This document shows, piece after piece, positions 1-64,000 of a stretch of DNA of 64,000 bases. The notes under the pieces are model-generated. The model saw only the letters and a list, made by a program, of their open reading frames with translations. It searched no databases and had not been told where the DNA came from. How positions within the stretch are numbered: position 1 is the first letter of the stretch; every line of letters starts with the position of its first letter. Origin of the DNA: a virus (Duplodnaviria; Caudoviricetes). A program made the translations under genes and the position numbers. The stretch covers positions 883 to 64,882 of the IMG/VR virus record IMGVR_UViG_3300022752_000002. The stretch is one strand, 5' to 3'.

Positions 1-2425
1 CCTTCAAAACGCCGGCGGCCAGCTTCATTCCTATTGCATCGGAAACCGTATCGATGAATCCGCCAAGTCCGGCATACCTTAGGGCGGCAATATGGGCATC
101 GTGCTCGTCCAGCCGCTGGGGCTCTTCCTTTAGCTTTCCGGCATTGAATTCCGCCAGCTTTGCCTGATATGTCTGCTCCTGATCCTCTCGGGCCTCCGTG
201 TAGAGCCGACCGGCATTTGTGGCCATCCCAACCCCAATACCACCGCTCTTGAGGGCTATGTAGGGCAAGGCCGTCCAAGCATAATCTCCAACACCCTTCA
301 AAAATCCACCCCAAGTCCCTGACTCAAACTGAGGGTCGACAGGCATTGTGGATTTGATCGAGCCTATGTTGCTTTTGGCCGCTTGGGCGGACTCGTCCAT
401 CCAGTCGGCAATGTACTCAACAAATGGCTTAGCCGCTTTGGTTTGGTAGATTTTGTCTAAAATCTTTTGTCCCGCCGCATCAATGGCGATTCTGGCTGTG
501 CTTACGCCAAGATTCCCGTCCATGTTTGGAAGGACCCTCGAGATCCAGCCTGCGGGCCCCATCGCTTGAGATACATCATCCCCGCCAGAAGCCCTTGCCC
601 TAAGGCCGTTGGCTGACATTTGGAAAATTCCCGCCGCAGACTCCTGACTTGCCACAAGGGGAGCTCTCATAAATGAGGCAAGGGAATTCAGGAACCAGCC
701 CTGTTTTTTATTGTCTTTCTTGTAGGAGTTATAGGCCTTTAGGATCTGGTCGGCGTCCCGCTGGTCTCCACCATTGGCAACATACTCCTGCGCAAGCTTG
801 ACCATTCCAGCATCGTCTCCGGTTGATGCAATTTGTCCGGCCTTGGCAGACAGGGATTGGAAGTTGGATTGTTTCTTTAGATACTCATCACGGATAGAGG
901 ACGCGGCCCGCTCGGACTCAGCCTTGGCAAAGTTGTTTGCCTCTTGGGTTATTTCAAAACTTTTTTTTTGTAAATTATCGTTGAGGGCTTTTTCGCCCTC
1001 CTGAACGCTTTTGAATGTCTGGTCGATTGACTCTGATGCCTTTAAGGCGGCCGGCTCAAGAGTTTTGTATTCCTCTCCAAGCCTTTCAATCGCCTTCCGC
1101 CTCCCTTCAAACCTTGAGTTAAATTCCGTTTTTTCCTGCGGGGTCATTTCCGACCATCTGGCCGTTGCATCCTCAAGCTCCTTGTTTGAAATCTCTACAA
1201 GCTGACGGATGGTTTGCTTCCTTGCCGCCGCCGGCAAGATCGTCTTTCTCGCGTCATCATAAGCCTGCTGGGCTTTGACCGACATCTTGGAGAGCTCTGC
1301 CGTTGCGCTTGCCTTTTCCTGATCAATCCTTTGCGAGGCCCTTAGGTCTGCCCCGGCAGTCCTGAAGTAGGCGGCGGTCTGCTGTTGCGGGACATTTGGC
1401 GTTGCCCCTTCAACCATCATGGTTCCGCCACCGGTTGAAATGTCTTTTGCGGCACTTGCCATAAAGGCATCTTCTGGCGTCTCCCTGCCGAGGGTCTTAT
1501 AGGTTTCAGTCAGGCTCCTAACGATGGGGTCGTCCGCCGGTCTGCGTCCTTCTGAAAGAGCCCTTTCCTTTGCCTGCCGGAGAAGATCGATGGCAACGCT
1601 TTGCTTGTGAATTTGCTGAAGGGCAATCTGTTGCCGCCTGATATCGTTTCTTTGCTGTCCAAGCTCCAGCCTTCGCTGGGCTGACTCTTCGGGTGTTAGT
1701 TGTTTGCCGTCAAAAATGACTGGCTCTCCGGTGGTCTTTGAGGATGTCTCAAGGTCTCGAAGGTCATCCTCTTTTAGCTGAAGCTCTTGGGCCTGAGCCG
1801 CCAGCTCCGAGTTAAGCAAATCAAACGGCTTTTTGTTTTGCTCGGCCAGACCCTTTCTGGCGACATCACGAATACCCTGATCTTGGGCATTGGAAAACTG
1901 TTCATACCCGCCGAGATATTTGTATCCCTTGCTGTCGGCTTGTCTTGGGTCTTCGTACTCCTCGTAAATTCCGTCTTTTGAGAATCTTGGATCTAGGGAA
2001 TCGGACTGTTTCGCCACGATTCTGGACATTGGCTTTGAGGTTCTTCCAGTAAGGTTCCCGTACTTGTCAGTGGATACTTTCTCGTCAACAAGCTCTCCAG
2101 TCGGCAATCGACGCTGGGCAGTAAACTCTCCCGGTGTTCTTTCAATTCTCTGTGCTCCCTGCTCATCAAGTGTAATCTTGGGCTGGATTCCCTCGGTTGG
2201 GTCTGTGTATGTGGTTACGCCGGCGGCTTCAAAAACTTCTTTTTTCCCGCCCTCAAAAGCCTTTTGTGTCTGTTTTTCTTCCGAAACAAGATCCCTTTCA
2301 TCTTTTTTTTGCTGACCGAGAAAAGACCTTAGCCCGGATGGAGATCCTCCGGCAACTGGGGTAGGGCCCTCAAAGGCTTCGCCCTTATTGCGTGGGCTTC
2401 CGCCCGTAATTGAATCAAGGCCCAT
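1..2425 (-). CDS. Large internal virion (ejection) protein, partial; runs off the window start; missing from the ORF track
   Basis: ATG at 2425 just after the stop of the 434-aa ORF. Manual translation (MGLDSITGGSPRNKGEAF...SDAIGMKLAAGVLK) is open for about 808 codons. Helical, Ala/Gln/Glu-rich, with Gly/Ala hydrophobic stretches. Confidence 0.7.
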   Translation of the reverse strand, partial: MGLDSITGGSPRNKGEAFEGPTPVAGGSPSGLRSFLGQQKKDERDLVSEEKQTQKAFEGGKKEVFEAAGVTTYTDPTEGIQPKITLDEQGAQRIERTPGEFTAQRRLPTGELVDEKVSTDKYGNLTGRTSKPMSRIVAKQSDSLDPRFSKDGIYEEYEDPRQADSKGYKYLGGYEQFSNAQDQGIRDVARKGLAEQNKKPFDLLNSELAAQAQELQLKEDDLRDLETSSKTTGEPVIFDGKQLTPEESAQRRLELGQQRNDIRRQQIALQQIHKQSVAIDLLRQAKERALSEGRRPADDPIVRSLTETYKTLGRETPEDAFMASAAKDISTGGGTMMVEGATPNVPQQQTAAYFRTAGADLRASQRIDQEKASATAELSKMSVKAQQAYDDARKTILPAAARKQTIRQLVEISNKELEDATARWSEMTPQEKTEFNSRFEGRRKAIERLGEEYKTLEPAALKASESIDQTFKSVQEGEKALNDNLQKKSFEITQEANNFAKAESERAASSIRDEYLKKQSNFQSLSAKAGQIASTGDDAGMVKLAQEYVANGGDQRDADQILKAYNSYKKDNKKQGWFLNSLASFMRAPLVASQESAAGIFQMSANGLRARASGGDDVSQAMGPAGWISRVLPNMDGNLGVSTARIAIDAAGQKILDKIYQTKAAKPFVEYIADWMDESAQAAKSNIGSIKSTMPVDPQFESGTWGGFLKGVGDYAWTALPYIALKSGGIGVGMATNAGRLYTEAREDQEQTYQAKLAEFNAGKLKEEPQRLDEHDAHIAALRYAGLGGFIDTVSDAIGMKLAAGVLK

Positions 2426-2426
2426 G

Positions 2427-3731
2427 TTAGATAGGGAGAGTCTTGCTGTTGGATCTGGCTATTTCCTTTTGCTTCTTCTTCATCTCATCGCCCTGCGGAC
2501 CCATAAAAATCGGCTGGCCTTGACCCGAAGGAAGCAAATCATTCATGGTAAAATTTGTTTGCCCTGACTGAGTTGTTTGCATTCCTCTGGATTGATCTCC
2601 TGAATAGTTTGAGCCTGCAGAAAACTTGCCTGTGTCTGCATCAAGTTGTTGGCGGTTGCGCCCAGTCATTCCGTCCTTGTTTTCGGAAACCAAGGTTCCT
2701 CCCGGACCTGATCCACCTCCAAACGCATAATTCGCCCGCATATCCTCTGCGCTTGCCTTGTAGTTTTGCGGTGATGCCGAGAAGTTGTTGTACTGATTAA
2801 AGTTGGAGCCGACATTCCTGTTGAATGCATCGGCTTTGTTTTGATCTGCTGACGGAAGTCCGGCAAAGTACGTGCTGCCGTCCGGACGCTGCATTTGATT
2901 TCCAATCATTTCCTTGCCGCCCTTGGATGTGTAGGCCTGCCGGCTAACTACCCTGTCCCCTCCATAACGCGATCTGTCCTGAACCTCTCCAGTCCTTTGC
3001 GCGATTTCCGTGTCTCTTGCTTCTGTTTTGTACCCATCAAACCTTTTCGGCAATGTCTGGACTGCAATTCTTGGTCCTTTGGTTGATTCTACTGTTGGCG
3101 GTTTCCCATTCCCGGGTGAGGTTGGGGCCGCCGGTGATGTTGGGTCATTTATGGGCTTGGGGAGGGATTCGGATGGATTCGCGGCCGGAACCTCCTGAGT
3201 TCCAATGTTTTTCCCTTCCGTTTTTTGCTCCGAGCCCGACCCGTATGCCGACTCAGCTACTGTTTTTGCCTCTCCCGAGGCTCTCATGCCGGCTCCAGCA
3301 TCGCGATAGCGCGTGCTTCGTTGGCCACCACCAATAAGCTCTTCTGATTGGCCATCAGCCAAAGAAGCTGTTTTTGATGTTCCTCTCATTCCGTCTCCCG
3401 GGAGCTGAATGCCGGCAGCTCTTGCGGAAGCGTAAGCTGGATCAAGCTTCATTCTTGCCACTGCGTTTGGCCCTCTTCCGTATGCCTCGTAAATACCCTT
3501 AAGCCTAGCCTCGGCCATTTTTCCAATAAGAGTGTCACCCTCGGGAGTTGGATAAATTCCCGGACCGGAGTATCCAAAAGGCGACTGGCTTTCGCCGGAT
3601 TCCATAACATCCATTTTTGACGGACCCTTAAACTCGGGATTTTCTAATTTGAGCAGCTTTTTCTCGGCCATAAGAAACAAGTTTCCATCTGCGCCCGCAT
3701 CCGCAATTAATTGTCGCCCAACGCGACGCAC
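2427..3731 (-). CDS. Putative internal virion protein (Gly/Ser/Gln-rich)
   Basis: 434-aa low-complexity ORF between TerL and the large virion protein; function inferred from context. Confidence 0.45.
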   Translation of the reverse strand: MRRVGRQLIADAGADGNLFLMAEKKLLKLENPEFKGPSKMDVMESGESQSPFGYSGPGIYPTPEGDTLIGKMAEARLKGIYEAYGRGPNAVARMKLDPAYASARAAGIQLPGDGMRGTSKTASLADGQSEELIGGGQRSTRYRDAGAGMRASGEAKTVAESAYGSGSEQKTEGKNIGTQEVPAANPSESLPKPINDPTSPAAPTSPGNGKPPTVESTKGPRIAVQTLPKRFDGYKTEARDTEIAQRTGEVQDRSRYGGDRVVSRQAYTSKGGKEMIGNQMQRPDGSTYFAGLPSADQNKADAFNRNVGSNFNQYNNFSASPQNYKASAEDMRANYAFGGGSGPGGTLVSENKDGMTGRNRQQLDADTGKFSAGSNYSGDQSRGMQTTQSGQTNFTMNDLLPSGQGQPIFMGPQGDEMKKKQKEIARSNSKTLPI

Positions 3732-3734
3732 AGG

Positions 3735-5471
3735 TTAGCTAAAACTGCTGACGGCCGTCCTTCTTGATAAAAATATCTCTTTAAGATCCCTTGGCATTTC
3801 GCGGATTGCTTTTGGGGTTATGTATCTTGTTGCCCCCATAAGAGTTGCATTGCCAATTGCCAAGGCCAGCACGTCATCGTCGTGTTTGCCCGAGGATGCC
3901 TCAGGTCTTCCGCTTTCCGAAACAACAAAACTCCTTAGTTGGTCTAAAATGTTTTTGCACATTACAAAAATACCGCTGTCTTTTTCGTTATGATCTCTTA
4001 TCTGTGAGGCGAGTTCCTCTATAATCATGCGCCTTGTTTTGTCGGTAGTTTGCCAGCCTAGGGCTTTTGATCTTTTTGATTCTCGAAGGTTAAATATTTC
4101 CCGCTGGTAAATGTTGGCTCCGTCTTCTTTTAGCAATTCAATTAAGGCGAGCCCGGGTCCGTTGACTTCAGGAACAATAAGGCATCCGCCGTAAAACATG
4201 GAGAGCCGCCCGACAAAGTCGGCTAGTACATCAATATCGACGCGGCACGGCGGCCTTACCCGGGCGACAACCCTTGGCTTTTGGTATGCCCCGGAGGCAT
4301 CGTGGAAGCCGGCTTTCATAACAAGAACAGAATGAGCATCCGGATCCCTTCCTGATGTTTGCGAACTTCCTGTCATGCAGTCAACGGACACGAGATAGCA
4401 CCCGTTCTCTTGGGGCATTTCCCAAAGCCAAACCCAAGATTCTTGCGGATCGGTTACCCTGAATATTGGGCGAGTCATCTGGCTTGGCACATCGATTACA
4501 CCATAAGCAGGTTCCTTGAGGGCTTTCTCCTGAAAGGCAAGCCCATCAGAGTCAAACCTAGGCCTGCCGGATGTAAGGAAACAGGAGACTGGGTCTGATG
4601 GATACTCTTGGTCAAACTGCTTGCTGTCTCCTCCGCACTTTAGTTTTACAACAGACCTTCGCCAAGCAATCTGCTCGTCGTTCAATTCAAATTTTTCCTT
4701 TAAATCCTGTTCGCGGAAAGTAGGCGTAATATTGTCGGCGGGAGCTTTGTTCTCCTCAAAATCATGCCACGCGGCAAAAACGCGTATGTATCCGTTTCCG
4801 TAAATACCTTTTTTAAAGTCCTCAAAATCAACGGCAGACTGCCAAGTGTTATAGAAAGCGCCGCCAGCCCCATTTGGGGTAGACTCTTCAATGACAATCG
4901 TGTTTGGAGAGGAGGGGACGCAATTGCGGATAGCCAAAAGAACTTTCTCGCCCGATCTTTCTCCTGATCTTCGGTAGTGGGCAACCTCTGAGCAAAGGAG
5001 GGCCTGCAGGGTCATAGACCGGCCTGCGCCGGGGTCATTGGCTGTTTCCTTCACAAGCCGGCTTCCGTGGCTAAATTCTCCTCTACTTGATGCGTATGTA
5101 TGACCCCAGTCCATGGCGTCATTTTCAATGTAACGGTTAACCATATTTAATAGGTTTTGCGACGTGTCTAGCTCGTCGCCAAGCAGGCAGGCGGTTGTAT
5201 TTGGGTTAACGCGAAGGAAATGCGTAATAATGGCAGAGGTGATTGTGGATGAGCCCATCTGCCTAGGCTTCAGAACAACCAATCGAACCGGGTGCATATT
5301 CTTTTGCAGCCACTTTACAATTTCGGAAACTCTTTTCTGAAGGTAATTTGCCCTTGGCGGAATGAGCTTTGCATCCTTATTAAGGATTTTGGTGCAGGTC
5401 TCCCACCAAGCCAAAAAATCGCGCTTGGCAACAGCCTGAATTGCCTCGAGCGTCAGCTCTTTTTGCGCCAT
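3735..5471 (-). CDS. terL: Terminase large subunit
   Basis: VVLKPRQMGSST Walker A region, LLCSEVAH Walker B, IEESTPNG coupling motif, nuclease motifs VSVD and HDDDVLALAI. Confidence 0.93.
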   Translation of the reverse strand: MAQKELTLEAIQAVAKRDFLAWWETCTKILNKDAKLIPPRANYLQKRVSEIVKWLQKNMHPVRLVVLKPRQMGSSTITSAIITHFLRVNPNTTACLLGDELDTSQNLLNMVNRYIENDAMDWGHTYASSRGEFSHGSRLVKETANDPGAGRSMTLQALLCSEVAHYRRSGERSGEKVLLAIRNCVPSSPNTIVIEESTPNGAGGAFYNTWQSAVDFEDFKKGIYGNGYIRVFAAWHDFEENKAPADNITPTFREQDLKEKFELNDEQIAWRRSVVKLKCGGDSKQFDQEYPSDPVSCFLTSGRPRFDSDGLAFQEKALKEPAYGVIDVPSQMTRPIFRVTDPQESWVWLWEMPQENGCYLVSVDCMTGSSQTSGRDPDAHSVLVMKAGFHDASGAYQKPRVVARVRPPCRVDIDVLADFVGRLSMFYGGCLIVPEVNGPGLALIELLKEDGANIYQREIFNLRESKRSKALGWQTTDKTRRMIIEELASQIRDHNEKDSGIFVMCKNILDQLRSFVVSESGRPEASSGKHDDDVLALAIGNATLMGATRYITPKAIREMPRDLKEIFLSRRTAVSSFS

Positions 5472-5558
5472 TTTTTAGGGTCCACAGGCATTCCATAGGG
5501 GGCGGTTTTCCAAATTCCAAATTTGGACAGCCTGCGTTTTTCTGAAAGGCTTTTAGGT

Positions 5559-5753
5559 TTATTTTTTCTCATGCTTCCACCAGTCGGCGGAGTCAATCTT
5601 CCGCCGAAACCTTATCCTAATTGCGTCATGCACATCAGATAGCTCGGTTGTAAGAGCAAGCTTTGCCTCGCCGTTCTCCTCCCACAACCGCAAAAAACCC
5701 TCGTCCCACAAATACTGGAGGGCTTTTATGCAACAATCCTCTCGGTGGCTCAT
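5559..5753 (-). CDS. Hypothetical protein
   Basis: 64-aa ORF in operon position between tail fibre and TerL. Confidence 0.5.
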   Translation of the reverse strand: MSHREDCCIKALQYLWDEGFLRLWEENGEAKLALTTELSDVHDAIRIRFRRKIDSADWWKHEKK

Positions 5754-5762
5754 GTCGGCACA

Positions 5763-7613
5763 TTAACCAATCAACAATTGAAGCCTATCCCCGGCAGTTC
5801 CAAAGACATTGATTTGCCCAGACGGGGCAAAATTTTCATTAAAAACAAGTCTTTCGTTTGCCTGCAGCCGATAGCCTGATGAAGTTGCGGTTGTTTGAAA
5901 ATTTACATACATAACATTTGAAGATGCGTTTTTTAATTCAACATAATATTTTCTTCCCGTTATTGTAAAGGCGAGTTCGTTTGTATTTGTGGAGCCAATT
6001 GTGTAGGCAGAAAGAACTGGAACACCCTGAAATGGGTTTCTTTGGTCTAGTTTAATAACAAATAAATTTGCTAAATACTTCAACAAAGATATAACTGAAA
6101 AATTTCCAGCAAAACCTCCTGCATTCGCATCGCTTGTCGAGCCAAGCGTAGCATTGGAAACAGGTTGAGTAACGGAAGAGCCGTCAACTTTTATTGGGAT
6201 TGAGTTTGCCCCGGTATTCGCAAGCGAGACTGGCTGGGTAACGCCGCTACCATCCACAAGTAGGCGACTGGATGTTACGGTAAGATTGGCTGGAACAAGC
6301 GAAGTAATCCTAGAAAGAAGACGCTTGAATAAAGCTATTAAACTCCCAGAAGAATCCGTGCTTGCGGTTCCTTCATTTAAGTCTCCCACGGATCTTGCTA
6401 TGTGCATGTCGGATGGCAGCATGTTGGCGTTCAAGTTAATAGCAGTTATGAATGACCCTGACGTTGGGGTGACAGACACCGAGCCGCTGACTGGCTGAGT
6501 TACCCCAGAGCCATCAACTGGCACCCTATTCCCGGCCGTAAGCGATGGGATTTTCCCAAGAAGTCTTTTAAACAAGGATATCAGCGAAAATGTCCCAGTA
6601 TCGGTTGTGGCGGAGGCATCAGCCTGTGCGCCCAAGTCCGTGTCAATATTGGCTAGGCTGGTATTGGCGGTTGTCTGATTGGCAGAGGTGGCCGCACCAG
6701 ATGGAAGCGGTAGGGATGATGCGCTTATCGGCTGAGTAACTCCCGACCCATCCACCAGCAGGCGACTGGATGTTACGGTAAGATTGGCTGGAACAAGCGA
6801 AGTAACCCGTGAGAGAAGCCGCTTGAACAATGAAATCAGCGAGAATGTTCCAGTATCAGATGATGCAGCCGATTCCGCCTTATTGCCCACCGCATTTTTT
6901 GTTTCAATAGCTATATTTACAGAATAAGGGGGATTGTCATAATCCACCTCAGGTGCCCTGTAAACCTTGAAAGCTATGTCTTGGGTCGACAAAATTCCTT
7001 CTGCACTTACATTTCCTTGTTCATTTACCTTTTCAATAATAATTCGTGTCGTTCTCGGCGGTAAAAACAAGGGCGCGAATTGTTCTTTCAACAAAAATGC
7101 GGGTGTGGTTCCATCTGCCAGTTTTGCAGAAATCGTACTAAGGACACTCCAGCCTCCGCTAATCTTTAAGCGCACCAACCCAGATAATGACCCAAATGGA
7201 ATGTATGGGATAACGACAATAGCCCCGACTAGGTTTTCAGGGTCATCTGCAAGATTAAAGTGCGCTAATGTAGTAATTTGCGAATTGCCTAAGTCATTTG
7301 CTGTGGCTATTACTTCAGTTAAATATTTTAAACTCCCTGTCTGGGCGGAAAGCTGGTCATCGTAATAAATGGTTAACTTGTCGGAATCGGAATGCCCCGC
7401 GGTGCTGACATCGGTAAGAATAATCGTGGTGTTATTTACATTTTGGCTCTCTGTGACTACCGCACGATTGGTGGGTGAGGCAAAATTGTAGTAAATCACT
7501 CCACGGGTTGCGTTGGTTATAAGGAGCAGCTGGTTTTGGGCTATTCTTAGCCCAAACAGCGTTATCGTCTTGGTGGATGCTTGGAATGTGTAGTTTGCGT
7601 GTATTTGTTTCAT
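5763..7613 (-). CDS. Tail fibre-like protein with internal repeats
   Basis: Repeated FSLISLFKRLL and VDGSGVTQPVS units; Ser/Thr-rich. Confidence 0.65.
   Translation of the reverse strand: MKQIHANYTFQASTKTITLFGLRIAQNQLLLITNATRGVIYYNFASPTNRAVVTESQNVNNTTIILTDVSTAGHSDSDKLTIYYDDQLSAQTGSLKYLTEVIATANDLGNSQITTLAHFNLADDPENLVGAIVVIPYIPFGSLSGLVRLKISGGWSVLSTISAKLADGTTPAFLLKEQFAPLFLPPRTTRIIIEKVNEQGNVSAEGILSTQDIAFKVYRAPEVDYDNPPYSVNIAIETKNAVGNKAESAASSDTGTFSLISLFKRLLSRVTSLVPANLTVTSSRLLVDGSGVTQPISASSLPLPSGAATSANQTTANTSLANIDTDLGAQADASATTDTGTFSLISLFKRLLGKIPSLTAGNRVPVDGSGVTQPVSGSVSVTPTSGSFITAINLNANMLPSDMHIARSVGDLNEGTASTDSSGSLIALFKRLLSRITSLVPANLTVTSSRLLVDGSGVTQPVSLANTGANSIPIKVDGSSVTQPVSNATLGSTSDANAGGFAGNFSVISLLKYLANLFVIKLDQRNPFQGVPVLSAYTIGSTNTNELAFTITGRKYYVELKNASSNVMYVNFQTTATSSGYRLQANERLVFNENFAPSGQINVFGTAGDRLQLLIG
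6262..6805. repeat. Exact 46-bp direct repeat (6262-6307 and 6760-6805) inside the tail fibre gene
   Basis: aggcgactggatgttacggtaagattggctggaacaagcgaagtaa occurs twice. Confidence 0.9.
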
Positions 7614-7617
7614 GATT

Positions 7618-8649
7618 TTATCCTAGTGCGATTGCAAATGCGATGGCCTCCGATTCCAGAGCGTTGGCGTCGGGAAGTTGGCTCAAGGCAATTTTCCCGT
7701 CCGCGCCTAGCCCAGCGTAGCCGTTGGCGGCGTTTTTGCTTGATGTTAGCTCGTAGCTCCCGGCCGGCTGTGCGCCGATGTCAGAGGGGGCCAAGGCATC
7801 CGCCCCTCCGGTTGCATGAGAAGATTTGTGTGCAGTTGGAGTTCTGTTATCGGAAAGTCTTGCGTCATTGCTTGCGCAAGCCCCAACATCCGAAGCAGTA
7901 AGCGTGACTGCACCAGTTTTTGTGTTTATTGATGTTACTTCGCTGGGGCTAATTTCAATGTAAGCAGAACCAGACCAGCGGAATGTTTTATTTGTCGCAA
8001 TGGACACATAAATTTTTCCAGCCTCGCCAGTTGCCGGGAAAGCTGAGTTATTTGCATACTCCAACACATCATCGACAAAACTTGGAAGTTGGTCAGACGG
8101 GACTTTCCCGCTCACCAAAGTTGCGTAGGTTCCTGATGCTTGCTTTCCATCCAAGGCCGACTGAAGGTTTGTTACGTCTGATATTGCGTGAGAATGAGCA
8201 GTCGGAGTTCGTGCGTCTGAAAGTCTGGGATCGCTCGTAACGACTGCTGTTCCGGTGATTGCTGAGGGAGAGATGCCACTTGCGGGAGCGTAGTTACCAG
8301 AGGGTTGCTTTCCGTCTAAAGCATTCTGCAAGTTTGTTACATCAGAAATAGGATGGCTGTGTGCCGTTGGGTTCCGCGAGTCTGAAAGTCTTGAATCATT
8401 TGTGTAAACAAGATTTGCCGTGTTGCTAATGCCATGGGGATTTGTCAGGGCATTGTGGGCAGATACGGCGGCCGCAACCTCGGCATCGAGCGAGGCTTGG
8501 TCGGGAAGGTTTGCTACGGGTACTTTTGCGTTTGCGTCTAGTGGTGCGTAGCCGTTTGCCAGCCCTTTGTTAATCTTGTCTTCTTTTAGGGAAATCAAGC
8601 CCTCGCCTATTGGATCAAGGCTTTCCCCTGCGTAGGGAATCGACGCCAT
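7618..8649 (-). CDS. Tail fibre protein with phage tail repeats
   Basis: HSH(P/A)ISDVTNLQxALDGKQ twice, D(S/P/A)RLSDxRxPTAH three times, LPSFVDDVLEY, NGYAxLxAxxK at both ends. Confidence 0.75.
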   Translation of the reverse strand: MASIPYAGESLDPIGEGLISLKEDKINKGLANGYAPLDANAKVPVANLPDQASLDAEVAAAVSAHNALTNPHGISNTANLVYTNDSRLSDSRNPTAHSHPISDVTNLQNALDGKQPSGNYAPASGISPSAITGTAVVTSDPRLSDARTPTAHSHAISDVTNLQSALDGKQASGTYATLVSGKVPSDQLPSFVDDVLEYANNSAFPATGEAGKIYVSIATNKTFRWSGSAYIEISPSEVTSINTKTGAVTLTASDVGACASNDARLSDNRTPTAHKSSHATGGADALAPSDIGAQPAGSYELTSSKNAANGYAGLGADGKIALSQLPDANALESEAIAFAIALG

Positions 8650-8651
8650 AA

Positions 8652-9053
8652 CTATTCCTCGTAAGCCTTGCGCGGGCTAATTTTGGGTGGCTTGTCAGCC
8701 ATTTTTGGCTTTTTGCGGTATTCGATTGCTTGCTCTGTGTCCTTGCGATCCTTGTAGGCTTTTCTTACTGCCGCCCCTGCGGCTGCAGTTGCTCCGGCAA
8801 CAACGCCTGCCCGAAGGGCTGGGCCAATAGACTTGTCGTTGTCGCTGACATTTCGAATGGAGTTTTTAAGGCCGCTGGAAAAACTTTCTTTGTATTCCGA
8901 TTCCAAATTTCTCAGGTTTGACCTTAAATCCCTTTCCCAGTGCTGTCCGCCAGATGGCCCTCTGTATGAGTCGGCCATTCCGCCGCCACCCATGGATGTT
9001 TTCTGGGGAAGGTTTTCCATCATATCTCCCTTGCTGAATACTTTATTTGGCAT
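8652..9053 (-). CDS. Hypothetical protein
   Basis: 133-aa ORF abutting neighbours. Confidence 0.55.
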   Translation of the reverse strand: MPNKVFSKGDMMENLPQKTSMGGGGMADSYRGPSGGQHWERDLRSNLRNLESEYKESFSSGLKNSIRNVSDNDKSIGPALRAGVVAGATAAAGAAVRKAYKDRKDTEQAIEYRKKPKMADKPPKISPRKAYEE

Positions 9054-9330
9054 TTTGATCCTTTCCGTTTTCCGCTGATCTCCACCAAGGATGATTTAGG
9101 TAGGATTTCCTAGCGGCCTCCGTCATTTCCTTTTTCTTTTGTTTTTTAACTGCATCGACATATTCCTTGCCGTATGCGTGTTCGCGAAAGCTGGGATCGT
9201 CCTGCGCCGACGTAAGGTCAATTTCGGCCTCCTTGGGGTTGTTTTTTGCCCACTTGTCGTAAGCCTCCCAAGAGCGGTCTTCGGATTTCTTTGAAATCGT
9301 AGGGCCGGCGTATTTGTTGGTGTTCGGCAT
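9043..9330 (-). CDS. Hypothetical protein
   Basis: 95-aa ORF overlapping the downstream start. Confidence 0.55.
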   Translation of the reverse strand: MPNTNKYAGPTISKKSEDRSWEAYDKWAKNNPKEAEIDLTSAQDDPSFREHAYGKEYVDAVKKQKKKEMTEAARKSYLNHPWWRSAENGKDQNAK

Positions 9331-9492
9331 GCATACAGGGTGGCTTACCCCGCTGTGTCCGCAAATATTTTGTCTGCTATGCGTCGCTGTCCGGCATGCG
9401 GACGGTCAGACCGCCCTCATCATCCAAATCAACAATTTTAATTTTTGCGCTGTCCGGGATTCCGGTCACCAGCTTCATCTCGATTTCGCAGC

Positions 9493-9654
9493 TCATTGGG
9501 ATACCGCCGTTGATTGGGTTCCCCAGCATCGCCCGGATGAGTCCGTATAGTATACCAAGTAATCTCCGTCATCCTCTTCGCATCCCGTCCATTTTTCCGG
9601 CGGAATGATTTCTCCGGTTTCAATAATGATCGGCTTATTGTCGTCCAGCGTCAT
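9493..9654 (-). CDS. Small hypothetical protein
   Basis: MTLDDNKPIII start overlaps the upstream stop (ATGA). Confidence 0.4.
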   Translation of the reverse strand: MTLDDNKPIIIETGEIIPPEKWTGCEEDDGDYLVYYTDSSGRCWGTQSTAVSQ

Positions 9655-9875
9655 GGATAGTGCGGGGCAGGGGGTTCTGGAAATTTTGTAAGCCCATAGG
9701 TTGCGTTTTCGCATCTCCTGCAATCTTTGATATCAAAATCAAGAATATCACCCGACTGCAAAAGGACAGTGAAGACCTTGTTGTGGTCGAGCCCGTAGTC
9801 GGAAACAATGAAGGCCAGTCCCTCGCCTTTGGGTGTCATAACCCACATCTCGGGCTGAAGTTGCATCATCATCAT
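9651..9875 (-). CDS. Conserved-looking phage hypothetical protein
   Basis: MMMMQLQPEMWVMTPKGEGLAFIVSDYG; ATGA-coupled. Confidence 0.55.
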   Translation of the reverse strand: MMMMQLQPEMWVMTPKGEGLAFIVSDYGLDHNKVFTVLLQSGDILDFDIKDCRRCENATYGLTKFPEPPAPHYP

Positions 9876-10309
9876 ACAAGAATTCCCTCGCCCAATGCGT
9901 TTGTCCAAGCATCGTGGATTTTGATAAACTCATCCCACTCGGGCTTTCTTTTCCCAATCTCAAACAAGAGTTTGGCAACGCACTTTCCTTGACATGCGTC
10001 CTCGTTGATATTCGCCTTCGGCGTGACTCTGGCTGTGAAAACACCGCGCCCGGCATGAAGAAGTTCATAATTTCGGTCAGAGCCGCCCTTGGAAACCTTG
10101 GCCAGATTTTCCATAAAACTCCCTCCAACGATTCCCGTGTAAAACACCCTGAATCCGTTGAGGGTCTTGTAGGCTCGGTGAGGTTCGTTGAGGCTGGGCA
10201 GTCCAAAGTCAAAATCGCCAACCGGATGAATTTTGGATGCGATCACAAGAACTTTCCCGCCTGAATTACGGATTGACCATTCCATCGCCTTTTCTTCCAA
10301 ATTTCTCAT
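9872..10309 (-). CDS. Hypothetical protein, weak AEP/primase-like motifs
   Basis: VGDFD, RAYKTLNGFRVF, ARVTPK; start uncertain. Confidence 0.35.
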   Translation of the reverse strand: MRNLEEKAMEWSIRNSGGKVLVIASKIHPVGDFDFGLPSLNEPHRAYKTLNGFRVFYTGIVGGSFMENLAKVSKGGSDRNYELLHAGRGVFTARVTPKANINEDACQGKCVAKLLFEIGKRKPEWDEFIKIHDAWTNALGEGILV

Positions 10310-10928
10310 CAATCGAGTCCCAAGCTTCCTTGTGAGCGTAAGTGGTCGGGGATTCGCGAATCTGGCGGGATTCGACATGAATTTCACGGATGGATCCCCA
10401 AGCGCCCACGTTAAGAGTTTGGGACTTCTGGGGATTTGTTTCATAGTAGTAGACGGGCTCGCCGTGTCTTGTGCCCCTCTTGGTCCTGACCGGCTGAACC
10501 TCGTACATGTGTCCGCCAATCCACCGGACAACACGGCATACAAAGACCCGCTCGTCCTCGCCCCTGCCTGATGATGTGGACCGTAGCTCGTACTCGCGCC
10601 CCTCAAACATGACTTGCATGTCGGCCGGCCAAAATGCCTGCTGGGCGACTGCGCCGGCGGTCAGGACGCAAAGCAGGGCAAGGCCCTTGGCTGATTTGGC
10701 GGTAAACTCGATCGCCTTAAGGACGGCGTACTCGATGACATCCTTTGGGTTTTGCCGGAGGATTTCCATGCCGGCCCTGTAAAGGTTGCGGGCGGCCTTG
10801 GCATCATAGTCGATGTCGACCAAGACGTACTTGGTTTTGTCGGGTCTGGATTTCCCGAGGGTGACGACCCCGAGGTTTTTTGCCGGCTTGGATGTTTTTT
10901 TGATGCTGAGGATTGGTTTTTTCTTCAT
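10266..10928 (-). CDS. Hypothetical protein with an internal signal-peptide-like segment
   Basis: Start MKKKPILS follows a degenerate TAATT-N5-ATG motif; internal KSAKGLALLCVLTAGAVAQ. Confidence 0.5.
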   Translation of the reverse strand: MKKKPILSIKKTSKPAKNLGVVTLGKSRPDKTKYVLVDIDYDAKAARNLYRAGMEILRQNPKDVIEYAVLKAIEFTAKSAKGLALLCVLTAGAVAQQAFWPADMQVMFEGREYELRSTSSGRGEDERVFVCRVVRWIGGHMYEVQPVRTKRGTRHGEPVYYYETNPQKSQTLNVGAWGSIREIHVESRQIRESPTTYAHKEAWDSIDEKFGRKGDGMVNP

Positions 10929-10935
10929 GAACCAA

Positions 10936-11121
10936 TTAGGCCCATCTGTCTGATTCGAGGTTTTTCTCGGCCTCGAGGGAGACATGGCGAAGGTACTCGG
11001 CCATGCGATCCACCCTTGAGCGGAGGATTTGGTTTTCGGCAAAGAGGGACATGTTTGCCTCGGTCATTTGCCTGAGCCCGTTTTTGATAATCTCGATGCT
11101 GGGTGTTTCGGTTGCGGTCAT
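10936..11121 (-). CDS. Small coiled-coil hypothetical protein
   Basis: 61 aa, ATGA-coupled. Confidence 0.5.
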   Translation of the reverse strand: MTATETPSIEIIKNGLRQMTEANMSLFAENQILRSRVDRMAEYLRHVSLEAEKNLESDRWA

Positions 11122-11327
11122 TTCTTTTTTGCCTCCAAGTCGCGTTTCTGGAAATTTCTGGCCCGGCGCAGGAGTTCGCGGGTGGTCTGGTGGGCCACAT
11201 CGAGGTGATCGAGGATGTCCTTGTTGGATCGCTCTTGTGAGTGGCTCCAGTCCTTCCTGAGTTCGCGGAGTCGTGTGGAGACGTAGCCCAACAAGTCGTC
11301 CAGATAGGTGAGGCGTTTGACGCTCAT
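11118..11327 (-). CDS. Small hypothetical protein
   Basis: MSVKRLTYLDDLL; ATGA-coupled. Confidence 0.5.
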   Translation of the reverse strand: MSVKRLTYLDDLLGYVSTRLRELRKDWSHSQERSNKDILDHLDVAHQTTRELLRRARNFQKRDLEAKKK

Positions 11328-11434
11328 TTTCTGGCGACCCAAAGGACGGCGAGGACCAGCAACAGCGGGAGCAGAAAAAGGTGGGCGAGGTCGAGGCTGG
11401 TGGGCTCGGGTGTCTGGCTAAAAAGTAGGTTCAT
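11324..11434 (-). CDS. Small membrane peptide
   Basis: 36 aa with LFLLPLLLVLAVLWV; coupled to the recombinase stop. Confidence 0.45.
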   Translation of the reverse strand: MNLLFSQTPEPTSLDLAHLFLLPLLLVLAVLWVARK

Positions 11435-12021
11435 AAAGTTTTCAGCATTCGCCAAGTGGTGGTGACAGGGAGTCCGACCATGGGGGCAAGGTTGTTGAGG
11501 GTGATGGGTCCGCAAGCCAAAAGTTTTCGTGCGGCGGACTTGTGCGTCTCGTTGTAGGAGGCCCTGCGGCCCACATGGATGCCCCGTGCCTTGGCGGCTT
11601 TCATGCCGGCCTTGGTTCGTTCCCGGATCAGGTCGCGCTCGAATTCGGCCACGGCGGCAAGGACGTTGAGCTGGAGTTTGCTGGCTGGGTTGATGGATCC
11701 GGCCGAGGTGTCGATGCCTTGGGATGGTACGACCAGCCCGACATTGGCTTCGAGCAGGGTGTTGATGATGCCGGCGAGGTGCTGGGTGGATCGGCCGAGG
11801 CGGTCCAGCTTGTAGGCAAGGACCACTTGGATGGCCCCGGCCTTGCAGTCCTCAAGCAGGCGGTTGAGGGCAGGCCGGTCACGCTTGGCTCCTGAAAGGG
11901 CGAAGTCCTCGTATAGGGCGTGAGCCCATTGTCTCTTATGGGCTATTTCAGTCAGCTCGTTACGCTGAAGGTCGGTGTTTTGGTCTTCGGTGGATACCCT
12001 GATGTAGATGCCGGCGTTCAT
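11431..12021 (-). CDS. Small serine recombinase (resolvase/invertase family)
   Basis: YIRVST catalytic Ser motif, KLDRLGRS, VAEFERDLIRERTKAG, GR hinge and C-terminal HTH; 196 aa. Confidence 0.93.
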   Translation of the reverse strand: MNAGIYIRVSTEDQNTDLQRNELTEIAHKRQWAHALYEDFALSGAKRDRPALNRLLEDCKAGAIQVVLAYKLDRLGRSTQHLAGIINTLLEANVGLVVPSQGIDTSAGSINPASKLQLNVLAAVAEFERDLIRERTKAGMKAAKARGIHVGRRASYNETHKSAARKLLACGPITLNNLAPMVGLPVTTTWRMLKTL

Positions 12022-12589
12022 ACATGAATTACCCGCCTTGTTTTATGTCGGGTAAAAAAATAAAAATTCTGGTTGATTTTGGGGGGTGGAAAATGGCGAT
12101 AGATAGATGAGGGGAATAGAGCCGGGGGAGAGCCCCGGACAGGATGAGGCGGAACCCCGCAAGGGAGACAGCCGCCGAAATCTCGCTAAACCTCCTTAAC
12201 ACCCCTCGCTTTTCCCCCTTCCCCCTTGGATCCCCCATCCCCGAGTTTGCCTTTACCTTGATGCTTTCACCTTTTCCTCAAGTTTCCACATCGATGAATC
12301 CGTCGTCGTTAACGCGTCGACGACGACTCAACTTTTAATTGTAAAACAATCTTTTGATTTTTATTTCCGTTATAGTCACCGCTACGCGGGGTGGGGTACA
12401 GGGGAGGGGGCGTGGTCGGGTAGGCAAGCTAAAAGTGAGGAGCCAAGATACGTTATCAGGACGGCTTATAATGGCTATTAGGCTTTATAAAGGCTCACAG
12501 AGTGTTGGGATGGGGTGGGGTGCTGTCCTGACCCTATCGGCCTAGGAAACGAATTTTAAGGCATTTTTACGGCGCAAAGAAGGGCATTC

Positions 12590-12967
12590 CTATAAGCTGG
12601 TGTCGGGCTTATAGGCAGGACCTATGCGCCTACCCGGCAGCACACAGACGCTTCGGCTTAGGGTAAGGAGCTCCATGCCGGTGGACTTGTGCCGGCCCGT
12701 CTTGCCCAATCCCAGCACCACCGCACGGCCATAAAACCGCTTCATGGTCAGATTACCCCCTTCATCGGATTTCTCCAAAACAATGAAGCCCCCGTCACAA
12801 TCCGAATCCATAAAGGAATCCTCAATCACATACATGACCTCGGTGTCGTTGATCCGTACCGCCTCCGGAGACCCACGGATAATCTGCACAATGCCCTTGG
12901 TCGACCCAGTCACGGTCTCCTCATAAATCTGCGGCTGCCCACAGGGATCAATCACAATGGCCCTCAT
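12590..12967 (-). CDS. DUF3846-like protein
   Basis: MRAIVIDP...MYVIED...FYGRAVVLG; paralog of 23608-23910. Confidence 0.6.
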   Translation of the reverse strand: MRAIVIDPCGQPQIYEETVTGSTKGIVQIIRGSPEAVRINDTEVMYVIEDSFMDSDCDGGFIVLEKSDEGGNLTMKRFYGRAVVLGLGKTGRHKSTGMELLTLSRSVCVLPGRRIGPAYKPDTSL

Positions 12968-13181
12968 ACCGCCAAACACCTAACCCCCGGGCCGGGGTAA
13001 GCAAATAATTCAGGGCAGGGGGGACACTTTCCATCTCAGAAAAATATTTTGGGGGGTGGGTAAGGGGGCCCCATGACCCTGTAAAAAATTTGGTGGTGGG
13101 CGGGTGGGTCCCATACTTTTTTTTATTCCGCTACCCGCTTGTGACCCAGAGCCCGATTTCGGGGGTGGGTCGGGGTGGGGT

Positions 13182-13412
13182 CTACGCTTTGTCGATTTCC
13201 TCCAGTAGTCGCTTAGCGTCCTCCAGTCCCTCGGCCTTCGCCGTCCGCTTGTATTTCTTGCCTGTGTATCTGGACAATAGGGCAAGCAAGTTGGAAGGCG
13301 TTGCCGTTCTGGTTAGGAGCATTTGCCCGCCTGTCTTGATGTGCATCTCCAAACCTTGTTTTATGCAGAATATCTGCATCCGTTCAGCGTGTCCGATTGT
13401 TATTGTTTCCAT
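13182..13412 (-). CDS. Early hypothetical protein
   Basis: Start preceded by the array motif. Confidence 0.7.
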   Translation of the reverse strand: METITIGHAERMQIFCIKQGLEMHIKTGGQMLLTRTATPSNLLALLSRYTGKKYKRTAKAEGLEDAKRLLEEIDKA

Positions 13413-13610
13413 ACCCTAATTACCCTCCCTGTTTTTCTGAAGGGTTCCCTTTTGAAACTACTACGCTGTTCCCCCTCTCGTCACAAGTCCAGTCGGGACA
13501 AGCTGACCCTCCCCCTTCGTGCGTGCGAGCCTTCGGAGGTGAGGCGGGTCTAACAACCGCCTTCCCTGTATAAATCCCATAAGCCCAAGGGGGTTCTGTT
13601 TGGGGGATCT

Positions 13611-13829
13611 TCAAGCCAACCTCGCCTGTTCAAAGGTTGCTTTTGAGAATCCGCTGGGTCTGACCCCTTGCGAGAGGTCGTTGACTGCCTCCATGAATTT
13701 GAATCGGGAGAAGTTGGGGTTCATCTCTTGGCAGAACTCCACCATCCGTTCCGTCATCTGTTGCTTCTCTGCTTGGTCTTTTATGCTGGCGACCATTACG
13801 GCCAGTTTTTCGAAGTGTTTTTTGCTCAT
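13611..13829 (-). CDS. Early hypothetical protein
   Basis: Array motif; MSKKHFEKLA...NPNFSRFKF pattern common in small phage proteins. Confidence 0.7.
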   Translation of the reverse strand: MSKKHFEKLAVMVASIKDQAEKQQMTERMVEFCQEMNPNFSRFKFMEAVNDLSQGVRPSGFSKATFEQARLA

Positions 13830-13885
13830 ACCCTAATTACCCTTGTTGTTTTCTTGGGATTCCTCTTTTCCCCGCCTTGGGGGAT

Positions 13886-14050
13886 CTAACGCTCCTCCGT
13901 GGCAAGGGCTAAGTCCTCGACCCTGCCGATGAGCCTGTGCGTCCTTGTCGGCGTGTTCAGCTCCGAGAGGAGGCGGTCGAAGGCATCGACCCGATTGATT
14001 TCATCCGTGCAGTTTTCCAAGTAGTGATAGATTTCGGTTAGGTTGTTCAT
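13886..14050 (-). CDS. Small early protein (54 aa, not in ORF track)
   Basis: MNNLTEIYHYLENC...ATEER; array motif at start. Confidence 0.65.
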   Translation of the reverse strand: MNNLTEIYHYLENCTDEINRVDAFDRLLSELNTPTRTHRLIGRVEDLALATEER

Positions 14051-14072
14051 ATCCTAATTATCTGGTTTGTTT

Positions 14073-14357
14073 TTAGAGACCCACCTCGGCAAAGGCCTCG
14101 TCTCTGACCTCCACGGCATACTCTTTTGCGGTTTCAATAAGGCTTTTTGCCATTTCCTCGCTGGGGTCTTTTCGGAAGTCGGCAAACATATCGCCAAGCC
14201 CTTCGGACAAGTCGGCCACAAGGGAAGTATCGCCCAAGTCATCCAATCCAATTCCCATAGTGCGACCCACCGCCCAGTTGAGGAGTTTCCGCCCAAGCCG
14301 GTAGTCCTCGTTGCATTTTTCAATCCAGCTTTTCAGAGTTTCGTGGTTTTTGTTCAT
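14073..14357 (-). CDS. Early hypothetical protein
   Basis: Array motif at start. Confidence 0.7.
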   Translation of the reverse strand: MNKNHETLKSWIEKCNEDYRLGRKLLNWAVGRTMGIGLDDLGDTSLVADLSEGLGDMFADFRKDPSEEMAKSLIETAKEYAVEVRDEAFAEVGL

Positions 14358-14364
14358 ACCTTAA

Positions 14365-14652
14365 TTAGGCGGTTTGTTTTTCTGCGTTTTCGAAGGCAAT
14401 CGCTTGGGCGTTTGCGATCACGCTCTCCCTCGGCCTGTCCTCATCGAACTGGAAAGCGTCTTGGATTTTTTTGATATGGGCGAGCCAAGCCTCCGGATGC
14501 CAGAAGGATTTTGCCATTTTCTTTTTTACCTCATCGGAGTTTGCCAGCGTGGTTTCCGTGACCATCAAGATGCGCTCCCGAAGGACGGCCAAGGTTATGT
14601 CATCCAGCTCTGCAATCGCTTTCTTCATCACTTGTCGGTTGGTTTTGTTCAT
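14365..14652 (-). CDS. Early hypothetical protein
   Basis: Array motif at start; its stop is the TAA of the next motif. Confidence 0.7.
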   Translation of the reverse strand: MNKTNRQVMKKAIAELDDITLAVLRERILMVTETTLANSDEVKKKMAKSFWHPEAWLAHIKKIQDAFQFDEDRPRESVIANAQAIAFENAEKQTA

Positions 14653-14712
14653 ACTGGAATTACCCTTGTGGTTTTTTGGGCGTGGTTAGTTACCTCCCAC
14701 CCCATTTACCCA

Positions 14713-15153
14713 TTAGGCGGTTGCTGTTGCTTTTTTCGCCTCCTCGACCTCGGCAATTTTACGCATCAAGGCCATCACAAGCTTTTCGTAGAAGTCCACA
14801 CATTCCTGTTCCACAAGGTTGTCAGCGACCTTCTGGGCGATCTGGTCGTGAGCAATTTCCTCATCAACTCTGTCGGCCACCCCTCTGACAATGTCGTCAA
14901 TGTCTAGGCGGTCATATACCGAGTCGCTAATGTCGCTGTTGTCAATCGTGTCGGCCACCCTGTCCACAATGTCGTCTTTTATCTGACTCGAATCCTCAAG
15001 GATGCCATCAACTGCCTTGTCGATGACTTGCTCCCGATACTTTTCAAGGTCTTGGGTTTCTGGTTGCTGGGTTTGTGTCGTTTCCGTAAGCGTCAAGATT
15101 TTCTCAATCGCTTCCTTGGCGACATTTACGATTTGCTGATGGGTTTCGTTCAT
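14713..15153 (-). CDS. Acidic early protein with short IxDxVADxI repeats
   Basis: Array motif; IVDRVADTID and IVRGVADRVD repeats. Confidence 0.7.
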   Translation of the reverse strand: MNETHQQIVNVAKEAIEKILTLTETTQTQQPETQDLEKYREQVIDKAVDGILEDSSQIKDDIVDRVADTIDNSDISDSVYDRLDIDDIVRGVADRVDEEIAHDQIAQKVADNLVEQECVDFYEKLVMALMRKIAEVEEAKKATATA

Positions 15154-15160
15154 ATCCTAA

Positions 15161-15358
15161 TTATCCAGCCTGTTTTTCCGATTCCGTGACTTCCGTGACC
15201 TCCAAGGCCTCAAAGTCGTAGTCCACATAATTCCAATCAACCTTGCAGTTTCCAGCCTCGGCCATCGCACCATCAACGGCCTCTTGGTCGTTATTGGCTT
15301 CTATCGTGACCCAAGCCTCTGCGATCTGGTTTTTCTGTAGTTTAACTCTGTATTTCAT
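15161..15358 (-). CDS. Small early protein (likely start MKYRVKL)
   Basis: Motif places the start at 15358; VTIEANNDQEAV pattern. Confidence 0.7.
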   Translation of the reverse strand: MKYRVKLQKNQIAEAWVTIEANNDQEAVDGAMAEAGNCKVDWNYVDYDFEALEVTEVTESEKQAG

Positions 15359-15365
15359 ATCTGAA

Positions 15366-15533
15366 TTATCCCGCTTGTTTCCCCGATGGTTGGATGATGC
15401 CGATGATTTTGCCAAATGCGGGAATCCAGTTTCTCAAGGCAATCGCATCCAAGCCCAAGTCTGTTTCTATGACGGCATAGGAGACTCCTGTTAGTTTTGC
15501 TAGGGTGCTGGCGGTTTTGATTGTGGTGTCCAT
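15366..15533 (-). CDS. Small early protein (55 aa, not in ORF track)
   Basis: MDTTIKTAST...GKQAG, ending at a motif TAA. Confidence 0.5.
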   Translation of the reverse strand: MDTTIKTASTLAKLTGVSYAVIETDLGLDAIALRNWIPAFGKIIGIIQPSGKQAG

Positions 15534-15617
15534 ATCTGTCATTCCTCGTCCTCGTTTTCGGATTCAACGGCATCCCGAATCTCGTCAACCTCGTCCGTGT
15601 TGTAATACTTTCCCATA

Positions 15618-15770
15618 TCAGATTCCTCCCAAGTCTGGTTCTTTGTCGTGGATTTCGGCGGGGACAAAGGTCGGGTCTTGTTTGGACTTCTCGTCTCCCT
15701 CGTAAACCGCCATATCGCACAAGCCTTCGATGATCGTTATGTATCCGATGGGTTTTGGTGTTTTGCTCAT
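15618..15770 (-). CDS. Small early protein (50 aa, not in ORF track)
   Basis: MSKTPKPIGYITIIEGLCD; array motif at start. Confidence 0.6.
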   Translation of the reverse strand: MSKTPKPIGYITIIEGLCDMAVYEGDEKSKQDPTFVPAEIHDKEPDLGGI

Positions 15771-15773
15771 ACC

Positions 15774-16271
15774 TCAATTATCCAGTTTGTTTTCAAGGGT
15801 TCGAATTGACTTGAAGAAAATCCGTATAAGCTCGTCTGCTTCCTCAATCAGAGAATTAAGCTCTCGGAGCGGTCTGACCTTCTGAATGAGTCGCAGGGCT
15901 TGGCGTGATGCCCTCAATTCCTTTTCGACCTCTCTGAATTTATCGGCAAACCCTTTCGCCGTCATACTCGCCTCGGCCTCTCCGTGTCGGAAGTAGGACG
16001 CTACGGACGGCTTCAAAAGCTCCTCGGTCAGATTTGTGCTGACAGGGTCTTTGGGGAGTTTGTTGGCAATCCCCAAGCATCCAGAGACAAAGGCTAGGAG
16101 TTGGTCGCTGACGCAGATTTCAGATTGTTTGCTTGTTTTCTTTTTGTTCTGCACCCGCACCTGATTACGCTCGTGCAGATATTCGAGAAGGTGGTCGGTT
16201 ATGTGGCCATCCCCCTCGTATTCCTTTAGGTCTTCAATAATTTCATCAAATATTTTGTCTTTTTTGCTCAT
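15774..16271 (-). CDS. Early hypothetical protein
   Basis: Array motif at start. Confidence 0.7.
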   Translation of the reverse strand: MSKKDKIFDEIIEDLKEYEGDGHITDHLLEYLHERNQVRVQNKKKTSKQSEICVSDQLLAFVSGCLGIANKLPKDPVSTNLTEELLKPSVASYFRHGEAEASMTAKGFADKFREVEKELRASRQALRLIQKVRPLRELNSLIEEADELIRIFFKSIRTLENKLDN

Positions 16272-16293
16272 ATCTCAATTATCCGAGGTGTTT

Positions 16294-16590
16294 TTAGGCT
16301 CTCCCTGTTTTCTTGTTATATGCTTTGACCAAGTAGGCGTGACAAAACTCCAGAATCGAATCTAAGTTTTGGTCTTGATCCTCTGAAATGTGTTCGTGTC
16401 TTTTTGAATAACGCTCGGCCTCATCGCTGGCGTATTGCAACGCATCGGCAAGGTCGGACAAAAATTCGCAACTCGTTCCGCCGTCAAATAGTTGGGATAT
16501 TACATTCACCGCTTGCGTGATTTGATGCGGGTGCGAGCAAGCCGACATAAACTCACCGGCACAATTCAGTTTTGTTTCGTCCAAGCTCAT
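16294..16590 (-). CDS. Early hypothetical protein
   Basis: ATGA-coupled to the upstream ORF. Confidence 0.6.
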   Translation of the reverse strand: MSLDETKLNCAGEFMSACSHPHQITQAVNVISQLFDGGTSCEFLSDLADALQYASDEAERYSKRHEHISEDQDQNLDSILEFCHAYLVKAYNKKTGRA

Positions 16591-16793
16591 CGGATTTGCT
16601 CCAAGCTAATGATGAGATCGACCAAGTCCGTCAAACTGCCGGTGTAGTCTCGGATTGTTTCATCGTGCTTTCCCTGTCGAAGCGAGATCAGTGCATCCTC
16701 GGCATACTCAACTCCAAGGTTCGCAAGCTCCCGAAGCTCTAATTTGATCGGCTCATACCATCCTGTTGGAAGTGTCGGCTTTGTGGTTGTCAT
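16587..16793 (-). CDS. Early hypothetical protein
   Basis: Array motif at start. Confidence 0.65.
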   Translation of the reverse strand: MTTTKPTLPTGWYEPIKLELRELANLGVEYAEDALISLRQGKHDETIRDYTGSLTDLVDLIISLEQIR

Positions 16794-17860
16794 ACTGCAA
16801 TTACCTCGGCTGTTTCCTCGGCCTCCTCGTCCTCCGTCTCAACTCCGCTGGTTGTTAGGTCTTTCTCGGCTTGTAAGTAGCCCTCTTGGTAGCCTTTTCT
16901 GAACTGCTTGCTTTGGGTTTTGTCCTCGTAGTATCCAGCTCCGTTCTGGTTGTCCATATAGCCCTCGTCATAGCCGGTCTGGTAATCGGTCTCTGACCCG
17001 CTTCCTTCGTGATCTGGAACTCCTGTTTCGGTTCCGTCTTCGTCATTCCATCCTCCGGTGGTTGTGGATTTGTAGGTTTTCTTTGGGTAGTAGGTCGTGC
17101 CATAACCGAGGGACAACTGATCCTTGGCATAGCTACGCTTACGGATGGGTTTGACCCGCTTCTTGCCCAGAATTGACCCCAACTTGGTTTCAATGGCGTG
17201 GTTTGCTTTGATCTGGATCGGGGCTTGCGGAGTTTGTTCAAAAACATCTTTAACTACGCTTGTGCCGTCCAAGGCGGATGTAGCCACGACAAACCCTCCG
17301 TTGAATCTTACGCAATAAAGGGAAGGGGTTTCATCCCGATATATTGTTAGGTGTCCATCCCTGCGGATGATGAGCAGGGCGGCATAGCCCTCGTAATACT
17401 TGGAAAGCTCCTTCCAGCCCTTGCCCTTCGTGAAGGTGTTGAATAAGTCCTCGCTGTCACAAGTGCCGACCTTTTTACGGCGGGGTCCGGTATAATCGAC
17501 AATTCCGTTATGAGCCAAGGCCAGCTCATCGCTGACAAAGGGATGGGTATTTTTAATCCCAAGGTCGTTTGTCGAAGTCCGTCCGTGGAATAGGCCAGCC
17601 GTGCAAGGCTTAATCTCACCTCGCAAGTCAAAGGTGGGTTTGGCTACCGATTCCCACTCTCCAAGCGGATCGTAGCCGTATCCGAGAAGGTTGCCGGTGA
17701 CAAGTCGAAGGGACGTTATTCCTTCAATGTCGCCACCCGACAACGCATACCCGAATCCATCTTTCTGATCCTTCAGAAGGTCACGACTGGTTTTGATAAG
17801 TTTGTCCAGCCGTTCCTTCTCAAGGGGTTTATCAACGCTGAATCCAATTAGTCTGCACAT
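16790..17860 (-). CDS. Class II (Ntn) glutamine amidotransferase
   Basis: N-terminal MCRLIG (Cys2), DGFG, HGRTST, NTHPF, LAHNG, DSE; acidic tail with YxxGY repeats. Confidence 0.88.
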   Translation of the reverse strand: MCRLIGFSVDKPLEKERLDKLIKTSRDLLKDQKDGFGYALSGGDIEGITSLRLVTGNLLGYGYDPLGEWESVAKPTFDLRGEIKPCTAGLFHGRTSTNDLGIKNTHPFVSDELALAHNGIVDYTGPRRKKVGTCDSEDLFNTFTKGKGWKELSKYYEGYAALLIIRRDGHLTIYRDETPSLYCVRFNGGFVVATSALDGTSVVKDVFEQTPQAPIQIKANHAIETKLGSILGKKRVKPIRKRSYAKDQLSLGYGTTYYPKKTYKSTTTGGWNDEDGTETGVPDHEGSGSETDYQTGYDEGYMDNQNGAGYYEDKTQSKQFRKGYQEGYLQAEKDLTTSGVETEDEEAEETAEVIAV

Positions 17861-17883
17861 ATCTTAATTATCCTTTCTGTTTT

Positions 17884-18903
17884 TCAGCTAACGGCGTAGC
17901 CGTCTGTTAGCCGGTGTTTGTCCTCAAGGATCATCTTGTCCCGCAACTTCAAGGCATCTTGCGAGTGAAACTGCCGGTAGCGTCTCCACAAGTAGGCTCT
18001 GATCGTCTCTGGAAGCGTCCGCATTTTGATGATGTCTTCCAGCGATACGCTTAGGATGCCGTTGCCGTGCTTGTGGGAGTTTGCCTCGGCCACCTCATCG
18101 ACCTCCGAGGAGGTGACAATCCACTTGTTGAGATCGACCCACCCCATAATTTTCCAGAAGTCCAGCGTCCCGCCGTGTAGTCGGTTCTCGGTTGTCGTAT
18201 GCTCGCAGTAGGCTGATGCGTGATTGATTGCCAAGTAGCGGTCGGTCGAGTGCCGGTAAGTGAATCCCCGATGAATCGGCCTGTTCATACGGCAATAGCG
18301 ATTGTCCAATCGGGAAGGTGCGACAATACTTGCCAAGGCTGGCAAACATTTGATAAGTCGCTTGGCTCGCTTGGATGCCATCGCTGAACTGACACCCCGC
18401 TGGTCGAGGTGCAAGTGCATCCCGCAACTGGTGTTGACCTCCGCACCGCTGGCGTTGAGTTTATCGACAACTCCCTTCAGTCGCAGGGGACGCTCGTGGC
18501 GGAATGTCACCTTAAACTCTGCCGACCCCCAGTCTGGGTCTTCGCTGTCGCCATCGTCCTCGTTCCGTTCCTCGTCCCTGTCCCTGTCGGGATACCACTC
18601 CAAGGAGCCGTCATCCTCCTTGTCGATCAGCATCCGTCCAAGCTGGCGAAGGTTTGGAATGTTATCCTTGTCCTCAAACACACACTCCAGCTCAACCGAG
18701 CAAAGCTGTCCTTTGAAGGCTTGGAAGTATTTAGCCTCCAAGTCCGTGTCTTCCTTTGGCCGAAGTCCACGGCGAAGGTAGGAGAGGGAGCCGAAGTTTG
18801 TCTGACGCTTCTCCCAGCGTTCTTTCTCCTTGGCCAACTCCTCCTCGGAGATGTTGAGTGTCCTTGCATACCACCGATCACGCATTTGTTTGGATAGTCT
18901 CAT
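17884..18903 (-). CDS. Putative amidoligase (COOH-NH2 ligase, Amidoligase_2-like); in-frame upstream start at 19077
   Basis: SVELE, DGSL, EFK, VNTSCGMHLH, RYLAIN, TENRLHGGTLD. Confidence 0.85.
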   Translation of the reverse strand: MRLSKQMRDRWYARTLNISEEELAKEKERWEKRQTNFGSLSYLRRGLRPKEDTDLEAKYFQAFKGQLCSVELECVFEDKDNIPNLRQLGRMLIDKEDDGSLEWYPDRDRDEERNEDDGDSEDPDWGSAEFKVTFRHERPLRLKGVVDKLNASGAEVNTSCGMHLHLDQRGVSSAMASKRAKRLIKCLPALASIVAPSRLDNRYCRMNRPIHRGFTYRHSTDRYLAINHASAYCEHTTTENRLHGGTLDFWKIMGWVDLNKWIVTSSEVDEVAEANSHKHGNGILSVSLEDIIKMRTLPETIRAYLWRRYRQFHSQDALKLRDKMILEDKHRLTDGYAVS

Positions 18904-19099
18904 ATCTGAATTACCCAGCTGGTTTTCCTGCCCTTCCGCATATTCCCGCATCGCATCGATGTAGGCCGTCAATGTCCGGGGATCTTGGTCTATCTCATCG
19001 ACCCCGAACTTGCGGACGAAACGCCGTAGTTGCTGTTTTGCGGAGAGGCTTTTTGTTTTTTTGGGGCGTTTCGCCATGCCCCAATTAACCGGCGTGTTT

Positions 19100-19696
19100 T
19101 TAGTCGGTGAGGAGCCGTGCCTTCGCCCAATACCGACACTCGTTCTGGTCGTATTTGCGGGGGTAGGGGGATTGCTGGTGTTTGGCGACAAACCCCTCCC
19201 AAATCACCTCGCAACGGCGTTCATTGACCTCCCGCATATCTTCAAGGATGAGCCGTGCCTGTGCCTGTGAGTAGGATGGGAATCGAAGGATTGAGTTTGT
19301 TGGAATATCGTCCAGCGGAACCTCGCATAGCTCGTTGAGCAACTGCCTTCGCTCCGAATAGGGCAGGGGAGAGTCCATCAAGTCCATTACCACCACCGAC
19401 CCCTTACCGGCCTTGGTGCGTCTGCCAAGGAACTCGCAGTCCAGCATACCGAGACCGGCAATGGCGGGGGTGCTTGCGACAATGTCCAGAATGTGACCCG
19501 ACTCGGAGAAGGTTGTTCCGTGCCGTGAAATCACCCTGCCTTTTTCGGCATCCACGACACACCTCCATCCGTTTATCTTCGGCTCAAATGCCCAATCGGA
19601 GAATGACTCCAAGGCTAGGGCGGTGACGCAGGGGTAGGGTCGAAGGGGTAGCCTCGGAGACCTACTTACAAGCGTGGTGGGAGCCTCAACTGACAT
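19100..19696 (-). CDS. ATP-dependent ligase-like nucleotidyltransferase, adenylation domain only
   Basis: EPKINGWR (motif I), LDCE (III), VMDL (IIIa), EGFVAK (IV), WAKAR (V); no OB domain. Confidence 0.78.
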   Translation of the reverse strand: MSVEAPTTLVSRSPRLPLRPYPCVTALALESFSDWAFEPKINGWRCVVDAEKGRVISRHGTTFSESGHILDIVASTPAIAGLGMLDCEFLGRRTKAGKGSVVVMDLMDSPLPYSERRQLLNELCEVPLDDIPTNSILRFPSYSQAQARLILEDMREVNERRCEVIWEGFVAKHQQSPYPRKYDQNECRYWAKARLLTD

Positions 19697-20276
19697 AGAT
19701 TCGTGCGGGACAAACTCCCTGCAACTGAATGTTTTGTTCGGGCTTGAGGATTCTGTGACGCTCAAGGTGAAACTGCTCGGTGGGTTGGTAGCCCCGCTTG
19801 ATCGTCACGGCGGACGAACTGCGGTGCTTCTCGACCAACGCCCGAAGCTCCGAGACAAACTCACCGGCTGTTTCGGGATTCAGCTTTGAGCCGTCAATCT
19901 TGAAGTCGAAGCTCTGCTGAAAGGCCGTCTCAAACACCGGCTTGGGGACAATCATCAGAACTTCCTCTGGCGAGACCGAGGGATACATCCGAGCCATTGT
20001 GATCTTGGCGGTGCAATCATCACCCTGCATCTCGGCGGTGGAAGCGGGAAGCTCCCCACCCAAGGATCGGGCGTGGTTCATCCTCCAGAACTCTAATGCC
20101 GCCGCCTCCATCAAATCCTCCTTGGCTTTGCGAAGATCGGACTCGGCGTGGTCGAAGGCTTGTTTGGCCTTCACGAATGTCGTCACCGGCTTGGCATCGA
20201 CATTGAGCAGGGGTTTCGGTTCATTCTTGCGGGAAGGTTTGTGTTCGTTGAATCCGTCCAGATTTATTGTTTTCAT
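19686..20276 (-). CDS. Early hypothetical protein
   Basis: 196 aa; array motif at start. Confidence 0.7.
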   Translation of the reverse strand: MKTINLDGFNEHKPSRKNEPKPLLNVDAKPVTTFVKAKQAFDHAESDLRKAKEDLMEAAALEFWRMNHARSLGGELPASTAEMQGDDCTAKITMARMYPSVSPEEVLMIVPKPVFETAFQQSFDFKIDGSKLNPETAGEFVSELRALVEKHRSSSAVTIKRGYQPTEQFHLERHRILKPEQNIQLQGVCPARIYVS

Positions 20277-20283
20277 ATATCAA

Positions 20284-20664
20284 TTACCCAGCTTGTTCCA
20301 AGATGTCGGCCAGCTTTTCGACCAGCCAGCCTTTGGCCTCCTCCGCATTTTCGGTTGTCTTCTTTCCATAATGGTTCAAATAAAAAGTTCCGCTTTCAAT
20401 AGATAGCCTCCACCCAATATCGCCACCCCAATCCCAAAATCCAATGAAGTGGTCTGTGGCCTTATATTCCCAAACTTTCTTTATCGATCCTTCACGACTA
20501 TTTCTCAGCCTTGCCGGAAGATGCCTAACCTCATCGTATATCTTTTTGAGAGGAGAAAACTTAGCGGCATCCTCCTCGTCAATTCTCTGTTTTACGGCTT
20601 TGGCGTGATCCTCTGCCGCCTTGTTCATCGCCTGTTTCGATCTGATTAGTTCTAGTGCTGTCAT
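20284..20664 (-). CDS. Early hypothetical protein
   Basis: Array motif at start and at stop. Confidence 0.7.
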   Translation of the reverse strand: MTALELIRSKQAMNKAAEDHAKAVKQRIDEEDAAKFSPLKKIYDEVRHLPARLRNSREGSIKKVWEYKATDHFIGFWDWGGDIGWRLSIESGTFYLNHYGKKTTENAEEAKGWLVEKLADILEQAG

Positions 20665-20667
20665 ATA

Positions 20668-21351
20668 TCAATTAACCGCCGTGTTTTTGAACATCTTTTT
20701 CATTTGTTTCTCCAGCAACGCCTCTGCTCTTTTCACCATCCCCCGCCTAGCTTCAACGGCCTCGTTTTCCTCGTCTGGCGTGAAGTGGTCGGTGATTATG
20801 TTGTCGCTGTCGCCCTCGTCATACCATTCGTTGGTGATGACTTCGCCGGTCTCGTCAGCCATCTTTTGGAGGATGGGTTCGGGTGGAGACCAAGCCGTGC
20901 AGAATGTCACCGAGGAGCCGTCCTCCGACCAGTTTGTCCAGTAGGAGTTCCACTTGGTTCCCCAATTTTCAATGCACCATCCATACCAATCCTTGTGGCC
21001 GTATTTCTTGAGGTTTTGGATAGCTTTCTTGCCCTCGTTCAGCTCTTTTGGGGACAGCTTCTTTTTCTCGTGCTCATAAAGGGCTTCTGCCGTTGTGATT
21101 CCAAGCTCCTTGACCCAAGGCCAGTGAAGCCGGTCTTTGAAGTATGCCATATCCTTTTTAAGGACGGCGATAGCGGTGTCCACGCTTCCACCGGCGGTGA
21201 TGGCCAGAGACTTCGGCATCCTTTTGACATAATCAAAATTGATGTTGAAGTTGCCCTCGTCATCGGCTTTTTCGGAGATGTAGGGTTTCAATACCTCACG
21301 GATGTTTCGTCCGCTTTGGAGTGTCAGTAGGTTTGTGATGTGGTTAGGCAT
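20668..21351 (-). CDS. DUF1281/YubB ferredoxin-like protein
   Basis: MPNHITN, DWYGWCIENWGTKWN, FCTAWSPP. Confidence 0.8.
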   Translation of the reverse strand: MPNHITNLLTLQSGRNIREVLKPYISEKADDEGNFNINFDYVKRMPKSLAITAGGSVDTAIAVLKKDMAYFKDRLHWPWVKELGITTAEALYEHEKKKLSPKELNEGKKAIQNLKKYGHKDWYGWCIENWGTKWNSYWTNWSEDGSSVTFCTAWSPPEPILQKMADETGEVITNEWYDEGDSDNIITDHFTPDEENEAVEARRGMVKRAEALLEKQMKKMFKNTAVN

Positions 21352-21354
21352 AGC

Positions 21355-21729
21355 TCAATTACCCTTCTTGTTTTCCTGTTCGGCAAACCTTGGGACGCCA
21401 AGCCCGACCCAGCCGTAGTTTTTCCGGTCGATTGAGCCTGCGATCATATAAATGTCGTGCATGAAGCTGAAGCTGTCCTTGGTTTCAGCCATTTCTTTGA
21501 GGCGAAGCCGGTGGTGCTTTACATGGCAAACCTCCAAGTCCATCGCCAAGTCTATTGTCCCCCTGTCGTGGAGGCGGGGAGGGAACTCGGTTCCGTCCGA
21601 TAAGAACTTGTCCCTCTCGCAAGCCCTCTTGGCGATTTCGTGAATCAGTTTTGTCTCGGAAAGGGTAAGGCTACCCCAATCAAAGAACCCGTCACCCTTC
21701 AGCGTTTTTCCCTGTTTTCGTTTTTTCAT
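21355..21729 (-). CDS. DUF6874-like protein
   Basis: MDLEVCH, LRLKEM, FMHDIYMI, IDR, PRF. Confidence 0.6.
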   Translation of the reverse strand: MKKRKQGKTLKGDGFFDWGSLTLSETKLIHEIAKRACERDKFLSDGTEFPPRLHDRGTIDLAMDLEVCHVKHHRLRLKEMAETKDSFSFMHDIYMIAGSIDRKNYGWVGLGVPRFAEQENKKGN

Positions 21730-21938
21730 ATCATAATTAGCTTTCTTGTTTTTTTGCCGTCCGAGGCGATTTGGTAAGACATGGAAATCGAATCCTCCAT
21801 TTCTTTCCCGCTTACATACGCTTCGATTGTTGCCTTGTTGCGTCCACGACCAAGGATGCGGAAGGCAATCCCATTGACCTCAATCCAAGCAGCCCCGTCC
21901 TTTAGTAGATAGTCTCCGTCCCTAATGCGGTTTTTCAT
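21726..21938 (-). CDS. Early hypothetical protein
   Basis: MKNRIRDGDY; ATGA-coupled. Confidence 0.55.
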   Translation of the reverse strand: MKNRIRDGDYLLKDGAAWIEVNGIAFRILGRGRNKATIEAYVSGKEMEDSISMSYQIASDGKKTRKLIMI

Positions 21939-22171
21939 ACAATGTCCAAGTGACCGGCTCCGTTGCCCTCCGGATCGCACATAATCCAAGCGGTCTTGAT
22001 CTTTCCGCTTTTGGTGCGGAATACCAAACCATACTCCTCATCGCTGGTGTGGCCGGTGTCCGTGTTTCTTGCTATGTCCACGCAAACGGCTCCTTTGAGT
22101 TGTTTGAGGTGTTCAAAGCCCCAGTCCTTGGATTGTGGCTCCTCTGATAATAGTGTGATGCCTTTAGTCAT
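21935..22171 (-). CDS. Early hypothetical protein
   Basis: MTKGITL...DPEGNGAGHL; ATGA-coupled. Confidence 0.6.
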   Translation of the reverse strand: MTKGITLLSEEPQSKDWGFEHLKQLKGAVCVDIARNTDTGHTSDEEYGLVFRTKSGKIKTAWIMCDPEGNGAGHLDIV

Positions 22172-22407
22172 ACCTTCCCCTCCATCATTTCCTTGTAGAG
22201 TTGTTCTGGAGTGGGCTTCAAAACCCATCCGTCCCAAACCTCGATGGCTTTTTTTTCTTGGATTCCACCGACATACGGAATCCTTGTGGTGTCAATCGGC
22301 CAAACCCCCGCCTTCTTGGCCTTTTCGATGGCCTCTTCGGGGCTGTTGGCCTTGACGACCTTATACCTCCACCGCTTTTCCCATCCTTCGACTTTGTATG
22401 TTTTCAC
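22168..22407 (-). CDS. Early hypothetical protein
   Basis: GTG start at motif spacing; VKANSPEEAIEKA. Confidence 0.65.
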   Translation of the reverse strand: MKTYKVEGWEKRWRYKVVKANSPEEAIEKAKKAGVWPIDTTRIPYVGGIQEKKAIEVWDGWVLKPTPEQLYKEMMEGKV

Positions 22408-22414
22408 GCCTCAA

Positions 22415-22564
22415 TTACCCCCGATGTTTCAGTCGCCTCAAGGTAGGACAAAATCGCATCCCTTGGGCTGAACCCCATTCCCACGGGCTCGCAGGGCTCC
22501 CGCCGTAATTATCATCGGTGCAAACCCACTGCCCCATGCAGATGTATTCTATGTCTAGCCTCAT
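22415..22564 (-). CDS. Small early protein
   Basis: MRLDIEYICMG; motif at start and stop. Confidence 0.5.
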   Translation of the reverse strand: MRLDIEYICMGQWVCTDDNYGGSPASPWEWGSAQGMRFCPTLRRLKHRG

Positions 22565-23127
22565 ACCCCAACTACCCGCCGTGTTCTGCGGCCTCTTGAG
22601 GCATAAATCTGGGCAACTTGGGACCAATCCGATATTTCTCCGAAGCAATGAAAGAATCTTGCCCTCTCGGCTCTCTCGTGCTCTTGAATGGCCTGATGTT
22701 CCGGAGGGGTCATGTCAATAGCCCTCAAAAACACCAACCCATCGTTCTCTTCCTCAAACAAATCCTGATAAGAAAACCCGTAATGAGTTAACGCCCATTC
22801 AACTTCCTGAGTTATTTCTCCCGTGAGCCAATTTCGATCAAGCGGCGGGAGGAGCTTGGCGACCCAAGCGGGCGATGGGCTGTCCCAGTCATCCGTCATT
22901 ACTTTGGACTCCTCATGCATCAATACGGCGTGGCAACCTCCCGCATATACCGAATCCCTGTGCTCTCCCGGCCCCCAAAAATCAATAAGTGGATTAACCC
23001 TTCTAACAATGCATGATCCGATTTCGCACAATCCGCCGGCAGCGGGACGCCAGTCGCCCCAGCCTTCGATGTGGTCTTGAAGCTCCTCCTCCGCTTCCGC
23101 TTTTGCAAAAAGGTCTAATTGATTCAT
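22561..23127 (-). CDS. Early hypothetical protein
   Basis: 188 aa; array motif at start. Confidence 0.65.
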   Translation of the reverse strand: MNQLDLFAKAEAEEELQDHIEGWGDWRPAAGGLCEIGSCIVRRVNPLIDFWGPGEHRDSVYAGGCHAVLMHEESKVMTDDWDSPSPAWVAKLLPPLDRNWLTGEITQEVEWALTHYGFSYQDLFEEENDGLVFLRAIDMTPPEHQAIQEHERAERARFFHCFGEISDWSQVAQIYASRGRRTRRVVGV

Positions 23128-23155
23128 GGATCAATTACCCCTTGTGTTTTTGGGG

Positions 23156-23335
23156 CTATTTAAGCGTCTTGCCTATCGAGGGGTGGCCGTGAACCCGATC
23201 TATGATGGCTCTGACCACGGCTCCGTTGATAGCCTCTAGGAACTCACCGCTGATGCGGGTGAATTTGCCGTTCCTTCGTTCTTTGCTGAGGTGAAGGGCA
23301 TATTTTTTGACTTGGGCTTTGTTGATGAGGCTCAT
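23156..23335 (-). CDS. Histone-fold-like small basic protein (59 aa, not in ORF track)
   Basis: MSLINKAQVKKYALHLSKERRNGKFTRISGEFLEAINGAVVRAIIDRVHGHPSIGKTLK: alpha1, RIS loop 1, long alpha2, KTL loop 2; motif at start. Confidence 0.65.
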   Translation of the reverse strand: MSLINKAQVKKYALHLSKERRNGKFTRISGEFLEAINGAVVRAIIDRVHGHPSIGKTLK

Positions 23336-23586
23336 GCCTTAACTATTCGCCTTGTTTCTGCGTCTTTGCTGTGAAAGGTGTGGGCTCGGCAGTTATCGGC
23401 AACCCCGACCACCGCAACCTTCAATCCGTTTCGCTCCACGACATGAATGTCCCTATTCCAGCATCCATCCCAGTAGATTTTGTGGCCTTTTTCAAAATTC
23501 TCGTCCCCAAACCATACAGCAAACCCAACATAGACTTCCTTGTCCTTAATTTTGCCCAACTGCTTGATTAGGTCTTTTATTTTCAT
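23332..23586 (-). CDS. Early hypothetical protein
   Basis: MKIKDLIKQL; array motif. Confidence 0.65.
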   Translation of the reverse strand: MKIKDLIKQLGKIKDKEVYVGFAVWFGDENFEKGHKIYWDGCWNRDIHVVERNGLKVAVVGVADNCRAHTFHSKDAETRRIVKA

Positions 23587-23607
23587 GCCCCAATTACCCG
23601 CCTTGTT

Positions 23608-23910
23608 TTATTTGTGGATAATGGTGACCAGCTGTGAGGCCTTGAGCAGGGGAAGCAGGGCATCGGCCTCGCCACCCTTGCCAACAATCACCCCACGGCC
23701 ACCGAAGGTGAAGTTGCCGATCTGAAACCTACCGCTGAACTTGGGGCTCTTCTGTATATTCCACTCCTCGTTGACGAAGAGGGTGTCCCTTTGGATGGGG
23801 TAGGCCTCGATGTAGCCACCGACCAGCTCCTGAAGCTTCTCAAGGGTCGGCTCGACATCGATCTCGGATATCGCCGGCGTTGCGGAGGGGTCAATAAGGA
23901 TGGCTCTCAT
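23608..23910 (-). CDS. DUF3846-like protein
   Basis: MRAILIDP, LEKLQELVGGYIE, LFVNEE, GRGVIVG. Confidence 0.75.
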   Translation of the reverse strand: MRAILIDPSATPAISEIDVEPTLEKLQELVGGYIEAYPIQRDTLFVNEEWNIQKSPKFSGRFQIGNFTFGGRGVIVGKGGEADALLPLLKASQLVTIIHK

Positions 23911-24008
23911 TTGAAGGCTAGGGTTGTGAGTCCCACCAGAAATCCAAGCACAAGGCCGGTGGTGTAGCACCAAAAACCGATTTTTTCCTCAAGCTCCTTT
24001 GTGGTCAT
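23907..24008 (-). CDS. 33-aa membrane peptide (not in ORF track)
   Basis: MTTKELEEKIGFWCYTTGLVLGFLVGLTTLAFK; ATGA overlaps on both sides. Confidence 0.55.
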   Translation of the reverse strand: MTTKELEEKIGFWCYTTGLVLGFLVGLTTLAFK

Positions 24009-24106
24009 AGAATGGCCCTCAGGAGTGCGATGATGAATGCGGTGACACCAAAGCCCACCGCAAAGCCCAAGTTGAAGACTAGGAAGTATATTGGCAGTAG
24101 AATCAT
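24005..24106 (-). CDS. 33-aa membrane peptide (not in ORF track)
   Basis: MILLPIYFLVFNLGFAVGFGVTAFIIALLRAIL; array motif at start. Confidence 0.6.
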   Translation of the reverse strand: MILLPIYFLVFNLGFAVGFGVTAFIIALLRAIL

Positions 24107-24109
24107 GAC

Positions 24110-24406
24110 CTAATTACCCGCCGTGTTTTCAGCCAGCTCTAGGTTCTCGGCCTCGGCGGGTGGCTCAATCTCGCGGAATCGCCATTCGGCAAAGCCACGC
24201 TCGGGGTGAGGGGGTTTCTGGGAGCAGGGGTTCTCCATTCCGTCCAGATAGACCACGATCTCCCCCGGTTCGCCCTTGTGGGATATTCCCACGCCCATGC
24301 CACGGACGACATAGACCCTGTCCTTGAGGGGAAGGGAGTTGTAGTAAATAAGGATCTCGGGAGGGAAGCGGTCATCCACACACACAACCTTGCTGCCGGC
24401 CCTCAT
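24110..24406 (-). CDS. Hypothetical protein
   Basis: MRAGSKVVCVDD...GFAEWRFRE; ATGA-coupled. Confidence 0.65.
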   Translation of the reverse strand: MRAGSKVVCVDDRFPPEILIYYNSLPLKDRVYVVRGMGVGISHKGEPGEIVVYLDGMENPCSQKPPHPERGFAEWRFREIEPPAEAENLELAENTAGN

Positions 24407-24600
24407 GGCTTCCTCCAAATAACTTCGTCCTTGTCCAGCTCGCACGACCACCGCATGAGGCGGCTGTAAGCCCTGTATCCATAGCCCCAACGGAGCAGGG
24501 TATGGCTGATAAGGTCGCCGGCCCCATAGCAGAGCCAAGCCGACCCCAGCCTCAAAAGGCCTTTAATTCGGCTCTCTTTGTGCTTTCGATGGTTCGCCAT
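24403..24600 (-). CDS. Small hypothetical protein
   Basis: Coupled to the downstream ORF; start uncertain. Confidence 0.45.
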   Translation of the reverse strand: MANHRKHKESRIKGLLRLGSAWLCYGAGDLISHTLLRWGYGYRAYSRLMRWSCELDKDEVIWRKP

Positions 24601-24899
24601 ATCTCAATCTGGTTCTGTGCGGCCGTCATCAGGGCCTTGATCTTTTCCTCGGCAAAAACGGCCTCCTTGTGGGCCTTGAGGAGCTCCAAAAACTCGGGGT
24701 GGGCAAGGGCTTCGCGCTCCTGTGCGGCCAAGGCCCCGTGCGTCTTGGAGAGCTCCTGCATGAGCGTGGCCTTCTTGCTCTTTAGAAACTGCTCGATGTA
24801 GGCCCTCTCGGCTTTGGCGTTAGCCAGCTTTTCGGCATTGTCCCGCATCCAAGCCAAAGCCTTGAGCGGGTCGGGGGCATCGTTGATTTCGTAGCTCAT
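24552..24899 (-). CDS. Coiled-coil phage protein
   Basis: AKAERAYIEQFLKSKKA, AAQEREALAHPEF, IEIWRT. Confidence 0.6.
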   Translation of the reverse strand: MSYEINDAPDPLKALAWMRDNAEKLANAKAERAYIEQFLKSKKATLMQELSKTHGALAAQEREALAHPEFLELLKAHKEAVFAEEKIKALMTAAQNQIEIWRTIESTKRAELKAF

Positions 24900-24901
24900 T
24901 T

Positions 24902-25099
24902 TTACTCCTTGTCGGCAATTCTAATATCGCCATCAATTTCGTATCCGGCTCCTCTTAAAAAATTCCTGATCTCCGGTAAAACCTCGTCCAAACATACGGC
25001 CGAGAATTCGTGCGTAATTCTGGCCTGCGAAGACTTGGAAATGTTTGATGCCTCAAGATCGTCCAAGCAATACTCAAAGATTAGGGTGAATTTATTCAT
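24902..25099 (-). CDS. Small hypothetical protein
   Basis: ITHEFSA, FLRGAGY pattern. Confidence 0.55.
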   Translation of the reverse strand: MNKFTLIFEYCLDDLEASNISKSSQARITHEFSAVCLDEVLPEIRNFLRGAGYEIDGDIRIADKE

Positions 25100-25443
25100 T
25101 TTATTGGTTGGTCGCACCTGACCCAAGCAAAGCCCGACCCCTTCATAATGTTGTTCCTCTCAAATGAGGTTGCGTAGGTCATCATGGAAAACTTCAAGAT
25201 GTTCCTGTCCGCATCTACCAAGGCGAAACTCAATTCGGGACAAAACTCCTGCTTCCATAGCCGGCTGGCCTTGGTGGAGCGTTTGTCGTTTCTGCGGACG
25301 GCCTCCATCATCCCGCGCTTTGGCCTTCCTGCGGAAGCCAGCGACAGCCTTGCCGTGATGGCCGAGGCGATAATGTTGTAGTCGGTGCCGGTTGGTCCGG
25401 TTGACCCACGGCTAACCCGAGACATGTGTCTTCGCTGGTTCAT
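25096..25443 (-). CDS. Hypothetical protein
   Basis: Fills the operon gap; start uncertain. Confidence 0.45.
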   Translation of the reverse strand: MNQRRHMSRVSRGSTGPTGTDYNIIASAITARLSLASAGRPKRGMMEAVRRNDKRSTKASRLWKQEFCPELSFALVDADRNILKFSMMTYATSFERNNIMKGSGFAWVRCDQPIK

Positions 25444-25444
25444 T

Positions 25445-25747
25445 TTAGGCGGGAAGGATGTAGCCTTTTTGTCTGGCCCACCTTCCATTGGCGTGGATTT
25501 CGGCGTGACAGCCTTGGCAGATCGCCATGAAGAACTCCTCGGCGTTGAGCCGCCAAGCGATTCTTCCCCGTTTGTGATGGATCTGGGTGGCCTTCCTCCC
25601 GCAAAGCCGGCAGTAGGGAAAGCGTTTTAAGTAGGAAACACGCAATTTTCTGTAGTGATCCAGCTGGCCCTTTCGCTTCTGGGTAAAAGGACGAAGCCTC
25701 CCAGACCGCTTGAGCGGAGTTTTGCGCCTTAGCCAGCATCGCTTCAC
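25445..25747 (-). CDS. HNH-like Zn-binding endonuclease
   Basis: CRLC, QIHHKRGR, AICQGCHAEIH. Confidence 0.75.
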   Translation of the reverse strand: MKRCWLRRKTPLKRSGRLRPFTQKRKGQLDHYRKLRVSYLKRFPYCRLCGRKATQIHHKRGRIAWRLNAEEFFMAICQGCHAEIHANGRWARQKGYILPA

Positions 25748-26112
25748 CCAGCCGAAGCCCTCTTGAGGAGATCGTAATATTCATTACGCATGTCGCTTCC
25801 GTGCTTCCGCATTTCAGCAAGGAACTTTGGCTCGTTGCGGATCGCGGGAGTCTCGGCCATCGTGACGTTTGACATCAGGCTCGACCAGCGGGTCAGGCCC
25901 TTTCTGGTGCTGGTGGAGATGGACAGGAAGAAGAGGAGGTAGGCTACCTCTGTCGCCACGGCCTTGGTGGCCGGGTTTTCATCGTCAGAGTCTCCAAGAA
26001 CCTTCTCCATAATTGCCAGAAGAAGGCAGGAGGCATCGGTGGGGCTCTTGTCCCCGACCCTTTGTTTGATGTAACGGCAGGCTATATCGACTATTTCGTG
26101 GTTTGGCTTCAT
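25744..26112 (-). CDS. First gene of the leftward early array, hypothetical
   Basis: Motif places the start at MKPNHEIV (26112). Confidence 0.65.
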   Translation of the reverse strand: MKPNHEIVDIACRYIKQRVGDKSPTDASCLLLAIMEKVLGDSDDENPATKAVATEVAYLLFFLSISTSTRKGLTRWSSLMSNVTMAETPAIRNEPKFLAEMRKHGSDMRNEYYDLLKRASAG

Positions 26113-26297
26113 GGCCGAATTACCCGCCGTGTTTTTCACTAGAATTCGGGTACTTGTGGCGGTGGGGTGGGCAAGAACAATTTTAGGTGATCACAATTTG
26201 TGACCCCCAAAGGGCGATTCTTCTTGCGGACCAAAACAGGGCGGGTATTTGACCCGTGGCCATGTTCCTTTTTGAGACCTCCATAAACGTGCGGAAG

Positions 26298-26741
26298 ATG
26301 AAGAAAGACCATCCGCACACCTACAAACACATCCTCAGGCTTGATCCCACCGACTTCATGGGGTGCTGGGTCAACCTCAGGGGAGGGGAGGAGCCCCAAG
26401 AGTGGGTTGCCCTGTTACGCTTCTACAGGAACGGAGGAGGGGTGCTTGGAGATGGCGGATACTGTGCCCACGGATACTTGTGGTGCCGGTGTCAGTCCGC
26501 CGGCGAGCTTTACAGGGCTTGGGGTTTCTCGGTGCGGCCGAGCTTTGAGTTTAAGAGGCTGAAGAACGCTCCGGGCAGGGGGCTGGAATGGCAGTTGCGG
26601 GGATCGGCGGACACGCTGGACGAGCTATTGGGCGGGCTATCGGAGAAGATAGCGGCAGCCAAAATGGGTGTATCAAGAGAATTTGGGACACTAAAAGAAA
26701 ACGCACGAAGAGCCCAGTTAGCAAAGCCCGGGCTGAACTAA
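26298..26741 (+). CDS. Hypothetical protein
   Basis: MKKDHPHTY; divergent from the early array. Confidence 0.5.
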   Translation: MKKDHPHTYKHILRLDPTDFMGCWVNLRGGEEPQEWVALLRFYRNGGGVLGDGGYCAHGYLWCRCQSAGELYRAWGFSVRPSFEFKRLKNAPGRGLEWQLRGSADTLDELLGGLSEKIAAAKMGVSREFGTLKENARRAQLAKPGLN

Positions 26742-26868
26742 GCTTCTTAATCAGCAGGGTTGAGAGCTTTAGCCCCTTCTTAGAGGCTTCCTTTATCAGC
26801 TTGGCCTTCAGGGCCTTTTTTATCCAAAAGCCGATGAAGACTTTGTCTTTATGCCGATGATTGGGCAT
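26551..26868 (-). CDS. Ribbon-helix-helix (Arc/CopG-like) regulator
   Basis: VFIGFWI beta strand, then KKALKAKLIKEASKKGLKLSTLLIKKL; C-terminal extension overlaps the plus-strand ORF. Confidence 0.5.
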   Translation of the reverse strand: MPNHRHKDKVFIGFWIKKALKAKLIKEASKKGLKLSTLLIKKLSSARALLTGLFVRFLLVSQILLIHPFWLPLSSPIARPIARPACPPIPATAIPAPCPERSSAS

Positions 26869-26911
26869 TGGGCGGGTATGCATTAACCCTGCGCGCAAGC
26901 TAGGACAAAAG

Positions 26912-27020
26912 GGTGTTAAACACCTGATTTATAATACATTACAAAATAGTATCCTATTGTCTACCTTAATTTTTATGTGGTAGTTAGTATAAATTTTTTG
27001 TGGTGTTAACCACCCGATTT
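26912..27020. promoter_or_regulatory. Two operator-like palindromes flanking an AT-rich divergent promoter region
   Basis: GGTGTTAAACACCTGATTT (26912) and GGTGTTAACCACCCGATTT (27002); TATAAT and TATAAA between them. Confidence 0.5.
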
Positions 27021-27191
27021 GGTGTTGCGACAAAATGATAGCCCGTTGTAGATACAAAAACTTGAGACATGGCGTGTACTTGCTGTTACGTGAAGACATA
27101 TTGTCCGACACAACAGAGGTTTCCGCATGTTCCCTTGGGAATAGGGACATCAGTAGTAGTATTAGGAAACCTAATAGTAGACACCCGACCA

Positions 27192-27674
27192 ATGGACCCG
27201 GATGGACAGTTGCTTTTGGCAAAAGAGTTTGAATCCAAGGAATTATCCCATTTGGACTACATGAAGACCTTTGTCCGGATCAGGTCGATCAATGGCAAAA
27301 ATGTGTATTTGGTGCATCCTGACGACTTATTGGATGATGAGGAGCGGTGGCGGGGTTGCCGGGCTTGTTGCCGGGAATGCAAGCGGGCCTGCAACGCCAA
27401 ACCGGTGGTAGACCCCAAAGTGACCCGCCGTGCGGCCGCTATTAAGAGGGTTGAAACTTTTGTGTTGACACAAGCAGGGGGAAAAAATAATTTGCCCGAC
27501 GTTGAAGCCGCTGTCAAAAAACGCATGCAATTCCTCGGCAGTCTCGGGGGCAGAAAAAAATCGCCAAAAAAACGTGTGTCCGCTCGGCTTGCGGCACTCG
27601 CACGATGGAGGATGCGTAAGCTAAATTCCGAATCCAATTGTGCGATGCCAAGCGATGGTAAAGTCGCACAATAA
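27192..27674 (+). CDS. Hypothetical protein, basic C-terminus, Cys cluster
   Basis: CRACCRECKRAC; LGSLGGRKKSPKK...ARW; start uncertain. Confidence 0.45.
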   Translation: MDPDGQLLLAKEFESKELSHLDYMKTFVRIRSINGKNVYLVHPDDLLDDEERWRGCRACCRECKRACNAKPVVDPKVTRRAAAIKRVETFVLTQAGGKNNLPDVEAAVKKRMQFLGSLGGRKKSPKKRVSARLAALARWRMRKLNSESNCAMPSDGKVAQ

Positions 27675-27981
27675 ATATTCGAGCACTTAAAATTTATCGC
27701 TTCGCATAGACTAAAATTTCTCAAAAAGGCCTTTCGAAGTTAGACGCTAGGCTTCGCAAAAAGTCCAAGCCGGTTCCGTTCCCCAAGGATTACCAGTGGG
27801 ATTGGATCAGGCATTTCCTCATTCGCGGTCTTCGTAAGACCGATTTTGTCCACTTCAGCGGGAACGACACCCGCCAGATTCTTTGCGCCCTAAATCATTT
27901 TGACAATTTTTTGAATTGTCGCTTTCGGGGGCGTTATCGCTCCGCACCGCTGGAAAACGAATGCAAAAGCGGGAACGGTTT

Positions 27982-28815
27982 ATGACACAACAAACAAATA
28001 CCAACACTCAACTCATAGATTCGTCGGCCCTTCACCACGGCCTTCGGACCTTGGCGCATGTGGTGAAAGACAACGTCCTTGAGCAGACGATCTCCATACA
28101 GGGGAAGCGGTATATCAAGGTCGAGGGCTGGGGGATGCTGGCCAATGCGGCCGGATTCATTCCCGGAGTGGCCGAGGTTCGTCCCGAGGGGGACGGCTTT
28201 GTGGCCACGGCAGAGCTTCGCAAGGCCGACACCGGCATTGTGGTGGCAAAGGCTGAGGGATTCTGCGGGCGGGATGAGCCCCGCTGGAAGAACGCCCCTG
28301 CCTATGCCATTCGCTCGATGGCCCAGACACGAGCTTTGTCCAAGGTGGTTCGATCTGCCTTGGCGAGCGTGGTTCCCTTGATGGGGGTTTCCGATCTTTC
28401 CGCGACTCCTGCGGAGGAAGTCCCCGATGGCGGGTTCAAGGATCACGAGGCCCGTGGTCGGATCGTAGAGGTGGAGCCCACGCCGGCGGAAGCCCGTGCA
28501 ATCAACACCCTGATTCAGGCCGAATCCGATGGCACAAGGGTTGCTGAAAGGAATCGTCAGGCGATTCAGGTGGATCCCAACGCTCCGGTGGAGGACATGG
28601 TGCTGGCCTTCGGCAAGTACAAGGGCAAGACCATCCGCCAGATCGCTCGTGAGGACGAGGGTCGGCGTTACCTCGCTTGGCTTGAGGGACAGGAACTCAA
28701 GTTGGGCAAGGACGGCAAGCCGTTCCAGAAGGACATTCAGCGAAACAAGATCATCCGCCGGCTGCTGGAGACCGCGCCGGAGGCCTTGGACACCGCTGAC
28801 AACGTGCCGTTCTGA
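27982..28815 (+). CDS. Putative single-strand annealing/recombination protein
   Basis: GKRYIKVEGW, RSMAQTRALSK; C-terminal FGKYKGK...YLAWL domain; acidic tail DNVPF. Confidence 0.6.
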   Translation: MTQQTNTNTQLIDSSALHHGLRTLAHVVKDNVLEQTISIQGKRYIKVEGWGMLANAAGFIPGVAEVRPEGDGFVATAELRKADTGIVVAKAEGFCGRDEPRWKNAPAYAIRSMAQTRALSKVVRSALASVVPLMGVSDLSATPAEEVPDGGFKDHEARGRIVEVEPTPAEARAINTLIQAESDGTRVAERNRQAIQVDPNAPVEDMVLAFGKYKGKTIRQIAREDEGRRYLAWLEGQELKLGKDGKPFQKDIQRNKIIRRLLETAPEALDTADNVPF

Positions 28816-28967
28816 TGACTTGGGAGTTCTTCAAGGTGCTTGCTGAAACCGCCATGACGATTGTTGGCTACACGCTCTTTGTCGGAGCTGGGGTCACAGG
28901 AGTCGTTTTTGTGGGGGCTTTTATGCTCTGGCTCTACGACAGGGTCAGAAAGGAGATGTGTGAGTAA
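28815..28967 (+). CDS. 50-aa membrane protein (not in ORF track)
   Basis: MTWEFFKVLAETAMTIVGYTLFVGAGVTGVVFVGAFMLWLY; TGATG overlap. Confidence 0.5.
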   Translation: MTWEFFKVLAETAMTIVGYTLFVGAGVTGVVFVGAFMLWLYDRVRKEMCE

Positions 28968-29163
28968 GCCGGTCAATGTGCAGGGACCGGACGGCCTTCA
29001 CTTTATCTGGGTCGGGAAAACCGACTTGGATGGGGACTTCATGCACCTGTGCGATGACGACATGGCTCGGATCTTCTGCGTCCCAAAGGAGTGGGTGTCG
29101 GATGCCACCGAACAGCAGATAGCCGAAGTCAAAAAGATGGGTGAGGAGGTTGAGGTAGAATGA
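28960..29163 (+). CDS. Small hypothetical protein
   Basis: GTG start overlapping the upstream ORF; coupled to the nuclease. Confidence 0.45.
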   Translation: MSKPVNVQGPDGLHFIWVGKTDLDGDFMHLCDDDMARIFCVPKEWVSDATEQQIAEVKKMGEEVEVE

Positions 29164-30227
29164 TCGTTGCTGACGACAGAAAGGGATTGCCCTCTGCCTC
29201 CAAGCGGGAGCGGTGGAGCAAATGTCCGGGGTCGCATGCCCTTGAAAAGCTTGCGCCCGAACAGGAGACCACCGAGGCCTTGCTGAAAGGCAATCGAATC
29301 CATGATGCCCTCTACAAGGGCGATCTGTCTGTCTTGGTAGACGAGGAGAGGGAACTTGCCGAAAGGCTGGTCGAGCTTGAAAGGGAGGCGATCTCCCAAT
29401 GGAAAAAGGACATCGGCTATGAGGGCAAGCCCTTGCTCCTTAAAGAACAGAGGCTGGGATTCGCGGATAGGGGCGAGGTCAGGATGACCGGCAAGCCCGA
29501 TGTGGTTTATTCCAACGACGAGACCATTTTGGTCATCGATTACAAGACAGGGATGGTGGGCGTTGAGTCCACCGAGAATCCCCAGCTTCGAGCCTTGGCG
29601 GTGCTGGCGGCTGAGGAGTTTGGGGTCAAGACGGCCTATGTGACCATCCTTCAGGCCGGCAATCCGGTGGTAATTGAGAAGTTGTCTGAGTCCGCCCTAA
29701 GGATGGAATCCGAGCGGTTAAAGAACGAGCTGGAGAGGCTTGAGACAAGCATAGACACCCGCGTTTCCGGCCCCCAATGCCAGTATTGCAGGGCGGTGGG
29801 CATCTGTCCCGAGGCGGCAAGCCAAACGCTCGCTTTGGCCCAAATACGGCCCGAAACGAGGGATTTAATCAATCCCAGCGACCTTCCCAAGCTTTTGGAG
29901 GGATGCATTGTGGCCGAGGCCGTCATAGATGCAGTTCGGGCTAGGGCGAAGGAGATCATTTCTGGTGGCGGCGAGGTGAAGGGCTGGAAGGTTCAGTCGG
30001 TTAGGAAGCGTTTTATTACCGACGATACAGAGGCCCTACAGCGTCTCTCGGAAGAGCTTGGAACCGATGGTGCGCTTAAGGTTGCGTCCGTTTCGTTGAC
30101 CGAGGCTGAAAAAGCCATTCAAGCCAAACACAAGTGCTCCAAGGCCGAGGCCGGCAAGCGGATCGATGCCCTTTTGGGTGAGCTCGTTGACCGCAAGGAG
30201 ATCGAAAGGCTGATGCGATGCAAGTAA
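29160..30227 (+). CDS. PD-(D/E)XK exonuclease (DUF2800/Cas4-like)
   Basis: SAS...RWSKCPGS, GxxIH, GKPD, IDYKTG, QLxxL, CQYCRAVGICP. Confidence 0.85.
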   Translation: MIVADDRKGLPSASKRERWSKCPGSHALEKLAPEQETTEALLKGNRIHDALYKGDLSVLVDEERELAERLVELEREAISQWKKDIGYEGKPLLLKEQRLGFADRGEVRMTGKPDVVYSNDETILVIDYKTGMVGVESTENPQLRALAVLAAEEFGVKTAYVTILQAGNPVVIEKLSESALRMESERLKNELERLETSIDTRVSGPQCQYCRAVGICPEAASQTLALAQIRPETRDLINPSDLPKLLEGCIVAEAVIDAVRARAKEIISGGGEVKGWKVQSVRKRFITDDTEALQRLSEELGTDGALKVASVSLTEAEKAIQAKHKCSKAEAGKRIDALLGELVDRKEIERLMRCK

Positions 30228-30715
30228 AGCTATCGGTCAACGAGGTGCTGGTCGCCGGCTATGTCGGGATGCGAAGGAACGCCGAGGCATCCTACAAGCA
30301 CCGGGAGATGCGTTTCCCCGAAAGGAATGTGGGTGAGCTTTGGGGGAATCATATCGAATCGGCCCATGCTGAGTTGGTTGTTTCGAAGGCCCTTGGAATC
30401 TACTGGGGTTTCGGGGTCAACACTTTCCACAACCCCGACATTGCCGACACTAATCTGGAGGTCCGCTGGTCGAGCCGTGACGATGTCAAAATACGGCCTG
30501 ACGACAGCGGAATCATTGTGTCGGTCAAGGGGCGATGCCCCGATTACGAGATCATGGGATGGATTTATGCATCAGAGGGACAAGCCGAGCAGTTCAAGTA
30601 CAGCAAGGAGCCGGTTTGTTACTTCGTCCCGCATAAACATCTGAGGCCGTTTCATAGCCTTGAAGCGCTCTTGGAGAAAAAGAAACAGGAAAGGCTAAAT
30701 ATGGAGGGAAAATGA
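30218..30715 (+). CDS. Hypothetical protein, possible restriction-endonuclease fold
   Basis: AELVVSKALG, PDI, LEVR, GWI. Confidence 0.5.
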   Translation: MQVKLSVNEVLVAGYVGMRRNAEASYKHREMRFPERNVGELWGNHIESAHAELVVSKALGIYWGFGVNTFHNPDIADTNLEVRWSSRDDVKIRPDDSGIIVSVKGRCPDYEIMGWIYASEGQAEQFKYSKEPVCYFVPHKHLRPFHSLEALLEKKKQERLNMEGK

Positions 30716-31302
30716 AAACAGAAACCGGCTCGAAAATCATCTATCTAAATCCGGATCGTGCTATGGACTTTACGGACAATGAGGTCCTGCACGATGCGGT
30801 AACGCAAAGGGCAAGAAAGGTGCTGGATCCTCTGGCCAACTCCGAGATTGCCCGCCTTGAAGAGGTGGTTGCATCGCTCAAGAAGGCCGTGAACGAACTG
30901 CAGGACTTGCGGGTCGAGGTTGCCTCCTACCGCGAAGTCACCGTCAAGCTGGCTTGCGAGCTTGGGATGATCCAGAAAACCGGCCTATTCAAGAATCCGG
31001 GATCCTCTCAGGCCCATAACGTCATTCTTGCCGCCTCTAGCGCATTTGGTGTTTCGACCCAAAAGCTGCTTGGCAAGGAGCGTCCCGATTACATTGCCCA
31101 TCCCCGCATGGCCGCAATGTGGGTGCTTCGAACAAAGCTGGGAATGCCGCTGACGGAGGTTGGGGCCCTCTTTGGCCGAGACCACGGAACCGTGCTTCAT
31201 GCATGCAATCGGGTTCCGGCAATGATGAAAAAGAACAAGGTGTTTGCTGAAAACGTGATGAAGGTTTTGAACACGTTTAATTGGGAACAGGAGTCCAAAT
31301 GA
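30712..31302 (+). CDS. DnaA C-terminal (domain IV) HTH protein
   Basis: FGVSxxxLLGKER, IAHPRMAAMW, LTEVGALFGRDHGTVLHA. Confidence 0.85.
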   Translation: MKTETGSKIIYLNPDRAMDFTDNEVLHDAVTQRARKVLDPLANSEIARLEEVVASLKKAVNELQDLRVEVASYREVTVKLACELGMIQKTGLFKNPGSSQAHNVILAASSAFGVSTQKLLGKERPDYIAHPRMAAMWVLRTKLGMPLTEVGALFGRDHGTVLHACNRVPAMMKKNKVFAENVMKVLNTFNWEQESK

Positions 31303-31469
31303 AGGACGGCCTTTACGCCAACATCCATCAGAAACGCAAGCGGATTGCCCGTGGTTCGGGCGAGAAGATGCGTAAACCCGGACAGAAGGGCGCGCCCACG
31401 GCAGAGGCGTTCCGCAAGTCGGCCAAAACCGCCAAACCCATCAACACGAGGAAAATGTATGATTCTTGA
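31299..31469 (+). CDS. Small basic phage protein
   Basis: GLYANIHQKRKRIARGSGEKMRKPG.KGAPT. Confidence 0.65.
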   Translation: MKDGLYANIHQKRKRIARGSGEKMRKPGQKGAPTAEAFRKSAKTAKPINTRKMYDS

Positions 31470-31674
31470 GGATCACGAATACGACTCGCTGATACGTATG
31501 TCGGCTGGCGAGACGGACGGGCAAGCCATGAGGCTAATCCGCTGGGCGGAAAAGATCAGGGTGAATGAGTCAATTCTCCGGCTGGTTCTCAATGGAGCTT
31601 TAACCGCAATGGTTGATGGGGATGAGGTAAGCGTTCGCCCTACTCAGGGCAAAGTGGAGGTGCTCCATGAGTAG
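31459..31674 (+). CDS. Hypothetical protein
   Basis: MILEDHEY; overlaps neighbours. Confidence 0.5.
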   Translation: MILEDHEYDSLIRMSAGETDGQAMRLIRWAEKIRVNESILRLVLNGALTAMVDGDEVSVRPTQGKVEVLHE

Positions 31675-31936
31675 TCCAGCTTGGCAGAGGAAAGAAGGGA
31701 AGAATCCCGATGGCGGTCTCAACGAGGCCGGCCGGCGTAGCTACAATCGGGCTACAGGTGGCAATCTTAAGGCTCCAGTCAGCCGTGAGGAAGCCTCTCG
31801 GTCCAAGAAGTCGGCGGCTCGCCGGAGGTCTTTCTGCGCCCGCATGGAGGGCATGAAGCGGAAAAACACCTCTTCGTCTACGGCCAAAGACCCCGACAGC
31901 CGCATCAATAAAAGCCTAAGAAAGTGGGACTGCTGA
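31667..31936 (+). CDS. DUF6321-like small basic protein
   Basis: AWQRKEGKNPDGGLN, RRRSFCARM, DPDSRINKSLRKWDC. Confidence 0.7.
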   Translation: MSSPAWQRKEGKNPDGGLNEAGRRSYNRATGGNLKAPVSREEASRSKKSAARRRSFCARMEGMKRKNTSSSTAKDPDSRINKSLRKWDC

Positions 31937-32193
31937 TGGACTCTGAGCTCATGCTGGAAAATGTCGAGAGGCTCAGGGAGTTTGAGCCATTTGTCTGGTA
32001 CAGGGAAGTGATGGGCAAGGCTCTATCCAAGATGGCCAACCTTTGTCTGGACTCCTCGGTAACTCAGGAGGAAAGGGAAAGGCGATTTCAGCAGTATGTT
32101 GGCGCCTCCACGCTGGACAGGATTTTTGACGAAATGGACAAGGGGCTAAGGCTTGGGCTTGCCCAGAAAAAGAAGGCCGAAGATGCCAAGTAG
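31936..32193 (+). CDS. Hypothetical protein
   Basis: TGATG coupling. Confidence 0.55.
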   Translation: MDSELMLENVERLREFEPFVWYREVMGKALSKMANLCLDSSVTQEERERRFQQYVGASTLDRIFDEMDKGLRLGLAQKKKAEDAK

Positions 32194-32431
32194 GCCACAG
32201 AAGAGTAGCCCAGCCGAGATTGTTGCCGAGGAGCGAAAGCAACAGGCGTTTTGGCGTAATGTTGTGACCTATTCGGTCTGTCAGTTCGGGCCGATATTGG
32301 TAGAGGAAAAGCCGTTTGAGGGTGTTTTGGACATTCAAAGCACCGAAAGGGGCCTCGTCGTCAGGATCGAGGGCCTGCGGAGGAGCCTTAAGACAAGGCT
32401 GATTGGAGCATGGCGAGTTCTAACAGGATAG
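32183..32431 (+). CDS. Hypothetical protein
   Basis: Overlaps neighbours. Confidence 0.5.
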   Translation: MPSRPQKSSPAEIVAEERKQQAFWRNVVTYSVCQFGPILVEEKPFEGVLDIQSTERGLVVRIEGLRRSLKTRLIGAWRVLTG

Positions 32432-32826
32432 CCGCCACGCTTCCGGTTGCCCCTAGGAGCATCCAAAGCACCCTCAGATTTGCTTCCAAGGGTGGTGTAA
32501 GGGTGTTTCGAAATTCCGCATACAAAACCTACATGCGGGATCTTGTGTTTGCCGCCAACAAGCATGCGCCGGCGGCATTTTTGGAGGGGCCGCTAAAGGC
32601 CGATGTCACTTTTGTCCTAGAAAGGCCAAAGAGCAAAAAGAAGGGCCAAAGGGAGTACGCACCGGTTCGGCCGGACAGGGACAATCTTATCAAGCCGGTC
32701 ATGGACGCTTTGACAACCAGCAATTGGTGGAAGGACGACGCCCAAGTCGTCACAGGAGACATAACAAAGGTTTATGGAGCATCAGGCGAAAAACCATGCA
32801 TCGAAATCGTCGTTTCTAAAGTTTAG
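32410..32826 (+). CDS. rusA: RusA-family Holliday junction resolvase
   Basis: RPDRDNLIKPVMDAL, WKDDAQVV. Confidence 0.88.
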   Translation: MASSNRIAATLPVAPRSIQSTLRFASKGGVRVFRNSAYKTYMRDLVFAANKHAPAAFLEGPLKADVTFVLERPKSKKKGQREYAPVRPDRDNLIKPVMDALTTSNWWKDDAQVVTGDITKVYGASGEKPCIEIVVSKV

Positions 32827-33463
32827 CCCAGCCAGTTGGTGGGCAGACACAGGAAACCTGACTCTGGAGGCTAAGGCCCTCTGGATGGAGATGCTTTTGC
32901 TTATGCATATTTCACCGAAAAGGGGCTACTTGCTGAAAGAGGATGGGACTCCATACGGTGCAAAGGACATTGCCAAGCGGATTAAAAGAAGTCATTTGGA
33001 GGCGACCTCTATTTGCAACGAGCTTCAGGCATCAAAGGTTTTCAGCCGAAACGATGACGGGGTTATCTACTCGCGAAGGATGGTTCGTGAGCAGGCTAAA
33101 ATTGAGAAGGAGAACAATGAGGCAAGAGCTGAAGATGAGGCCGCCAAAATAGAGAAAGTTCTTAAAATGGCCCGGGAGAGGGGTGTGGATACGGCAATTG
33201 AGCTGAAGAAGCTTCAGGCCTATTTGCTTGCTCACACCGACAAAAGATACTGCCTTAAGTTTGTGGTCAGCTGGATGAATCGCGCAATTCCTACGCTTCC
33301 ACCCAAAAGAAGGGGAAGACCACAAAACTGGCATTGTTACAGCCCGCCATCAGGAAGGGCTTGGTGTGGCCTTGGCTCCAAGGAGGAGTGGATAAAGGCC
33401 GGGAAGCCTTCAGAAGAGGATCTTCTGCTTGCCAAGCGTAGTCCTGAGGAGATTCCGGCGTGA
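32774..33463 (+). CDS. Phage replication initiator/replisome organiser-like protein
   Basis: FLKFSPASWWAD, LWMEMLLLMH, GYL, IYSRRMVRE. Confidence 0.65.
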   Translation: MEHQAKNHASKSSFLKFSPASWWADTGNLTLEAKALWMEMLLLMHISPKRGYLLKEDGTPYGAKDIAKRIKRSHLEATSICNELQASKVFSRNDDGVIYSRRMVREQAKIEKENNEARAEDEAAKIEKVLKMARERGVDTAIELKKLQAYLLAHTDKRYCLKFVVSWMNRAIPTLPPKRRGRPQNWHCYSPPSGRAWCGLGSKEEWIKAGKPSEEDLLLAKRSPEEIPA

Positions 33464-33843
33464 GCGAGTATTATCAACCTCAGGTTTTGGACCCACAGAA
33501 CCGCATCTGGTACTTGGATGCCCTTTGCGTAATCAATGAACTTGGGGGACAGCTGATGGCCGGCAAGGTCGAGGGCAAGGACTGGGTCAGGGTTGGCCAG
33601 CCGGTCAAAAATTTTTGCGCCCCAAACGGCATCTGCTATTCGATCCGGTTTGCCTGCATCAGGATTCCTTCGGAAGGATGGGGATGGCTCAAAAGAATGC
33701 TCAACACGGAGCAGTATGACAAGGCTCGGGAAATGTGCCTCATGACGAGCGAGGAATTTAAGAGAAGGACCGAGGAGTATGTTGCCGAGGCTGAAAAGCG
33801 CCATGGCAAAAGAATTTCGGAGATAATTCCGAATGTACGTTGA
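33460..33843 (+). CDS. Hypothetical protein
   Basis: GTGA-coupled. Confidence 0.55.
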   Translation: MSEYYQPQVLDPQNRIWYLDALCVINELGGQLMAGKVEGKDWVRVGQPVKNFCAPNGICYSIRFACIRIPSEGWGWLKRMLNTEQYDKAREMCLMTSEEFKRRTEEYVAEAEKRHGKRISEIIPNVR

Positions 33844-34153
33844 CATGGACAAAGCTGTTGCCGAGGCCCTTTCCATGCGCGTTGGCGCACTTGAGAAAAG
33901 GGTCGGACTTCTTGAGAGCAGAATGCAGTCTCACCCAAGCCCGGATGATGGTATCGAGGGCGGAACCGACTTCAAAAAGGCCTGCACTACGCTTGGATTT
34001 ACTGAAAAGCAGATCCTTAGCCACGACAGGACGGGGGAGCTTCAGGATGCAAGGTATCAGATTGCCAGAATTCTGATTAGGGGAGGCCTGACAGTACGCG
34101 AGATTTCTAGGATTATGCGTAGAAGCTGCCGGTCAATCCAGAGAATGATATGA
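33833..34153 (+). CDS. Second DnaA domain IV-like HTH protein
   Basis: QILSHDRT, DARYQIARIL, LTVREISRIMRR. Confidence 0.55.
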   Translation: MYVDMDKAVAEALSMRVGALEKRVGLLESRMQSHPSPDDGIEGGTDFKKACTTLGFTEKQILSHDRTGELQDARYQIARILIRGGLTVREISRIMRRSCRSIQRMI

Positions 34154-35205
34154 AGCCCAAGCATATTTATGTTTGGGGCTATCTCCATCAGTGTGGGGGT
34201 GCTGGGCCTGAGGCCGGTCACATTATCGAGCTTCTTAGGTTTAACCAATGTGAAGTGACTTGTGTTCTTACGCCCGGGACGGATGTCCTAAAAACATCCG
34301 AGCCGAGAAGACGTTATTTTGACAGCATAGGGGTTAAGACAGAGGAATACAGGCCGGGCATGCTGACAGGCAAGGTTGTGTGGTGTTGGTGTCAGGATGA
34401 GATTTTTAGGCATTTGTCGGTTAATGGTGAAAAACCCGCCATTTTGGCCTACTGGCCATGTATGAATTGGCTAACGGACAAGGAGCTTGTTGGGCTTGCA
34501 ATGATGCCGGGGACGGCAGTCTTGTGTCAGTCTGAATTTCAGAAGTCCAAAATAGACCAACTTATCTCTGCTTACGGACTGAAGGCCAAAACCAGCCTTT
34601 GTGGGACATATTTCAATGTTTATTCCCCGTGGAACAGATTTAGAAACCAGCCAAAAGACAGATCCAGATTCGATGTTATCCGGATAGGGAGGGATGATCC
34701 GTTAAAATATCCAGAGAACATGTGGGAGCTTGCCTTTAGGTATGGCTCGCCCAAAACGAAGGGCTTTCACGTGGTTGGCTGGGGCCCGAATGGCGAGGAA
34801 TTGCTTGGAGACCACAGGAAGGCAGATCACCCATATCATGGAAAGATATCAGGAAATATTCTTGGCCATGTTTATGATCCGCTTCTGATATCCGACATGC
34901 TGGCCTCTAGCCATGTCACGCTGATGTATTACCCTTGGGAGGAAAATGCCCCGAGAGTTGCTTTTGAGGCCATGGCAAGCGGGTCAGTGGTCGTTGGCAG
35001 ACCTGCTGGAGGTCTCCCGGAGTTCATCATTGACGGAGAGAGTGGGCTATTGTGTGAGAATGACGAACAGCTCATTTATCAGCTTGGAAGGCTGGCGTTT
35101 GATTATGAGGCGAGGGAGGCCTTGGCCCAGAATGCCTACACGCTTCTCGTTAGCGGCGTTGGGAATGGGGCCGGTGCGATAACAAGGATTTCGGAGTTTT
35201 TGTAA
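34150..35205 (+). CDS. GT-B (GT4-like) glycosyltransferase
   Basis: GGAG N-terminal loop; ENAPRVAFEAMASG (EX7E), GGLPEFIIDGESGLL. Confidence 0.85.
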   Translation: MKPKHIYVWGYLHQCGGAGPEAGHIIELLRFNQCEVTCVLTPGTDVLKTSEPRRRYFDSIGVKTEEYRPGMLTGKVVWCWCQDEIFRHLSVNGEKPAILAYWPCMNWLTDKELVGLAMMPGTAVLCQSEFQKSKIDQLISAYGLKAKTSLCGTYFNVYSPWNRFRNQPKDRSRFDVIRIGRDDPLKYPENMWELAFRYGSPKTKGFHVVGWGPNGEELLGDHRKADHPYHGKISGNILGHVYDPLLISDMLASSHVTLMYYPWEENAPRVAFEAMASGSVVVGRPAGGLPEFIIDGESGLLCENDEQLIYQLGRLAFDYEAREALAQNAYTLLVSGVGNGAGAITRISEFL

Positions 35206-35476
35206 GCTCTTTCTTGGGAAGCCTGTAGTGGGGTACCTTTCTGACCAACCCAAAATCCTTGTTTACGCATATCTTGAAATATTCAACTTCTACAAGACCC
35301 TCGTCCTTCAACCTTTTTAAAAACTTAAGAGCTTGGGTTCGATTTACTCCAAGCTGTTCGGCCACCTGATCGGAATTAAGCCAATCTTTCGGCACTTCTT
35401 CGGCCTGCTTTGATAGTGCGGCTTGAATGGCCCTAGCCCATTCGTTCTTGTGGGCCGGTAGTCGATGCAGGCTCAA
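35150..35476 (-). CDS. Winged-HTH DNA-binding protein
   Basis: WLNSDQVAEQLGVNRTQALKFLKRLKDEGLV. Confidence 0.6.
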   Translation of the reverse strand: MSLHRLPAHKNEWARAIQAALSKQAEEVPKDWLNSDQVAEQLGVNRTQALKFLKRLKDEGLVEVEYFKICVNKDFGLVRKVPHYRLPKKELTKTPKSLLSHRPHSQRR

Positions 35477-36219
35477 AATGACCTCACTTGGGTTGGAATG
35501 GTAAACTTCCCGCCCCTTTGTTTTGCCAGAAACACGTCATGGCTTTTATCCTCAAGGTGAATAAGCCCATAGGCAAATCCGTGTTGCCATCGCATTCTGC
35601 GCATATTGTTTCTATTGTAAGAAGGGGCTAAATTTGACAGGCATCCGATATTCCAAGCCTCTCTTGAGTCTATAGACACGGATTTGAAATAATCTATTGC
35701 GTGGGTATGTCCAAAAAGAACATTCCCGTAGGCATCGGCGTGTTGCTTGGCCGCATGCATGGCATGTCCGTATCCGTGCACAAACTTAAGAGACCCGCAT
35801 GAATAAACCCCAGAAACCGAGTCGTAGGGAAACATCCTTGCGCGAAGCTCTTTCATTAAAGACTCAATATTCTCAATTCCGTCATTGGCATAATCTCTGG
35901 CTACACCAGACCTTGCGTTTTGAGCCAAGTCAAAAATTCTCTCATCGTGATTTCCGCGCAAAAAAATCCGATCATCCCCAAATGAAAAGAAGCCCCTCAA
36001 AAACTCCTCTCCGGCAACCCAGTCCTCCTGAAGAGAAGATGCCTGCTCCTCTTCTCCAGCTCCCTTTCTGATTGCTTTGAAGTCCCACAAGTCGCCAATC
36101 ATCACCACCAAGTCGGGCTTAAACTCTGTCATGAACGAAAAAAGAGCTTTGACGGTTTTGTCGTCTTGCTCGCTTCCGTGAAGATCGCCTGCCGCAACAA
36201 ATTTAATTGGCCTACTCAT
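35473..36219 (-). CDS. Calcineurin-like metallophosphoesterase
   Basis: GDLH, IGD, GNHD, HG, GHTH. Confidence 0.88.
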   Translation of the reverse strand: MSRPIKFVAAGDLHGSEQDDKTVKALFSFMTEFKPDLVVMIGDLWDFKAIRKGAGEEEQASSLQEDWVAGEEFLRGFFSFGDDRIFLRGNHDERIFDLAQNARSGVARDYANDGIENIESLMKELRARMFPYDSVSGVYSCGSLKFVHGYGHAMHAAKQHADAYGNVLFGHTHAIDYFKSVSIDSREAWNIGCLSNLAPSYNRNNMRRMRWQHGFAYGLIHLEDKSHDVFLAKQRGGKFTIPTQVRSF

Positions 36220-36533
36220 CACCATTTTTCTTTTGGGCATTTTCCCGTGGAAAGTTTTGCCTTTAAAGCCATAAAGCACCCACAAACCATGCATCTTCCG
36301 CCCTTGAAAAACTCACACTCTCCGCATATTGCGAGCCTTCTTGAAACCTCTTCTTGATTTCCGGTTTTAAATCCATCCTTGGCCCAAGCCGTAGTGTCCA
36401 TATAAAGATTTTTGATTAAATCGGGGATTGGTGGCGGATCTCCGACGGCTGCCCTGTCTGGTCTGGACGTAAATATCTCTTCCGTCATGTTTTTTGGCGG
36501 CTGTCCAAACATTTCTTCTGCAATATTGCTCAT
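36219..36533 (-). CDS. Cys-rich Zn-binding protein (DUF6171-like)
   Basis: RLAICGEC, CMVCGC, KCPKEKW. Confidence 0.6.
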   Translation of the reverse strand: MSNIAEEMFGQPPKNMTEEIFTSRPDRAAVGDPPPIPDLIKNLYMDTTAWAKDGFKTGNQEEVSRRLAICGECEFFKGGRCMVCGCFMALKAKLSTGKCPKEKW

Positions 36534-36853
36534 TTTTCGGTTATTGGTGTCTTTTCAAGAACGGATCGGATTTCGTAGCCAATTTTGGATGAGTCCCCAA
36601 TTCCGGCCTCAAGCTTCATTGCCAAATCGAGAATTTTGTTAAGTCCTATAATTAAATGGTGCGAGTATGCAATTGCATCAAGGGATTCGTGCCTTAGATT
36701 ATTTGCGTACCAAAGAGCTCCAGCTGTCCAAAACTTGCTTTTGTGCTCCTTGTGCCCAGCCTCATACTTCTTCCTGCCGTCGACATAAGCGCACGACCAG
36801 ATGGAGTGGCCATCTGCCTCATAATCTTTACTCGTTCCGTTTTTCACCTTCAT
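36530..36853 (-). CDS. Hypothetical protein
   Basis: KKYEAGHKEH, ESLDAIAY; start uncertain. Confidence 0.45.
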   Translation of the reverse strand: MKVKNGTSKDYEADGHSIWSCAYVDGRKKYEAGHKEHKSKFWTAGALWYANNLRHESLDAIAYSHHLIIGLNKILDLAMKLEAGIGDSSKIGYEIRSVLEKTPITEK

Positions 36854-37271
36854 CCTCCAAAAGCTCCTTGAGGGCCACCCGAAGTGCTGGGCTTGACTTA
36901 ACAAGTTGAACTGGGTCATCCATTTTTTGGTGAGCAACCATAATTTGTTGTCTTTCTACCGGTCTACCAACGATATATGAGAGTGCTAGCTCTGCGGCCT
37001 TGATGCGCGTCGCATAGTCCGGAACCTCGTCAGCCTGCTGTCTTTTGCCGTCCCATTGATGCTTTACTGCGGAGAGCGAGTCCGCAATTGCCTTGACGAT
37101 TGACTGTTGAATGGATGGCTCTGAAAGGGCTTTTTCCAGCCACTCGGCTGGCTTAATATCTTTTTTTATTTCCCGAAGAGTCGGCCCCTTCGATCCAGTC
37201 TTTGACGACAATCGTTTGGTTTGACCTTCTTCTGCGGTATACGCCGTCCCCGTCTCTTGAGCCTCCATCAT
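36828..37271 (-). CDS. Possible terminase small subunit-like protein
   Basis: PDYATRIKAAELALSYIVGRP helix typical of TerS-like proteins; start uncertain. Confidence 0.45.
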   Translation of the reverse strand: MMEAQETGTAYTAEEGQTKRLSSKTGSKGPTLREIKKDIKPAEWLEKALSEPSIQQSIVKAIADSLSAVKHQWDGKRQQADEVPDYATRIKAAELALSYIVGRPVERQQIMVAHQKMDDPVQLVKSSPALRVALKELLEDEGEKRNE

Positions 37272-37680
37272 TTGTGTTTCCCTCTATGGTTATGCAGTAT
37301 TTACCCTTCGGCTCCTCTATGATGCCGGTATGGGCGATTCTGCGTAGTTTGCTAAAATAGATTCCGAAGACATCGGCCGGCTTGGCTTGTTCTGCCGACT
37401 TTCTTTCTCCTGATAGCCACTCCGGAGACCAACCCGTTCTCGGCACTCGGTTCGAAAGGCCGGCCTCTCTGAAGACATAGAAATTGAAGGCTGCGCACCA
37501 AGGATAGCCGGGATCAAGACCCACAGAGGCAAGGATTTTGTCCACCAAGGGCCCGGAGTTTGGACCCCATTCCTCTTTTGTCTCCAATAAGGCTGAGGCA
37601 ACTCGGACAACATCTTCTCTTGGGCCCGCGAAAAGCTGAAAAGACATTGACAATAAAGCCAAGACAGCCGGCATGCGCAT
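37153..37680 (-). CDS. CHAP-domain endolysin with signal sequence
   Basis: YPWCAAF (Cys), HTGII (His), TIEGNT; hydrophobic N-terminus. Confidence 0.85.
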   Translation of the reverse strand: MRMPAVLALLSMSFQLFAGPREDVVRVASALLETKEEWGPNSGPLVDKILASVGLDPGYPWCAAFNFYVFREAGLSNRVPRTGWSPEWLSGERKSAEQAKPADVFGIYFSKLRRIAHTGIIEEPKGKYCITIEGNTNDGGSRDGDGVYRRRRSNQTIVVKDWIEGADSSGNKKRY

Positions 37681-37684
37681 TTGA

Positions 37685-38032
37685 TTATCTCCATGCAAGA
37701 AGGCATGTAATTGCTCCAATGAAAAGAACTGCCCAAATTGCGATTGAGTAAAACAGCCTTGCTTGCGGTGTTGTCGACCTCCAGTCCTGAGTCCATTTTT
37801 GGTCGTCTATGTGTTTGTCCAAGGAGGGCCATTCGAGCTGAAAGGCGAGCCAAGCAATCCATACTGCCAAGAAATATGTTGCGGCCCCAATTGCAAGCCC
37901 ATGAATTGAGCCCCTGTCCCAGACCCCGGCGGTTGCATCAATTTGCTGAACCAAGGGTGCCGAGTACCAAAAGACCAATCCTGCAATCAGAAAGCACCAA
38001 AACCCCTGAAGAGTTGAAAAGAATCTTCTCAC
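37685..38032 (-). CDS. Holin-like membrane protein
   Basis: Three hydrophobic segments; next to the endolysin. Confidence 0.55.
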   Translation of the reverse strand: MRRFFSTLQGFWCFLIAGLVFWYSAPLVQQIDATAGVWDRGSIHGLAIGAATYFLAVWIAWLAFQLEWPSLDKHIDDQKWTQDWRSTTPQARLFYSIAIWAVLFIGAITCLLAWR

Positions 38033-38412
38033 CAAGGTATTCCAATGAGCTTTCTGGCAATCCAAAAAATTGGGCCACGAGCGGCAAACAAAATAGCCAC
38101 AATCAGGGCGCCCCTCCAAAACCACAATTCCTTTAAGGCCTTTCTTTGTTTCTGCTTCCAATATTCTGCGTCTTTGATGGCATCGTTTTTATCCCGGATT
38201 GCCTGCTCAAGCTGGGCTCCATTTGTTTCGCAAGCCTCAATGGCTGTTTTTAGCTGGTCTCTTGCTGCGACAAGATGCCTCTTTGTTGCCGGATCTGCGC
38301 TTTCAATTGCCATATCGATTCTTGCATTGGCAGCAGAAAAGTCCGCTACTCTTGTTTTGGTGCTGGCACATCCGGACAAAATCAAAAGAACAGCGGGAAT
38401 TATTATGAGCAT
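38029..38412 (-). CDS. Lipoprotein with C-terminal TM segment (unimolecular spanin-like)
   Basis: Lipobox LSGC, coiled coil, C-terminal ALIVAILFAA. Confidence 0.6.
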   Translation of the reverse strand: MLIIIPAVLLILSGCASTKTRVADFSAANARIDMAIESADPATKRHLVAARDQLKTAIEACETNGAQLEQAIRDKNDAIKDAEYWKQKQRKALKELWFWRGALIVAILFAARGPIFWIARKLIGIPW

Positions 38413-39215
38413 TTTAACCTACATCCTGCCGGTGCCACAGGAGCAAAAGCCTGACCGGCCCATCTCCCGGAAGTCTTGTCAAAAGCCCGGCTATTTCTCT
38501 TGTTTTCCTCATAGATTTGCCCATTTTGCGTAACGCTGTTTTCGGATGTTGAGGTGGAAGACTCTGTTCCTTCCGAGTTGCTTGATTCTGATCTTATTGT
38601 TTCAGATCCATCCTCAGAACTGGATGATGAGCCAGAGCCAGATCCTCCAAGTTCTGTTCTTTGATCTGAAGATGAAGAGCCCTCCTCGGATTCCGATGAC
38701 GTTGTTGTGTTTGAGTTTTCCTTTCTGCTCGATAGGCCGCCAGAGGAGTCGTTTTGGGAGTTTCCCTCATCCTCTTCATTTGACCTCAGGGATACTCCAT
38801 TTGACTGGTCTGATGAAGAGTCCTGCGATGCTTCCAAAGACTCCGAGGAATCAAGGCTTATTGATTCAGATTGCTCGTTTTCAGCAGACGACTCCTGATC
38901 GCCAGAATCAGACTCTTCGGAATCCTCAGATAAATCAAGATCGGTGGACGAGGTTTGCTCAGATGAGCCTCCTCCGGAAACTGATCCAGAAAGACCGCCC
39001 CCATCCTTTGTTTCAGTCGCAACCGAGCTTCGAGAAAGCAATTGATGGCCAGATATTACCATCATTTCAAAATCGATCTTCTCAGGAAGGTCGACCATAA
39101 TGCCAAGGAGCGGGTTTGACTGATTATTATTTCTTGCCGTTGCTATCCCCTGTCGTATCTCAAAAAGAGAATCCCGAAGAAAAAGATCAACCTCAGATAG
39201 GGGAACGATGTTCAT
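38403..39215 (-). CDS. Ser/Glu-rich protein, paralog of 40101-40874
   Basis: Shared N-terminal EIRQGI...DLPEKIDFEM, then an acidic Ser-rich tract. Confidence 0.65.
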   Translation of the reverse strand: MNIVPLSEVDLFLRDSLFEIRQGIATARNNNQSNPLLGIMVDLPEKIDFEMMVISGHQLLSRSSVATETKDGGGLSGSVSGGGSSEQTSSTDLDLSEDSEESDSGDQESSAENEQSESISLDSSESLEASQDSSSDQSNGVSLRSNEEDEGNSQNDSSGGLSSRKENSNTTTSSESEEGSSSSDQRTELGGSGSGSSSSSEDGSETIRSESSNSEGTESSTSTSENSVTQNGQIYEENKRNSRAFDKTSGRWAGQAFAPVAPAGCRLKCS

Positions 39216-39475
39216 TTAAAGAATCTTGCAGTGACAATCTGCCAAACTGCCGAGACAACTCCCCCTGCAACTACCCCGACAAGCCAGAGCTTTGTTTTTA
39301 GGCTATGCGAATCCTTTTCAAGGTTAGAGATCCTTTCATCAAACTCATCTAACTTTTCAACATGGAGATGAAGCCAATCGTGGATTTGTATTTGCCGCTG
39401 CTCCATTCTGGCAAGCCTTTCCCCTTGGGTCTGAAGCCTGTCGCGGATGTCGTTTAGTTCTAAATCAATGTTCAC
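39212..39475 (-). CDS. Coiled-coil protein with C-terminal TM segment (holin/XhlA-like)
   Basis: ERLARME, RISNLE, LWLVGVVAGGVVSAVW. Confidence 0.6.
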   Translation of the reverse strand: MNIDLELNDIRDRLQTQGERLARMEQRQIQIHDWLHLHVEKLDEFDERISNLEKDSHSLKTKLWLVGVVAGGVVSAVWQIVTARFFK

Positions 39476-40104
39476 GGAGCAACATCTCCGGGGAACTGGA
39501 CAACGATTGGGACGCTAAACCTCACCACGCACCCTATGTCATCCTTTTGTGTTTCTGTCCTTGTTGATGTGCCGCTTGAGGATCGTGATGAGCTTGAGGA
39601 GCGGGAGGAGCTAGAAGACCCCGAGCCGCTCGATGAGCGGGATGTGCTGGAGCTTCTTGTCCCGCTGGAGGATCTGGATCCGCTCGACGATCTTGAGCCC
39701 GAGGAGCTTGTTGACCGGCTACCAGAAGAACTTGTTGAGCTAGATCGGCTTGTGCTTCCGGATCCGCTTGACGAACTGCTATTGCTAGAACTTGCGGAGC
39801 CACTTGTGGATCGGCTGGAGCTTGCTGACCGACTTGATGAATTTGATCCGCTTGTGCTTGAAGAGGCACTTGAAGAATTGCTAGATGAACGACTTCCGCT
39901 TCTTGAGGAAGATCCTGAGTTGCTTGAGCTTGTAGATGTGCTGGAAGATCCTGAGGTTGAAGAGCTCCCGGATGTGGACGATGATCCTGAGCTTGAGGTT
40001 GATTGCGAAGAGCTCCCAGAGCTTGAGTTTGATGAGCTTCCAGATCCGGAGTTAACAGAATTTCCAGTCTGCGAGTTTAGATAATCTGCAAGTGTAAAGC
40101 TCAT
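39472..40104 (-). CDS. Extremely Ser-rich protein
   Basis: About 150-aa (S-x)n tract with mixed Ser codons; C-terminal VVRFSVPIVV; ATGA/GTGA coupling on both sides. Confidence 0.7.
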   Translation of the reverse strand: MSFTLADYLNSQTGNSVNSGSGSSSNSSSGSSSQSTSSSGSSSTSGSSSTSGSSSTSTSSSNSGSSSRSGSRSSSNSSSASSSTSGSNSSSRSASSSRSTSGSASSSNSSSSSGSGSTSRSSSTSSSGSRSTSSSGSRSSSGSRSSSGTRSSSTSRSSSGSGSSSSSRSSSSSRSSSGTSTRTETQKDDIGCVVRFSVPIVVQFPGDVAP

Positions 40105-40874
40105 GATGCTTGTTGAACTCCTCCTCCAACCTCATCTAGGCGCCAGTAATTACGACTCGTCTGGGTTACAACACACTTGTCGGAACACTCAAATTCAGAA
40201 GAAGAGCCACCTGATTTCTTGCTGTCGACGGATCCTTTTTCGTCCGAGGTTCCGGACCCTGATGTTCTTATTTCACTTTCGTTGCTTGTTCTGTTCTCAA
40301 GCGATGAAGAAGAACCGGAGGTTTCCTCCTCTGATGATTCGCCGTCTGAGTCGTTTGTTGACGATTGTTGTGCTGTGACGTTTGTTGAGTCGTCCTGTTC
40401 CGAGGATGACGAAACCTCTGACGATAATCCTAGGGTGCTAGAAACCTCTTCAGAGGTGGATAATTTCTCATCCAGACTTGACGAGGCATCTGTTTCTTCT
40501 TTTCCAGATTCATCAGCCTCAAGCGAATCATTGGAACTTCCGGAAGCGGATGAAAAGACCTCATTGTCAGCCTGCTCAGACAAGGATTCGCTGTCTTGCT
40601 GATTTAGCTCAGACGAAATATCCGATTCAACCTCAAGCGAAATCTCTAGCTCACCCTCCGATTGCGAATCCTCAAGGGTTGAGATTCTGTCAAGTTGCTG
40701 ATGATACTTCACTAAATTAATCTCAAAATCAATCCTTTCTGGAAGATCGCACATAACTCCTGTTGAGAAATCCAACGTATTTTGCATGCGTGAAAGGGAA
40801 ACGCCGCGACGTATCTTTGTCAGAACGTCTGTAATCAAGCCCGAGGTCTGGCTAAGGGGTGCAATTGTTGCCAT
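40101..40874 (-). CDS. Ser/Glu-rich protein, paralog of 38403-39215
   Basis: KIRRGV...DLPERIDFEI, then an acidic Ser-rich tract. Confidence 0.65.
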   Translation of the reverse strand: MATIAPLSQTSGLITDVLTKIRRGVSLSRMQNTLDFSTGVMCDLPERIDFEINLVKYHQQLDRISTLEDSQSEGELEISLEVESDISSELNQQDSESLSEQADNEVFSSASGSSNDSLEADESGKEETDASSSLDEKLSTSEEVSSTLGLSSEVSSSSEQDDSTNVTAQQSSTNDSDGESSEEETSGSSSSLENRTSNESEIRTSGSGTSDEKGSVDSKKSGGSSSEFECSDKCVVTQTSRNYWRLDEVGGGVQQAS

Positions 40875-40876
40875 GA

Positions 40877-41746
40877 TTAATATCCCGAGGGCGTTAAAAC
40901 CCTGCTCATGTTTGGGCCTGACGGCTCATGATAGGTTCTTAGGTATGCCTCGGTCTCCTTTCCCTTTAGTAGCGCTGATGCCCTGTCAATCGAGGGATTC
41001 CATACAGTCGTTTGCGCTAATTCGGCGGCAATCAAGGGCACGACAAAGGCTTCAACATCAAGGTTGTTCACGTATAGTGAAAAAGCCGAGGACATCGACA
41101 AAATGGTGAACTGTTGTGGCTCAAGGCTTGCTGAAAATCTCAAAGTCGATGGCTGGGTTGGGAACGGATAAATCCGTATCAAACCCCTCACAGCTCCACC
41201 GACAACATCTCCCAGATTCTCGATTGAATAGAACTGTGGGGTGTTTGACGTTTTCGGAATAACCACCTCATCCTCAACTATTGGAACCTCTGAAATGTAG
41301 TCCAGCCGGTGCTGTTCATTAAAAATGACTGATCCTTCAATTCTTCTTATTGGGGAATACATCGGGACAGCGTCATCGTAGATAACACCCGGGTAAACAC
41401 CTGTTTGCCCCGGCCATGGCTCTCTCATGTTGGATCCAATAGCAAGTGGGCACTTTCTTCCGGAAACATAAAGAGTGTCGCCAATGTCGTCATCCTGAAG
41501 GTCATTTACGCCTGAAAAGGCGGACGACCCCTGTGTCAGTGAAATGGATTGATAATTTCTTGGTGGCTTTAAAAAGTATGTTACAGGAGTGGTTTTTCTT
41601 CCGCTCGGGGCATTCAAATAGTATTTGGACATTCCGGCATTCATTGCCCCAACAACAACGGCGGCCTGATCGGCCGGGACACTGGCAGGGTCTTGGGCAA
41701 GCGCTGTAAAAGAAAGGGCTCTTTGGGCCAATTGAAGGGTTGTCAT
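40877..41746 (-). CDS. Putative head-tail adaptor/tail protein
   Basis: MTTLQLAQRAL, IRIYPFP; downstream of the capsid gene. Confidence 0.55.
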   Translation of the reverse strand: MTTLQLAQRALSFTALAQDPASVPADQAAVVVGAMNAGMSKYYLNAPSGRKTTPVTYFLKPPRNYQSISLTQGSSAFSGVNDLQDDDIGDTLYVSGRKCPLAIGSNMREPWPGQTGVYPGVIYDDAVPMYSPIRRIEGSVIFNEQHRLDYISEVPIVEDEVVIPKTSNTPQFYSIENLGDVVGGAVRGLIRIYPFPTQPSTLRFSASLEPQQFTILSMSSAFSLYVNNLDVEAFVVPLIAAELAQTTVWNPSIDRASALLKGKETEAYLRTYHEPSGPNMSRVLTPSGY

Positions 41747-42414
41747 GCCGCCTCCGAAAGTGTTTGCAGGGCCCTGTCATACTCGGCCTTGAGAAGCGGT
41801 TCCCGCTGTTTTGTTTTGTCGGCAAAAAACAATGAAGAGCAAACGAGGTATCTGGCAATAGGCAGAAGAAGAGTTTCCGCATAGTTGTGGGGTATGGGTA
41901 TTTGCGTTTGCGCCGTGTAGTCTGACAGCGAGTAAGATGGGGCTCGAAGGGAAACCTCGAGTGAAATCTGAGTGTTTACGACTGGCACAGGCACAACAAA
42001 TATTGAAAGGGAGGTGGCATCTGGAGCCGTTCCTCGATTTTGGTCTATGAAGTAAGCATGAGGAGGCGCTCCCTGAAGTGCCGTGATGCTTCCGGCATAG
42101 ATGCCCGAATAGTTGTCATACTCGCCACGAGTGCGGATCGGCCTTAACAACATTCCGTCAGAAACTCTTTTTACAGGCCCAAGAACGGACTGGATTGAAT
42201 CACTTAGCCCAACTGATTTGTTGTTGGATGGAATTGTCACAAGCTCCTCGCTGCGGGTGTAATAATCCAAAAGCCTGTGGCCCTTCGTCCAAAGCAACTG
42301 CATAGCCGAGTTTAGGTCGTTAAATATTCTTCGCCGCATGATGTCTGGAGCAGAGGCATTGTTCGGGATGCCGAACACCTCGTACATGGAGTCGATGGCC
42401 TCGTTAACCTTCAT
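41743..42414 (-). CDS. Putative head-tail adaptor (podovirus type)
   Basis: DLNSAMQ, IFVVPVP, IPIPHNY; position. Confidence 0.6.
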   Translation of the reverse strand: MKVNEAIDSMYEVFGIPNNASAPDIMRRRIFNDLNSAMQLLWTKGHRLLDYYTRSEELVTIPSNNKSVGLSDSIQSVLGPVKRVSDGMLLRPIRTRGEYDNYSGIYAGSITALQGAPPHAYFIDQNRGTAPDATSLSIFVVPVPVVNTQISLEVSLRAPSYSLSDYTAQTQIPIPHNYAETLLLPIARYLVCSSLFFADKTKQREPLLKAEYDRALQTLSEAA

Positions 42415-42803
42415 GGGTTTTTGCGTGGCCGGCCCCGTTTTTTCGGCTTTTCTGCCCTATCATCAATCCTATTGCTGTCTTTGTCTTGAAAATCGGATGG
42501 ATCCCGGGAGAACACTTTTTCGGCCGTCATATAGGCCTCAATAGCCGGAAGGTGGGATCCTTTGGTTTCTGTTTCTTGGATCGGATCCCGCAGGATCCTT
42601 ACAATCGGTATGTAGATTTTATTGGGAACCGATAGGATGGCTTCCAAGTCGGCAGAGTCCTCTGGCCCAAGCTCGCCTCTGTCCCAAAGATGAGCCCTGT
42701 GAATAGGCGAATACACAAAGGTTCTATTGGCGCCCTTGGCGTCCTGAATCTTGAGGAATGGCAAATGAGCCGATCCCCCGTTGATAATGCAAATGGCCCT
42801 CAT
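42411..42803 (-). CDS. Hypothetical virion-region protein
   Basis: MRAICII...KKRGRPRK AT-hook-like tail; start lies after the terminator. Confidence 0.55.
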   Translation of the reverse strand: MRAICIINGGSAHLPFLKIQDAKGANRTFVYSPIHRAHLWDRGELGPEDSADLEAILSVPNKIYIPIVRILRDPIQETETKGSHLPAIEAYMTAEKVFSRDPSDFQDKDSNRIDDRAEKPKKRGRPRKNP

Positions 42804-42843
42804 GAAAGAAGGAAAGGGCAGGGGAGGTTTCCCTCCCCCGCCC
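42804..42843 (-). terminator. Rho-independent terminator after the capsid gene
   Basis: GGGCGGGGGAGG-GAAA-CCTCCCCTGCCC followed by TTTCCTTCTTT. Confidence 0.75.
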
Positions 42844-42856
42844 ATTCCAAGGTCAT

Positions 42857-44386
42857 TTAGGCAATGACCGGCAGGGTCAGGCCTGCGTAGTTCACCGCGT
42901 GGGTCAGCACCAAGTAATTGGGCTGTTCGCCGTCGGGGCGGACATACGGGCTCTGGCCGAAGATCGACGTAATGTAGGTCTTACGCACGAATTCGCCGTC
43001 GTGGTTCTCTTCCGAACGCTCGCCGTCGAGGGAACCGTAACCGCGCACGGCGGCCATGGCACCCAGAACGAGGGAGCGACCAATCGCAACACCGCTGGCA
43101 TTGCACTCAATGATGAGCGAGCCAACAGGGAAGCTGTTGGTGATTTTATCGGAGTGGAACGGATCGGTTGCGGCAGTCGTGACGACAGCCGAGCCGTAGG
43201 CAGTGTTCCAATCGGCGGCCGTCAGGCGACGGAAAGCACCGCTCGCGTCCGAGGTTCCGGAGGCGATGAGGGTGCGATCCAGCGTGAGGGTCGTGCCGTT
43301 GTTCGCGCTGTAATGGAAGATGTTGTACTTCCCGTTGGTCGGGTTGACCAAGAGCACGAAGCCGTCAGCCTGCTCGGAAGCTCCGAAGCCAGCGCCAGTC
43401 GACAGGGAATCCCCTTCAATGAACTTATAGGCATAGCCCGAGAAGAGCTTGAAGTAGGGAGCCTTGCCGGCAGCGGAGGCCGCGCCGCCACCCTGAAGGG
43501 TGATGGCCGAGGTTCCGGTGGCCGTGTTGACCGCATTGCCAGCGGAGGCCTTGGCGTTCAGCGGGGAGCCGATTGCGCCGAAACCGTCGTGGTCGGTCGG
43601 GTTGAACTGGCGGATGGCGTGACCATCAAGATCAACAAATCCACCGGTGAACTGAACGCCATTGTAGCCTTCAGCGGCGGCGGCGGCCTGCACGGCGGCG
43701 AGGTACTTGGACTCGCTTTTGAGCGAGAGCAAACCTTCACCTGTGGAAACCACCACGTAGCGGTTGATTTTGTTCTTGTTGATCGTCGCAACCGTGGCCG
43801 GACGCGCACCGCGAGTGCGGAGCTGCTGGCCGGCGGCGATGATGCCATCATAGCTGACAACGTCGGAGGAACGCAGGGCGTTCACGCCGGACTTGTTGTT
43901 GGCGTAGATGTAATTCTTGCTCCTGCCTTTGTGCAGGAACATCTTCATCAGCTTTTCGGTTTTGATGCGGCCGAGCCAGTTGCCAAGCATCACGGGGACG
44001 TTGGACTTCAGCTCGGAAGCCAGTGCCGTCTTTTCCTCGAGCCGGCGGTTGTAGGAAACCGCATGCCGAAGGAAGTCAACGGTCAGGTTGTACGCGCCAA
44101 CGCGGAAATCTTCCGTGTTGTCGTTGACCAGCGTGTCGCCGGTGACGCCCTCTCCGTAGAGCTGGGCCATCGTGCGGAACGTGATCTTGGATCCGGCACC
44201 ACGACTCAGGTCGCGGAGGGACATAACAGGGTAGCTCTCAGTCGGCCCTTCGAACTGGTTGAAGAAGTTCTCAGCGGCTTCGGAGAGTTGTACCCCCTTC
44301 TTCCAAAGCTCGGGAAGAAACGAGGACGCCTGACTGGTAAAGTCAGTCGTCGCATTGTTGGTAGGGATATTAAGAGCAACGCTCAT
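42857..44386 (-). CDS. Major capsid protein (N4-gp56/DUF4043-like)
   Basis: PELWKK, DLSRGAGSKITF, RHAV; strong AAGGAGG RBS; biased codon use; follows the scaffold gene and is followed by a terminator. Confidence 0.85.
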   Translation of the reverse strand: MSVALNIPTNNATTDFTSQASSFLPELWKKGVQLSEAAENFFNQFEGPTESYPVMSLRDLSRGAGSKITFRTMAQLYGEGVTGDTLVNDNTEDFRVGAYNLTVDFLRHAVSYNRRLEEKTALASELKSNVPVMLGNWLGRIKTEKLMKMFLHKGRSKNYIYANNKSGVNALRSSDVVSYDGIIAAGQQLRTRGARPATVATINKNKINRYVVVSTGEGLLSLKSESKYLAAVQAAAAAEGYNGVQFTGGFVDLDGHAIRQFNPTDHDGFGAIGSPLNAKASAGNAVNTATGTSAITLQGGGAASAAGKAPYFKLFSGYAYKFIEGDSLSTGAGFGASEQADGFVLLVNPTNGKYNIFHYSANNGTTLTLDRTLIASGTSDASGAFRRLTAADWNTAYGSAVVTTAATDPFHSDKITNSFPVGSLIIECNASGVAIGRSLVLGAMAAVRGYGSLDGERSEENHDGEFVRKTYITSIFGQSPYVRPDGEQPNYLVLTHAVNYAGLTLPVIA

Positions 44387-44411
44387 TTATCGCCTCCTTT
44401 CAATTTATGCC

Positions 44412-45467
44412 TCAGAGCTTGGCCATGAGTTCGCGGAATTGGTCCACGTCCTCAATCTTGGACAAGACATCCGAAGCGTTGATGGGTTGGGGTGTGTTGG
44501 TGCGAGCGTTACCGCTTGCGGGTTGGATGGTGGGACTGCGCCGGGCGGTGCTTGACGGGGGCGTCGTAGCAACCGGTTTGGGGGCAGGGGTAGCCTTTGG
44601 GGCCTTCGGATTCCTTGGGGCGATCCCAAGCTCGTTGGCGGCCATTTGGGCCAGCTTAAACGGCATATTGGGGTCGCTGATGATCGGATTCCCGGAGTCC
44701 TGAAGGACATCGAAAATCTCGAACATTTTCTTGGTCAGCGCGGAATCCTTGTTGGCCGTGTCAGGATAGAACTCAACAGCCTTTTGCTTGGCTGAACTGA
44801 GGGTTTCCTGACGGGCGACCTTCTCGGCTTCCTCCCGCTGAATGGCGATCCTTTCGGCCTTGCGAAACTCCTTTTGGAGTCCGGCAATCTCAAGCTCAAG
44901 CTGGGCGGCCTTGTCAAATTCAAGGTTCTTGATGGCATCGGCCTTTTCCTTGGCCTTGGCATCAAGCGTTCCTTCGATTTTGGCAAGATCCGGCACCTCT
45001 TGGGCCTGTTCCGCCTGTTCCTTGCCCTTGGCCATTTCGATGGCCTGCTCAAGGCTGAGGTCGGGGTTGCGGGCCCTGATTTGCAGGGCTTTGCGCTCGA
45101 CCTCCGACCAACTTCCAATCCGTATGCGCTCAGGGAGCGTTTCCGGGTCGGGGGCAGGGGTCTCCTCGGCTTTGGGCTCTTCTTTGGCTTCCTCGTCCTT
45201 TGGCTCCTCTTTTGCCTCTTCAGCCTTTGCCGGTTCTTGGGCTTGCGCCGCTTCTTCCGGCTGTTCGGCGGGGGTTTCTGGTTGCGGATTGTCTTTCGCA
45301 ACCGGTTCCGCCGGTTTGGCTTCGATGGCCTTGGGGTCCAAAGACTGGATAAGCTCGTGGTACGCGCGCTCGTCAAGCGCCGCCACGTCCACAGTCTTGT
45401 TTTGCGTTTCGTTAGAAACGCCCGTCTGAGTAGTGTTCTCGGCTTGCGCCGGAGTATTTTCGCTCAT
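44412..45467 (-). CDS. Capsid scaffolding protein
   Basis: Acidic EP-rich N-terminus, coiled coil, Pro-rich linker; directly upstream of the capsid gene. Confidence 0.75.
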   Translation of the reverse strand: MSENTPAQAENTTQTGVSNETQNKTVDVAALDERAYHELIQSLDPKAIEAKPAEPVAKDNPQPETPAEQPEEAAQAQEPAKAEEAKEEPKDEEAKEEPKAEETPAPDPETLPERIRIGSWSEVERKALQIRARNPDLSLEQAIEMAKGKEQAEQAQEVPDLAKIEGTLDAKAKEKADAIKNLEFDKAAQLELEIAGLQKEFRKAERIAIQREEAEKVARQETLSSAKQKAVEFYPDTANKDSALTKKMFEIFDVLQDSGNPIISDPNMPFKLAQMAANELGIAPRNPKAPKATPAPKPVATTPPSSTARRSPTIQPASGNARTNTPQPINASDVLSKIEDVDQFRELMAKL

Positions 45468-45524
45468 ACATATTCTTTTGGGCTACATGGGGTAGCTCGC
45501 AAAAAGAATATGCCCTTGCGACGC

Positions 45525-46589
45525 TTAGAGTTTTCTCTCTTTAAGGGTCCAATTGATATCCAAATCCAGCCTCCCCTCGTATCCGGTGGTATTCCAAGTT
45601 GTTCCGGCTGGTATTTCAACATCATCAACAGTTATTTTTGTTTTTGTTGAATGTTTTTTGTAGGACCCCCTATTGGGTTTATCTTTTGGATGATCCCCCT
45701 CCCAACCTGATGAGGGGTATGCACCCGAGAGAAGGATGTTTGGGTAAACTTGTTTCTCAATAGGATCATACCAAGATGTTCCAAAAGAAATTTGGGCATA
45801 AGTATAAAACTTGACTGAATAATTTGAGAAATAGCACCGAATCGGGGCCTTATATGTTGTGTTATTTGGTCCAGAGCAATCCGTTGTTCCGCAAGTTGTG
45901 ACTGAATAAAAGCGCGAATCAGCGTTGCTGCTACCGGGATTGATGTCAGCCGGAACAGGTGGCTGTTGGTCGCACGAAACGGAAACAGCAAGATCGTCTG
46001 TTCTTTTATATCGTGTTTGAAACCATCCTCTAGCTCCGTTTCCTAGGCAAACATTGTAACGTAATTTTTCCAAATCAGCATTTGGACGTTTCCCATAAAT
46101 TGTGGGTGTGGTATTAAAGTTGGGGCAGGGCACTTCCTCGTAGGTAGGCACGGGAGTGGTTTCGTCGCTTTTTGGGCATTTGTTTATTCTCTCGATGTAG
46201 CCGGTGCTATTTGTGTCAAAGGAGCCGTTGGTTTGCTGTATGAACAACAACTCTGTTGACACGTGCGCCGTCTTCATTGCCCTATTACAACAGCTACAGC
46301 CGTTGCAATCACCGCAATCTGGCTTCATTGGGCAGTCCTTTGGCTCGTCGGATGCAGTTTTAAGCCTGTAATAACCAGACATTTTTATCTGAACCTCCCA
46401 AATTCCATTTAGCCATCTAAAATACCTATTAAGGCCTATTTTTACTCTGTTTCTTGCGTCCCAGAGCTCTTGGGACATTTCGTCCGGCTTCTTTTCTGGC
46501 TTAAGCTCGAATGGGCAGTTTAGCTGCGCATTGCCACTATAATCGTAGCTGAAATTCCCATCGGTATTCCAATAAAGAGAGGGAGGCAT
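45525..46589 (-). CDS. Cys-rich putative virion protein
   Basis: CPMKPDCGDCNGCSCCN and other Cys; structural module. Confidence 0.5.
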   Translation of the reverse strand: MPPSLYWNTDGNFSYDYSGNAQLNCPFELKPEKKPDEMSQELWDARNRVKIGLNRYFRWLNGIWEVQIKMSGYYRLKTASDEPKDCPMKPDCGDCNGCSCCNRAMKTAHVSTELLFIQQTNGSFDTNSTGYIERINKCPKSDETTPVPTYEEVPCPNFNTTPTIYGKRPNADLEKLRYNVCLGNGARGWFQTRYKRTDDLAVSVSCDQQPPVPADINPGSSNADSRFYSVTTCGTTDCSGPNNTTYKAPIRCYFSNYSVKFYTYAQISFGTSWYDPIEKQVYPNILLSGAYPSSGWEGDHPKDKPNRGSYKKHSTKTKITVDDVEIPAGTTWNTTGYEGRLDLDINWTLKERKL

Positions 46590-46598
46590 CGCTGTCCA

Positions 46599-47189
46599 CT
46601 ATGCCGTTTGTGTGTTTTGCGATGAGGTATTGTCGTCACGCAAAAACTCCTGAACGAGGATCTTTGCGGCGTAGCCATTGAAGCAATAAAGTGGGGCCAT
46701 CAGATTGGTTTTAACATTTTGAATCACATAAATTGTATCCCCGCCGGTTGAAGTAACGCCCTCGGATGTCGCTTTCCCAAATTGGGCCAAAATAATCTTG
46801 GCCTTTGTTTGTCGCCCGCCAGAGATCACGGCTCTGAACGGCTCCGATGGCGTTTCTGCCTTTATGTCGATATTTCCAAGCTCCATGTCCGATGTTATAT
46901 CAACGCTCAAAACTATGCATTGCCCTTGGCTGGATGGGAGGGATTTCCATCCAGATTCGTCTTTTACTTTTCCATCAACAAAACCTTTGGCAACTTTGAA
47001 TTCCCAACTTCCTGACTGCTTTTTTCTTATTGAAACCTGAAATGGATGGGTTTCCTCTTGCTGTGAAAAATTAATTGTTCCGCCCCCAAAAAACCTAGCG
47101 TCTGTTCCGAGAACATGGCCGTACTGTTTGGCCGGGCTTACGCCAAGCCCCTCAATGTCCTGAGCACCGACTGCACCGCTTAATTTCAT
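46599..47189 (-). CDS. Putative virion protein
   Basis: HPFQV, IILAQ, VIQNVKTNL; structural module. Confidence 0.5.
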   Translation of the reverse strand: MKLSGAVGAQDIEGLGVSPAKQYGHVLGTDARFFGGGTINFSQQEETHPFQVSIRKKQSGSWEFKVAKGFVDGKVKDESGWKSLPSSQGQCIVLSVDITSDMELGNIDIKAETPSEPFRAVISGGRQTKAKIILAQFGKATSEGVTSTGGDTIYVIQNVKTNLMAPLYCFNGYAAKILVQEFLRDDNTSSQNTQTA

Positions 47190-50100
47190 ATAACCGGAAG
47201 GCTGTAAAGATCAATTGAGCTCTGGGCGAGGAAATATTCTTCATTCAGACCTCCAAGCCCAGTAAATCTGTCAGTCTTTGTAGTTTGGAAAAAAAAGGAA
47301 CCGTATGTCATAGTTCGTGAAGGAGTTGTGGCAAAACTAAAATAATCCCCCAAATATCCATTATGGAATGGGAAATCCGGTGATGAATATATGGAGTAGG
47401 TTGGCGCCGCAACAGGAAAATTTATTATGCCTACTCCTTGTGTATACGTACCAAAAGGGCCGAGGAGCGCGGGTGGGGTCCCAGTGAGACCCCCGCAACC
47501 CGCCCATGATATCACTTTACATATTGGAAGTTGGAGGCCGAGATCGCAAACATAGGTACAGGTAGAAGAATAGGACAAATCTGACAAAAACCCCGGTTGC
47601 GTTCCGAGGTCTGGACGAAATAAAACCACCCCTTGTGAGCCAAAATTCCTAGAAACCGGAACCCTTATCAGTCGACCTTCAGAAAAACCCATAGAAGATG
47701 AGTAAAGGTCGTAAGATTGATTCAACATTCCGAATTGGTTGGTTCCACTATTTCCAAGCACATCACAAATCGGGGCGCTGCCATAAGAGGTTGACCATGG
47801 GATGGCCATGGCTGGATTTAGCGAAGTTACAATGACTGGAATTTGAAAGCTGGTTTCAACATATTCAAAAGTATCTGGGCATCCGCCCCCCAAAACTACC
47901 AAGCTGGCGCGCGTGGCGCTTCCGCCAAAAAACCAGTTCATGCCTGATGGAGTATCCTCAAAGGTGCATTGAAAGCCAGATGCACCTCCGGATGCGCCCG
48001 GAATACTCGTAAGCGTGTCCTGTTTAACAGCGAGCATGCCCTTCTTGACACGAATTGTCCGGCTAATTGTAAAAGACTTAAACTTCTCAGAATTAAGGGT
48101 AACATCGAATGTCGCAAGACCGGAGCTTTGGGGCTTCATTTTCACAAGCGTATTTTGATTGTTGGCGATTACCTTTGACTCCACAGACGCCGAAGGAGTT
48201 GAGAGGGAGGTCGTTAAGTTTGATGTCGCCCCAGACCACCCGATTCCTTCTGGCATAGTTGAGAGCAGATATCTTGGATTTGTGTCTTCAAAAGAATGCA
48301 GGTAAAACAAATCATCCGTATCCGCTCCGGAGCACCACTTGTGTATATTTTTGAGTGGAGCCGCGCTTGTGACATAGGTAAGAGAAATTGAAGAATCAAG
48401 CTTCCCAACATTAAACTGAATCACCTTGTTGTATGCCGGCGTGTCTTCTAGGCCAACCGTTAGGTTGAATGTCCCGCCCTTGTGAATGTTGAGGTTCATC
48501 GCTGTGTCTTGGTTTGCAATTTCGGTTGCTATGCCAACCCCAAAGTCAGCCACCCCGCTTCCGCTGGAAACAGTTGCCCTTACCCGCTGGTTGGTTGGTG
48601 CGCCTCCGGCAGAAACTCCCTTAATCTGAACGACATGAGGGCAACATGCCGGAAGGGTTCCCCAGCTTGTTGCGTACTCGTTAGCCTGATTTACATCAAG
48701 ATTTAGTGTCAGGATTTCGGTAAAAGCCCCGGCGGCTCCAGAAAGTCCTGCCGCGCTCACAATAATTCTCGGTCCGCTTCGGAAAAAGTTTAGGTTAACT
48801 GTTGCTGTCCAAGCCAGCTTTACGCCAAGGGCTGCCTTGGTGAGCAATAAAGACCCTGCGGATATCACGCCGCCATTGCCTTGGGGTATGGATGAGATTG
48901 TGCCTGTGATTGTGTCTCCAGACTGGGAGAAAGTAATCCAGTTCTGCGATGAGATAAGATTTGTGAACTGATAGGAAAGGGCGGAAGTTGTTCCGACGTA
49001 TGGAGAGCTTGGCTGGGAAAGGCTGATGGTGAATGTAAACGGCAACGACACCTCGGTCTCAAGCTCTCCGTCTGAATTTGCGTCCAAGCCGGCAGAAATT
49101 TCCGCGCTTTTTGCAGTTGCCCAAGCCGTACCAAACGGTTCTCCTGACTCAAATTTGATCCCGCTCGTGGATGAAGCCACAACCATTCTTGGTTGCACTC
49201 CGACAACCGTAACTTGGGTTGAGGAGTCGGCTGTTTGATATGTGGCGTCTCCGGGGAAAGAGCATGAAATTTCAAAACTTCCAAAAGACAGGAGGTTGAT
49301 CGTTGGCGGGTAGGAGTTGTTCTTGGTTATGGTGGCAACCTCTTCATTACTTGAGGTGAACTCCATAACAGAATACCTTGCTGGAGTAAGATTGAAATTT
49401 GTTGTGAAATTAAACGGATAGCTTATGCCATTTGCCGCGCTAAGGGTAAGTGTTGCCGGAGCAGAAATCACCGAGGCAAGCTTTGTCAGCGTGATTGTAA
49501 ACGAGGTCTCAAACGGATAGTAGTCGGAGGTTTCTCCGCTTGATGCAGAAATAACAGCTTCTCCAATTGAGTTCCTGTTCAAAACCACTGTGCAGATATC
49601 CCCGGTTGGGGTCGTGGTCTGTGTAAAACTTGCCACCGAGACAGCCGTTGGATTTGTTGATGTAACCGAAGTGATTGTTACAGGTGTTTCCTGTGCAATA
49701 TAAAAAATTACCGTTTCGGTTCCGGTGGCAAACTCTTTCGATATATCAACTGGAGGAGTGATGGTTGGCGTTGATTTGAGGATTGAGAAAGAATCAATTC
49801 CAATCCCGACTGCCCCATCCCTCGTTGCTGTTACGCGCGCATAGTAGAAGCCCCTGCTTGTCGGGGGGGTGGAGACGTAGGTAAGCCCGCCATCGTAGCT
49901 ATATTCAACAGTTATTACGCTTCCGGAAGGCGCATTGTAAGAAACTGCACCATAGGGAAAGCCTGAGTAAACCATGTCCGGAGCTGTGACAGAAACGGAA
50001 AGAGATGGCCCCCTAAGTTCATCAAAGAGGCTGGCCTCAAGGACAAAGGCGTTATTTATCGTTTTTTGTGTGTTGGGGCTTGCCGGATTTGGCTGAATAA

Positions 50101-50305
50101 CCACGGATGACGATTTCCATTGAATTGGCCTGTCAGCGGATGGTTTGGCCTCGTATTTCTTGAGGAACTCGTCCGTAACCCTGTAGATAAGCCTAAATGG
50201 GTCGGCAACCGATGTTGTGTAGTCGGCATCCAGATCAAACGATATCTCCCCGTTGGAGAAGGAGTAGTTTGTCAGCCAGTTTTGTGGGGACGGTGAAAAC
50301 GGCAT
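47186..50305 (-). CDS. Large tail/surface protein with Ig-like repeats
   Basis: 1039 aa, Ser/Thr-rich beta; FTSSNEEVATI, PGDATY, STNPTAVSV. Confidence 0.6.
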   Translation of the reverse strand: MPFSPSPQNWLTNYSFSNGEISFDLDADYTTSVADPFRLIYRVTDEFLKKYEAKPSADRPIQWKSSSVVIQPNPASPNTQKTINNAFVLEASLFDELRGPSLSVSVTAPDMVYSGFPYGAVSYNAPSGSVITVEYSYDGGLTYVSTPPTSRGFYYARVTATRDGAVGIGIDSFSILKSTPTITPPVDISKEFATGTETVIFYIAQETPVTITSVTSTNPTAVSVASFTQTTTPTGDICTVVLNRNSIGEAVISASSGETSDYYPFETSFTITLTKLASVISAPATLTLSAANGISYPFNFTTNFNLTPARYSVMEFTSSNEEVATITKNNSYPPTINLLSFGSFEISCSFPGDATYQTADSSTQVTVVGVQPRMVVASSTSGIKFESGEPFGTAWATAKSAEISAGLDANSDGELETEVSLPFTFTISLSQPSSPYVGTTSALSYQFTNLISSQNWITFSQSGDTITGTISSIPQGNGGVISAGSLLLTKAALGVKLAWTATVNLNFFRSGPRIIVSAAGLSGAAGAFTEILTLNLDVNQANEYATSWGTLPACCPHVVQIKGVSAGGAPTNQRVRATVSSGSGVADFGVGIATEIANQDTAMNLNIHKGGTFNLTVGLEDTPAYNKVIQFNVGKLDSSISLTYVTSAAPLKNIHKWCSGADTDDLFYLHSFEDTNPRYLLSTMPEGIGWSGATSNLTTSLSTPSASVESKVIANNQNTLVKMKPQSSGLATFDVTLNSEKFKSFTISRTIRVKKGMLAVKQDTLTSIPGASGGASGFQCTFEDTPSGMNWFFGGSATRASLVVLGGGCPDTFEYVETSFQIPVIVTSLNPAMAIPWSTSYGSAPICDVLGNSGTNQFGMLNQSYDLYSSSMGFSEGRLIRVPVSRNFGSQGVVLFRPDLGTQPGFLSDLSYSSTCTYVCDLGLQLPICKVISWAGCGGLTGTPPALLGPFGTYTQGVGIINFPVAAPTYSIYSSPDFPFHNGYLGDYFSFATTPSRTMTYGSFFFQTTKTDRFTGLGGLNEEYFLAQSSIDLYSLPVI

Positions 50306-50634
50306 TACGGCTCGTCCTTGACATCATCAAGCTCAGGTGAAATATCAAAAGCGAATTGCGTCGTGTATTTTGTGTCCTCAGGTGGATATTGATTCTCAAA
50401 AATTTCCCTGACAGAAATGCTCGTGGCGGTTGAGTCTCTTGATCTGATGTCAGCAATTGTGTCGGCAAGCTTGCTCATCACTCCGTAGGCTATTTTTCTG
50501 ATGTCTCCGGTAGCTGGGTTTGCTTCCGCGTTTGAAATAAGTGGAAAAAGAATTTTTTTGAAGGTAACCCTAGTTTTGCCAGAAACCGTGGAAACTGACA
50601 CGTTTCCAATCCCAAATGCCTGATCCAGCGTCAT
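50305..50634 (-). CDS. Hypothetical virion-region protein
   Basis: Coupled to the portal and the 1039-aa ORF. Confidence 0.55.
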   Translation of the reverse strand: MTLDQAFGIGNVSVSTVSGKTRVTFKKILFPLISNAEANPATGDIRKIAYGVMSKLADTIADIRSRDSTATSISVREIFENQYPPEDTKYTTQFAFDISPELDDVKDEP

Positions 50635-52850
50635 ACGGCTGTTCCTGTTTCCGGGCTTGCGCCTCCGGAGGGTCCTGCATCAAGGGGGACTTGTCTTGCG
50701 TTGCCAACCGACTTTGCCGGAGCTCCGGGCGATCCCGCTTGACCAAACACACGTCCGTCCGGAGTAATTCCGTTAATTGCAGGGGGTGGCTCAAATGGCT
50801 GAATGATGGAATCTGCTTCCATAACTCCGAGGGCCTTGAGGCTTTGCCGATAAAAGAGGGATACCTTCTGCTGAACTTCCGGAGGGAGCCCATAGAACTG
50901 GGCAACCATATTTGCTGCTTGGGCGTTGCTTTGAAGCTGTTGCTCGCCGTGATAGCGGGTTAGAAGGATTTTAACATTAAGGTTGAAATTCTTAACCTCC
51001 TCTGGGGTTACGGAAACAAGGCTCACGGCATCCCCCTCTAAATAAGTAAAGGCTTCGAGCCTGTCCAAGTTGTCGAGCAGGATGGCCATCAGTCGGTTCA
51101 GGATTTGATTTAATCCGCTTTCCAAGCTCAAAAGGTACTGGCTGAACATTTCCGAGCCGGCCTGATCGATTGACCGGATCCCGGTGGCCAGCTTGGAGCT
51201 TGGGAGTCCGGAGAACTCCTGATCGCCGGCATGAACCACCCCGGACTCCAGCTGAACCAGCTGGGTGAAGTAATTCAACATGAAGTTGAGGTCTTGGTTC
51301 TTGGTTTCCGGCAGGGTGACATAAGTGAGGGCATCGGCCGCGTTGAAGCCCGGACGCAATGTATACGTCCCACCTGTGTTTAATATCAGGTTTGGGTTGG
51401 CCGACCCCTCAAAAGTTGCATCAGGGCGCCAGAAGGTGACCCTTCCTGACGCGCTTTGGGCAAAGTTAAGGCGGTTGATGGTGAGATCGATAAAGTCCTG
51501 AGATGTCTTGAACTGCTCAACCCCGCCAAGCCCATACCAGCGTCCGTCAACCGGATTGATCCTGACAACTGTGAACGGCCTCTTGCCGTCCGGGGTCACA
51601 TTGGCGAGGTAGTCGTAGTAGAGGGCCTTTCGGTTGCGGACATCCAGCATGAGCATGATTTCTTCCATCACGCCGTCACCGTTAGCATCGTATCTTAGGT
51701 AGCATTCTGCCACCTCGATAGTCGGGTTTTCTTGGTCATTGGTGACCTCGGCTTCACCACGCTCGCTTCTGGCCTGTTTTGCCGCCGTCTTGGGATTGCT
51801 GCTTTCCCCTGCGGCGAGACGTATCTGCTCGATTGCGGCCTGAATTCTTGCCAGCTCAGCTTCTGGTGTTTCCTCGCTTTTTGATTTGGAGTAAAAGTCA
51901 GCGAGTTCCATCACCGGAGCGTCATAGAGATGCGCACAGAAATCCGCATCGTCCACGCTCACGGAGCTTAGCGGACAGATAAAATCCTGATAGTAGACCG
52001 GTTCAGCTGTGGGCCCTTCGTGCAGGATGATTTTGCGGGTGATTGTCTTCTCTATATAGATCGGGACTACCGGTTGCTGGGTTACGGCGTCCCGCTGGAG
52101 AATCATTGTCACTCCATCCGGTCCGGGGACAAACGAATCAGTATCCGTGATGATGTCGCCATCTTGGGCCAGAATGTCATTTCCGTTGACATCAACCAGA
52201 ACCTTGGCCTTGCGCTGAAAGATCGACTCTTTCCTTTGGTGTGTGGTTTTGACCACGCACTCCCCACGGACGAAGGCCATCTGAAGAATCATGGCCACGG
52301 CCTCTTTCAGCTTGGTTTTGTCAAACTTCCAGCGGGCGTATTTCTCGACCCGCTCGGCAACATTGCGGTCAGCCGGCCCCTGAGGGAAAGTGCTAAACCA
52401 AGGATCGGTTCCTATGAAGTATTTTTGCGCTTTGGCAATCATCTGCCGGACAATTCGGCGGGTGATTGGAACAATCAGGTTGCTGTGCTCAAAAATTCCA
52501 CCCATGACGGTAGGCCGCCACTCAACATTGTTTTCATAGAGCCACTCGTAAACTTGCCGGCGGCCAAGGAAGGATTCGTGCGCGGCCATTGTCCCCGTCT
52601 CGCTGCTCCAAGCAACCCCTCGAATAAGGGATCGGCCCATCTCAGTTTCGGTTTTTCGAAGCCTCTCGCATGCGTATTCGACAAGGATTTTCTCCTGTTC
52701 TTCGGTTAGTTTGTATGGGGATGAAAACCCTGTCTCGGCAGGAACCCCGCCGCCTAAGGCGGTTTCATTTGTTTCCGGCCTTGCGTTTTCTAATGCCTTC
52801 TCAAGCTCTTCTGCCTGATTGACAAGGTTTTCTATTTGAGGAGAAGCCAC
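50631..52850 (-). CDS. Portal protein
   Basis: 739 aa; GECVVK, YDANGDG, PFTVVR, WYGLG, ATGI; podovirus portal pattern. Confidence 0.85.
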   Translation of the reverse strand: MASPQIENLVNQAEELEKALENARPETNETALGGGVPAETGFSSPYKLTEEQEKILVEYACERLRKTETEMGRSLIRGVAWSSETGTMAAHESFLGRRQVYEWLYENNVEWRPTVMGGIFEHSNLIVPITRRIVRQMIAKAQKYFIGTDPWFSTFPQGPADRNVAERVEKYARWKFDKTKLKEAVAMILQMAFVRGECVVKTTHQRKESIFQRKAKVLVDVNGNDILAQDGDIITDTDSFVPGPDGVTMILQRDAVTQQPVVPIYIEKTITRKIILHEGPTAEPVYYQDFICPLSSVSVDDADFCAHLYDAPVMELADFYSKSKSEETPEAELARIQAAIEQIRLAAGESSNPKTAAKQARSERGEAEVTNDQENPTIEVAECYLRYDANGDGVMEEIMLMLDVRNRKALYYDYLANVTPDGKRPFTVVRINPVDGRWYGLGGVEQFKTSQDFIDLTINRLNFAQSASGRVTFWRPDATFEGSANPNLILNTGGTYTLRPGFNAADALTYVTLPETKNQDLNFMLNYFTQLVQLESGVVHAGDQEFSGLPSSKLATGIRSIDQAGSEMFSQYLLSLESGLNQILNRLMAILLDNLDRLEAFTYLEGDAVSLVSVTPEEVKNFNLNVKILLTRYHGEQQLQSNAQAANMVAQFYGLPPEVQQKVSLFYRQSLKALGVMEADSIIQPFEPPPAINGITPDGRVFGQAGSPGAPAKSVGNARQVPLDAGPSGGASPETGTAV

Positions 52851-52861
52851 AGATAAACCTC

Positions 52862-55800
52862 CTACCTGACAAGGGCGGGTTCAACAGACTTTTTCTCATT
52901 TGCGCGTCGCGCATTTCGAACCGCTTGTCTTGCCCGTGAGATTGCGTCCTCTCGGATCGAGTCAACCATCTTGCGGGTTGCTTCTGTAGGGTTTGAGATT
53001 CTTTCTTCGGTAAGTACGTTATCGATACGGCTTCCCGCATACTTGGATGCGAGCGCAAGCATCGTGTTGTACTCCTTGGGGGTCATCTCCTCGTTTGTGG
53101 AAATGCCGTCCTTGTCCTTCATCTGAATAAACCGGCTGGGGGCTCTTGGTTGATAGCGGGTTTGCGGGAACCTTGAGTTAAAGGCAGTTACAAACCTATC
53201 CAAATTGCTCTTTTTGGACTCCATAAAGGCCAAGCCGTCCGGCAGAAGGCCCTTAGTGATACCGCCGGCAAGCCTAGAGGCTCGCTCGTTCATCCCGAGG
53301 AGCTTAAGCCCAGCTTCGGTTCCGGTAACCTCGCGCTCCTTGGGCTTCAGGTCGGCCTTGTATCTTGGCGGTAACGACAAGTCCTCGTTTCCTGTAAGGG
53401 CAGGGAGGCCCGGAAGAAATGAGTTTACCCATCCAGCCATTTCGCCCGGCCCCCATCCTGTCATTCTGTCCGTGTCCCATGACTCGTCCCCGAAGGTAAG
53501 GGCACCCGGCTCAAACAAACGCTTAAAGAAGTTTGGTATCAGCAGGGAGGAGAGCCTTTCGCGCATGACATCGTATCCCTTGTATTTTCCTGTGTCGGTC
53601 GGCGTTCCCCATCCCGATAGCTTTCCAAGATCGCGGACGGCCTTGGCAAATGTTTTTGTGAATGGGTACTTAAAGAACTCCATCACATACGCCCCAACCG
53701 CTTCGCCGCCCGTCTGCCTTCCGCGCATGGCCTGCTTCATGGCCCTTGCGGCATCAATTACATAGGCAAGTCCGCTAACCGGCTCATAGCGGCCGTAGGG
53801 GATAACAAGTCCGCCGCCAAATCCCCGAATAATGACTGATGCCGATGGGTTATTGAATTTTGTGTTAACCCCGCCAGATCCCGTGATAAGGACAGTCTTC
53901 TTGTCGTCGTCATCATCGCCTTCCGCAAGGACAAACAATGCGGCCAGACCGGTAATTCCAAGCAATGCCTCGGAGTGCCTTTGGGACAGGGTATTGTACT
54001 CAAAAGCGTTCATCCTTCCGCCGGCAGATCCTCGCTTTGCCCTCATGGCGACATTGGCCATGGCAAATGGCGAATAGGCCGCAGACGCCCGGGCAATGTT
54101 ATATGGGCTACGAATCAAGATCAGGAAGCTCTGTGCAAATCGGAGGGCAAGCTCGGCAGGGGAGAGCGTCCTTCCAAAGACCCTGATTGAAGAGGTTCTT
54201 GCCACTCTATTTGCGGCCCTGCCAAGTTCCATGTTAATCATCGTCAAGGCCTCCGGAACGAGGCCGGCAAGCTCTCCAAAGGACTGGTAGTCCCTTAGCG
54301 ACTTTGCCATTCCCTTGGCCTTTTGCCACATGGGCTGAGGCGTGAGCAGTTCCTCGTCTCCACGGATTGACAGCCTTTGCGTAAAGGTGTCCCGAAGAGT
54401 CCGGTCAACAGCCAGTCTCCAAGTTAGCGATGTTTTGTCGGCCAGCTCGGATTCGATGTAGTCATTCAGCGCATCACCGGAAAGACCTCTGGCCTTGCCG
54501 AGCCTGTATGCAAATGCCCCCACATAAGCCCTGACGCGCATGGTTTTGTTGTACTCGTCGCCGGCGAGCAGGATGTTGGTTCCTGCTCTCAGGACTTTCC
54601 CGGTTGTGCCCGGAATAGATTTCTCAAGAACGCCGGCCTCCCGCAGGCGGATGTCGGTTGTTTTCACAATACCCTGCTCAACCCCGAACTGAATGGTTTC
54701 GCTTTTGAAGGCTTCTGTTGCCCGGGTCCAAGCCTCTTTGCTAAAGCCAAGCCATCCGAGCTCCCTAAATGCGCGCAAGGCTTCGGTTGCCCCGCCCTGA
54801 ATAGCCTCTCCAAGCGTCTTGTAGGGTGTGCCAATATCTACCTCTCGTGGCACAAGGCGTGTGCCGGCGGGGTTGCCTTCTTCGTCAAATTGCGGAACTT
54901 TCTCGAAGGCTGTTTCGGTCATGGTGACCCCACGAACCCCGCCCCGATAGTAGTTGGTTAGTGCCTCGACAAATAGGTGTATAGGAACAGATAGTTTTGC
55001 AAACGGAATGGTTGAAATGTTTGCGACCAAGGACGGGCCGCCGGAGAAAATGTTTGAAGAGAACAAGTCCGATGCAATCTTGCCCCAAGATGCCGGTCCA
55101 TTGATGCCTTCCGAGATAAGGCTGTTGATCTTACCGGCCGCAACCGGGTCGTCGTAGCCAAACAGGGGATCGCTTTCAGCGTTTTCTAGGTTGTCCGTGT
55201 TGAGCCCAAAAGCGTCGTACAGGAGCTGGCGGGCCTCTTCTTCGCTAAATCCGTCCTTGTCGGGGTCATCAGGCATCTTGGCGAGCAATCCTTGGCCCTC
55301 TGAGTGCTTTTTGATGGCCTGCATAAGCTGTTTTCTGGTCATCTTGCCGGCGCGGACTTGCTCAAGAACTCGCTGGAACCGGCGGTCAGCCTCAGGCCTT
55401 AGGCCCTTTAGGATGGCCAGCTTAATTTTGTTTCTGGCGTTCTTCAGGCCGGTTTGGGCCTCAATATCTTTAACAGAATAGCCCAAAAGGTATAATTGAA
55501 CCGCATCTCGCAATTGGGTGTCTTTGATGGATTCCAGCATTTGGCCGGCTGTTTGGCCGGTGCGCAGTTTCTTCTGCATGTTCTCTTGCTCGATCCCGGC
55601 AAGGCTTTTGCCAGCCTTCTGAAGGGACTGGTCGGCCTTCTTGGCCTGTCTTTCAAGGATGGACTTCTCGGCCGCACGGACCCCGCCGTCTGCAATATCT
55701 GCCTGCATCTGGGCAATTGCCGCTTCCTGCTGGGCAATATAATCAGCCCACTCTTTTGGAAGATTTGTTCCGTAAGCCGCCCGAGCTCTTGTCTTTTGTT

Positions 55801-58800
55801 GGGCTAAACCATCTTCAGCAACTGCTAGGCTGGCCGAAATTTCAGCAACCTTGTTTCTTGCCTCTGCCTCAAGGTCGCGCCTGTCAATGGCGGTTATTGG
55901 AGCTAAAACTGCCTTTCTAGCTGTATCTTCTGGGTTGAACGGCTTTCTGCCCTGCAAGGATCTGCCAGCCGCCGTTCCCGATTTGTCGTACTGCCTTTGG
56001 AGGTAAAGAAACTCGTTGATTTGCCTGTCATCGCCAGATTGAAATGCTTCGTAAGCGAGCTGGTTAAGCTCACGTTGGGCCGCATAATCCTCGTCCTTGG
56101 TGAGAGTTTCGTCCTCGTCCAAGTTGGCCAGCCTGTTAAAGATTCGCTCTTTTGAGATTCCGGAGGCTTTTGAGGCCGCCTCTATGTCGGTAAATGGCTC
56201 CGGGCGAGGGGAGGCCTCTTGGGATGCCCGGATGACTGCGCTGGCCTCGGGGGTATTGCCGTAGTCAACAAGGCCACGCCTTTCTCCAACAGACTCGTCA
56301 CGAAGCGCAGCCTGAATCTCTTCATTTGTAATCCAGTCTCCGTCGAGAGCCTGCTGAAGCTCGTCATCTGTCATCATGTCCGGCATTCTTGAGAACAGGG
56401 CCTGACCGGATGTAGAGATGTCCTTTGCCATCTCTGGGGTGATATCGATTCTGTATATGGAGCTTCTTTTTGTCGGGGGTTTTACAACAAGCCTTCCGCC
56501 CAAAAGCGATGCCCTGAATTCTTTCGCCCCGGGCCAACTGGAATCAAGGTCTCCTCGGGAGTTTACCCTCTCCCGAAATCTGCCATCTGCATTATACCTT
56601 AATAGGTTTTCAGAAATGAGGGTAGCCGTACTCGCCACACCATTCAGCTCAATATCATCCTCTGCCATTGGCGTATTTTGATCGAGCGGAAATTCGACAG
56701 GGTTAGACCGGTTTTTTTCTCTGCGTATAAACCCGGCAATCTTGTTAATTGCGCTTATCTGTTGCTCTTTAAGCTCTTGAAATTCGAATCCACTATTGGA
56801 CAGCGGCCATTCTCCTGTTCTATCAAGTTCATTTAGCCACTCGCGCAATGATTTTGCGAATACCACAGCTTCTTGATTCCGCTTTATGTCAAAAGGCCTT
56901 CCGATAAGTCCATAATTGTCAAAGGAGTATTCAATCCTTTCTATCATTGGATAGAGCTTATTAATTCCAGTATTTTTTCGATTATTTTTTAGAAGGGCTG
57001 CATACATTTGAGAGGCAATCCCTTCCCTTGCATCCGCCACGATATTTGGGAGGGTCGTTGATAAGTTTGTGCTAAAATTTTCGTCAAACCCAATATCAAG
57101 CATTGTTGCCTTAATTACATTGCTATCATCAGTGCCAATTGCTTGTACCAACCTGTTCCTGTCCTCAATGATTTTTAGGCCGGCGGACACGGCAAGTCTG
57201 GCCTCTTGCTTGGTCAGCCCATCAAGGGCTGCATCTATGCTTGTCTTGAGGATGACGGACTCAATTACGTCAGGGATGGGGCCCTCATATTGCTCGACTG
57301 GCCCAGTGCTTACATCGTCCTTCTTGATTTTACCTCCCCATTTGGAGACGTATTTTGATATCTGCTGGTAAATGGTTTTGTCGTAAAGATTTCTGAGTTT
57401 TTGCGAGCCGAACTCAAGGTTTTCACCCTGAAGGTCAAGAATTCTGCTTTGCGCAATTTTATGCTCTTGCTCGTCTGTGGGGGAAAATGCGGATTCCTCT
57501 ACCCCAACTTCTGCAGCCCGTCGCATTAAATCGTCGTATGGCTCAATAAAATTAAAGTCAGCCCCAGCAAGCGGAGTGATCGCCATAGCCTTTTCGGCAA
57601 TTGGTTTTCCAACTAATCCGGAAAGTTTTTTGCCATCAACAATGTCTTTCTTGATAATGCGTCCGTCCTTGTATGCCGCTATTGCGTAAAGAATCTCTTC
57701 TTTTGGTGCGGTTGATTCGTTATTAGGCCTCGTGCCCCCGAAAGGAGTATCCCTTTTGTTGTCTTGCTGAATCTCGTCAAGAAGAGTTCCGGTCTCGTTG
57801 TCTGATACGGCAGGAAACCTATCTACCCTTGAGTGGGCAATGTAGCTTTTCCCCTCAAAGTGCTGGCCGGACTCCTCGGATCGGCTGTATGTCGGGTCTA
57901 TCTGTCTCCCGGTCTTAAACGGAAGGATCCTGATTCTATCAACCAGTTCTGTTCTGTTGTATCTTTCAATCTGCGAGTCGCCAGTTGAAAATCCAATCCA
58001 TTTGTCGCCACGCTCAATGCTTTTTGCAAGCTCGAGCTTAAACATTTGCAGATAAGGCGATCCTCCCTGAGGCTTTGTGGATTCGATATAGTCCAAAGCC
58101 CTCTCAAAGTCAGACCCTTCGCTTATTGTTCCGGTGAGGTATCTTGGAAGCGTTTCAAGAGGAACCTTGGTTTTGCTGATAACCGCATATTTTCCTGTGT
58201 AGTTTTTCTGAAACTGCTCTTTTAGTTGTTCACTTGAAAATATTGGCGCGATCCCCAGCCCTGACGGGGCCTGAGATGCCCTAATTGACTCTCGCCCGCC
58301 GATTTCACCAAGGCTTGTTTCAACAAGATCCGTATATCCCTCGGTCAGCTTCTTCCAAGCCTCCTCGCTCATGATGGCCGATCTTCGCGGGTTGCCTTGT
58401 TCTCCAGATATAAAAAGCATTGCATTGCTGGCTGGCTTGACTTCCGCAATCACATAATTGCCATTACCAAGAATTTCCGCTTTCTTTTGTTCTGAAACCC
58501 TGCTCCAAAGCTCCGGAGGCCTTCTATCAATAATCCTTGAGCTTGGATCTGCGAACCGCAGAACCCTCTCTGCGTAATCTTGACCGCGCTTGTTGCTTGG
58601 GGCATCGCGAGTTTCGCGAGTGAGCATTCCTCGTGTACCGTATGCTGAATATTTTGCGTTTGGCCCGGTTAATGTTTCTACAAAGAACAAATTGCCCAAC
58701 GCATTCTTAACCTTTTGGATAAGCAAATCCTTGTCTACTCGTCTGTTTTCAGGATTTGGGCCTGATTCAGTAGTTGCCTCTTCCACGAGGCCCTCAAAAT

Positions 58801-61800
58801 CGACCCACCTAAGCTCTTCGGCGCGAACTCCCGGGGTTTTTGTGGCTATATCCATCACCTGACCGATGGTTGCCTTTGATGGCATCTTGGTCTCGATGGC
58901 ATCTATAAGCCTTGAGTAGAACTTCGCGAAGGCCTTTCCGCTATGCCCAATCGCTCCTCCAATATAAACAGGGATGTCTGGAGTCCTTGCATCCAAGCTT
59001 AGTCCGCCAAAGTCAAATTCGTCCTGAACGGCCTTGGCGGCCTCGGCTCTTCCGGCTGTTGCCCTGCGAAGTAGGTTTGGAATGTCAAATAAGCGAAGTT
59101 GAACCGGTATTGGCCAGTTAAACTTAATGGCCATGGACTCGATCCTTTCAAACATATCAAGGTCTTTTGGCTCAAATTCGCCTGATTTAATCTTGTCTCT
59201 CAGCTCGGAGTATTTGGCAAAAAGACGAGCAGGGGGGAGGTCTGGGACGCGGGCCTCAAGGGAAAACCCAGAAGATTGATCGACGGCTTTGCGAAATTCA
59301 TATCTCTGTTCTGCGGCCGTTTGGAGCATCCGATTGCGTGAAAATAGGCTGTTATATTCTTCCAGCCTTTTGCTTTCTTCGGCTGTAAGTGGATTCTTTA
59401 ATTCAAGCCGTTTCTTTGATGAATAAATTGAATCAATAGCCGAAAGCGCCTTTTTATAGGCCTGTTTAAAACGTATTCTTGCAATATTGTCCGGCCTATA
59501 ATATTCATCGATGCCAAGCGCATTTGCTATTTCCCGAAAGCTCATTCCGTCAATTCGCATCTGAATAACTGAAAGTTCATTCTCGTTGAGGAACTGAGTT
59601 ATTGCCCCTAACTCATCCGTCTGGAAGAAGTCTGGAACTCGAGCTTCAAGGCCAAGCTCGAGCTGTCCGGTTGCCTGTATGGTCGTTTCTCGAATGTCCT
59701 TTTCGTTTTGAACTCGCTCTCTGGCGATTGTTTCAATTGTCTGTCCACCCATGTCGCTCGACAAAAAGCGGTTGTAATCCGCAAGCTTTTCCATGTCTTC
59801 GTCTACGCCGGGATAGACTCTTCTTTGGCTTAATTTTTCTGCAAGTTGGTTCCTTACTGCGTAGATTTGGTCAACCGCGAAAAGCATCCTTGAAACTGCC
59901 TCACTATATCTTGTCCTAATGATGTTATCTCTTCGGTCAACCTGATCGTCCTCAATTCCGTACTCATCCGCAATATCCTCAAAAGACATTCCCTGCGCTC
60001 TTTTTTGGAGCAGATCCATCATTGCTGAATTGATGAAGCGGCTCAGAACGCTCGATACTGGCTGATTTTCGGCAAGCAGGGTTTCCTGAAGATTGGCGGC
60101 CTCTTCAGCTCTTTCATCAAGCTCGTTACCGGTGGCCGGATTGACAAATTTACGCTCAACAATTCCCTCCGTGTCTTCCTCATCCCGAATCTCTGTTGGC
60201 CGCATTGCTCTTGCTTCGGCTGAGGTGACCACAAGAGAGCGGCCTTGGTCGTCGTAGTTTCCGACCAGCTTTCGGATGTGGTTTTCAATAGCCCGCATCA
60301 GGAAGTTGTTGAGCCTGATTTCCTCCCTAGCTCCGGATATGTGCCTCTGCTCAAACCCCAGCTTTTTATCCGCCTCAGTCATTGCGTTTGTGACATCTTC
60401 CAGCGATGGATTCTTGTTTCCGCCGGCCAAAAGATTGCGGATGATGCGCTGGACAAATGCCTTTCTTGCCTCGGCAAAAAGGTTTATGTCCTGCTGAGTG
60501 GCCCCAAGCCTTGTGTTAAGGAAGTCCTTGGATATCTGCTTGCCTGTCTCTGATTTGGAAAGAACATCGATGATCTTGTCATACGCAATTTCTCGGAACT
60601 GCTCTTCCCCATATCCTCTTGCAAAGAAACGATCCACAGGGGTCATGCCTGACGAACTAGCCTTATTAATCAGGTAGGTGATTATCTTGCCGCCGGGCCT
60701 GATCCTTCGGTTGCCTTCTTCGTTGATTGGGTCGTAGGTGGTTTCTTCTTCACCGGTTTCAGCATTTGCAACCCTTGTAATCCTTGCTCTTGAGATGCCC
60801 TCCATTGGGGCGATCTCTTGGGCGATAAGGTAAGCGTTCTTTATGGATTCTTCGGTTGCGCCCGTCTCCGGGCCGTCGTCGCTTTCTGGCTCTTCAGAGG
60901 ATTCAAACAAGTCCACGTCGGGCGTTCTGGCTCGAAGTGAAAGGGCTCGACGGCCCGGGAACATGAAGTCTGGAACCCTTGCCATAAGTTCGGATATCGT
61001 CTGGCTTTGCCCCGGGAAAATGGGGGCAGGGGGCTTGGATCCTTCTGGGTAAATTGCGCCGGCCTTGTCGAGGGCAAGGCGGATAAGATTCAGGTTTGTC
61101 TTTGGCTCAAATCGAGTTTCCATGCCCGGTAGCATTGTCTCTCCGCGCTCTCGGAAGATGCTGGCCACAAACTCGGAGTAGTTAGCCAAGAAGGCGGCTA
61201 CTCTTTCTGGGGATCCCTTGATGCCGTGGGCATTGTCAATCGTGGCAAGTTGGCCGGCGACCCCAGTAACCGAGGAAAGCCTTCCCTCGCGGACAACAGG
61301 GATCAGGACCATTGCCTGCATGGGGCTGATAGAACCAAAAATCTTTGACTGGCTTACATAGTCCTCATAGTTGGCGAGGCTAACCATGGCGCGAGCTCTG
61401 TCGTTGCCACTCTTGCTGGCGGCGGCGTCCCGCTCTGCCCGATAAGCCAAATAATCAGCAATTGAATTCTGAATGGCAGTAAGCGGATTGGCCATGCGGG
61501 CCTCTTCGCCAAGCTCGTTTTCATACTTCTTGAAATCTCTTTTGACGTTAAAGAGGGAAACCGATGCCTTCTCGAGCCCTTGACGGAAGGTTTCAAGCCC
61601 GTTGTTCCGGGCAATGGTCGGGGATACGAGCATGTTGATTGTGTCAAACGTCTGCTTGTTGAGGAGCATTTCACCATTTTCATTTTCAGGAGCGAAAACG
61701 AATGCAAGGATTGCCCTGCGGATTCGGCCTTCAAAAGCCGGCTGATACACCCCGTTCTCGTAAAGGTTTCTGTCCGAGCTAAAGATTTTAAGCCATTTTT

Positions 61801-64000
61801 CTAGGATTTCGTCGTTTTGGCCGGCAGGGGAGCCGTCTTGGTTGAGAAGACTCGGCACTCCGTTGACCAGCACTTCCTTGGGAAGGCTAAGGCTTGGGTC
61901 GTCCCGGATCTCAAGGGCATCGGCAAGCGCAATTTCTGCATTGTTTTCGTTGCCCGTTCCGAGGTTTGCATCTCTGGCAATACGCCGAAGTTGCTGTTTC
62001 TCGGTTCCGAGAGACGGATTCTTTGTGTTGTTCCAGTCAATTTTCCTTACGAGAACAGGCTTTTGTCCGGAGGCTATGATTTCATCCACTTTGCCGGCCA
62101 GATCAGGGTACTTGACCTTCAGGCGGTTTGCGTAGTCGGCAACCCTCTCGTCGGATGCCATTTCATACCCGCCCTTGCGCCCGTGGCCGGCGACAATATC
62201 AAAACCCTGCTGACTGACCGCATAGGGGTTGTCCTTGGCCTCAATGACAGTAATCGGCCCGGTATCCAGCTCGGTTGTGTCTGTCGAGGCGGCTCCGTCT
62301 TTATCCCAGTCCCTTCCAATCTCTGCAATTTTGGAGGCATAAGCGGAATCACCTTGACGGCTTCGCAGCTGAAGCTCTGTCCCAGCCATGTCGTTAAGGC
62401 TGTTTAGCGGGACAACCTCAAGGTCATAACGTGTCACGCCATACTCGGTCTTCCTTGTGTTGGTTGACTTCAAGCCTTTGGTTTGTGCGGCTTGAGCGGA
62501 TGGGGCAGGGGATGGGGCAATAAGCCTTTGTCTGGCATCTTCCGGAGACATCCTTGAGATTTCCTCCGGTGAAAGTCCCGCATCCCGAAGCCTGCGGGTG
62601 GTGGCATTATCTAGCGTTGGCTGGACTTCCTGCCGGCCGCCCGGTTCCTTCATTTCCAAAACGTCATTGATTGACTGGATTAACCCATCAAGCTCGTCGG
62701 CAACTTCGGGAGATGCATCACGAAGGCCCCTGCGAATACCCTGAATCGCCCTTAAAACAGAGCGAAGATAGTCCTTGATAGTCTGCATCACGCTCGCCAG
62801 AACGCCACCGCCCTTTTGTGCGTTGATAACCTCAACAGAGGATTCTGTTAGTCTGCTCTTCTGGCCAAGCTGTCGAACAAGCTCTCCCATCAGCGTAAAA
62901 TCGCTGATCCTGTTTTCCTCGGCCCACTGCATGAATTCCTCTGCCGTGTACCCACCCTCCTTCATGGGCGGACCCTTGTCCCCCATATAGACGGAGGCCG
63001 AGCTCATTAGGCCCTCAAGAATCCGCCCGTCCTGCTTGGATGCCTCGAAGATGCTTCGGTAGAGCCGAGACCTTTCCTCGTTGTAAAACTGGAGGTAGTC
63101 GGTTCTGCCGGCTTCCTTTGCTTTGAGCGCGCCGGCGACAAAGTCGGCCATGTGGCGGAATTCCTCATTGACGGCCCGGTTTGTGTACTCGGGGGACTTG
63201 CCATCGAGGGCAACAAACATTCTTGGGTTAATCGTCAGGGAGATGTCGCCATCCTGATTGAAGCTGGCCCGAAATGCCGTTTTGGCATTTGAATCCTCCT
63301 TCAGGCCAATACCAATTCCGTAGATTGACCTAACCTCTCCGGCGAACCTTTGAAACCTATTTCTTGCGCTTAAGTATCTTTCTTTTGGGTTTTTGCCTTC
63401 AAGGCGGCGCATGTATGGGTTGGCAACTCCAGCCACCCTTGCTCTCTGTTGTTCATTTGTGGAGAGCAGGGCAAGCGGCTCTTCACCAACCAAGTCCTGC
63501 TGTTCTGCCGGCCTGACTGCGCCAATAGAATAGTTTTTTGCCCCTTCGCTCTTCAGCCTTTGGATGGCCTGCATGCGGGCTCGGTCTTCATTTTCGGCCT
63601 CAATCGTGAACGTTCCCCCTGCCTTGCCCTTCTTATATTCAACCGCCCAAGTTGTGGTTGTTTTTGGAGCCCGCTCCGCTGGTGTTTGGGCTTCCGGAGA
63701 AGCCATTTGCGATCTGGCCAACTCCTCTTTTTGAGCGCGAATTTCGTCAGCTGGGGCAACCTCATCAAGCTTCGGCGGCTCCTGACCAAGTTGGGCTGGG
63801 GCATTTTCATCAAGAAGGTTCTGATTGCTTGCAACGATAGACTCAAGGTTCTTGGCCTTTCCTCCCAAGAATCTCATAAACGCCGGCGATACAATTGTCT
63901 TTCCGTCCTCTGTTTGCTGAAAGAGCTTCGTCCCTCCGACTTTCCCCTTGGTCTCAACATCGGTGAGGGGAGCCCCAATTGAGAATTTGGCCACGGCTAA
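52862..64000 (-). CDS. Giant polyvalent internal virion protein (>3712 aa; frame open at the window end)
   Basis: Reads TTA GCC GTG upstream of the called start, so it is 5'-truncated. Contains EEFRH zincin-like, ParB-like GHGR and sigma70 region 4-like HTH segments plus a helical C-terminal virion domain. Confidence 0.85.
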   Translation of the reverse strand, partial: LAVAKFSIGAPLTDVETKGKVGGTKLFQQTEDGKTIVSPAFMRFLGGKAKNLESIVASNQNLLDENAPAQLGQEPPKLDEVAPADEIRAQKEELARSQMASPEAQTPAERAPKTTTTWAVEYKKGKAGGTFTIEAENEDRARMQAIQRLKSEGAKNYSIGAVRPAEQQDLVGEEPLALLSTNEQQRARVAGVANPYMRRLEGKNPKERYLSARNRFQRFAGEVRSIYGIGIGLKEDSNAKTAFRASFNQDGDISLTINPRMFVALDGKSPEYTNRAVNEEFRHMADFVAGALKAKEAGRTDYLQFYNEERSRLYRSIFEASKQDGRILEGLMSSASVYMGDKGPPMKEGGYTAEEFMQWAEENRISDFTLMGELVRQLGQKSRLTESSVEVINAQKGGGVLASVMQTIKDYLRSVLRAIQGIRRGLRDASPEVADELDGLIQSINDVLEMKEPGGRQEVQPTLDNATTRRLRDAGLSPEEISRMSPEDARQRLIAPSPAPSAQAAQTKGLKSTNTRKTEYGVTRYDLEVVPLNSLNDMAGTELQLRSRQGDSAYASKIAEIGRDWDKDGAASTDTTELDTGPITVIEAKDNPYAVSQQGFDIVAGHGRKGGYEMASDERVADYANRLKVKYPDLAGKVDEIIASGQKPVLVRKIDWNNTKNPSLGTEKQQLRRIARDANLGTGNENNAEIALADALEIRDDPSLSLPKEVLVNGVPSLLNQDGSPAGQNDEILEKWLKIFSSDRNLYENGVYQPAFEGRIRRAILAFVFAPENENGEMLLNKQTFDTINMLVSPTIARNNGLETFRQGLEKASVSLFNVKRDFKKYENELGEEARMANPLTAIQNSIADYLAYRAERDAAASKSGNDRARAMVSLANYEDYVSQSKIFGSISPMQAMVLIPVVREGRLSSVTGVAGQLATIDNAHGIKGSPERVAAFLANYSEFVASIFRERGETMLPGMETRFEPKTNLNLIRLALDKAGAIYPEGSKPPAPIFPGQSQTISELMARVPDFMFPGRRALSLRARTPDVDLFESSEEPESDDGPETGATEESIKNAYLIAQEIAPMEGISRARITRVANAETGEEETTYDPINEEGNRRIRPGGKIITYLINKASSSGMTPVDRFFARGYGEEQFREIAYDKIIDVLSKSETGKQISKDFLNTRLGATQQDINLFAEARKAFVQRIIRNLLAGGNKNPSLEDVTNAMTEADKKLGFEQRHISGAREEIRLNNFLMRAIENHIRKLVGNYDDQGRSLVVTSAEARAMRPTEIRDEEDTEGIVERKFVNPATGNELDERAEEAANLQETLLAENQPVSSVLSRFINSAMMDLLQKRAQGMSFEDIADEYGIEDDQVDRRDNIIRTRYSEAVSRMLFAVDQIYAVRNQLAEKLSQRRVYPGVDEDMEKLADYNRFLSSDMGGQTIETIARERVQNEKDIRETTIQATGQLELGLEARVPDFFQTDELGAITQFLNENELSVIQMRIDGMSFREIANALGIDEYYRPDNIARIRFKQAYKKALSAIDSIYSSKKRLELKNPLTAEESKRLEEYNSLFSRNRMLQTAAEQRYEFRKAVDQSSGFSLEARVPDLPPARLFAKYSELRDKIKSGEFEPKDLDMFERIESMAIKFNWPIPVQLRLFDIPNLLRRATAGRAEAAKAVQDEFDFGGLSLDARTPDIPVYIGGAIGHSGKAFAKFYSRLIDAIETKMPSKATIGQVMDIATKTPGVRAEELRWVDFEGLVEEATTESGPNPENRRVDKDLLIQKVKNALGNLFFVETLTGPNAKYSAYGTRGMLTRETRDAPSNKRGQDYAERVLRFADPSSRIIDRRPPELWSRVSEQKKAEILGNGNYVIAEVKPASNAMLFISGEQGNPRRSAIMSEEAWKKLTEGYTDLVETSLGEIGGRESIRASQAPSGLGIAPIFSSEQLKEQFQKNYTGKYAVISKTKVPLETLPRYLTGTISEGSDFERALDYIESTKPQGGSPYLQMFKLELAKSIERGDKWIGFSTGDSQIERYNRTELVDRIRILPFKTGRQIDPTYSRSEESGQHFEGKSYIAHSRVDRFPAVSDNETGTLLDEIQQDNKRDTPFGGTRPNNESTAPKEEILYAIAAYKDGRIIKKDIVDGKKLSGLVGKPIAEKAMAITPLAGADFNFIEPYDDLMRRAAEVGVEESAFSPTDEQEHKIAQSRILDLQGENLEFGSQKLRNLYDKTIYQQISKYVSKWGGKIKKDDVSTGPVEQYEGPIPDVIESVILKTSIDAALDGLTKQEARLAVSAGLKIIEDRNRLVQAIGTDDSNVIKATMLDIGFDENFSTNLSTTLPNIVADAREGIASQMYAALLKNNRKNTGINKLYPMIERIEYSFDNYGLIGRPFDIKRNQEAVVFAKSLREWLNELDRTGEWPLSNSGFEFQELKEQQISAINKIAGFIRREKNRSNPVEFPLDQNTPMAEDDIELNGVASTATLISENLLRYNADGRFRERVNSRGDLDSSWPGAKEFRASLLGGRLVVKPPTKRSSIYRIDITPEMAKDISTSGQALFSRMPDMMTDDELQQALDGDWITNEEIQAALRDESVGERRGLVDYGNTPEASAVIRASQEASPRPEPFTDIEAASKASGISKERIFNRLANLDEDETLTKDEDYAAQRELNQLAYEAFQSGDDRQINEFLYLQRQYDKSGTAAGRSLQGRKPFNPEDTARKAVLAPITAIDRRDLEAEARNKVAEISASLAVAEDGLAQQKTRARAAYGTNLPKEWADYIAQQEAAIAQMQADIADGGVRAAEKSILERQAKKADQSLQKAGKSLAGIEQENMQKKLRTGQTAGQMLESIKDTQLRDAVQLYLLGYSVKDIEAQTGLKNARNKIKLAILKGLRPEADRRFQRVLEQVRAGKMTRKQLMQAIKKHSEGQGLLAKMPDDPDKDGFSEEEARQLLYDAFGLNTDNLENAESDPLFGYDDPVAAGKINSLISEGINGPASWGKIASDLFSSNIFSGGPSLVANISTIPFAKLSVPIHLFVEALTNYYRGGVRGVTMTETAFEKVPQFDEEGNPAGTRLVPREVDIGTPYKTLGEAIQGGATEALRAFRELGWLGFSKEAWTRATEAFKSETIQFGVEQGIVKTTDIRLREAGVLEKSIPGTTGKVLRAGTNILLAGDEYNKTMRVRAYVGAFAYRLGKARGLSGDALNDYIESELADKTSLTWRLAVDRTLRDTFTQRLSIRGDEELLTPQPMWQKAKGMAKSLRDYQSFGELAGLVPEALTMINMELGRAANRVARTSSIRVFGRTLSPAELALRFAQSFLILIRSPYNIARASAAYSPFAMANVAMRAKRGSAGGRMNAFEYNTLSQRHSEALLGITGLAALFVLAEGDDDDDKKTVLITGSGGVNTKFNNPSASVIIRGFGGGLVIPYGRYEPVSGLAYVIDAARAMKQAMRGRQTGGEAVGAYVMEFFKYPFTKTFAKAVRDLGKLSGWGTPTDTGKYKGYDVMRERLSSLLIPNFFKRLFEPGALTFGDESWDTDRMTGWGPGEMAGWVNSFLPGLPALTGNEDLSLPPRYKADLKPKEREVTGTEAGLKLLGMNERASRLAGGITKGLLPDGLAFMESKKSNLDRFVTAFNSRFPQTRYQPRAPSRFIQMKDKDGISTNEEMTPKEYNTMLALASKYAGSRIDNVLTEERISNPTEATRKMVDSIREDAISRARQAVRNARRANEKKSVEPALVR

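Follow-up and report, generated by a model that had tools for sequence, protein, structure and literature searches.

What signal marks the starts of the early genes in this phage, and what might read it? The window, the whole 64,000-nt stretch of DNA analysed here, represents the complete 64.8-kb genome of an uncultured phage from lake metagenomes. Its leftward early block is hypervariable, and a short two-part sequence forms the 5' boundary of nearly every cassette there. An initial annotation had counted 25 copies of this sequence at an invariant distance from minus-strand start codons and had taken it for a variant −10 promoter that gives leaderless transcripts under a dedicated factor. From the analysis below, the motif is best explained as a cis signal that is anchored to the start codon and peculiar to this phage lineage.

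Copies, spacing and composition of the motif

The 26-nt pattern AAAACANNNNGGRTAATTNNNNNATG, that is AAAACA-N4-GGRTAATT-N5-ATG, has 12 exact matches, every one of them a minus-strand site within 12,019–26,135, against 0 expected from 100 dinucleotide shuffles (mean 0.00, maximum 0). Its 18-nt core is matched 26 times with up to two mismatches, where 1.30 ± 1.18 matches are expected (largest 5); 24 of these lie in the minus-strand block, one lies on the plus strand at 26,233, and one, with two mismatches, falls within the terminase gene at 4023–4040 and has no start codon. When three mismatches are allowed, 39 core matches are found, of which 26 (25 minus, 1 plus) have a start codon exactly 5 nt further on (ATG in 24, GTG in 2). 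The remaining 13 have two or three mismatches each, and none has a start codon at that spacing. The 25 minus-strand copies and their fixed register are borne out, the spacing being exact at 26/26 window sites and at 22/22 sites in G001, a genome with the same two-box motif.

All 25 minus-strand copies open reading frames, of 33–397 aa. The array begins with an exact copy at 26110–26135, before the gene that opens the leftward early block (ORF 25744–26112, 122 aa), and ends with another at 12019–12044, before a serine recombinase gene (Resolvase, 148 bits; ORF 11431–12021). Between them, exact copies with ATG lie at 24104–24129 (ORF 24005–24106, hydrophobic, 33 aa), 23584–23609 (ORF 23332–23586), 23125–23150 (ORF 22561–23127), 21349–21374 (ORF 20668–21351, DUF1281_C), 17858–17883 (glutamine-amidotransferase-like ORF 16790–17860), 16269–16294 (ORF 15774–16271), 15768–15793 (ORF 15618–15770), 15151–15176 (ORF 14713–15153), 13827–13852 (ORF 13611–13829) and 13410–13435 (ORF 13182–13412). 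Single-mismatch copies precede GTG at 22405–22430 (ORF 22168–22407) and ATG at 20662–20687 (ORF 20284–20664), 19075–19100 (amidoligase-like ORF 17884–19077), 15356–15381 (ORF 15161–15358), 14650–14675 (ORF 14365–14652) and 14048–14073 (ORF 13886–14050); a further one, at 18901–18926, marks an in-frame internal start in the amidoligase-like ORF and is present in G001 too. Two mismatches are found at 22562–22587 (ORF 22415–22564), 21727–21752 (ORF 21355–21729, DUF6874), 20274–20299 (GGAACA; ORF 19686–20276), 16791–16816 (ORF 16587–16793) and 14355–14380 (ORF 14073–14357), and three at 23333–23358 (GAAACA..GAATAGTT; ORF 23156–23335), all with ATG. The degenerate 26th minus-strand copy listed in the initial annotation near 10928 is real but weak: GCCTAATT-GGTTC-ATG, at 10926–10951 and in frame with ORF 10266–11042, has no AAAACA box.

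As had been noted for the late genes, the structural module contains no copy. The sole gene-leading copy outside the block is divergent, on the plus strand at 26233–26258 (GGGTATTT, one mismatch, GTG), and heads the first rightward gene (26256–26741); in G001 this start is ATG at the same spacing. The two outermost copies enclose a divergent intergenic region (26136–26232) whose putative regulatory features are read from the sequence. It contains an operator-like palindrome, TCACAATTTGTGA, at 26191–26203, and a minus-strand TAAAAT at 26185–26180, upstream of the first motif gene, that could be an ordinary −10 element. The presence of a serine recombinase gene and of operator-like palindromes in this genome hints at a temperate or regulated lifestyle.

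Across the 26 sites, A−21, A−20, C−19, T−10, A−9, T−7 and T−6 are invariant, and there is no conservation upstream of −24. The boxes are centred near −20.5 and −9.5, about one helical turn apart, suggesting that a sequence-specific factor probably reads them. Position −1 is T in 18 and C in 8, with no purine, and position +1 is A in 24 and G in 2. The reported pyrimidine at −1 thus holds at 26/26 motif starts, compared with 17/34 other gene starts (P = 6.5e-6). The motif genes are also rich in A+C and poor in G from +4 to +21 (74% and 12%, versus 56% and 22% in other genes; P = 1.4e-5 and 4.7e-4), and the 60-nt window around their starts folds at −6.2 kcal/mol, versus −12.2 for random 60-mers of the block. 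That the motif lacks a Shine-Dalgarno core, as claimed, is correct but not distinctive, anti-Shine-Dalgarno pairing energy being equal in motif genes and in 34 other phage genes (−4.96 versus −4.51 kcal/mol, P = 0.42).

Cassette boundaries and the sister lineage

Most upstream reading frames end within or beside the motif. In 8 copies the stop is the TAA of the box, at −10; 4 copies have it at −6, and 5 have it at +2, in an ATGA overlap. In 5 more the stop abuts the A-run at −24 to −26, and in 3 it lies further upstream. Every reading frame can be closed at the motif, by TAA at −10, TRR at −6 or TGA at +2, and the overlapping gene ends include examples of each frame, in agreement with the initial annotation. 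The early block is mosaic relative to G001: 9/36 homology-block ends fall inside motif elements, which make up 5.6% of the region (binomial P about 1e-4, with the 36 ends not independent and one counted twice). Orthologous starts have unrelated sequence upstream, with similarity setting in at the motif. Over 19 orthologous pairs, positions of N4 and N5 differ at 6–14 and box positions at 0–3. That the boxes hold while N4, N5 and the flanking sequence upstream change argues for position-specific selection on nucleic acid rather than on protein, as had been proposed.

A scan of relatives was among the checks suggested at the outset; in IMG/VR, just 4 contigs carry the motif in multiple copies, and each belongs to this lineage. 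Sister phages, with 72% portal identity to the window phage, carry in the same register the element GCAACA-N4-aGGACTCCa-N4-ATG (11 copies versus 0.07 expected), and in the sister genome G002 all 11 of the 11 sites matching AAC-N6-GGAC-N8-ATG have exact spacing to the start. Common to both lineages are AACA at −21 to −18, T at −1 (T54/C2 among 56 sister-lineage sites) and ATGA. The proximal box is swapped, orthologous genes included: the sister motif is found at the G002 orthologues of ORFs 19686–20276 and 15774–16271, while the G002 orthologue of ORF 20668–21351 has an AAGGAG Shine-Dalgarno sequence in place of the motif. Positions −12 to −7 read GGACTC in the sister lineage, neither AT-rich nor ending in T, and the sister box contains no stop codons. 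The exchange suggests a sequence-specific factor that differs between lineages. Together, the lineage restriction and the concerted box switch point, at the level of sequence comparison, to a co-evolving trans factor; the dedicated factor that had been postulated is thereby implied, and it is probably lineage-specific.

Candidate factors and competing explanations

Our leading, tentative interpretation is that the motif could be a compact promoter whose mRNAs have no leader or almost none. In this view host RNA polymerase would be redirected to the motif by a specificity factor that the phage supplies, the first transcribed base would be either the A of the ATG or the purine at −5, and each cassette would have its own mRNA, leaderless or with a 5-nt leader, whose translation might be aided by the unstructured, A/C-rich, G-poor stretch 3' of the ATG. 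The factor may enter together with the phage DNA, since the motif is already present at the first gene in either direction from the divergent region. Oriented repeats before many phage early genes are usually promoters, an example being the PeSL cassettes of T4-type phages. Exactness of spacing to a single nucleotide is expected of a promoter at a set distance from the transcription start when the mRNA must begin with AUG. The Y(−1)R(+1) pattern agrees with a start at +1, and T−6/R−5 agrees equally with one at −5. Sigma-70-type promoters are depleted between 10 and 29 kb (3 found versus 11.0 ± 3.8 expected) and terminators in the early block are at chance level, leaving the motif as the only recurrent signal there. 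The invariant T−7 is separated from +1 by a purine-rich gap of 6 nt, matching the 6–7-bp geometry described for −10 motifs before leaderless ORFs (PMC12340547).

The specific proposal that G(G/A)TAAT is a −10 element fares poorly: T−12 occurs in 0/26 sites and A−11 in 7/26 (position −11 is G15/A7/C2/T2). As GGACTC is neither AT-rich nor T-ended, the −10 look of the window box may be coincidence, and the GC-rich GGACTCC would not obviously favour open-complex formation. No RNA polymerase or sigma gene was recognised among 40-odd proteins in Pfam and PHROGs scans; in particular, the genome has no match to the Sigma70_r2 domain (control positive in 11/14 genomes) or to T7-type polymerase (PF00940, for which the control was silent). 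Spacing, the −1 pyrimidine and sigma-70 depletion favour the variant −10 interpretation, but with a replaced box that is not AT-rich and no sigma or RNA polymerase gene detected, it is only partly supported. A lead to the factor comes from a giant virion-type protein of the polyvalent-protein type, 4,772 aa on the circularised genome, encoded on the minus strand just upstream of the portal gene (C-terminal 3,710 codons at 52862–64000, N-terminal part at 1–2425). Within it, two tandem sigma-region-4/LuxR-like HTH modules of about 80 aa (59402–60085; 59843–60085 and 59402–59641, minus strand) score under Pfam cut-offs (22.5 versus 25.7 bits), and a Foldseek search with them returned no significant match. 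G001 has one such module, yet the same two-box motif. Judged on sequence, the modules are candidates for the specificity factor, as a lead only.

One signal per cistron also resembles a translation signal, which counts against a promoter, and the ordinary −10 candidate and palindrome upstream of the first motif gene make a long polycistronic early transcript possible; the motifs could then be internal RNA sites. A somewhat less likely alternative to the promoter is that they are translation-initiation operators or enhancers on such an RNA, at which a phage- or host-encoded RNA-binding factor covering −23 to −6 recruits or blocks ribosomes at the AUG; T4 RegA operators offer an analogue. The single sense-oriented copy per cistron, always at the start, would fit, as would the unstructured start region, the exchange with a Shine-Dalgarno sequence in one orthologue, the ordinary promoter and operator that may lie upstream of the first motif gene, and the upstream stops at −10, −6 or +2 in 17/25 copies, which is the range of translational coupling. 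GGR at −13 to −11 with the purine-rich N5 would give the same weak anti-Shine-Dalgarno pairing as in other genes. However, we know of no bacterial mechanism that demands single-nucleotide exactness from an upstream RNA site to the AUG, RNAalifold detected no conserved RNA structure in the motif region, and none of the early proteins was recognised as RNA-binding. With about 11 nt between their centres, the boxes suit a single face of duplex DNA, and the strong −1 pyrimidine is more simply a transcription-start preference. A translation role has been proposed for SAS, the start-associated sequences of Cluster K mycobacteriophages. These are described with a like copy number, restriction to the non-structural arm, single orientation and ATG bias (Pope et al. 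2011, PMC3203893); their distance to the start is given as 3–7 nt, variable where ours is exact (PMC3203893).

An array of stoperator-like DNA operators, at which a monomeric two-domain phage regulator silences or gates the early block, seems unlikely. The sites are indeed asymmetric, two-part, set in very short intergenic spaces and aligned with transcription; their specificity is lineage-dependent, as it would be if the regulator differed between lineages in the way it does between immunity groups; and the recombinase and palindromes, with the HTH modules of the giant protein, speak for such an array. Yet a roadblock needs neither exact ATG spacing nor T at −1 nor an A/C-rich coding start, the copies are limited to one block rather than spread genome-wide, the in-frame copy at 18,926 makes a start codon instead of lying between genes, and no repressor gene was recognised in the genome. 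In our judgement it is very improbable that the element is a cassette junction that no dedicated factor reads and whose copies stay similar by recombining with one another; three-frame stops and a generic unstructured start would then be built in, and the lineage consensuses would reflect concerted evolution. The mosaic block, the 9/36 block ends in motif elements, the onset of similarity at the motif and the supply of stops in every frame speak for this reading, and the phage encodes an exonuclease of recombination type. Homogenisation, however, would include N4 and N5, which vary while the boxes do not; the sister box lacks stops; and gene ends are expected breakpoints regardless, with the block ends not independent.

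Comparison with known systems

Single-subunit polymerases of the T7 group recognise a contiguous stretch of about 18 bp in their promoters, with purines after it, and this specificity differs between related phages. The motif resembles these promoters in length, in the purines that follow and in its variation between related phages, but they are not locked to start codons, the middle 4 nt here are free, and the search for such a polymerase gene, with its silent control, gave no match. The stoperators of Cluster A mycobacteriophages, on which the operator-array reading is modelled, are described as more than 20 oriented, asymmetric 13-mers of the repressor and likewise occupy short intergenic spaces in line with transcription (PMC9283540). 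The L5 repressor is predicted to bind them as a monomer, and the crystallised Cluster A repressor, of TipsytheTRex, binds through two independent domains, with site orientation mattering (PMC9283540). As described there, stoperators are spread genome-wide, not start-codon-locked, and served by a known repressor gene (PMC9283540), none of which holds here.

PeSL cassettes of T4-type phages share with our array the flanking of small, non-essential early genes by repeated regulatory elements in a hyperplastic region, where the elements coincide with boundaries of insertion, deletion or replacement between close relatives (PMC2839356). Their elements are reported as strong sigma-70-like promoters with terminator hairpins and, in that account, have no fixed start-codon distance (PMC2839356), whereas the motif lacks both a sigma-70 consensus and a hairpin and keeps its spacing fixed. 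The leaderless −10 promoters of Deinococcus-Thermus come close in geometry, with an element ending 6 nt before the start, an invariant T at the last hexamer position and, as described, no −35 element (PMC12340547). Those are TANNNT motifs attributed to the housekeeping sigma, with positions 1, 2 and 6 essential (PMC12340547). In our motif T never occupies position 1, A occupies position 2 in 7/26, an AAAACA box is required at −23 to −18, and the sister lineage has GGACTC in place of the hexamer.

The closest known case is SAS, still called ill-defined in function in 2024 (PMC11373665) and 2025 (PMC12699233). Both are short asymmetric repeats, reported in 11–19 copies for SAS (PMC3203893) and numbering 25–26 here. 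Like the motif, SAS are described as limited to the non-structural arm, all facing the same way, directly 5' of mostly ATG starts, often overlapping the upstream stop, absent elsewhere and preceding unrelated gene families (PMC3203893). They consist of one 13-bp box, GGGATAGGAGCCC, that contains an AGGAG Shine-Dalgarno core and lies 3–7 bp from the start (PMC3203893), in contrast with two boxes of 6 and 8 nt, a free 4-nt spacer, no Shine-Dalgarno core and exactly 5 nt to the start. The phages are unrelated, ours being of freshwater origin, and the replacement of the proximal box in a sister lineage, in the same register, is new here.

An exactly spaced element in a mosaic early block

The 64,882-bp viral contig that contains the window bears a 127-bp terminal repeat and is a complete phage genome of ~64.8 kb. 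The phage is present in DNA runs labelled lake or freshwater. Four of these, drawn from two studies, contain 0.64 or more of the sampled words, and one of the two studies may be its source. No RNA run was listed among those containing the phage, which carries no information on its expression. Annotated phage genomes gave no match to positions 12,000-26,200 (megablast, phage collection), and a search for the host found no tRNA in the phage and no prophage relative in bacterial genomes (two scans, portal and terminase alignments). The early block, read on the minus strand from 26.1 down to 11.4 kb, consists of small genes, mostly orphans, whose recognisable products are a serine recombinase, an amidoligase-like and glutamine-amidotransferase-like pair, and proteins with DUF6874, DUF1281_C and DUF3846 domains. 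Recombination and replication genes (exonuclease, RusA, replisome organiser, glycosyltransferase) occupy the plus strand at 26.3-35.2 kb, and the remaining genome is structural (major head protein, portal, terminase), including a giant ORF that spans the contig junction.

The motif array reported in the initial annotation before minus-strand starts was recovered in full: the exact 26-nt pattern AAAACA-N4-GGRTAATT-N5-ATG occurs 12 times against 0 expected, and its 18-nt core 26 times with up to two mismatches, against 1.3 expected. Allowing three mismatches yields 39 matches, 26 of which are followed by a start codon (24 ATG, 2 GTG) after exactly 5 nt, while the other 13 carry two or three mismatches each and no start codon. 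Twenty-five of the start-linked sites lie on the minus strand between 12,019 and 26,135, each opening an ORF of 33-397 aa, and one is divergent, on the plus strand at 26,233. The sequence logo bears out the register first assigned, with AAAACA at −23 to −18 and GGRTAATT at −13 to −6 relative to the first base of the start codon: seven positions are invariant and there is no conservation upstream of −24. The pyrimidine noted at −1 is T in 18 sites and C in eight; it is found at 26/26 motif starts versus 17/34 other gene starts, some of which may be wrong, as they come from a longest-ORF caller. Upstream genes do overlap the element in all three frames, ending at −10, at −6, at +2 or just before the A-run, and copies are indeed absent from the late module, with none in structural genes and all sites confined to one 14-kb block. 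The degenerate 26th copy claimed at 10,928 exists as a site, retaining only CTAATT-N5-ATG. No conserved RNA structure was detected by RNAalifold across 25 sites; the motif start regions are simply unstructured (−6.2 versus −12.2 kcal/mol), and the sequence downstream of the starts is A/C-rich and G-poor.

Sequence constraint was assessed at 19 non-identical pairs of orthologous sites within the window lineage. Flanks upstream of −24 differ in 8-17 pairs per position, and are thus essentially unrelated, the N4 spacer differs in 7-14 and the N5 spacer in 6-13, whereas box positions differ in 0-3 pairs, except −13 (seven pairs) and the purine position −11 (eight pairs). Because the boxes are kept while spacers and flanks vary, this comparison excludes simple homogenisation of the repeat and points to a putative reader contacting two boxes ~11 nt apart.

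Compared with G001, a close relative with a 94% identical portal protein, the early block is a mosaic in which 68-91% identical segments alternate with unrelated replacements; ~3 kb at 21,048-24,104 have no counterpart there. Nine of the 36 homology-block ends fall inside motif elements, which cover 5.6% of the region, although these ends are non-independent and breakpoints at gene ends are expected anyway. In this fast-evolving block of accessory genes, the element marks the edges of cassettes. That it is a cassette junction and nothing else we consider very improbable.

Several motif-led genes have features of their own. A perfect copy precedes a strongly hydrophobic 33-aa ORF (24005-24106, minus strand), possibly a small membrane peptide. 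The last motif-led gene (11431-12021, minus strand) encodes a serine recombinase of 196 aa, the size of a resolvase or invertase (Resolvase, 148 bits), with a 57% identical homologue in the sister-lineage phage G002; integration, resolution and inversion are candidate roles. The amidoligase-like gene (17884-19077, minus strand) has a second motif copy at 18901-18926, in frame and 58 codons inside, where the N5 spacer avoids the usual stop codons. This in-frame internal copy, and the presence of both copies in G001 as well, suggest that the gene gives rise to long and short protein forms.

A second lineage of the element

When relatives were scanned, G001 was found to carry 22 copies with identical spacing. 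An exact scan of IMG/VR returned 26 stretches, seven of them on four contigs of the window lineage with 6-9 copies each, and the other 19 single matches. Relatives at 72% portal identity hold no window-type copy, but a count of start-anchored 6-mers in these phages revealed GCAACA at −23 and GGACTC at −12, in the same register as the window motif. The most frequent start-anchored 6-mers of 13 unrelated control loci are mostly A/T runs and reach only 3-6 copies. One 20.6-kb locus has 11 matches to the pattern AAC-N6-GGAC-N8-ATG where 0.07 would be expected, and the sister element was collected at 56 distinct sites across eight sources. Its consensus reads G−23, C−22, A, A, C−19, A−18 in the distal part and A−14, A−13, G, G, A, C, T, C, C, A−5 in the proximal part, followed by T−1, ATG and A+4, with the AAC, GGAC and RTG columns fixed by the search pattern. 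Both lineages share AACA at −21 to −18, G at −12, T at −1, ATGA and an A/C-rich coding start; the proximal box is GGRTAATT in the window lineage versus aGGACTCCa in the sister lineage.

The two boxes replace one another at three orthologous genes (ORFs 19686-20276 and 15774-16271, and the recombinase), where the window has its own type and G002 has the sister type; at the G002 recombinase the sister copy lies one base further from the ATG. One further orthologue has the motif in the window versus an AAGGAG Shine-Dalgarno sequence in G002. Searched with an alignment of an early protein, viral and metagenome contigs gave the same two lineages and no third. A sister-type copy in G002, with its 5' end at position 29331 of that phage (locus L023), leads an ORF of ten codons, for which a leader peptide, a decayed cassette and an assembly error are possible explanations.

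Candidate mechanisms and candidate readers

The motif differs from the ordinary signal for translation in this phage, with AAGGAGG-type sites at the head, portal and exonuclease genes. That no Shine-Dalgarno core is conserved at motif starts holds for the consensus, but it does not set these genes apart, since most other phage genes also pair weakly with the anti-Shine-Dalgarno sequence (−4.96 kcal/mol for motif genes versus −4.51 for other genes, P = 0.42). The proposal that the proximal box is a variant −10 is weakened, and the box is not a housekeeping −10. Of the positions essential to the housekeeping −10 (TANNNT; positions 1, 2 and 6), the first is T in 0/26 sites (−12), the second A in 7/26 (−11) and the sixth T in 26/26, and the sister lineage has GGACTC at −12 to −7. 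The gap from hexamer to start codon is 6 nt in 26/26, within the 6-7 bp of leaderless −10 elements, and ordinary TATAAT-like boxes occur elsewhere in the genome, for example at 26,930-26,935. The ordinary −10, the −7 box of Bacteroidota (TAnnTTTG), sigma-54, sigma-28 and ECF −35/−10 promoters were rejected after visual comparison of their consensuses with the motif, on the grounds of spacing and key positions. Pairing with 16S rRNA, sites for CsrA, Hfq or RNase E, integron attC sites, serine-recombinase half-sites and an RfaH ops-like element were also dropped, since the likeness extends to a subset of the copies or to one lineage only.

The earlier interpretation stands in part, with position-specific constraint, exact spacing and the −1 pyrimidine supported and the variant −10 weakened. 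We tentatively favour a compact promoter giving leaderless or 5-nt-leader mRNAs, a reading that is plausible but falls short of probable. It draws on the exact spacing to the start codon, the pyrimidine at −1 followed by a purine at +1, the invariant T at −7 with its 6-nt purine-rich gap, and the A/C-rich, G-poor sequence downstream; the base rate of oriented repeats before phage early genes was also counted in its favour. Depletion of sigma-70-like promoters in the block argues the same way, with three such sites against 11 expected and none at the motif, while terminator-like sites are at chance (27 versus 25.8). Against it, the sister box is GC-rich, genome and family scans found no polymerase or sigma gene, and, since the motif is present from the first genes onwards, a promoter factor would need to be supplied by the host or the virion. 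An RNA-level translation operator of the kind suspected for the start-associated sequences (SAS) of mycobacteriophages is possible but rather doubtful: there is one motif copy per cistron, the motif is interchangeable with a Shine-Dalgarno sequence at an orthologous gene, upstream stops lie at coupling distance and an ordinary promoter with a palindrome possibly precedes the first copy, yet single-nucleotide exactness is without known precedent for such an operator and no RNA-binding protein was recognised among the scanned proteins. We think it unlikely that the motif is a putative stoperator-like DNA operator. The sites are asymmetric, oriented, intergenic and lineage-specific in sequence, much like those of the Cluster A repressor, a protein reported to bind its sites as a monomer with two domains (PMC9283540), but the lock to ATG, the T at −1 and the restriction to one block would all be left unexplained.

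Two non-coding regions beside the block are of note. In the divergent intergenic region at 26136-26232 lie the palindrome TCACAATTTGTGA (26191-26203) and, on the minus strand, TAAAAT (26185-26180); together they may form an ordinary promoter plus operator that serves the leftward early block. An AT-rich stretch at 26900-27060, with near-identical inverted repeats GGTGTTAAACACC (26912-26924) and GGTGTTAACCACC (27002-27014) and TATAAT at 26930-26935, looks like a regulated promoter or origin region.

Known polymerase and sigma families were searched for as readers of the element. PF00940, the T7-like polymerase family, had no match in the genome, and the control genomes were silent too; the scanned proteins gave no match to a polymerase in PHROGs or Pfam. 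Pfam and PHROGs recognised no polymerase, sigma or RNA-binding family among the early, middle and structural proteins, and Sigma70_r2 was absent from the genome in a domain search.

The contig ends divide the giant ORF into two parts (52862-64000, continuing in 1-2425, both minus strand); on the circularised genome it encodes 4,772 aa, ~22% of the genome, just upstream of the portal gene. Homologues of 5,605 and 4,428 aa are present in G002 and G001, and the window and G002 proteins are 23-32% identical, in patches, with a portal 72% identical. Polyvalent proteins are very large multidomain proteins of virion type, with domains such as ParB-like, SNF2/Sbno helicase and LPD. By homology the giant ORF is of this type, as the G002 homologue contains ddrB-ParB (58.9 bits, cut-off 27.6), Helicase_C_4 (86.9 bits) and AAA_34, and its ParB-like stretch can be aligned with the window protein. 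The nearest named protein-atlas cluster is LPD38, a lead only, and phmmer found no match among PDB sequences.

Two tandem ~80-aa helix-turn-helix (HTH) modules were found in the giant ORF, at 59,843-60,085 and 59,402-59,641 (minus strand). They match Sigma70_r4_2 (22.5 bits, cut-off 25.7), GerE, Sigma70_r4 and HTH_23, all below the Pfam cut-offs, and carry a signature of sigma region 4 or LuxR type (G-M-S-F-x-E/D-I-A ... R-x-D-N-I). G001 and L002 have one module each; in G002 a small module HMM found none, and Pfam only a 15-bit region-4 match. The module profile gave only weak matches in the PDB to ParB and response-regulator HTH domains (E 0.06-1). AlphaFold2 modelled the 331-aa two-module stretch at pLDDT 62 and one module at pLDDT 76; neither had a Foldseek match in the PDB better than E 0.1 and 1.2, respectively, and sigma/LuxR-type chains appeared only among insignificant rows, a result that weighs on neither side. 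The central 1,886 aa lie nearest sigma-70/ECF atlas clusters (score 0.80), again a lead only. Membership of the sigma-70 family, which calls for region 2 (core binding and −10 recognition) alongside region 4, was rejected for the modules, whose matches are of region-4/LuxR type and below cut-offs, with no Sigma70_r2. A two-barrel polymerase was likewise rejected: of three D-x-D-x-D strings in the giant protein, the one checked is not conserved in G002.

It is conceivable, but quite improbable, that the giant protein is injected and directs host RNA polymerase to ~25 start-abutting mini-promoters, giving leaderless early mRNAs. It would enter with the DNA, carrying sigma-region-4-like DNA-reading modules that would steer the host enzyme to these phage-specific sites, and the immediate-early cassette array would be expressed as leaderless mRNAs without any factor having to be made anew. 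Co-evolution of promoter box and reader would yield the GGRTAATT and GGACTCC lineages. A survey of polyvalent proteins proposes that they jump-start transcription; the word 'sigma' is absent from its main text (PMC5512222).

Significance and comparison with known systems

Should the elements be promoters, a whole early regulon would run on leaderless mRNAs from ~18-bp promoters of a new type; should they act in RNA, they would represent sequence-specific, Shine-Dalgarno-independent control of initiation in bacteria. The exchange of boxes at orthologous genes in the sister lineage is a natural specificity swap and a direct experimental handle on the reader, and in either case the motif can be used to call gene starts and find accessory blocks in metagenomic phages. 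A literature search with limited terms turned up no account of a start-associated element with two boxes and exact spacing, or of such an element being swapped between lineages.

Partial likenesses to known systems are evident. Leaderless −10 motifs, as outlined in PMC12340547, share the 6-nt gap but differ at hexamer positions 1 and 2. The PeSL cassettes of T4-type phages, as outlined in PMC2839356, occupy the same boundary position at gene gain, loss or replacement, but consist of a sigma-70-like promoter and a terminator stem-loop, which the window motif lacks. Cluster A stoperators have a cognate repressor gene and genome-wide sites, whereas in the window no repressor family was recognised and the sites lie in one 14-kb block. 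The closest known phenomenon, on the description in PMC3203893, is the SAS of Cluster K mycobacteriophages. Like the window motif, SAS is a short asymmetric repeat present in more than ten copies, in one orientation, in the non-structural arm, and lies a few bp upstream of mostly ATG starts, as do all 26 window sites. It differs in having the consensus GGGATAGGAGCCC with an AGGAG Shine-Dalgarno core, in place of AAAACA-N4-GGRTAATT, and in being one box with variable spacing, against two boxes with exact spacing. The role of SAS is still described as ill-defined in reports from 2024-2025 (PMC11373665, PMC12699233). Start-associated repeats have stood unexplained in one mycobacteriophage group since 2011, and the window provides a second, unrelated and sharper example.

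Follow-up and report, generated by a model that had tools for sequence, protein, structure and literature searches.

Conserved helix-turn-helix modules in a giant, cassette-built protein of an uncultured freshwater phage

The giant protein encoded among the head genes of an uncultured freshwater phage contains segments that are, judged from their sequence, real and conserved helix-turn-helix (HTH) modules of the sigma-4/LuxR superfamily. This confirms the observation behind an original prediction, which had noted such segments and read them as a candidate sigma-like factor injected with the phage genome; the injected-sigma reading itself is not supported. We see about an even chance that the region is part of a 4772-aa polyvalent protein in which the HTH modules are ordinary DNA-binding heads rather than pieces of a sigma factor.

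Architecture of the giant protein

Coordinates refer to the window, the whole 64,000-nucleotide stretch of DNA that was analyzed, and all features described lie on its minus strand. One open reading frame (ORF) of 4772 aa spans the end junction of a circular 64.8-kb assembly, circularity being based on a 127-nt terminal repeat at the ends of the phage assembly. The C-terminal 3712 codons (residues 1061 to 4772) lie at 52862 to 64000, where the ORF is open on its 5' side at the window end and runs on across the circular junction, the N-terminal 808 codons of the same ORF lie at 2 to 2425, with the ATG at 2425, and residues 809 to 1060 are encoded by the 882 record bases that precede the window. 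The protein takes up ~22% of the genome, and most of its sequence is without a Pfam family match. According to PHROGs and Pfam, the gene order is TerL, an unnamed ORF, the giant gene, and the portal gene, with the major head protein downstream. A tape-measure protein reading was rejected, as no tail-tube context was seen. Among 50,697 phage records no relatives were found; megablast gave no match, and tblastn returned just three records at E values of 6 to 8.

A short motif, [AS][RK]xP[DE], occurs seven times in the giant protein, compared to 0.69 copies expected, and just once in the remaining 13,598 aa encoded by the phage. All seven copies are preceded by L-x, compared to an expectation of 0.06 and a maximum of two in 2000 shuffles. 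Numbered in the direction of translation, the copies lie at 60968 to 60982 (ARVPD), 60917 to 60931 (ARTPD), 59630 to 59644 (ARVPD), 59240 to 59254 (ARVPD), 58976 to 58990 (ARTPD), 56378 to 56392 (SRMPD), and 55268 to 55282 (AKMPD). Every one of the large length differences between relatives begins or ends at such a linker. For example, relatives have a GHKL-ATPase/HEITH cassette inserted between copies 1 and 2, while the 861-aa cassette between copies 5 and 6 (56393 to 58975), for which a language-model atlas returned no usable match, is absent from P0003, P0004, and P0005 and is bypassed in one contig of run X4 that joins 56394 to 59075. These patterns indicate that the giant protein is a series of about nine exchangeable cassettes on a recurring, conserved, and probably disordered L-x-A/S-R/K-x-P-D/E linker. 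The linker copy that ends the modeled cassette described below (residues 398 to 411) has a pLDDT of <50, and the linkers may be sites of cleavage.

Very large size, several unrelated domains (ParB-like, HTH, and other cassettes), and a position among head genes fit, at the level of sequence, the known class of polyvalent proteins of phages and conjugative elements (Iyer, Burroughs, Anand, de Souza, and Aravind, 2017; PMC5512222), examples of which are P1 DdrB and the N4 virion RNA polymerase. Likenesses to that class include very large size, a multidomain build, encoding among late or virion genes, extensive domain shuffling, predicted codelivery with DNA, and a putative DdrB-like ParB domain. 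The last is sub-threshold in the present phage, where residues 526 to 654 of P0001 (62039 to 62425) match positions 9 to 120 of the 121 in PF18763 with an E value of 6.1e-4 and 20.4 bits versus a cutoff of 27.6; the corresponding matches in relatives have E values of 0.002 (P0004) and 0.0056 (P0005). The relatives have more in common with the class, namely a peptidase-like HExxH stretch and cassettes with enzymatic domains. Their GHKL ATPase scores above the cutoff (E values of 1e-11 to 3e-14), and a HEITH stretch, without a Pfam peptidase match, is visible by eye in P0003, P0004, P0005, and P0007. The HExxH (putative metallopeptidase) cassette is absent from the giant protein of this phage, and any self-processing would therefore need another protease. 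Differences from the class are the length of 4772 aa, the recurring L-x-A-R-x-P-D linker, and the sigma-4/LuxR-type HTH modules; in the searched passages of PMC5512222 the word "sigma" occurs 0 times, and the sole HTH mentioned is the winged HTH of Sno-type ATPases.

Helix-turn-helix modules and their type

All six peptides on which the original prediction drew are present where it had placed them, in one minus-strand reading frame of this single ORF. FLMRAIENHIRK (60269 to 60304) lies within an all-helical region termed domain X, MDLLQKRAQGMSFEDIADEYGI (59954 to 60019) and IRTRYSEAVSRM (59885 to 59920) lie in a first module, HTH1, LNENELSVIQMRIDGMSFREIANALGI (59510 to 59590) and ARIRFKQAYKKAL (59444 to 59482) lie in a second, HTH2, and LYLLGYSVKDIEAQTGL (55445 to 55495) lies in a third, HTH3. 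The HTH1 core (P0001 residues 1323 to 1385; 59846 to 60034) is a predicted sigma-4/LuxR-type helical DNA-binding module and a divergent extra copy. HTH2 occupies a mini-cassette with a linker motif on each side (P0001 residues 1458 to 1587; 59240 to 59629; HTH core at 59411 to 59596), and HTH3 (P0001 residues 2811 to 2908; 55277 to 55570) is a distant paralog of both that is kept in all relatives.

At 39% identity over about 80 aa, HTH1 and HTH2 have the sequence relationship of true paralogs, the products of a duplication that has since diverged, and the second copy that had been proposed is thus genuine. The third, weaker HTH proposed near 55440 to 55495 also stands, HTH3 being related to HTH1 (hhalign probability, 71.8%; E value of 3.5e-5). 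A hidden Markov model built from seven modules found exactly two copies in this phage (E values of 4e-30 and 7e-32) and one in each of the four homologs tested. HTH2 is 45 to 54% identical to the single copy of P0003 to P0005 and 23 to 25% identical to that of P0007 and P0008. The HTH modules are retained in relatives down to 32 to 33% identity and therefore represent more than chance. Conserved positions follow the pattern G-M/L-S/T-F/Y-x-x-I-A plus an R/K-rich third helix, as is typical of sigma-4/LuxR HTHs. Two further HTH proteins encoded by this phage, a Hin-type invertase and a DnaA_C-type protein, gave no alignment to the modules. A full-library HMMER search with the cassette that contains HTH1 recovered only four true relatives among 1.84 billion representatives and no stand-alone form of the cassette; P0009 and P0010 were dropped as repeat or low-complexity artifacts. 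Viral-contig scans with the cassette alone and with P0007 gave no matches.

The more specific claim, that the pattern matches sigma70 region 4, holds weakly. With hhalign, HTH1 and HTH2 aligned to region 4 of ECF sigmas with probabilities of 70.7% and 78%, respectively (HTH3, 18%), over positions 135 to 181 of a purpose-built alignment of Escherichia coli RpoE and six phage ECF-like sigmas, and the pairwise E values of HTH1 and HTH2 were about 2 to 4e-5. However, all Pfam and NCBIfam matches of the modules fall below the curated cutoff, and generic HTH families do equally well. The best scores are 19.5 bits for Sigma70_r4_2 (cutoff, 25.7) and 16.6 bits for Sigma70_r4 (cutoff, 24.1), and GerE (14.2 to 15.3 bits; cutoff, 23.5; E value of 0.015), HTH_23, HTH_Tnp_ISL3, DUF433, and Terminase_5 score on the modules like the Sigma70_r4 families. 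The Sigma70_r4_2 model also matches in 14 of 14 control genomes, including 4 archaeal ones. A region-4-like helix pattern is common to LuxR-type domains and so is not diagnostic of a sigma factor.

In the AlphaFold2 (AF2) model of the cassette, residues 272 to 344 superpose on 64 of 64 residues of the DNA-binding domain of EsrB (7vim_A; Z score of 6.0; root mean square deviation of 2.5). This LuxR-type domain is the best structural match of the HTH module in the VIA search, at a Z score of ~6 that is common for helical models. The closest PDB sequences, at nonsignificant E values of 0.98 and 0.56, are NarL/FixJ-type response regulators; searches of PDB sequences with the 501-aa region (best E value of 0.39) and of the PDB with the cassette profile (best E value of 0.051, plectin) yielded nothing. 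The module model thus resembles LuxR/GerE domains of the NarL/FixJ type, such as EsrB, in its predicted four-helix fold, but differs from those proteins in having no receiver or ligand domain, sub-threshold scores, and a long coiled tail after the HTH.

The loop between the second helix and the recognition helix (model residues 302 to 310) exceeds that of sigma region 4 by 3 to 7 residues, and such a lengthened turn is unusual for a working HTH. Together with the sub-threshold profile matches and a whole-cassette model that comes closest in structure to generic helical proteins (SepL with a Z score of 8.1, CorA, and spectrin repeats), it would suit HTH-shaped protein-protein or purely structural helical spacers that bind no nucleic acid. 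This explanation is improbable in our estimation, as positions typical of sigma-4/LuxR domains are conserved, hhalign gives 71 to 78% to region 4, and the model superposes on a full LuxR DNA-binding domain.

Minor head proteins beside portals have been proposed to organize or anchor DNA or to pace its ejection. Modules of this kind could bind the phage's own genome in the head or at the portal and organize it, anchor it, or pace its ejection, with no role in transcription. Within the head module the giant gene lies beside that for the portal, three HTH copies lie on one very long chain, HTH3 weakly matches the terminase-associated family Terminase_5 (E value of 0.0033), and the protein has conserved N- and C-terminal regions that include a hydrophobic segment at residues 882 to 904, all of which would agree with such DNA handling inside the capsid. 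We nevertheless hold it to be unlikely; neither MuF nor another known head-anchoring domain turned up in the giant protein with Pfam or PHROGs, and a conserved recognition helix would be needless for sequence-independent binding.

Domain X and the search for sigma region 2

HTH1 belongs to a cassette between two linker motifs (P0001 residues 1024 to 1457; 59630 to 60931) that consists of an acidic stretch, domain X, a disordered linker, HTH1, and a helical tail. Domain X (P0001 residues 1098 to 1258; 60227 to 60709), which contains FLMRAIENHIRK, was modeled by AF2 with a pLDDT of 81.8 and a pTM of 0.74. The acidic, low-confidence linker that leads from it to HTH1 (cassette residues 203 to 248; 60119 to 60256) has a pLDDT of <50 and is probably disordered. 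This colinear order of helical domain, flexible acidic linker, and region-4-like HTH is a likeness to ECF (group 4) sigmas beyond region 4.2 itself, where helix pattern and key residues align to the modules (hhalign probability, 71 to 78%); the phage ECF-like sigmas compared were from crAss-like phages, Streptomyces phage Gilgamesh, and Rhizobium phage AF3. If the cassette were a true injected sigma-like factor, the role of region 2, binding to the clamp helices of RNA polymerase and melting of DNA, would fall to domain X in an extremely diverged form, HTH1 would serve as region 4, and the released cassette would redirect the host polymerase to early promoters.

A sigma factor requires region 2, and the segment that the original prediction called region 2-like found no support in profile or alignment comparisons and had no fold match above noise. 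The Sigma70_r2 profile (PF04542) had 0 candidates in a six-frame genome scan with E values up to 10, in which 11 of 14 control genomes were positive, and it matched neither the whole protein, nor the 211-aa segment by itself, nor any of the six family members. Aligned to the ECF sigmas with hhalign, domain X reached a probability of 2%, on the wrong region. The fold comparison proposed with that prediction gave no clear match to a sigma region 2 for a model of pLDDT 82. Foldseek placed sigma-28 (1sc5_A) at the top for domain X at a nonsignificant E value of 0.87, no sigma chain was among the best 50 matches listed in the wide VIA structural search (best Z score of 5.3), and a targeted comparison with sigma chains gave Z scores of just 2.5 to 4.0, on differing subdomains. 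Searches of the BFVD viral library with domain X (best E value of 1.5) and Foldseek with the whole 411-aa model (best E value of 0.22) found nothing. One subdomain (model residues 71 to 140) weakly resembles Myb-type or winged-helix DNA-binding domains, with a Z score of about 5. The predicted complex of domain X with residues 220 to 334 of E. coli beta-prime scored 0.10 against a mark of 0.32, without controls, and is no evidence either way.

Several observations point toward a sigma factor. TIGR02937 (sigma70-ECF) matches two of six members colinearly, with cassette residues 174 to 311 on profile positions 42 to 153 of 165 (E value of 0.011), but its 15.3 bits are a third of the cutoff of 42.9. 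Among the 30 nearest clusters in the language-model atlas, 3 + 1 + 1 consist of small, mostly viral proteins that bear sigma domains, at a score of 0.93, with Sigma70_r2 in 42 to 47% of members or Sigma70_r4_2 in 57%; however, true family members typically share 170 features, compared to 136 to 139 here, and recognition was under the mark of the tool. An invariant R-x3-N in RLNNFLMRAIEN, noted by eye, is taken by us to recall the ECF 2.4 signature and was counted for the sigma reading. The phage also lacks its own sigma factor or RNA polymerase; scans of 55 and 45 ORFs by PHROGs and Pfam bear out the earlier remark that no stand-alone form of either was recognized in the window.

Compared to ECF sigmas, which are stand-alone factors of 170 to 200 aa, the present unit has no detected region 2, scores below cutoffs, and a longer turn, and it lies within a giant protein, where it has been duplicated as a separate unit. 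In this phage a linker, possibly a cleavage site, separates domain X and HTH1 from HTH2, the copy nearer to the single HTH of the relatives, which marks the HTH unit as a module in its own right. With all family matches sub-threshold and no region 2 detected, the sigma-factor reading is not supported, and a true injected sigma factor is improbable among the roles that the cassette might have.

Motif array and proposed role of the modules

The target proposed for the injected factor was an array of promoter-like motifs, which corresponds to AAACA-N7-TAATT-N5-start codon, present 20 times where genes meet in a minus-strand block (12027 to 26134). Sigma-type promoters have -35 and -10 elements about 16 to 17 bp apart, upstream of transcription starts. 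The array does not have this geometry; the motif halves are 7 nt apart, exactly 5 nt lie between the motif and the start codon at all 20 sites, and at 14 of the 20 the motif overlaps the stop codon that closes an open frame of at least 50 codons upstream. Judging by this layout, the motif is more like a signal for gene junctions or translation than like a -35/-10 promoter, and this counts against an injected sigma factor. In that factor's favor, matches to sigma-70-type promoters are scarcer in the early block than expected (3 versus 10.8). The cassette could alternatively be a two-headed DNA reader, in which a Myb-like three-helix subdomain and a sigma-4-type HTH, released at the linkers, read the AAACA-N7-TAATT element that precedes about 20 early genes here and in the relatives, as a minimal sigma-like factor or activator that switches on leaderless early transcripts before phage gene expression. 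We regard this as very unlikely.

What stands of the injected sigma-like factor is the presence of conserved sigma-4/LuxR HTHs in a giant protein that lies amid head genes and has hallmarks of injected proteins; what does not is the sigma function, given that no region 2 was detected and that the motif looks unlike sigma-type promoters. In the polyvalent-protein reading that we prefer, the giant protein would be made late, with the head genes, and by analogy with the polyvalent class would probably be packaged in the capsid and delivered to the cell along with the DNA. Its conserved cassette would present the novel helical domain X, an acidic flexible linker, a four-helix sigma-4/LuxR HTH, and a long helical tail, with the HTH-plus-tail unit duplicated in this phage and a third, distant copy in a later cassette. 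The modules would let pieces of the injected protein, perhaps cut at the linkers, bind double-stranded DNA early, either the incoming phage genome or host DNA, where they would serve as regulators or anchors, not as a sigma factor.

By bringing proteins along into the cell, a phage can act before any of its own genes are read. Phage N4 injects a whole RNA polymerase, and the Alt protein of T4 is an enzyme that modifies the host polymerase. If the cassette acts on early transcription, it would resemble both as a capsid-borne protein acting before phage genes, but differ in that no polymerase or ADP-ribosyltransferase domain was found in the giant protein; a simple regular-expression search, a weak test, found no RNA polymerase catalytic motifs in it or in three relatives. 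A capsid-borne DNA-binding or sigma-like module, no description of which was found in the literature searched, would, if true, be a cheaper third route beside those of N4 and T4 Alt.

The conserved 17-nt element, with its constant distance of 5 nt from 20 start codons, poses a tractable question of its own about early gene expression in this uncultured freshwater phage group. The protein itself is a clear example of the polyvalent build, with cassettes gained, lost, and duplicated at linkers between near-identical phages, and this linker-bounded turnover provides a testable idea of how polyvalent proteins may be cut into working parts.

Genome context of the giant gene

The viral record is 64,882 bp long, and its ends share a 127-nt repeat whose removal leaves a circle of 64,755 bp. 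Repeats of 127 nt are typical of circular assembly with k = 127. This one looks like an assembly overlap rather than a physical genome end, so the giant gene lies in two pieces in the linear record. Its open reading frame occupies window positions 52862 to 64000 on the minus strand and continues across the record junction into positions 2 to 2425, also spanning the 882 bases that precede the window, for 4,772 codons counted from the first ATG. (Residue x of P0001, the stored C-terminal part of the product, equals whole-protein residue x + 1060.) Gene order along the minus strand is large terminase (3735 to 5471), an unnamed 434-aa ORF, the giant gene, portal (50631 to 52850), five unnamed ORFs, and major head protein (42857 to 44386). 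In agreement with the original prediction, neither an RNA polymerase nor a sigma factor was detected among 55 ORFs compared with PHROGs or 45 compared with Pfam. The sole strongly hydrophobic 19-residue window of the giant protein falls at whole-protein residues 882 to 904, encoded by the 882 bases ahead of the window, and from its sequence is a possible membrane-inserting segment. The phage was found in freshwater and lake metagenomes, with 14 DNA holders from 7 studies among the runs listed; 4 of the 14 contained at least half of the sampled words, including 1 that may be the source sample.

Cassette design and the recurrent linker

Relatives of the giant protein are rare. A word-indexed search returned four proteins, while an HMMER search of the full set of 1.84 billion representatives returned six matches, two of which were repeat artefacts and were discarded; all genuine relatives were themselves giant proteins or their fragments. 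Comparison of these sequences shows a cassette design organized around a short linker, [AS][RK]xP[DE], always with L-x before it. Seven copies occur in the giant protein, all on the minus strand (the first two at 60917 to 60982, then at 59630 to 59644, 59240 to 59254, 58976 to 58990, 56378 to 56392, and 55268 to 55282), against shuffling expectations of 0.69 without L-x and 0.06 with it. The other 13,598 aa of the phage contain one copy. This lone core, IRARNPD, is at residue 132 of a 351-aa ORF (44412 to 45467, minus strand) just upstream of the major head protein gene; the ORF product could be a scaffold or a protease substrate.

The linker recurs at corresponding places in the relatives, where P0007 and P0008 have less strict L-x-A-K forms, and every large length difference begins or ends at a linker site. 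Between the first two copies, P0003, P0004, P0005, and P0007 have an approximately 700-aa cassette containing a GHKL-type ATPase (HATPase_c_3, E value down to 2.7e-14) and a HEITH stretch, which is missing from this phage and P0008; here 17 residues separate the two copies. Other differences at linkers include the extra HTH unit of this phage and, among the relatives compared, an 861-aa cassette unique to this phage and a cassette of about 180 aa found only in P0005. One low-depth contig (5.1) from metagenome run X4 joins position 56394 to 59075, skipping the 861-aa cassette as in P0003; because this joint has just 46 nt on its shorter side, with a likeness floor of 85, a related phage present in the sample is the probable source of the contig. 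In the AlphaFold2 (AF2) model of the HTH1 cassette, the linker that ends the cassette had a pLDDT near 31. L-x-A/S-R/K-x-P-D/E may be a site of protease cleavage or a joint at which cassettes recombine.

Helix-turn-helix modules and domain X

Every peptide cited in the original prediction was recovered where it had been placed, all in one frame of the giant ORF. HTH1 belongs to a cassette at 59630 to 60931 (minus strand) and HTH2 to a mini-cassette at 59240 to 59629; in each, a long helix follows the HTH, and the two are 39% identical. That the modules serve as helical spacers without DNA binding is improbable in our assessment. An HMM built from seven modules found two copies in the giant protein, compared with a single copy per protein in four relatives. 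HTH2 was 45 to 54% identical to the single copy of the closer relatives (P0003 to P0005), whereas HTH1 reached only 34 to 39% with any of them, and the HTH1 unit was an insertion in the whole-protein alignment as well. HTH3 is a distant third member of the group, aligning with the HTH1 region at an hhalign probability of 71.8%. A second X4 observation concerns the HTH1 tail, over which a contig differed at 29 of 347 letters before diverging beyond 60007.

These modules had been described as matching sigma-70 region 4, a claim that was borne out only weakly. In profile-profile comparison with region 4.2 of an ECF alignment (Escherichia coli RpoE plus six phage ECF-like sigmas drawn from 88 matching phage records), HTH1, HTH2, and HTH3 gave hhalign probabilities of 70.7%, 78%, and 18%; two further HTH proteins encoded by this phage did not align with the modules, although these comparators were single sequences and so had less power. 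Single-sequence Pfam matches were all below curated cutoffs and scattered across many HTH families (Sigma70_r4_2 at 19.5 bits versus a cutoff of 25.7, and also Sigma70_r4, GerE, HTH_23, HTH_Tnp_ISL3, DUF433, and Terminase_5). The r4_2 model is not sigma specific, since in six-frame scans it matched all 14 control genomes, including all four archaeal ones. In the AF2 model of the HTH1 cassette (pLDDT 66.4 overall, about 80 across the HTH), residues 272 to 344 spanned the whole DNA-binding domain of the LuxR-type protein EsrB (64 of 64 residues, Z = 6.0, root mean square deviation 2.5), and the closest PDB sequences were response regulators, at levels below significance. The loop ahead of the recognition helix is 3 to 7 residues longer than in sigma factors. 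We conclude that the modules are members of the sigma-4/LuxR helical HTH superfamily and are not assignable to sigma factors specifically.

The segment proposed as region 2-like, FLMRAIENHIRK, is located in the last long helix of domain X, a conserved 160-aa domain that modelled well alone from six sequences (pLDDT 81.8, pTM 0.74), and its assignment to region 2 was not upheld. Sigma70_r2 had no match anywhere in the genome in a scan that was positive in 11 of 14 controls, and was absent from all six family members; hhalign of domain X against the ECF alignment gave 2%. The top PDB match in Foldseek was sigma-28, but with an E value of 0.87. A wide structural search peaked at Z = 5.3, with residues 71 to 140 matching small DNA-binding domains of the Myb/GARP and winged-helix types, and a second structural look at sigma chains gave Z scores of 2.5 to 4.0 on differing subdomains. 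Two weak hints favor the sigma reading instead. TIGR02937 was colinear over cassette residues 174 to 311 in two of six members (15.3 bits versus a cutoff of 42.9), and neighbors in a language-model atlas were unnamed small proteins plus a few viral clusters with Sigma70_r2, although the placement (score 0.93, 136 to 139 shared features) was under the tool's levels for true membership. On balance, a true sigma-like factor therefore seems to us quite unlikely. The literature searched, including passages of PMC6669764, yielded no description of a sigma factor delivered by a virion, although one may yet exist in print.

A junction motif in the early block and a probable polyvalent-type giant protein

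Twenty minus-strand copies of the element AAACA-N7-TAATT lie between 12,027 and 26,134, and there is one copy elsewhere; the reversed pattern, taken as a control, occurs once per strand. A start codon (ATG or GTG) lies exactly 5 nt after the motif at all 20 sites, followed by a frame of at least 40 codons at 19. At 14 of 20, an open frame of 50 codons or more that lies upstream terminates within the motif or the 5-nt spacer, its stop often formed by the motif's TAA or the motif's last T. No Shine-Dalgarno sequence precedes the motif-bearing genes, in contrast to the AGGAGG-like sequences of late genes. The complete related phage G001 has 19 copies on one strand, and the distant relative G003, represented only by the edge of the matching region, has one exact and one near copy with unchanged geometry. 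The sequences had been taken as promoters for a sigma-like factor that the virion may deliver, but halves 7 nt apart at a constant distance from the start codon do not fit −35/−10 recognition. The simplest reading is a translation signal at gene junctions; promoters for leaderless mRNAs are possible. Across 11000 to 28000, sigma-70-type promoter matches numbered 3, versus 10.8 expected in shuffles (standard deviation 3.1), and terminator-like sites were at chance level (25 versus 24.2). Motif and giant protein occurred together in every related record holding the region, which is uninformative because everything else in the lineage co-occurs too. The last gene with the junction motif encodes a Hin-type DNA invertase/serine recombinase (11431 to 12021, minus strand; phrog_125, E value 2e-51). 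Also inside the motif-bearing block, within 16790 to 19191 on the minus strand, are adjoining genes for a glutamine amidotransferase-like protein (subthreshold, 22.9 bits versus a cutoff of 27) and an amidoligase-like protein (PF12224, E value 1.5e-11).

The cassette design, a DdrB-like ParB domain (E value 6.1e-4 across the full profile, subthreshold), and the position in the head-gene cluster make the giant protein fit the polyvalent proteins described by Iyer et al. 2017 (PMC5512222), for which packaging, injection, and proteolytic domain release were proposed. In the passages searched the word "sigma" does not appear, and the sole HTH is the winged HTH of Sno-type ATPases, in contrast to the sigma-4/LuxR-type HTHs found here. 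The giant protein would be expressed late, packaged in the head, and carried into the cell with the DNA. Cassettes could then act separately, possibly after cleavage at exposed linkers by a protease other than the HEITH cassette, since this phage has none. The HTH cassettes would bind DNA, with the incoming phage genome, the early-gene motif, and host DNA as candidate targets. A DNA-handling role confined to the capsid interior is unlikely, if somewhat less so than the sigma and spacer readings, and we give about an even chance to injected DNA-binding modules that are not a sigma factor. The polyvalent class is already known; what is new in detail is the presence and duplication of HTH modules, together with a recurrent linker and polymorphism among the cassettes.
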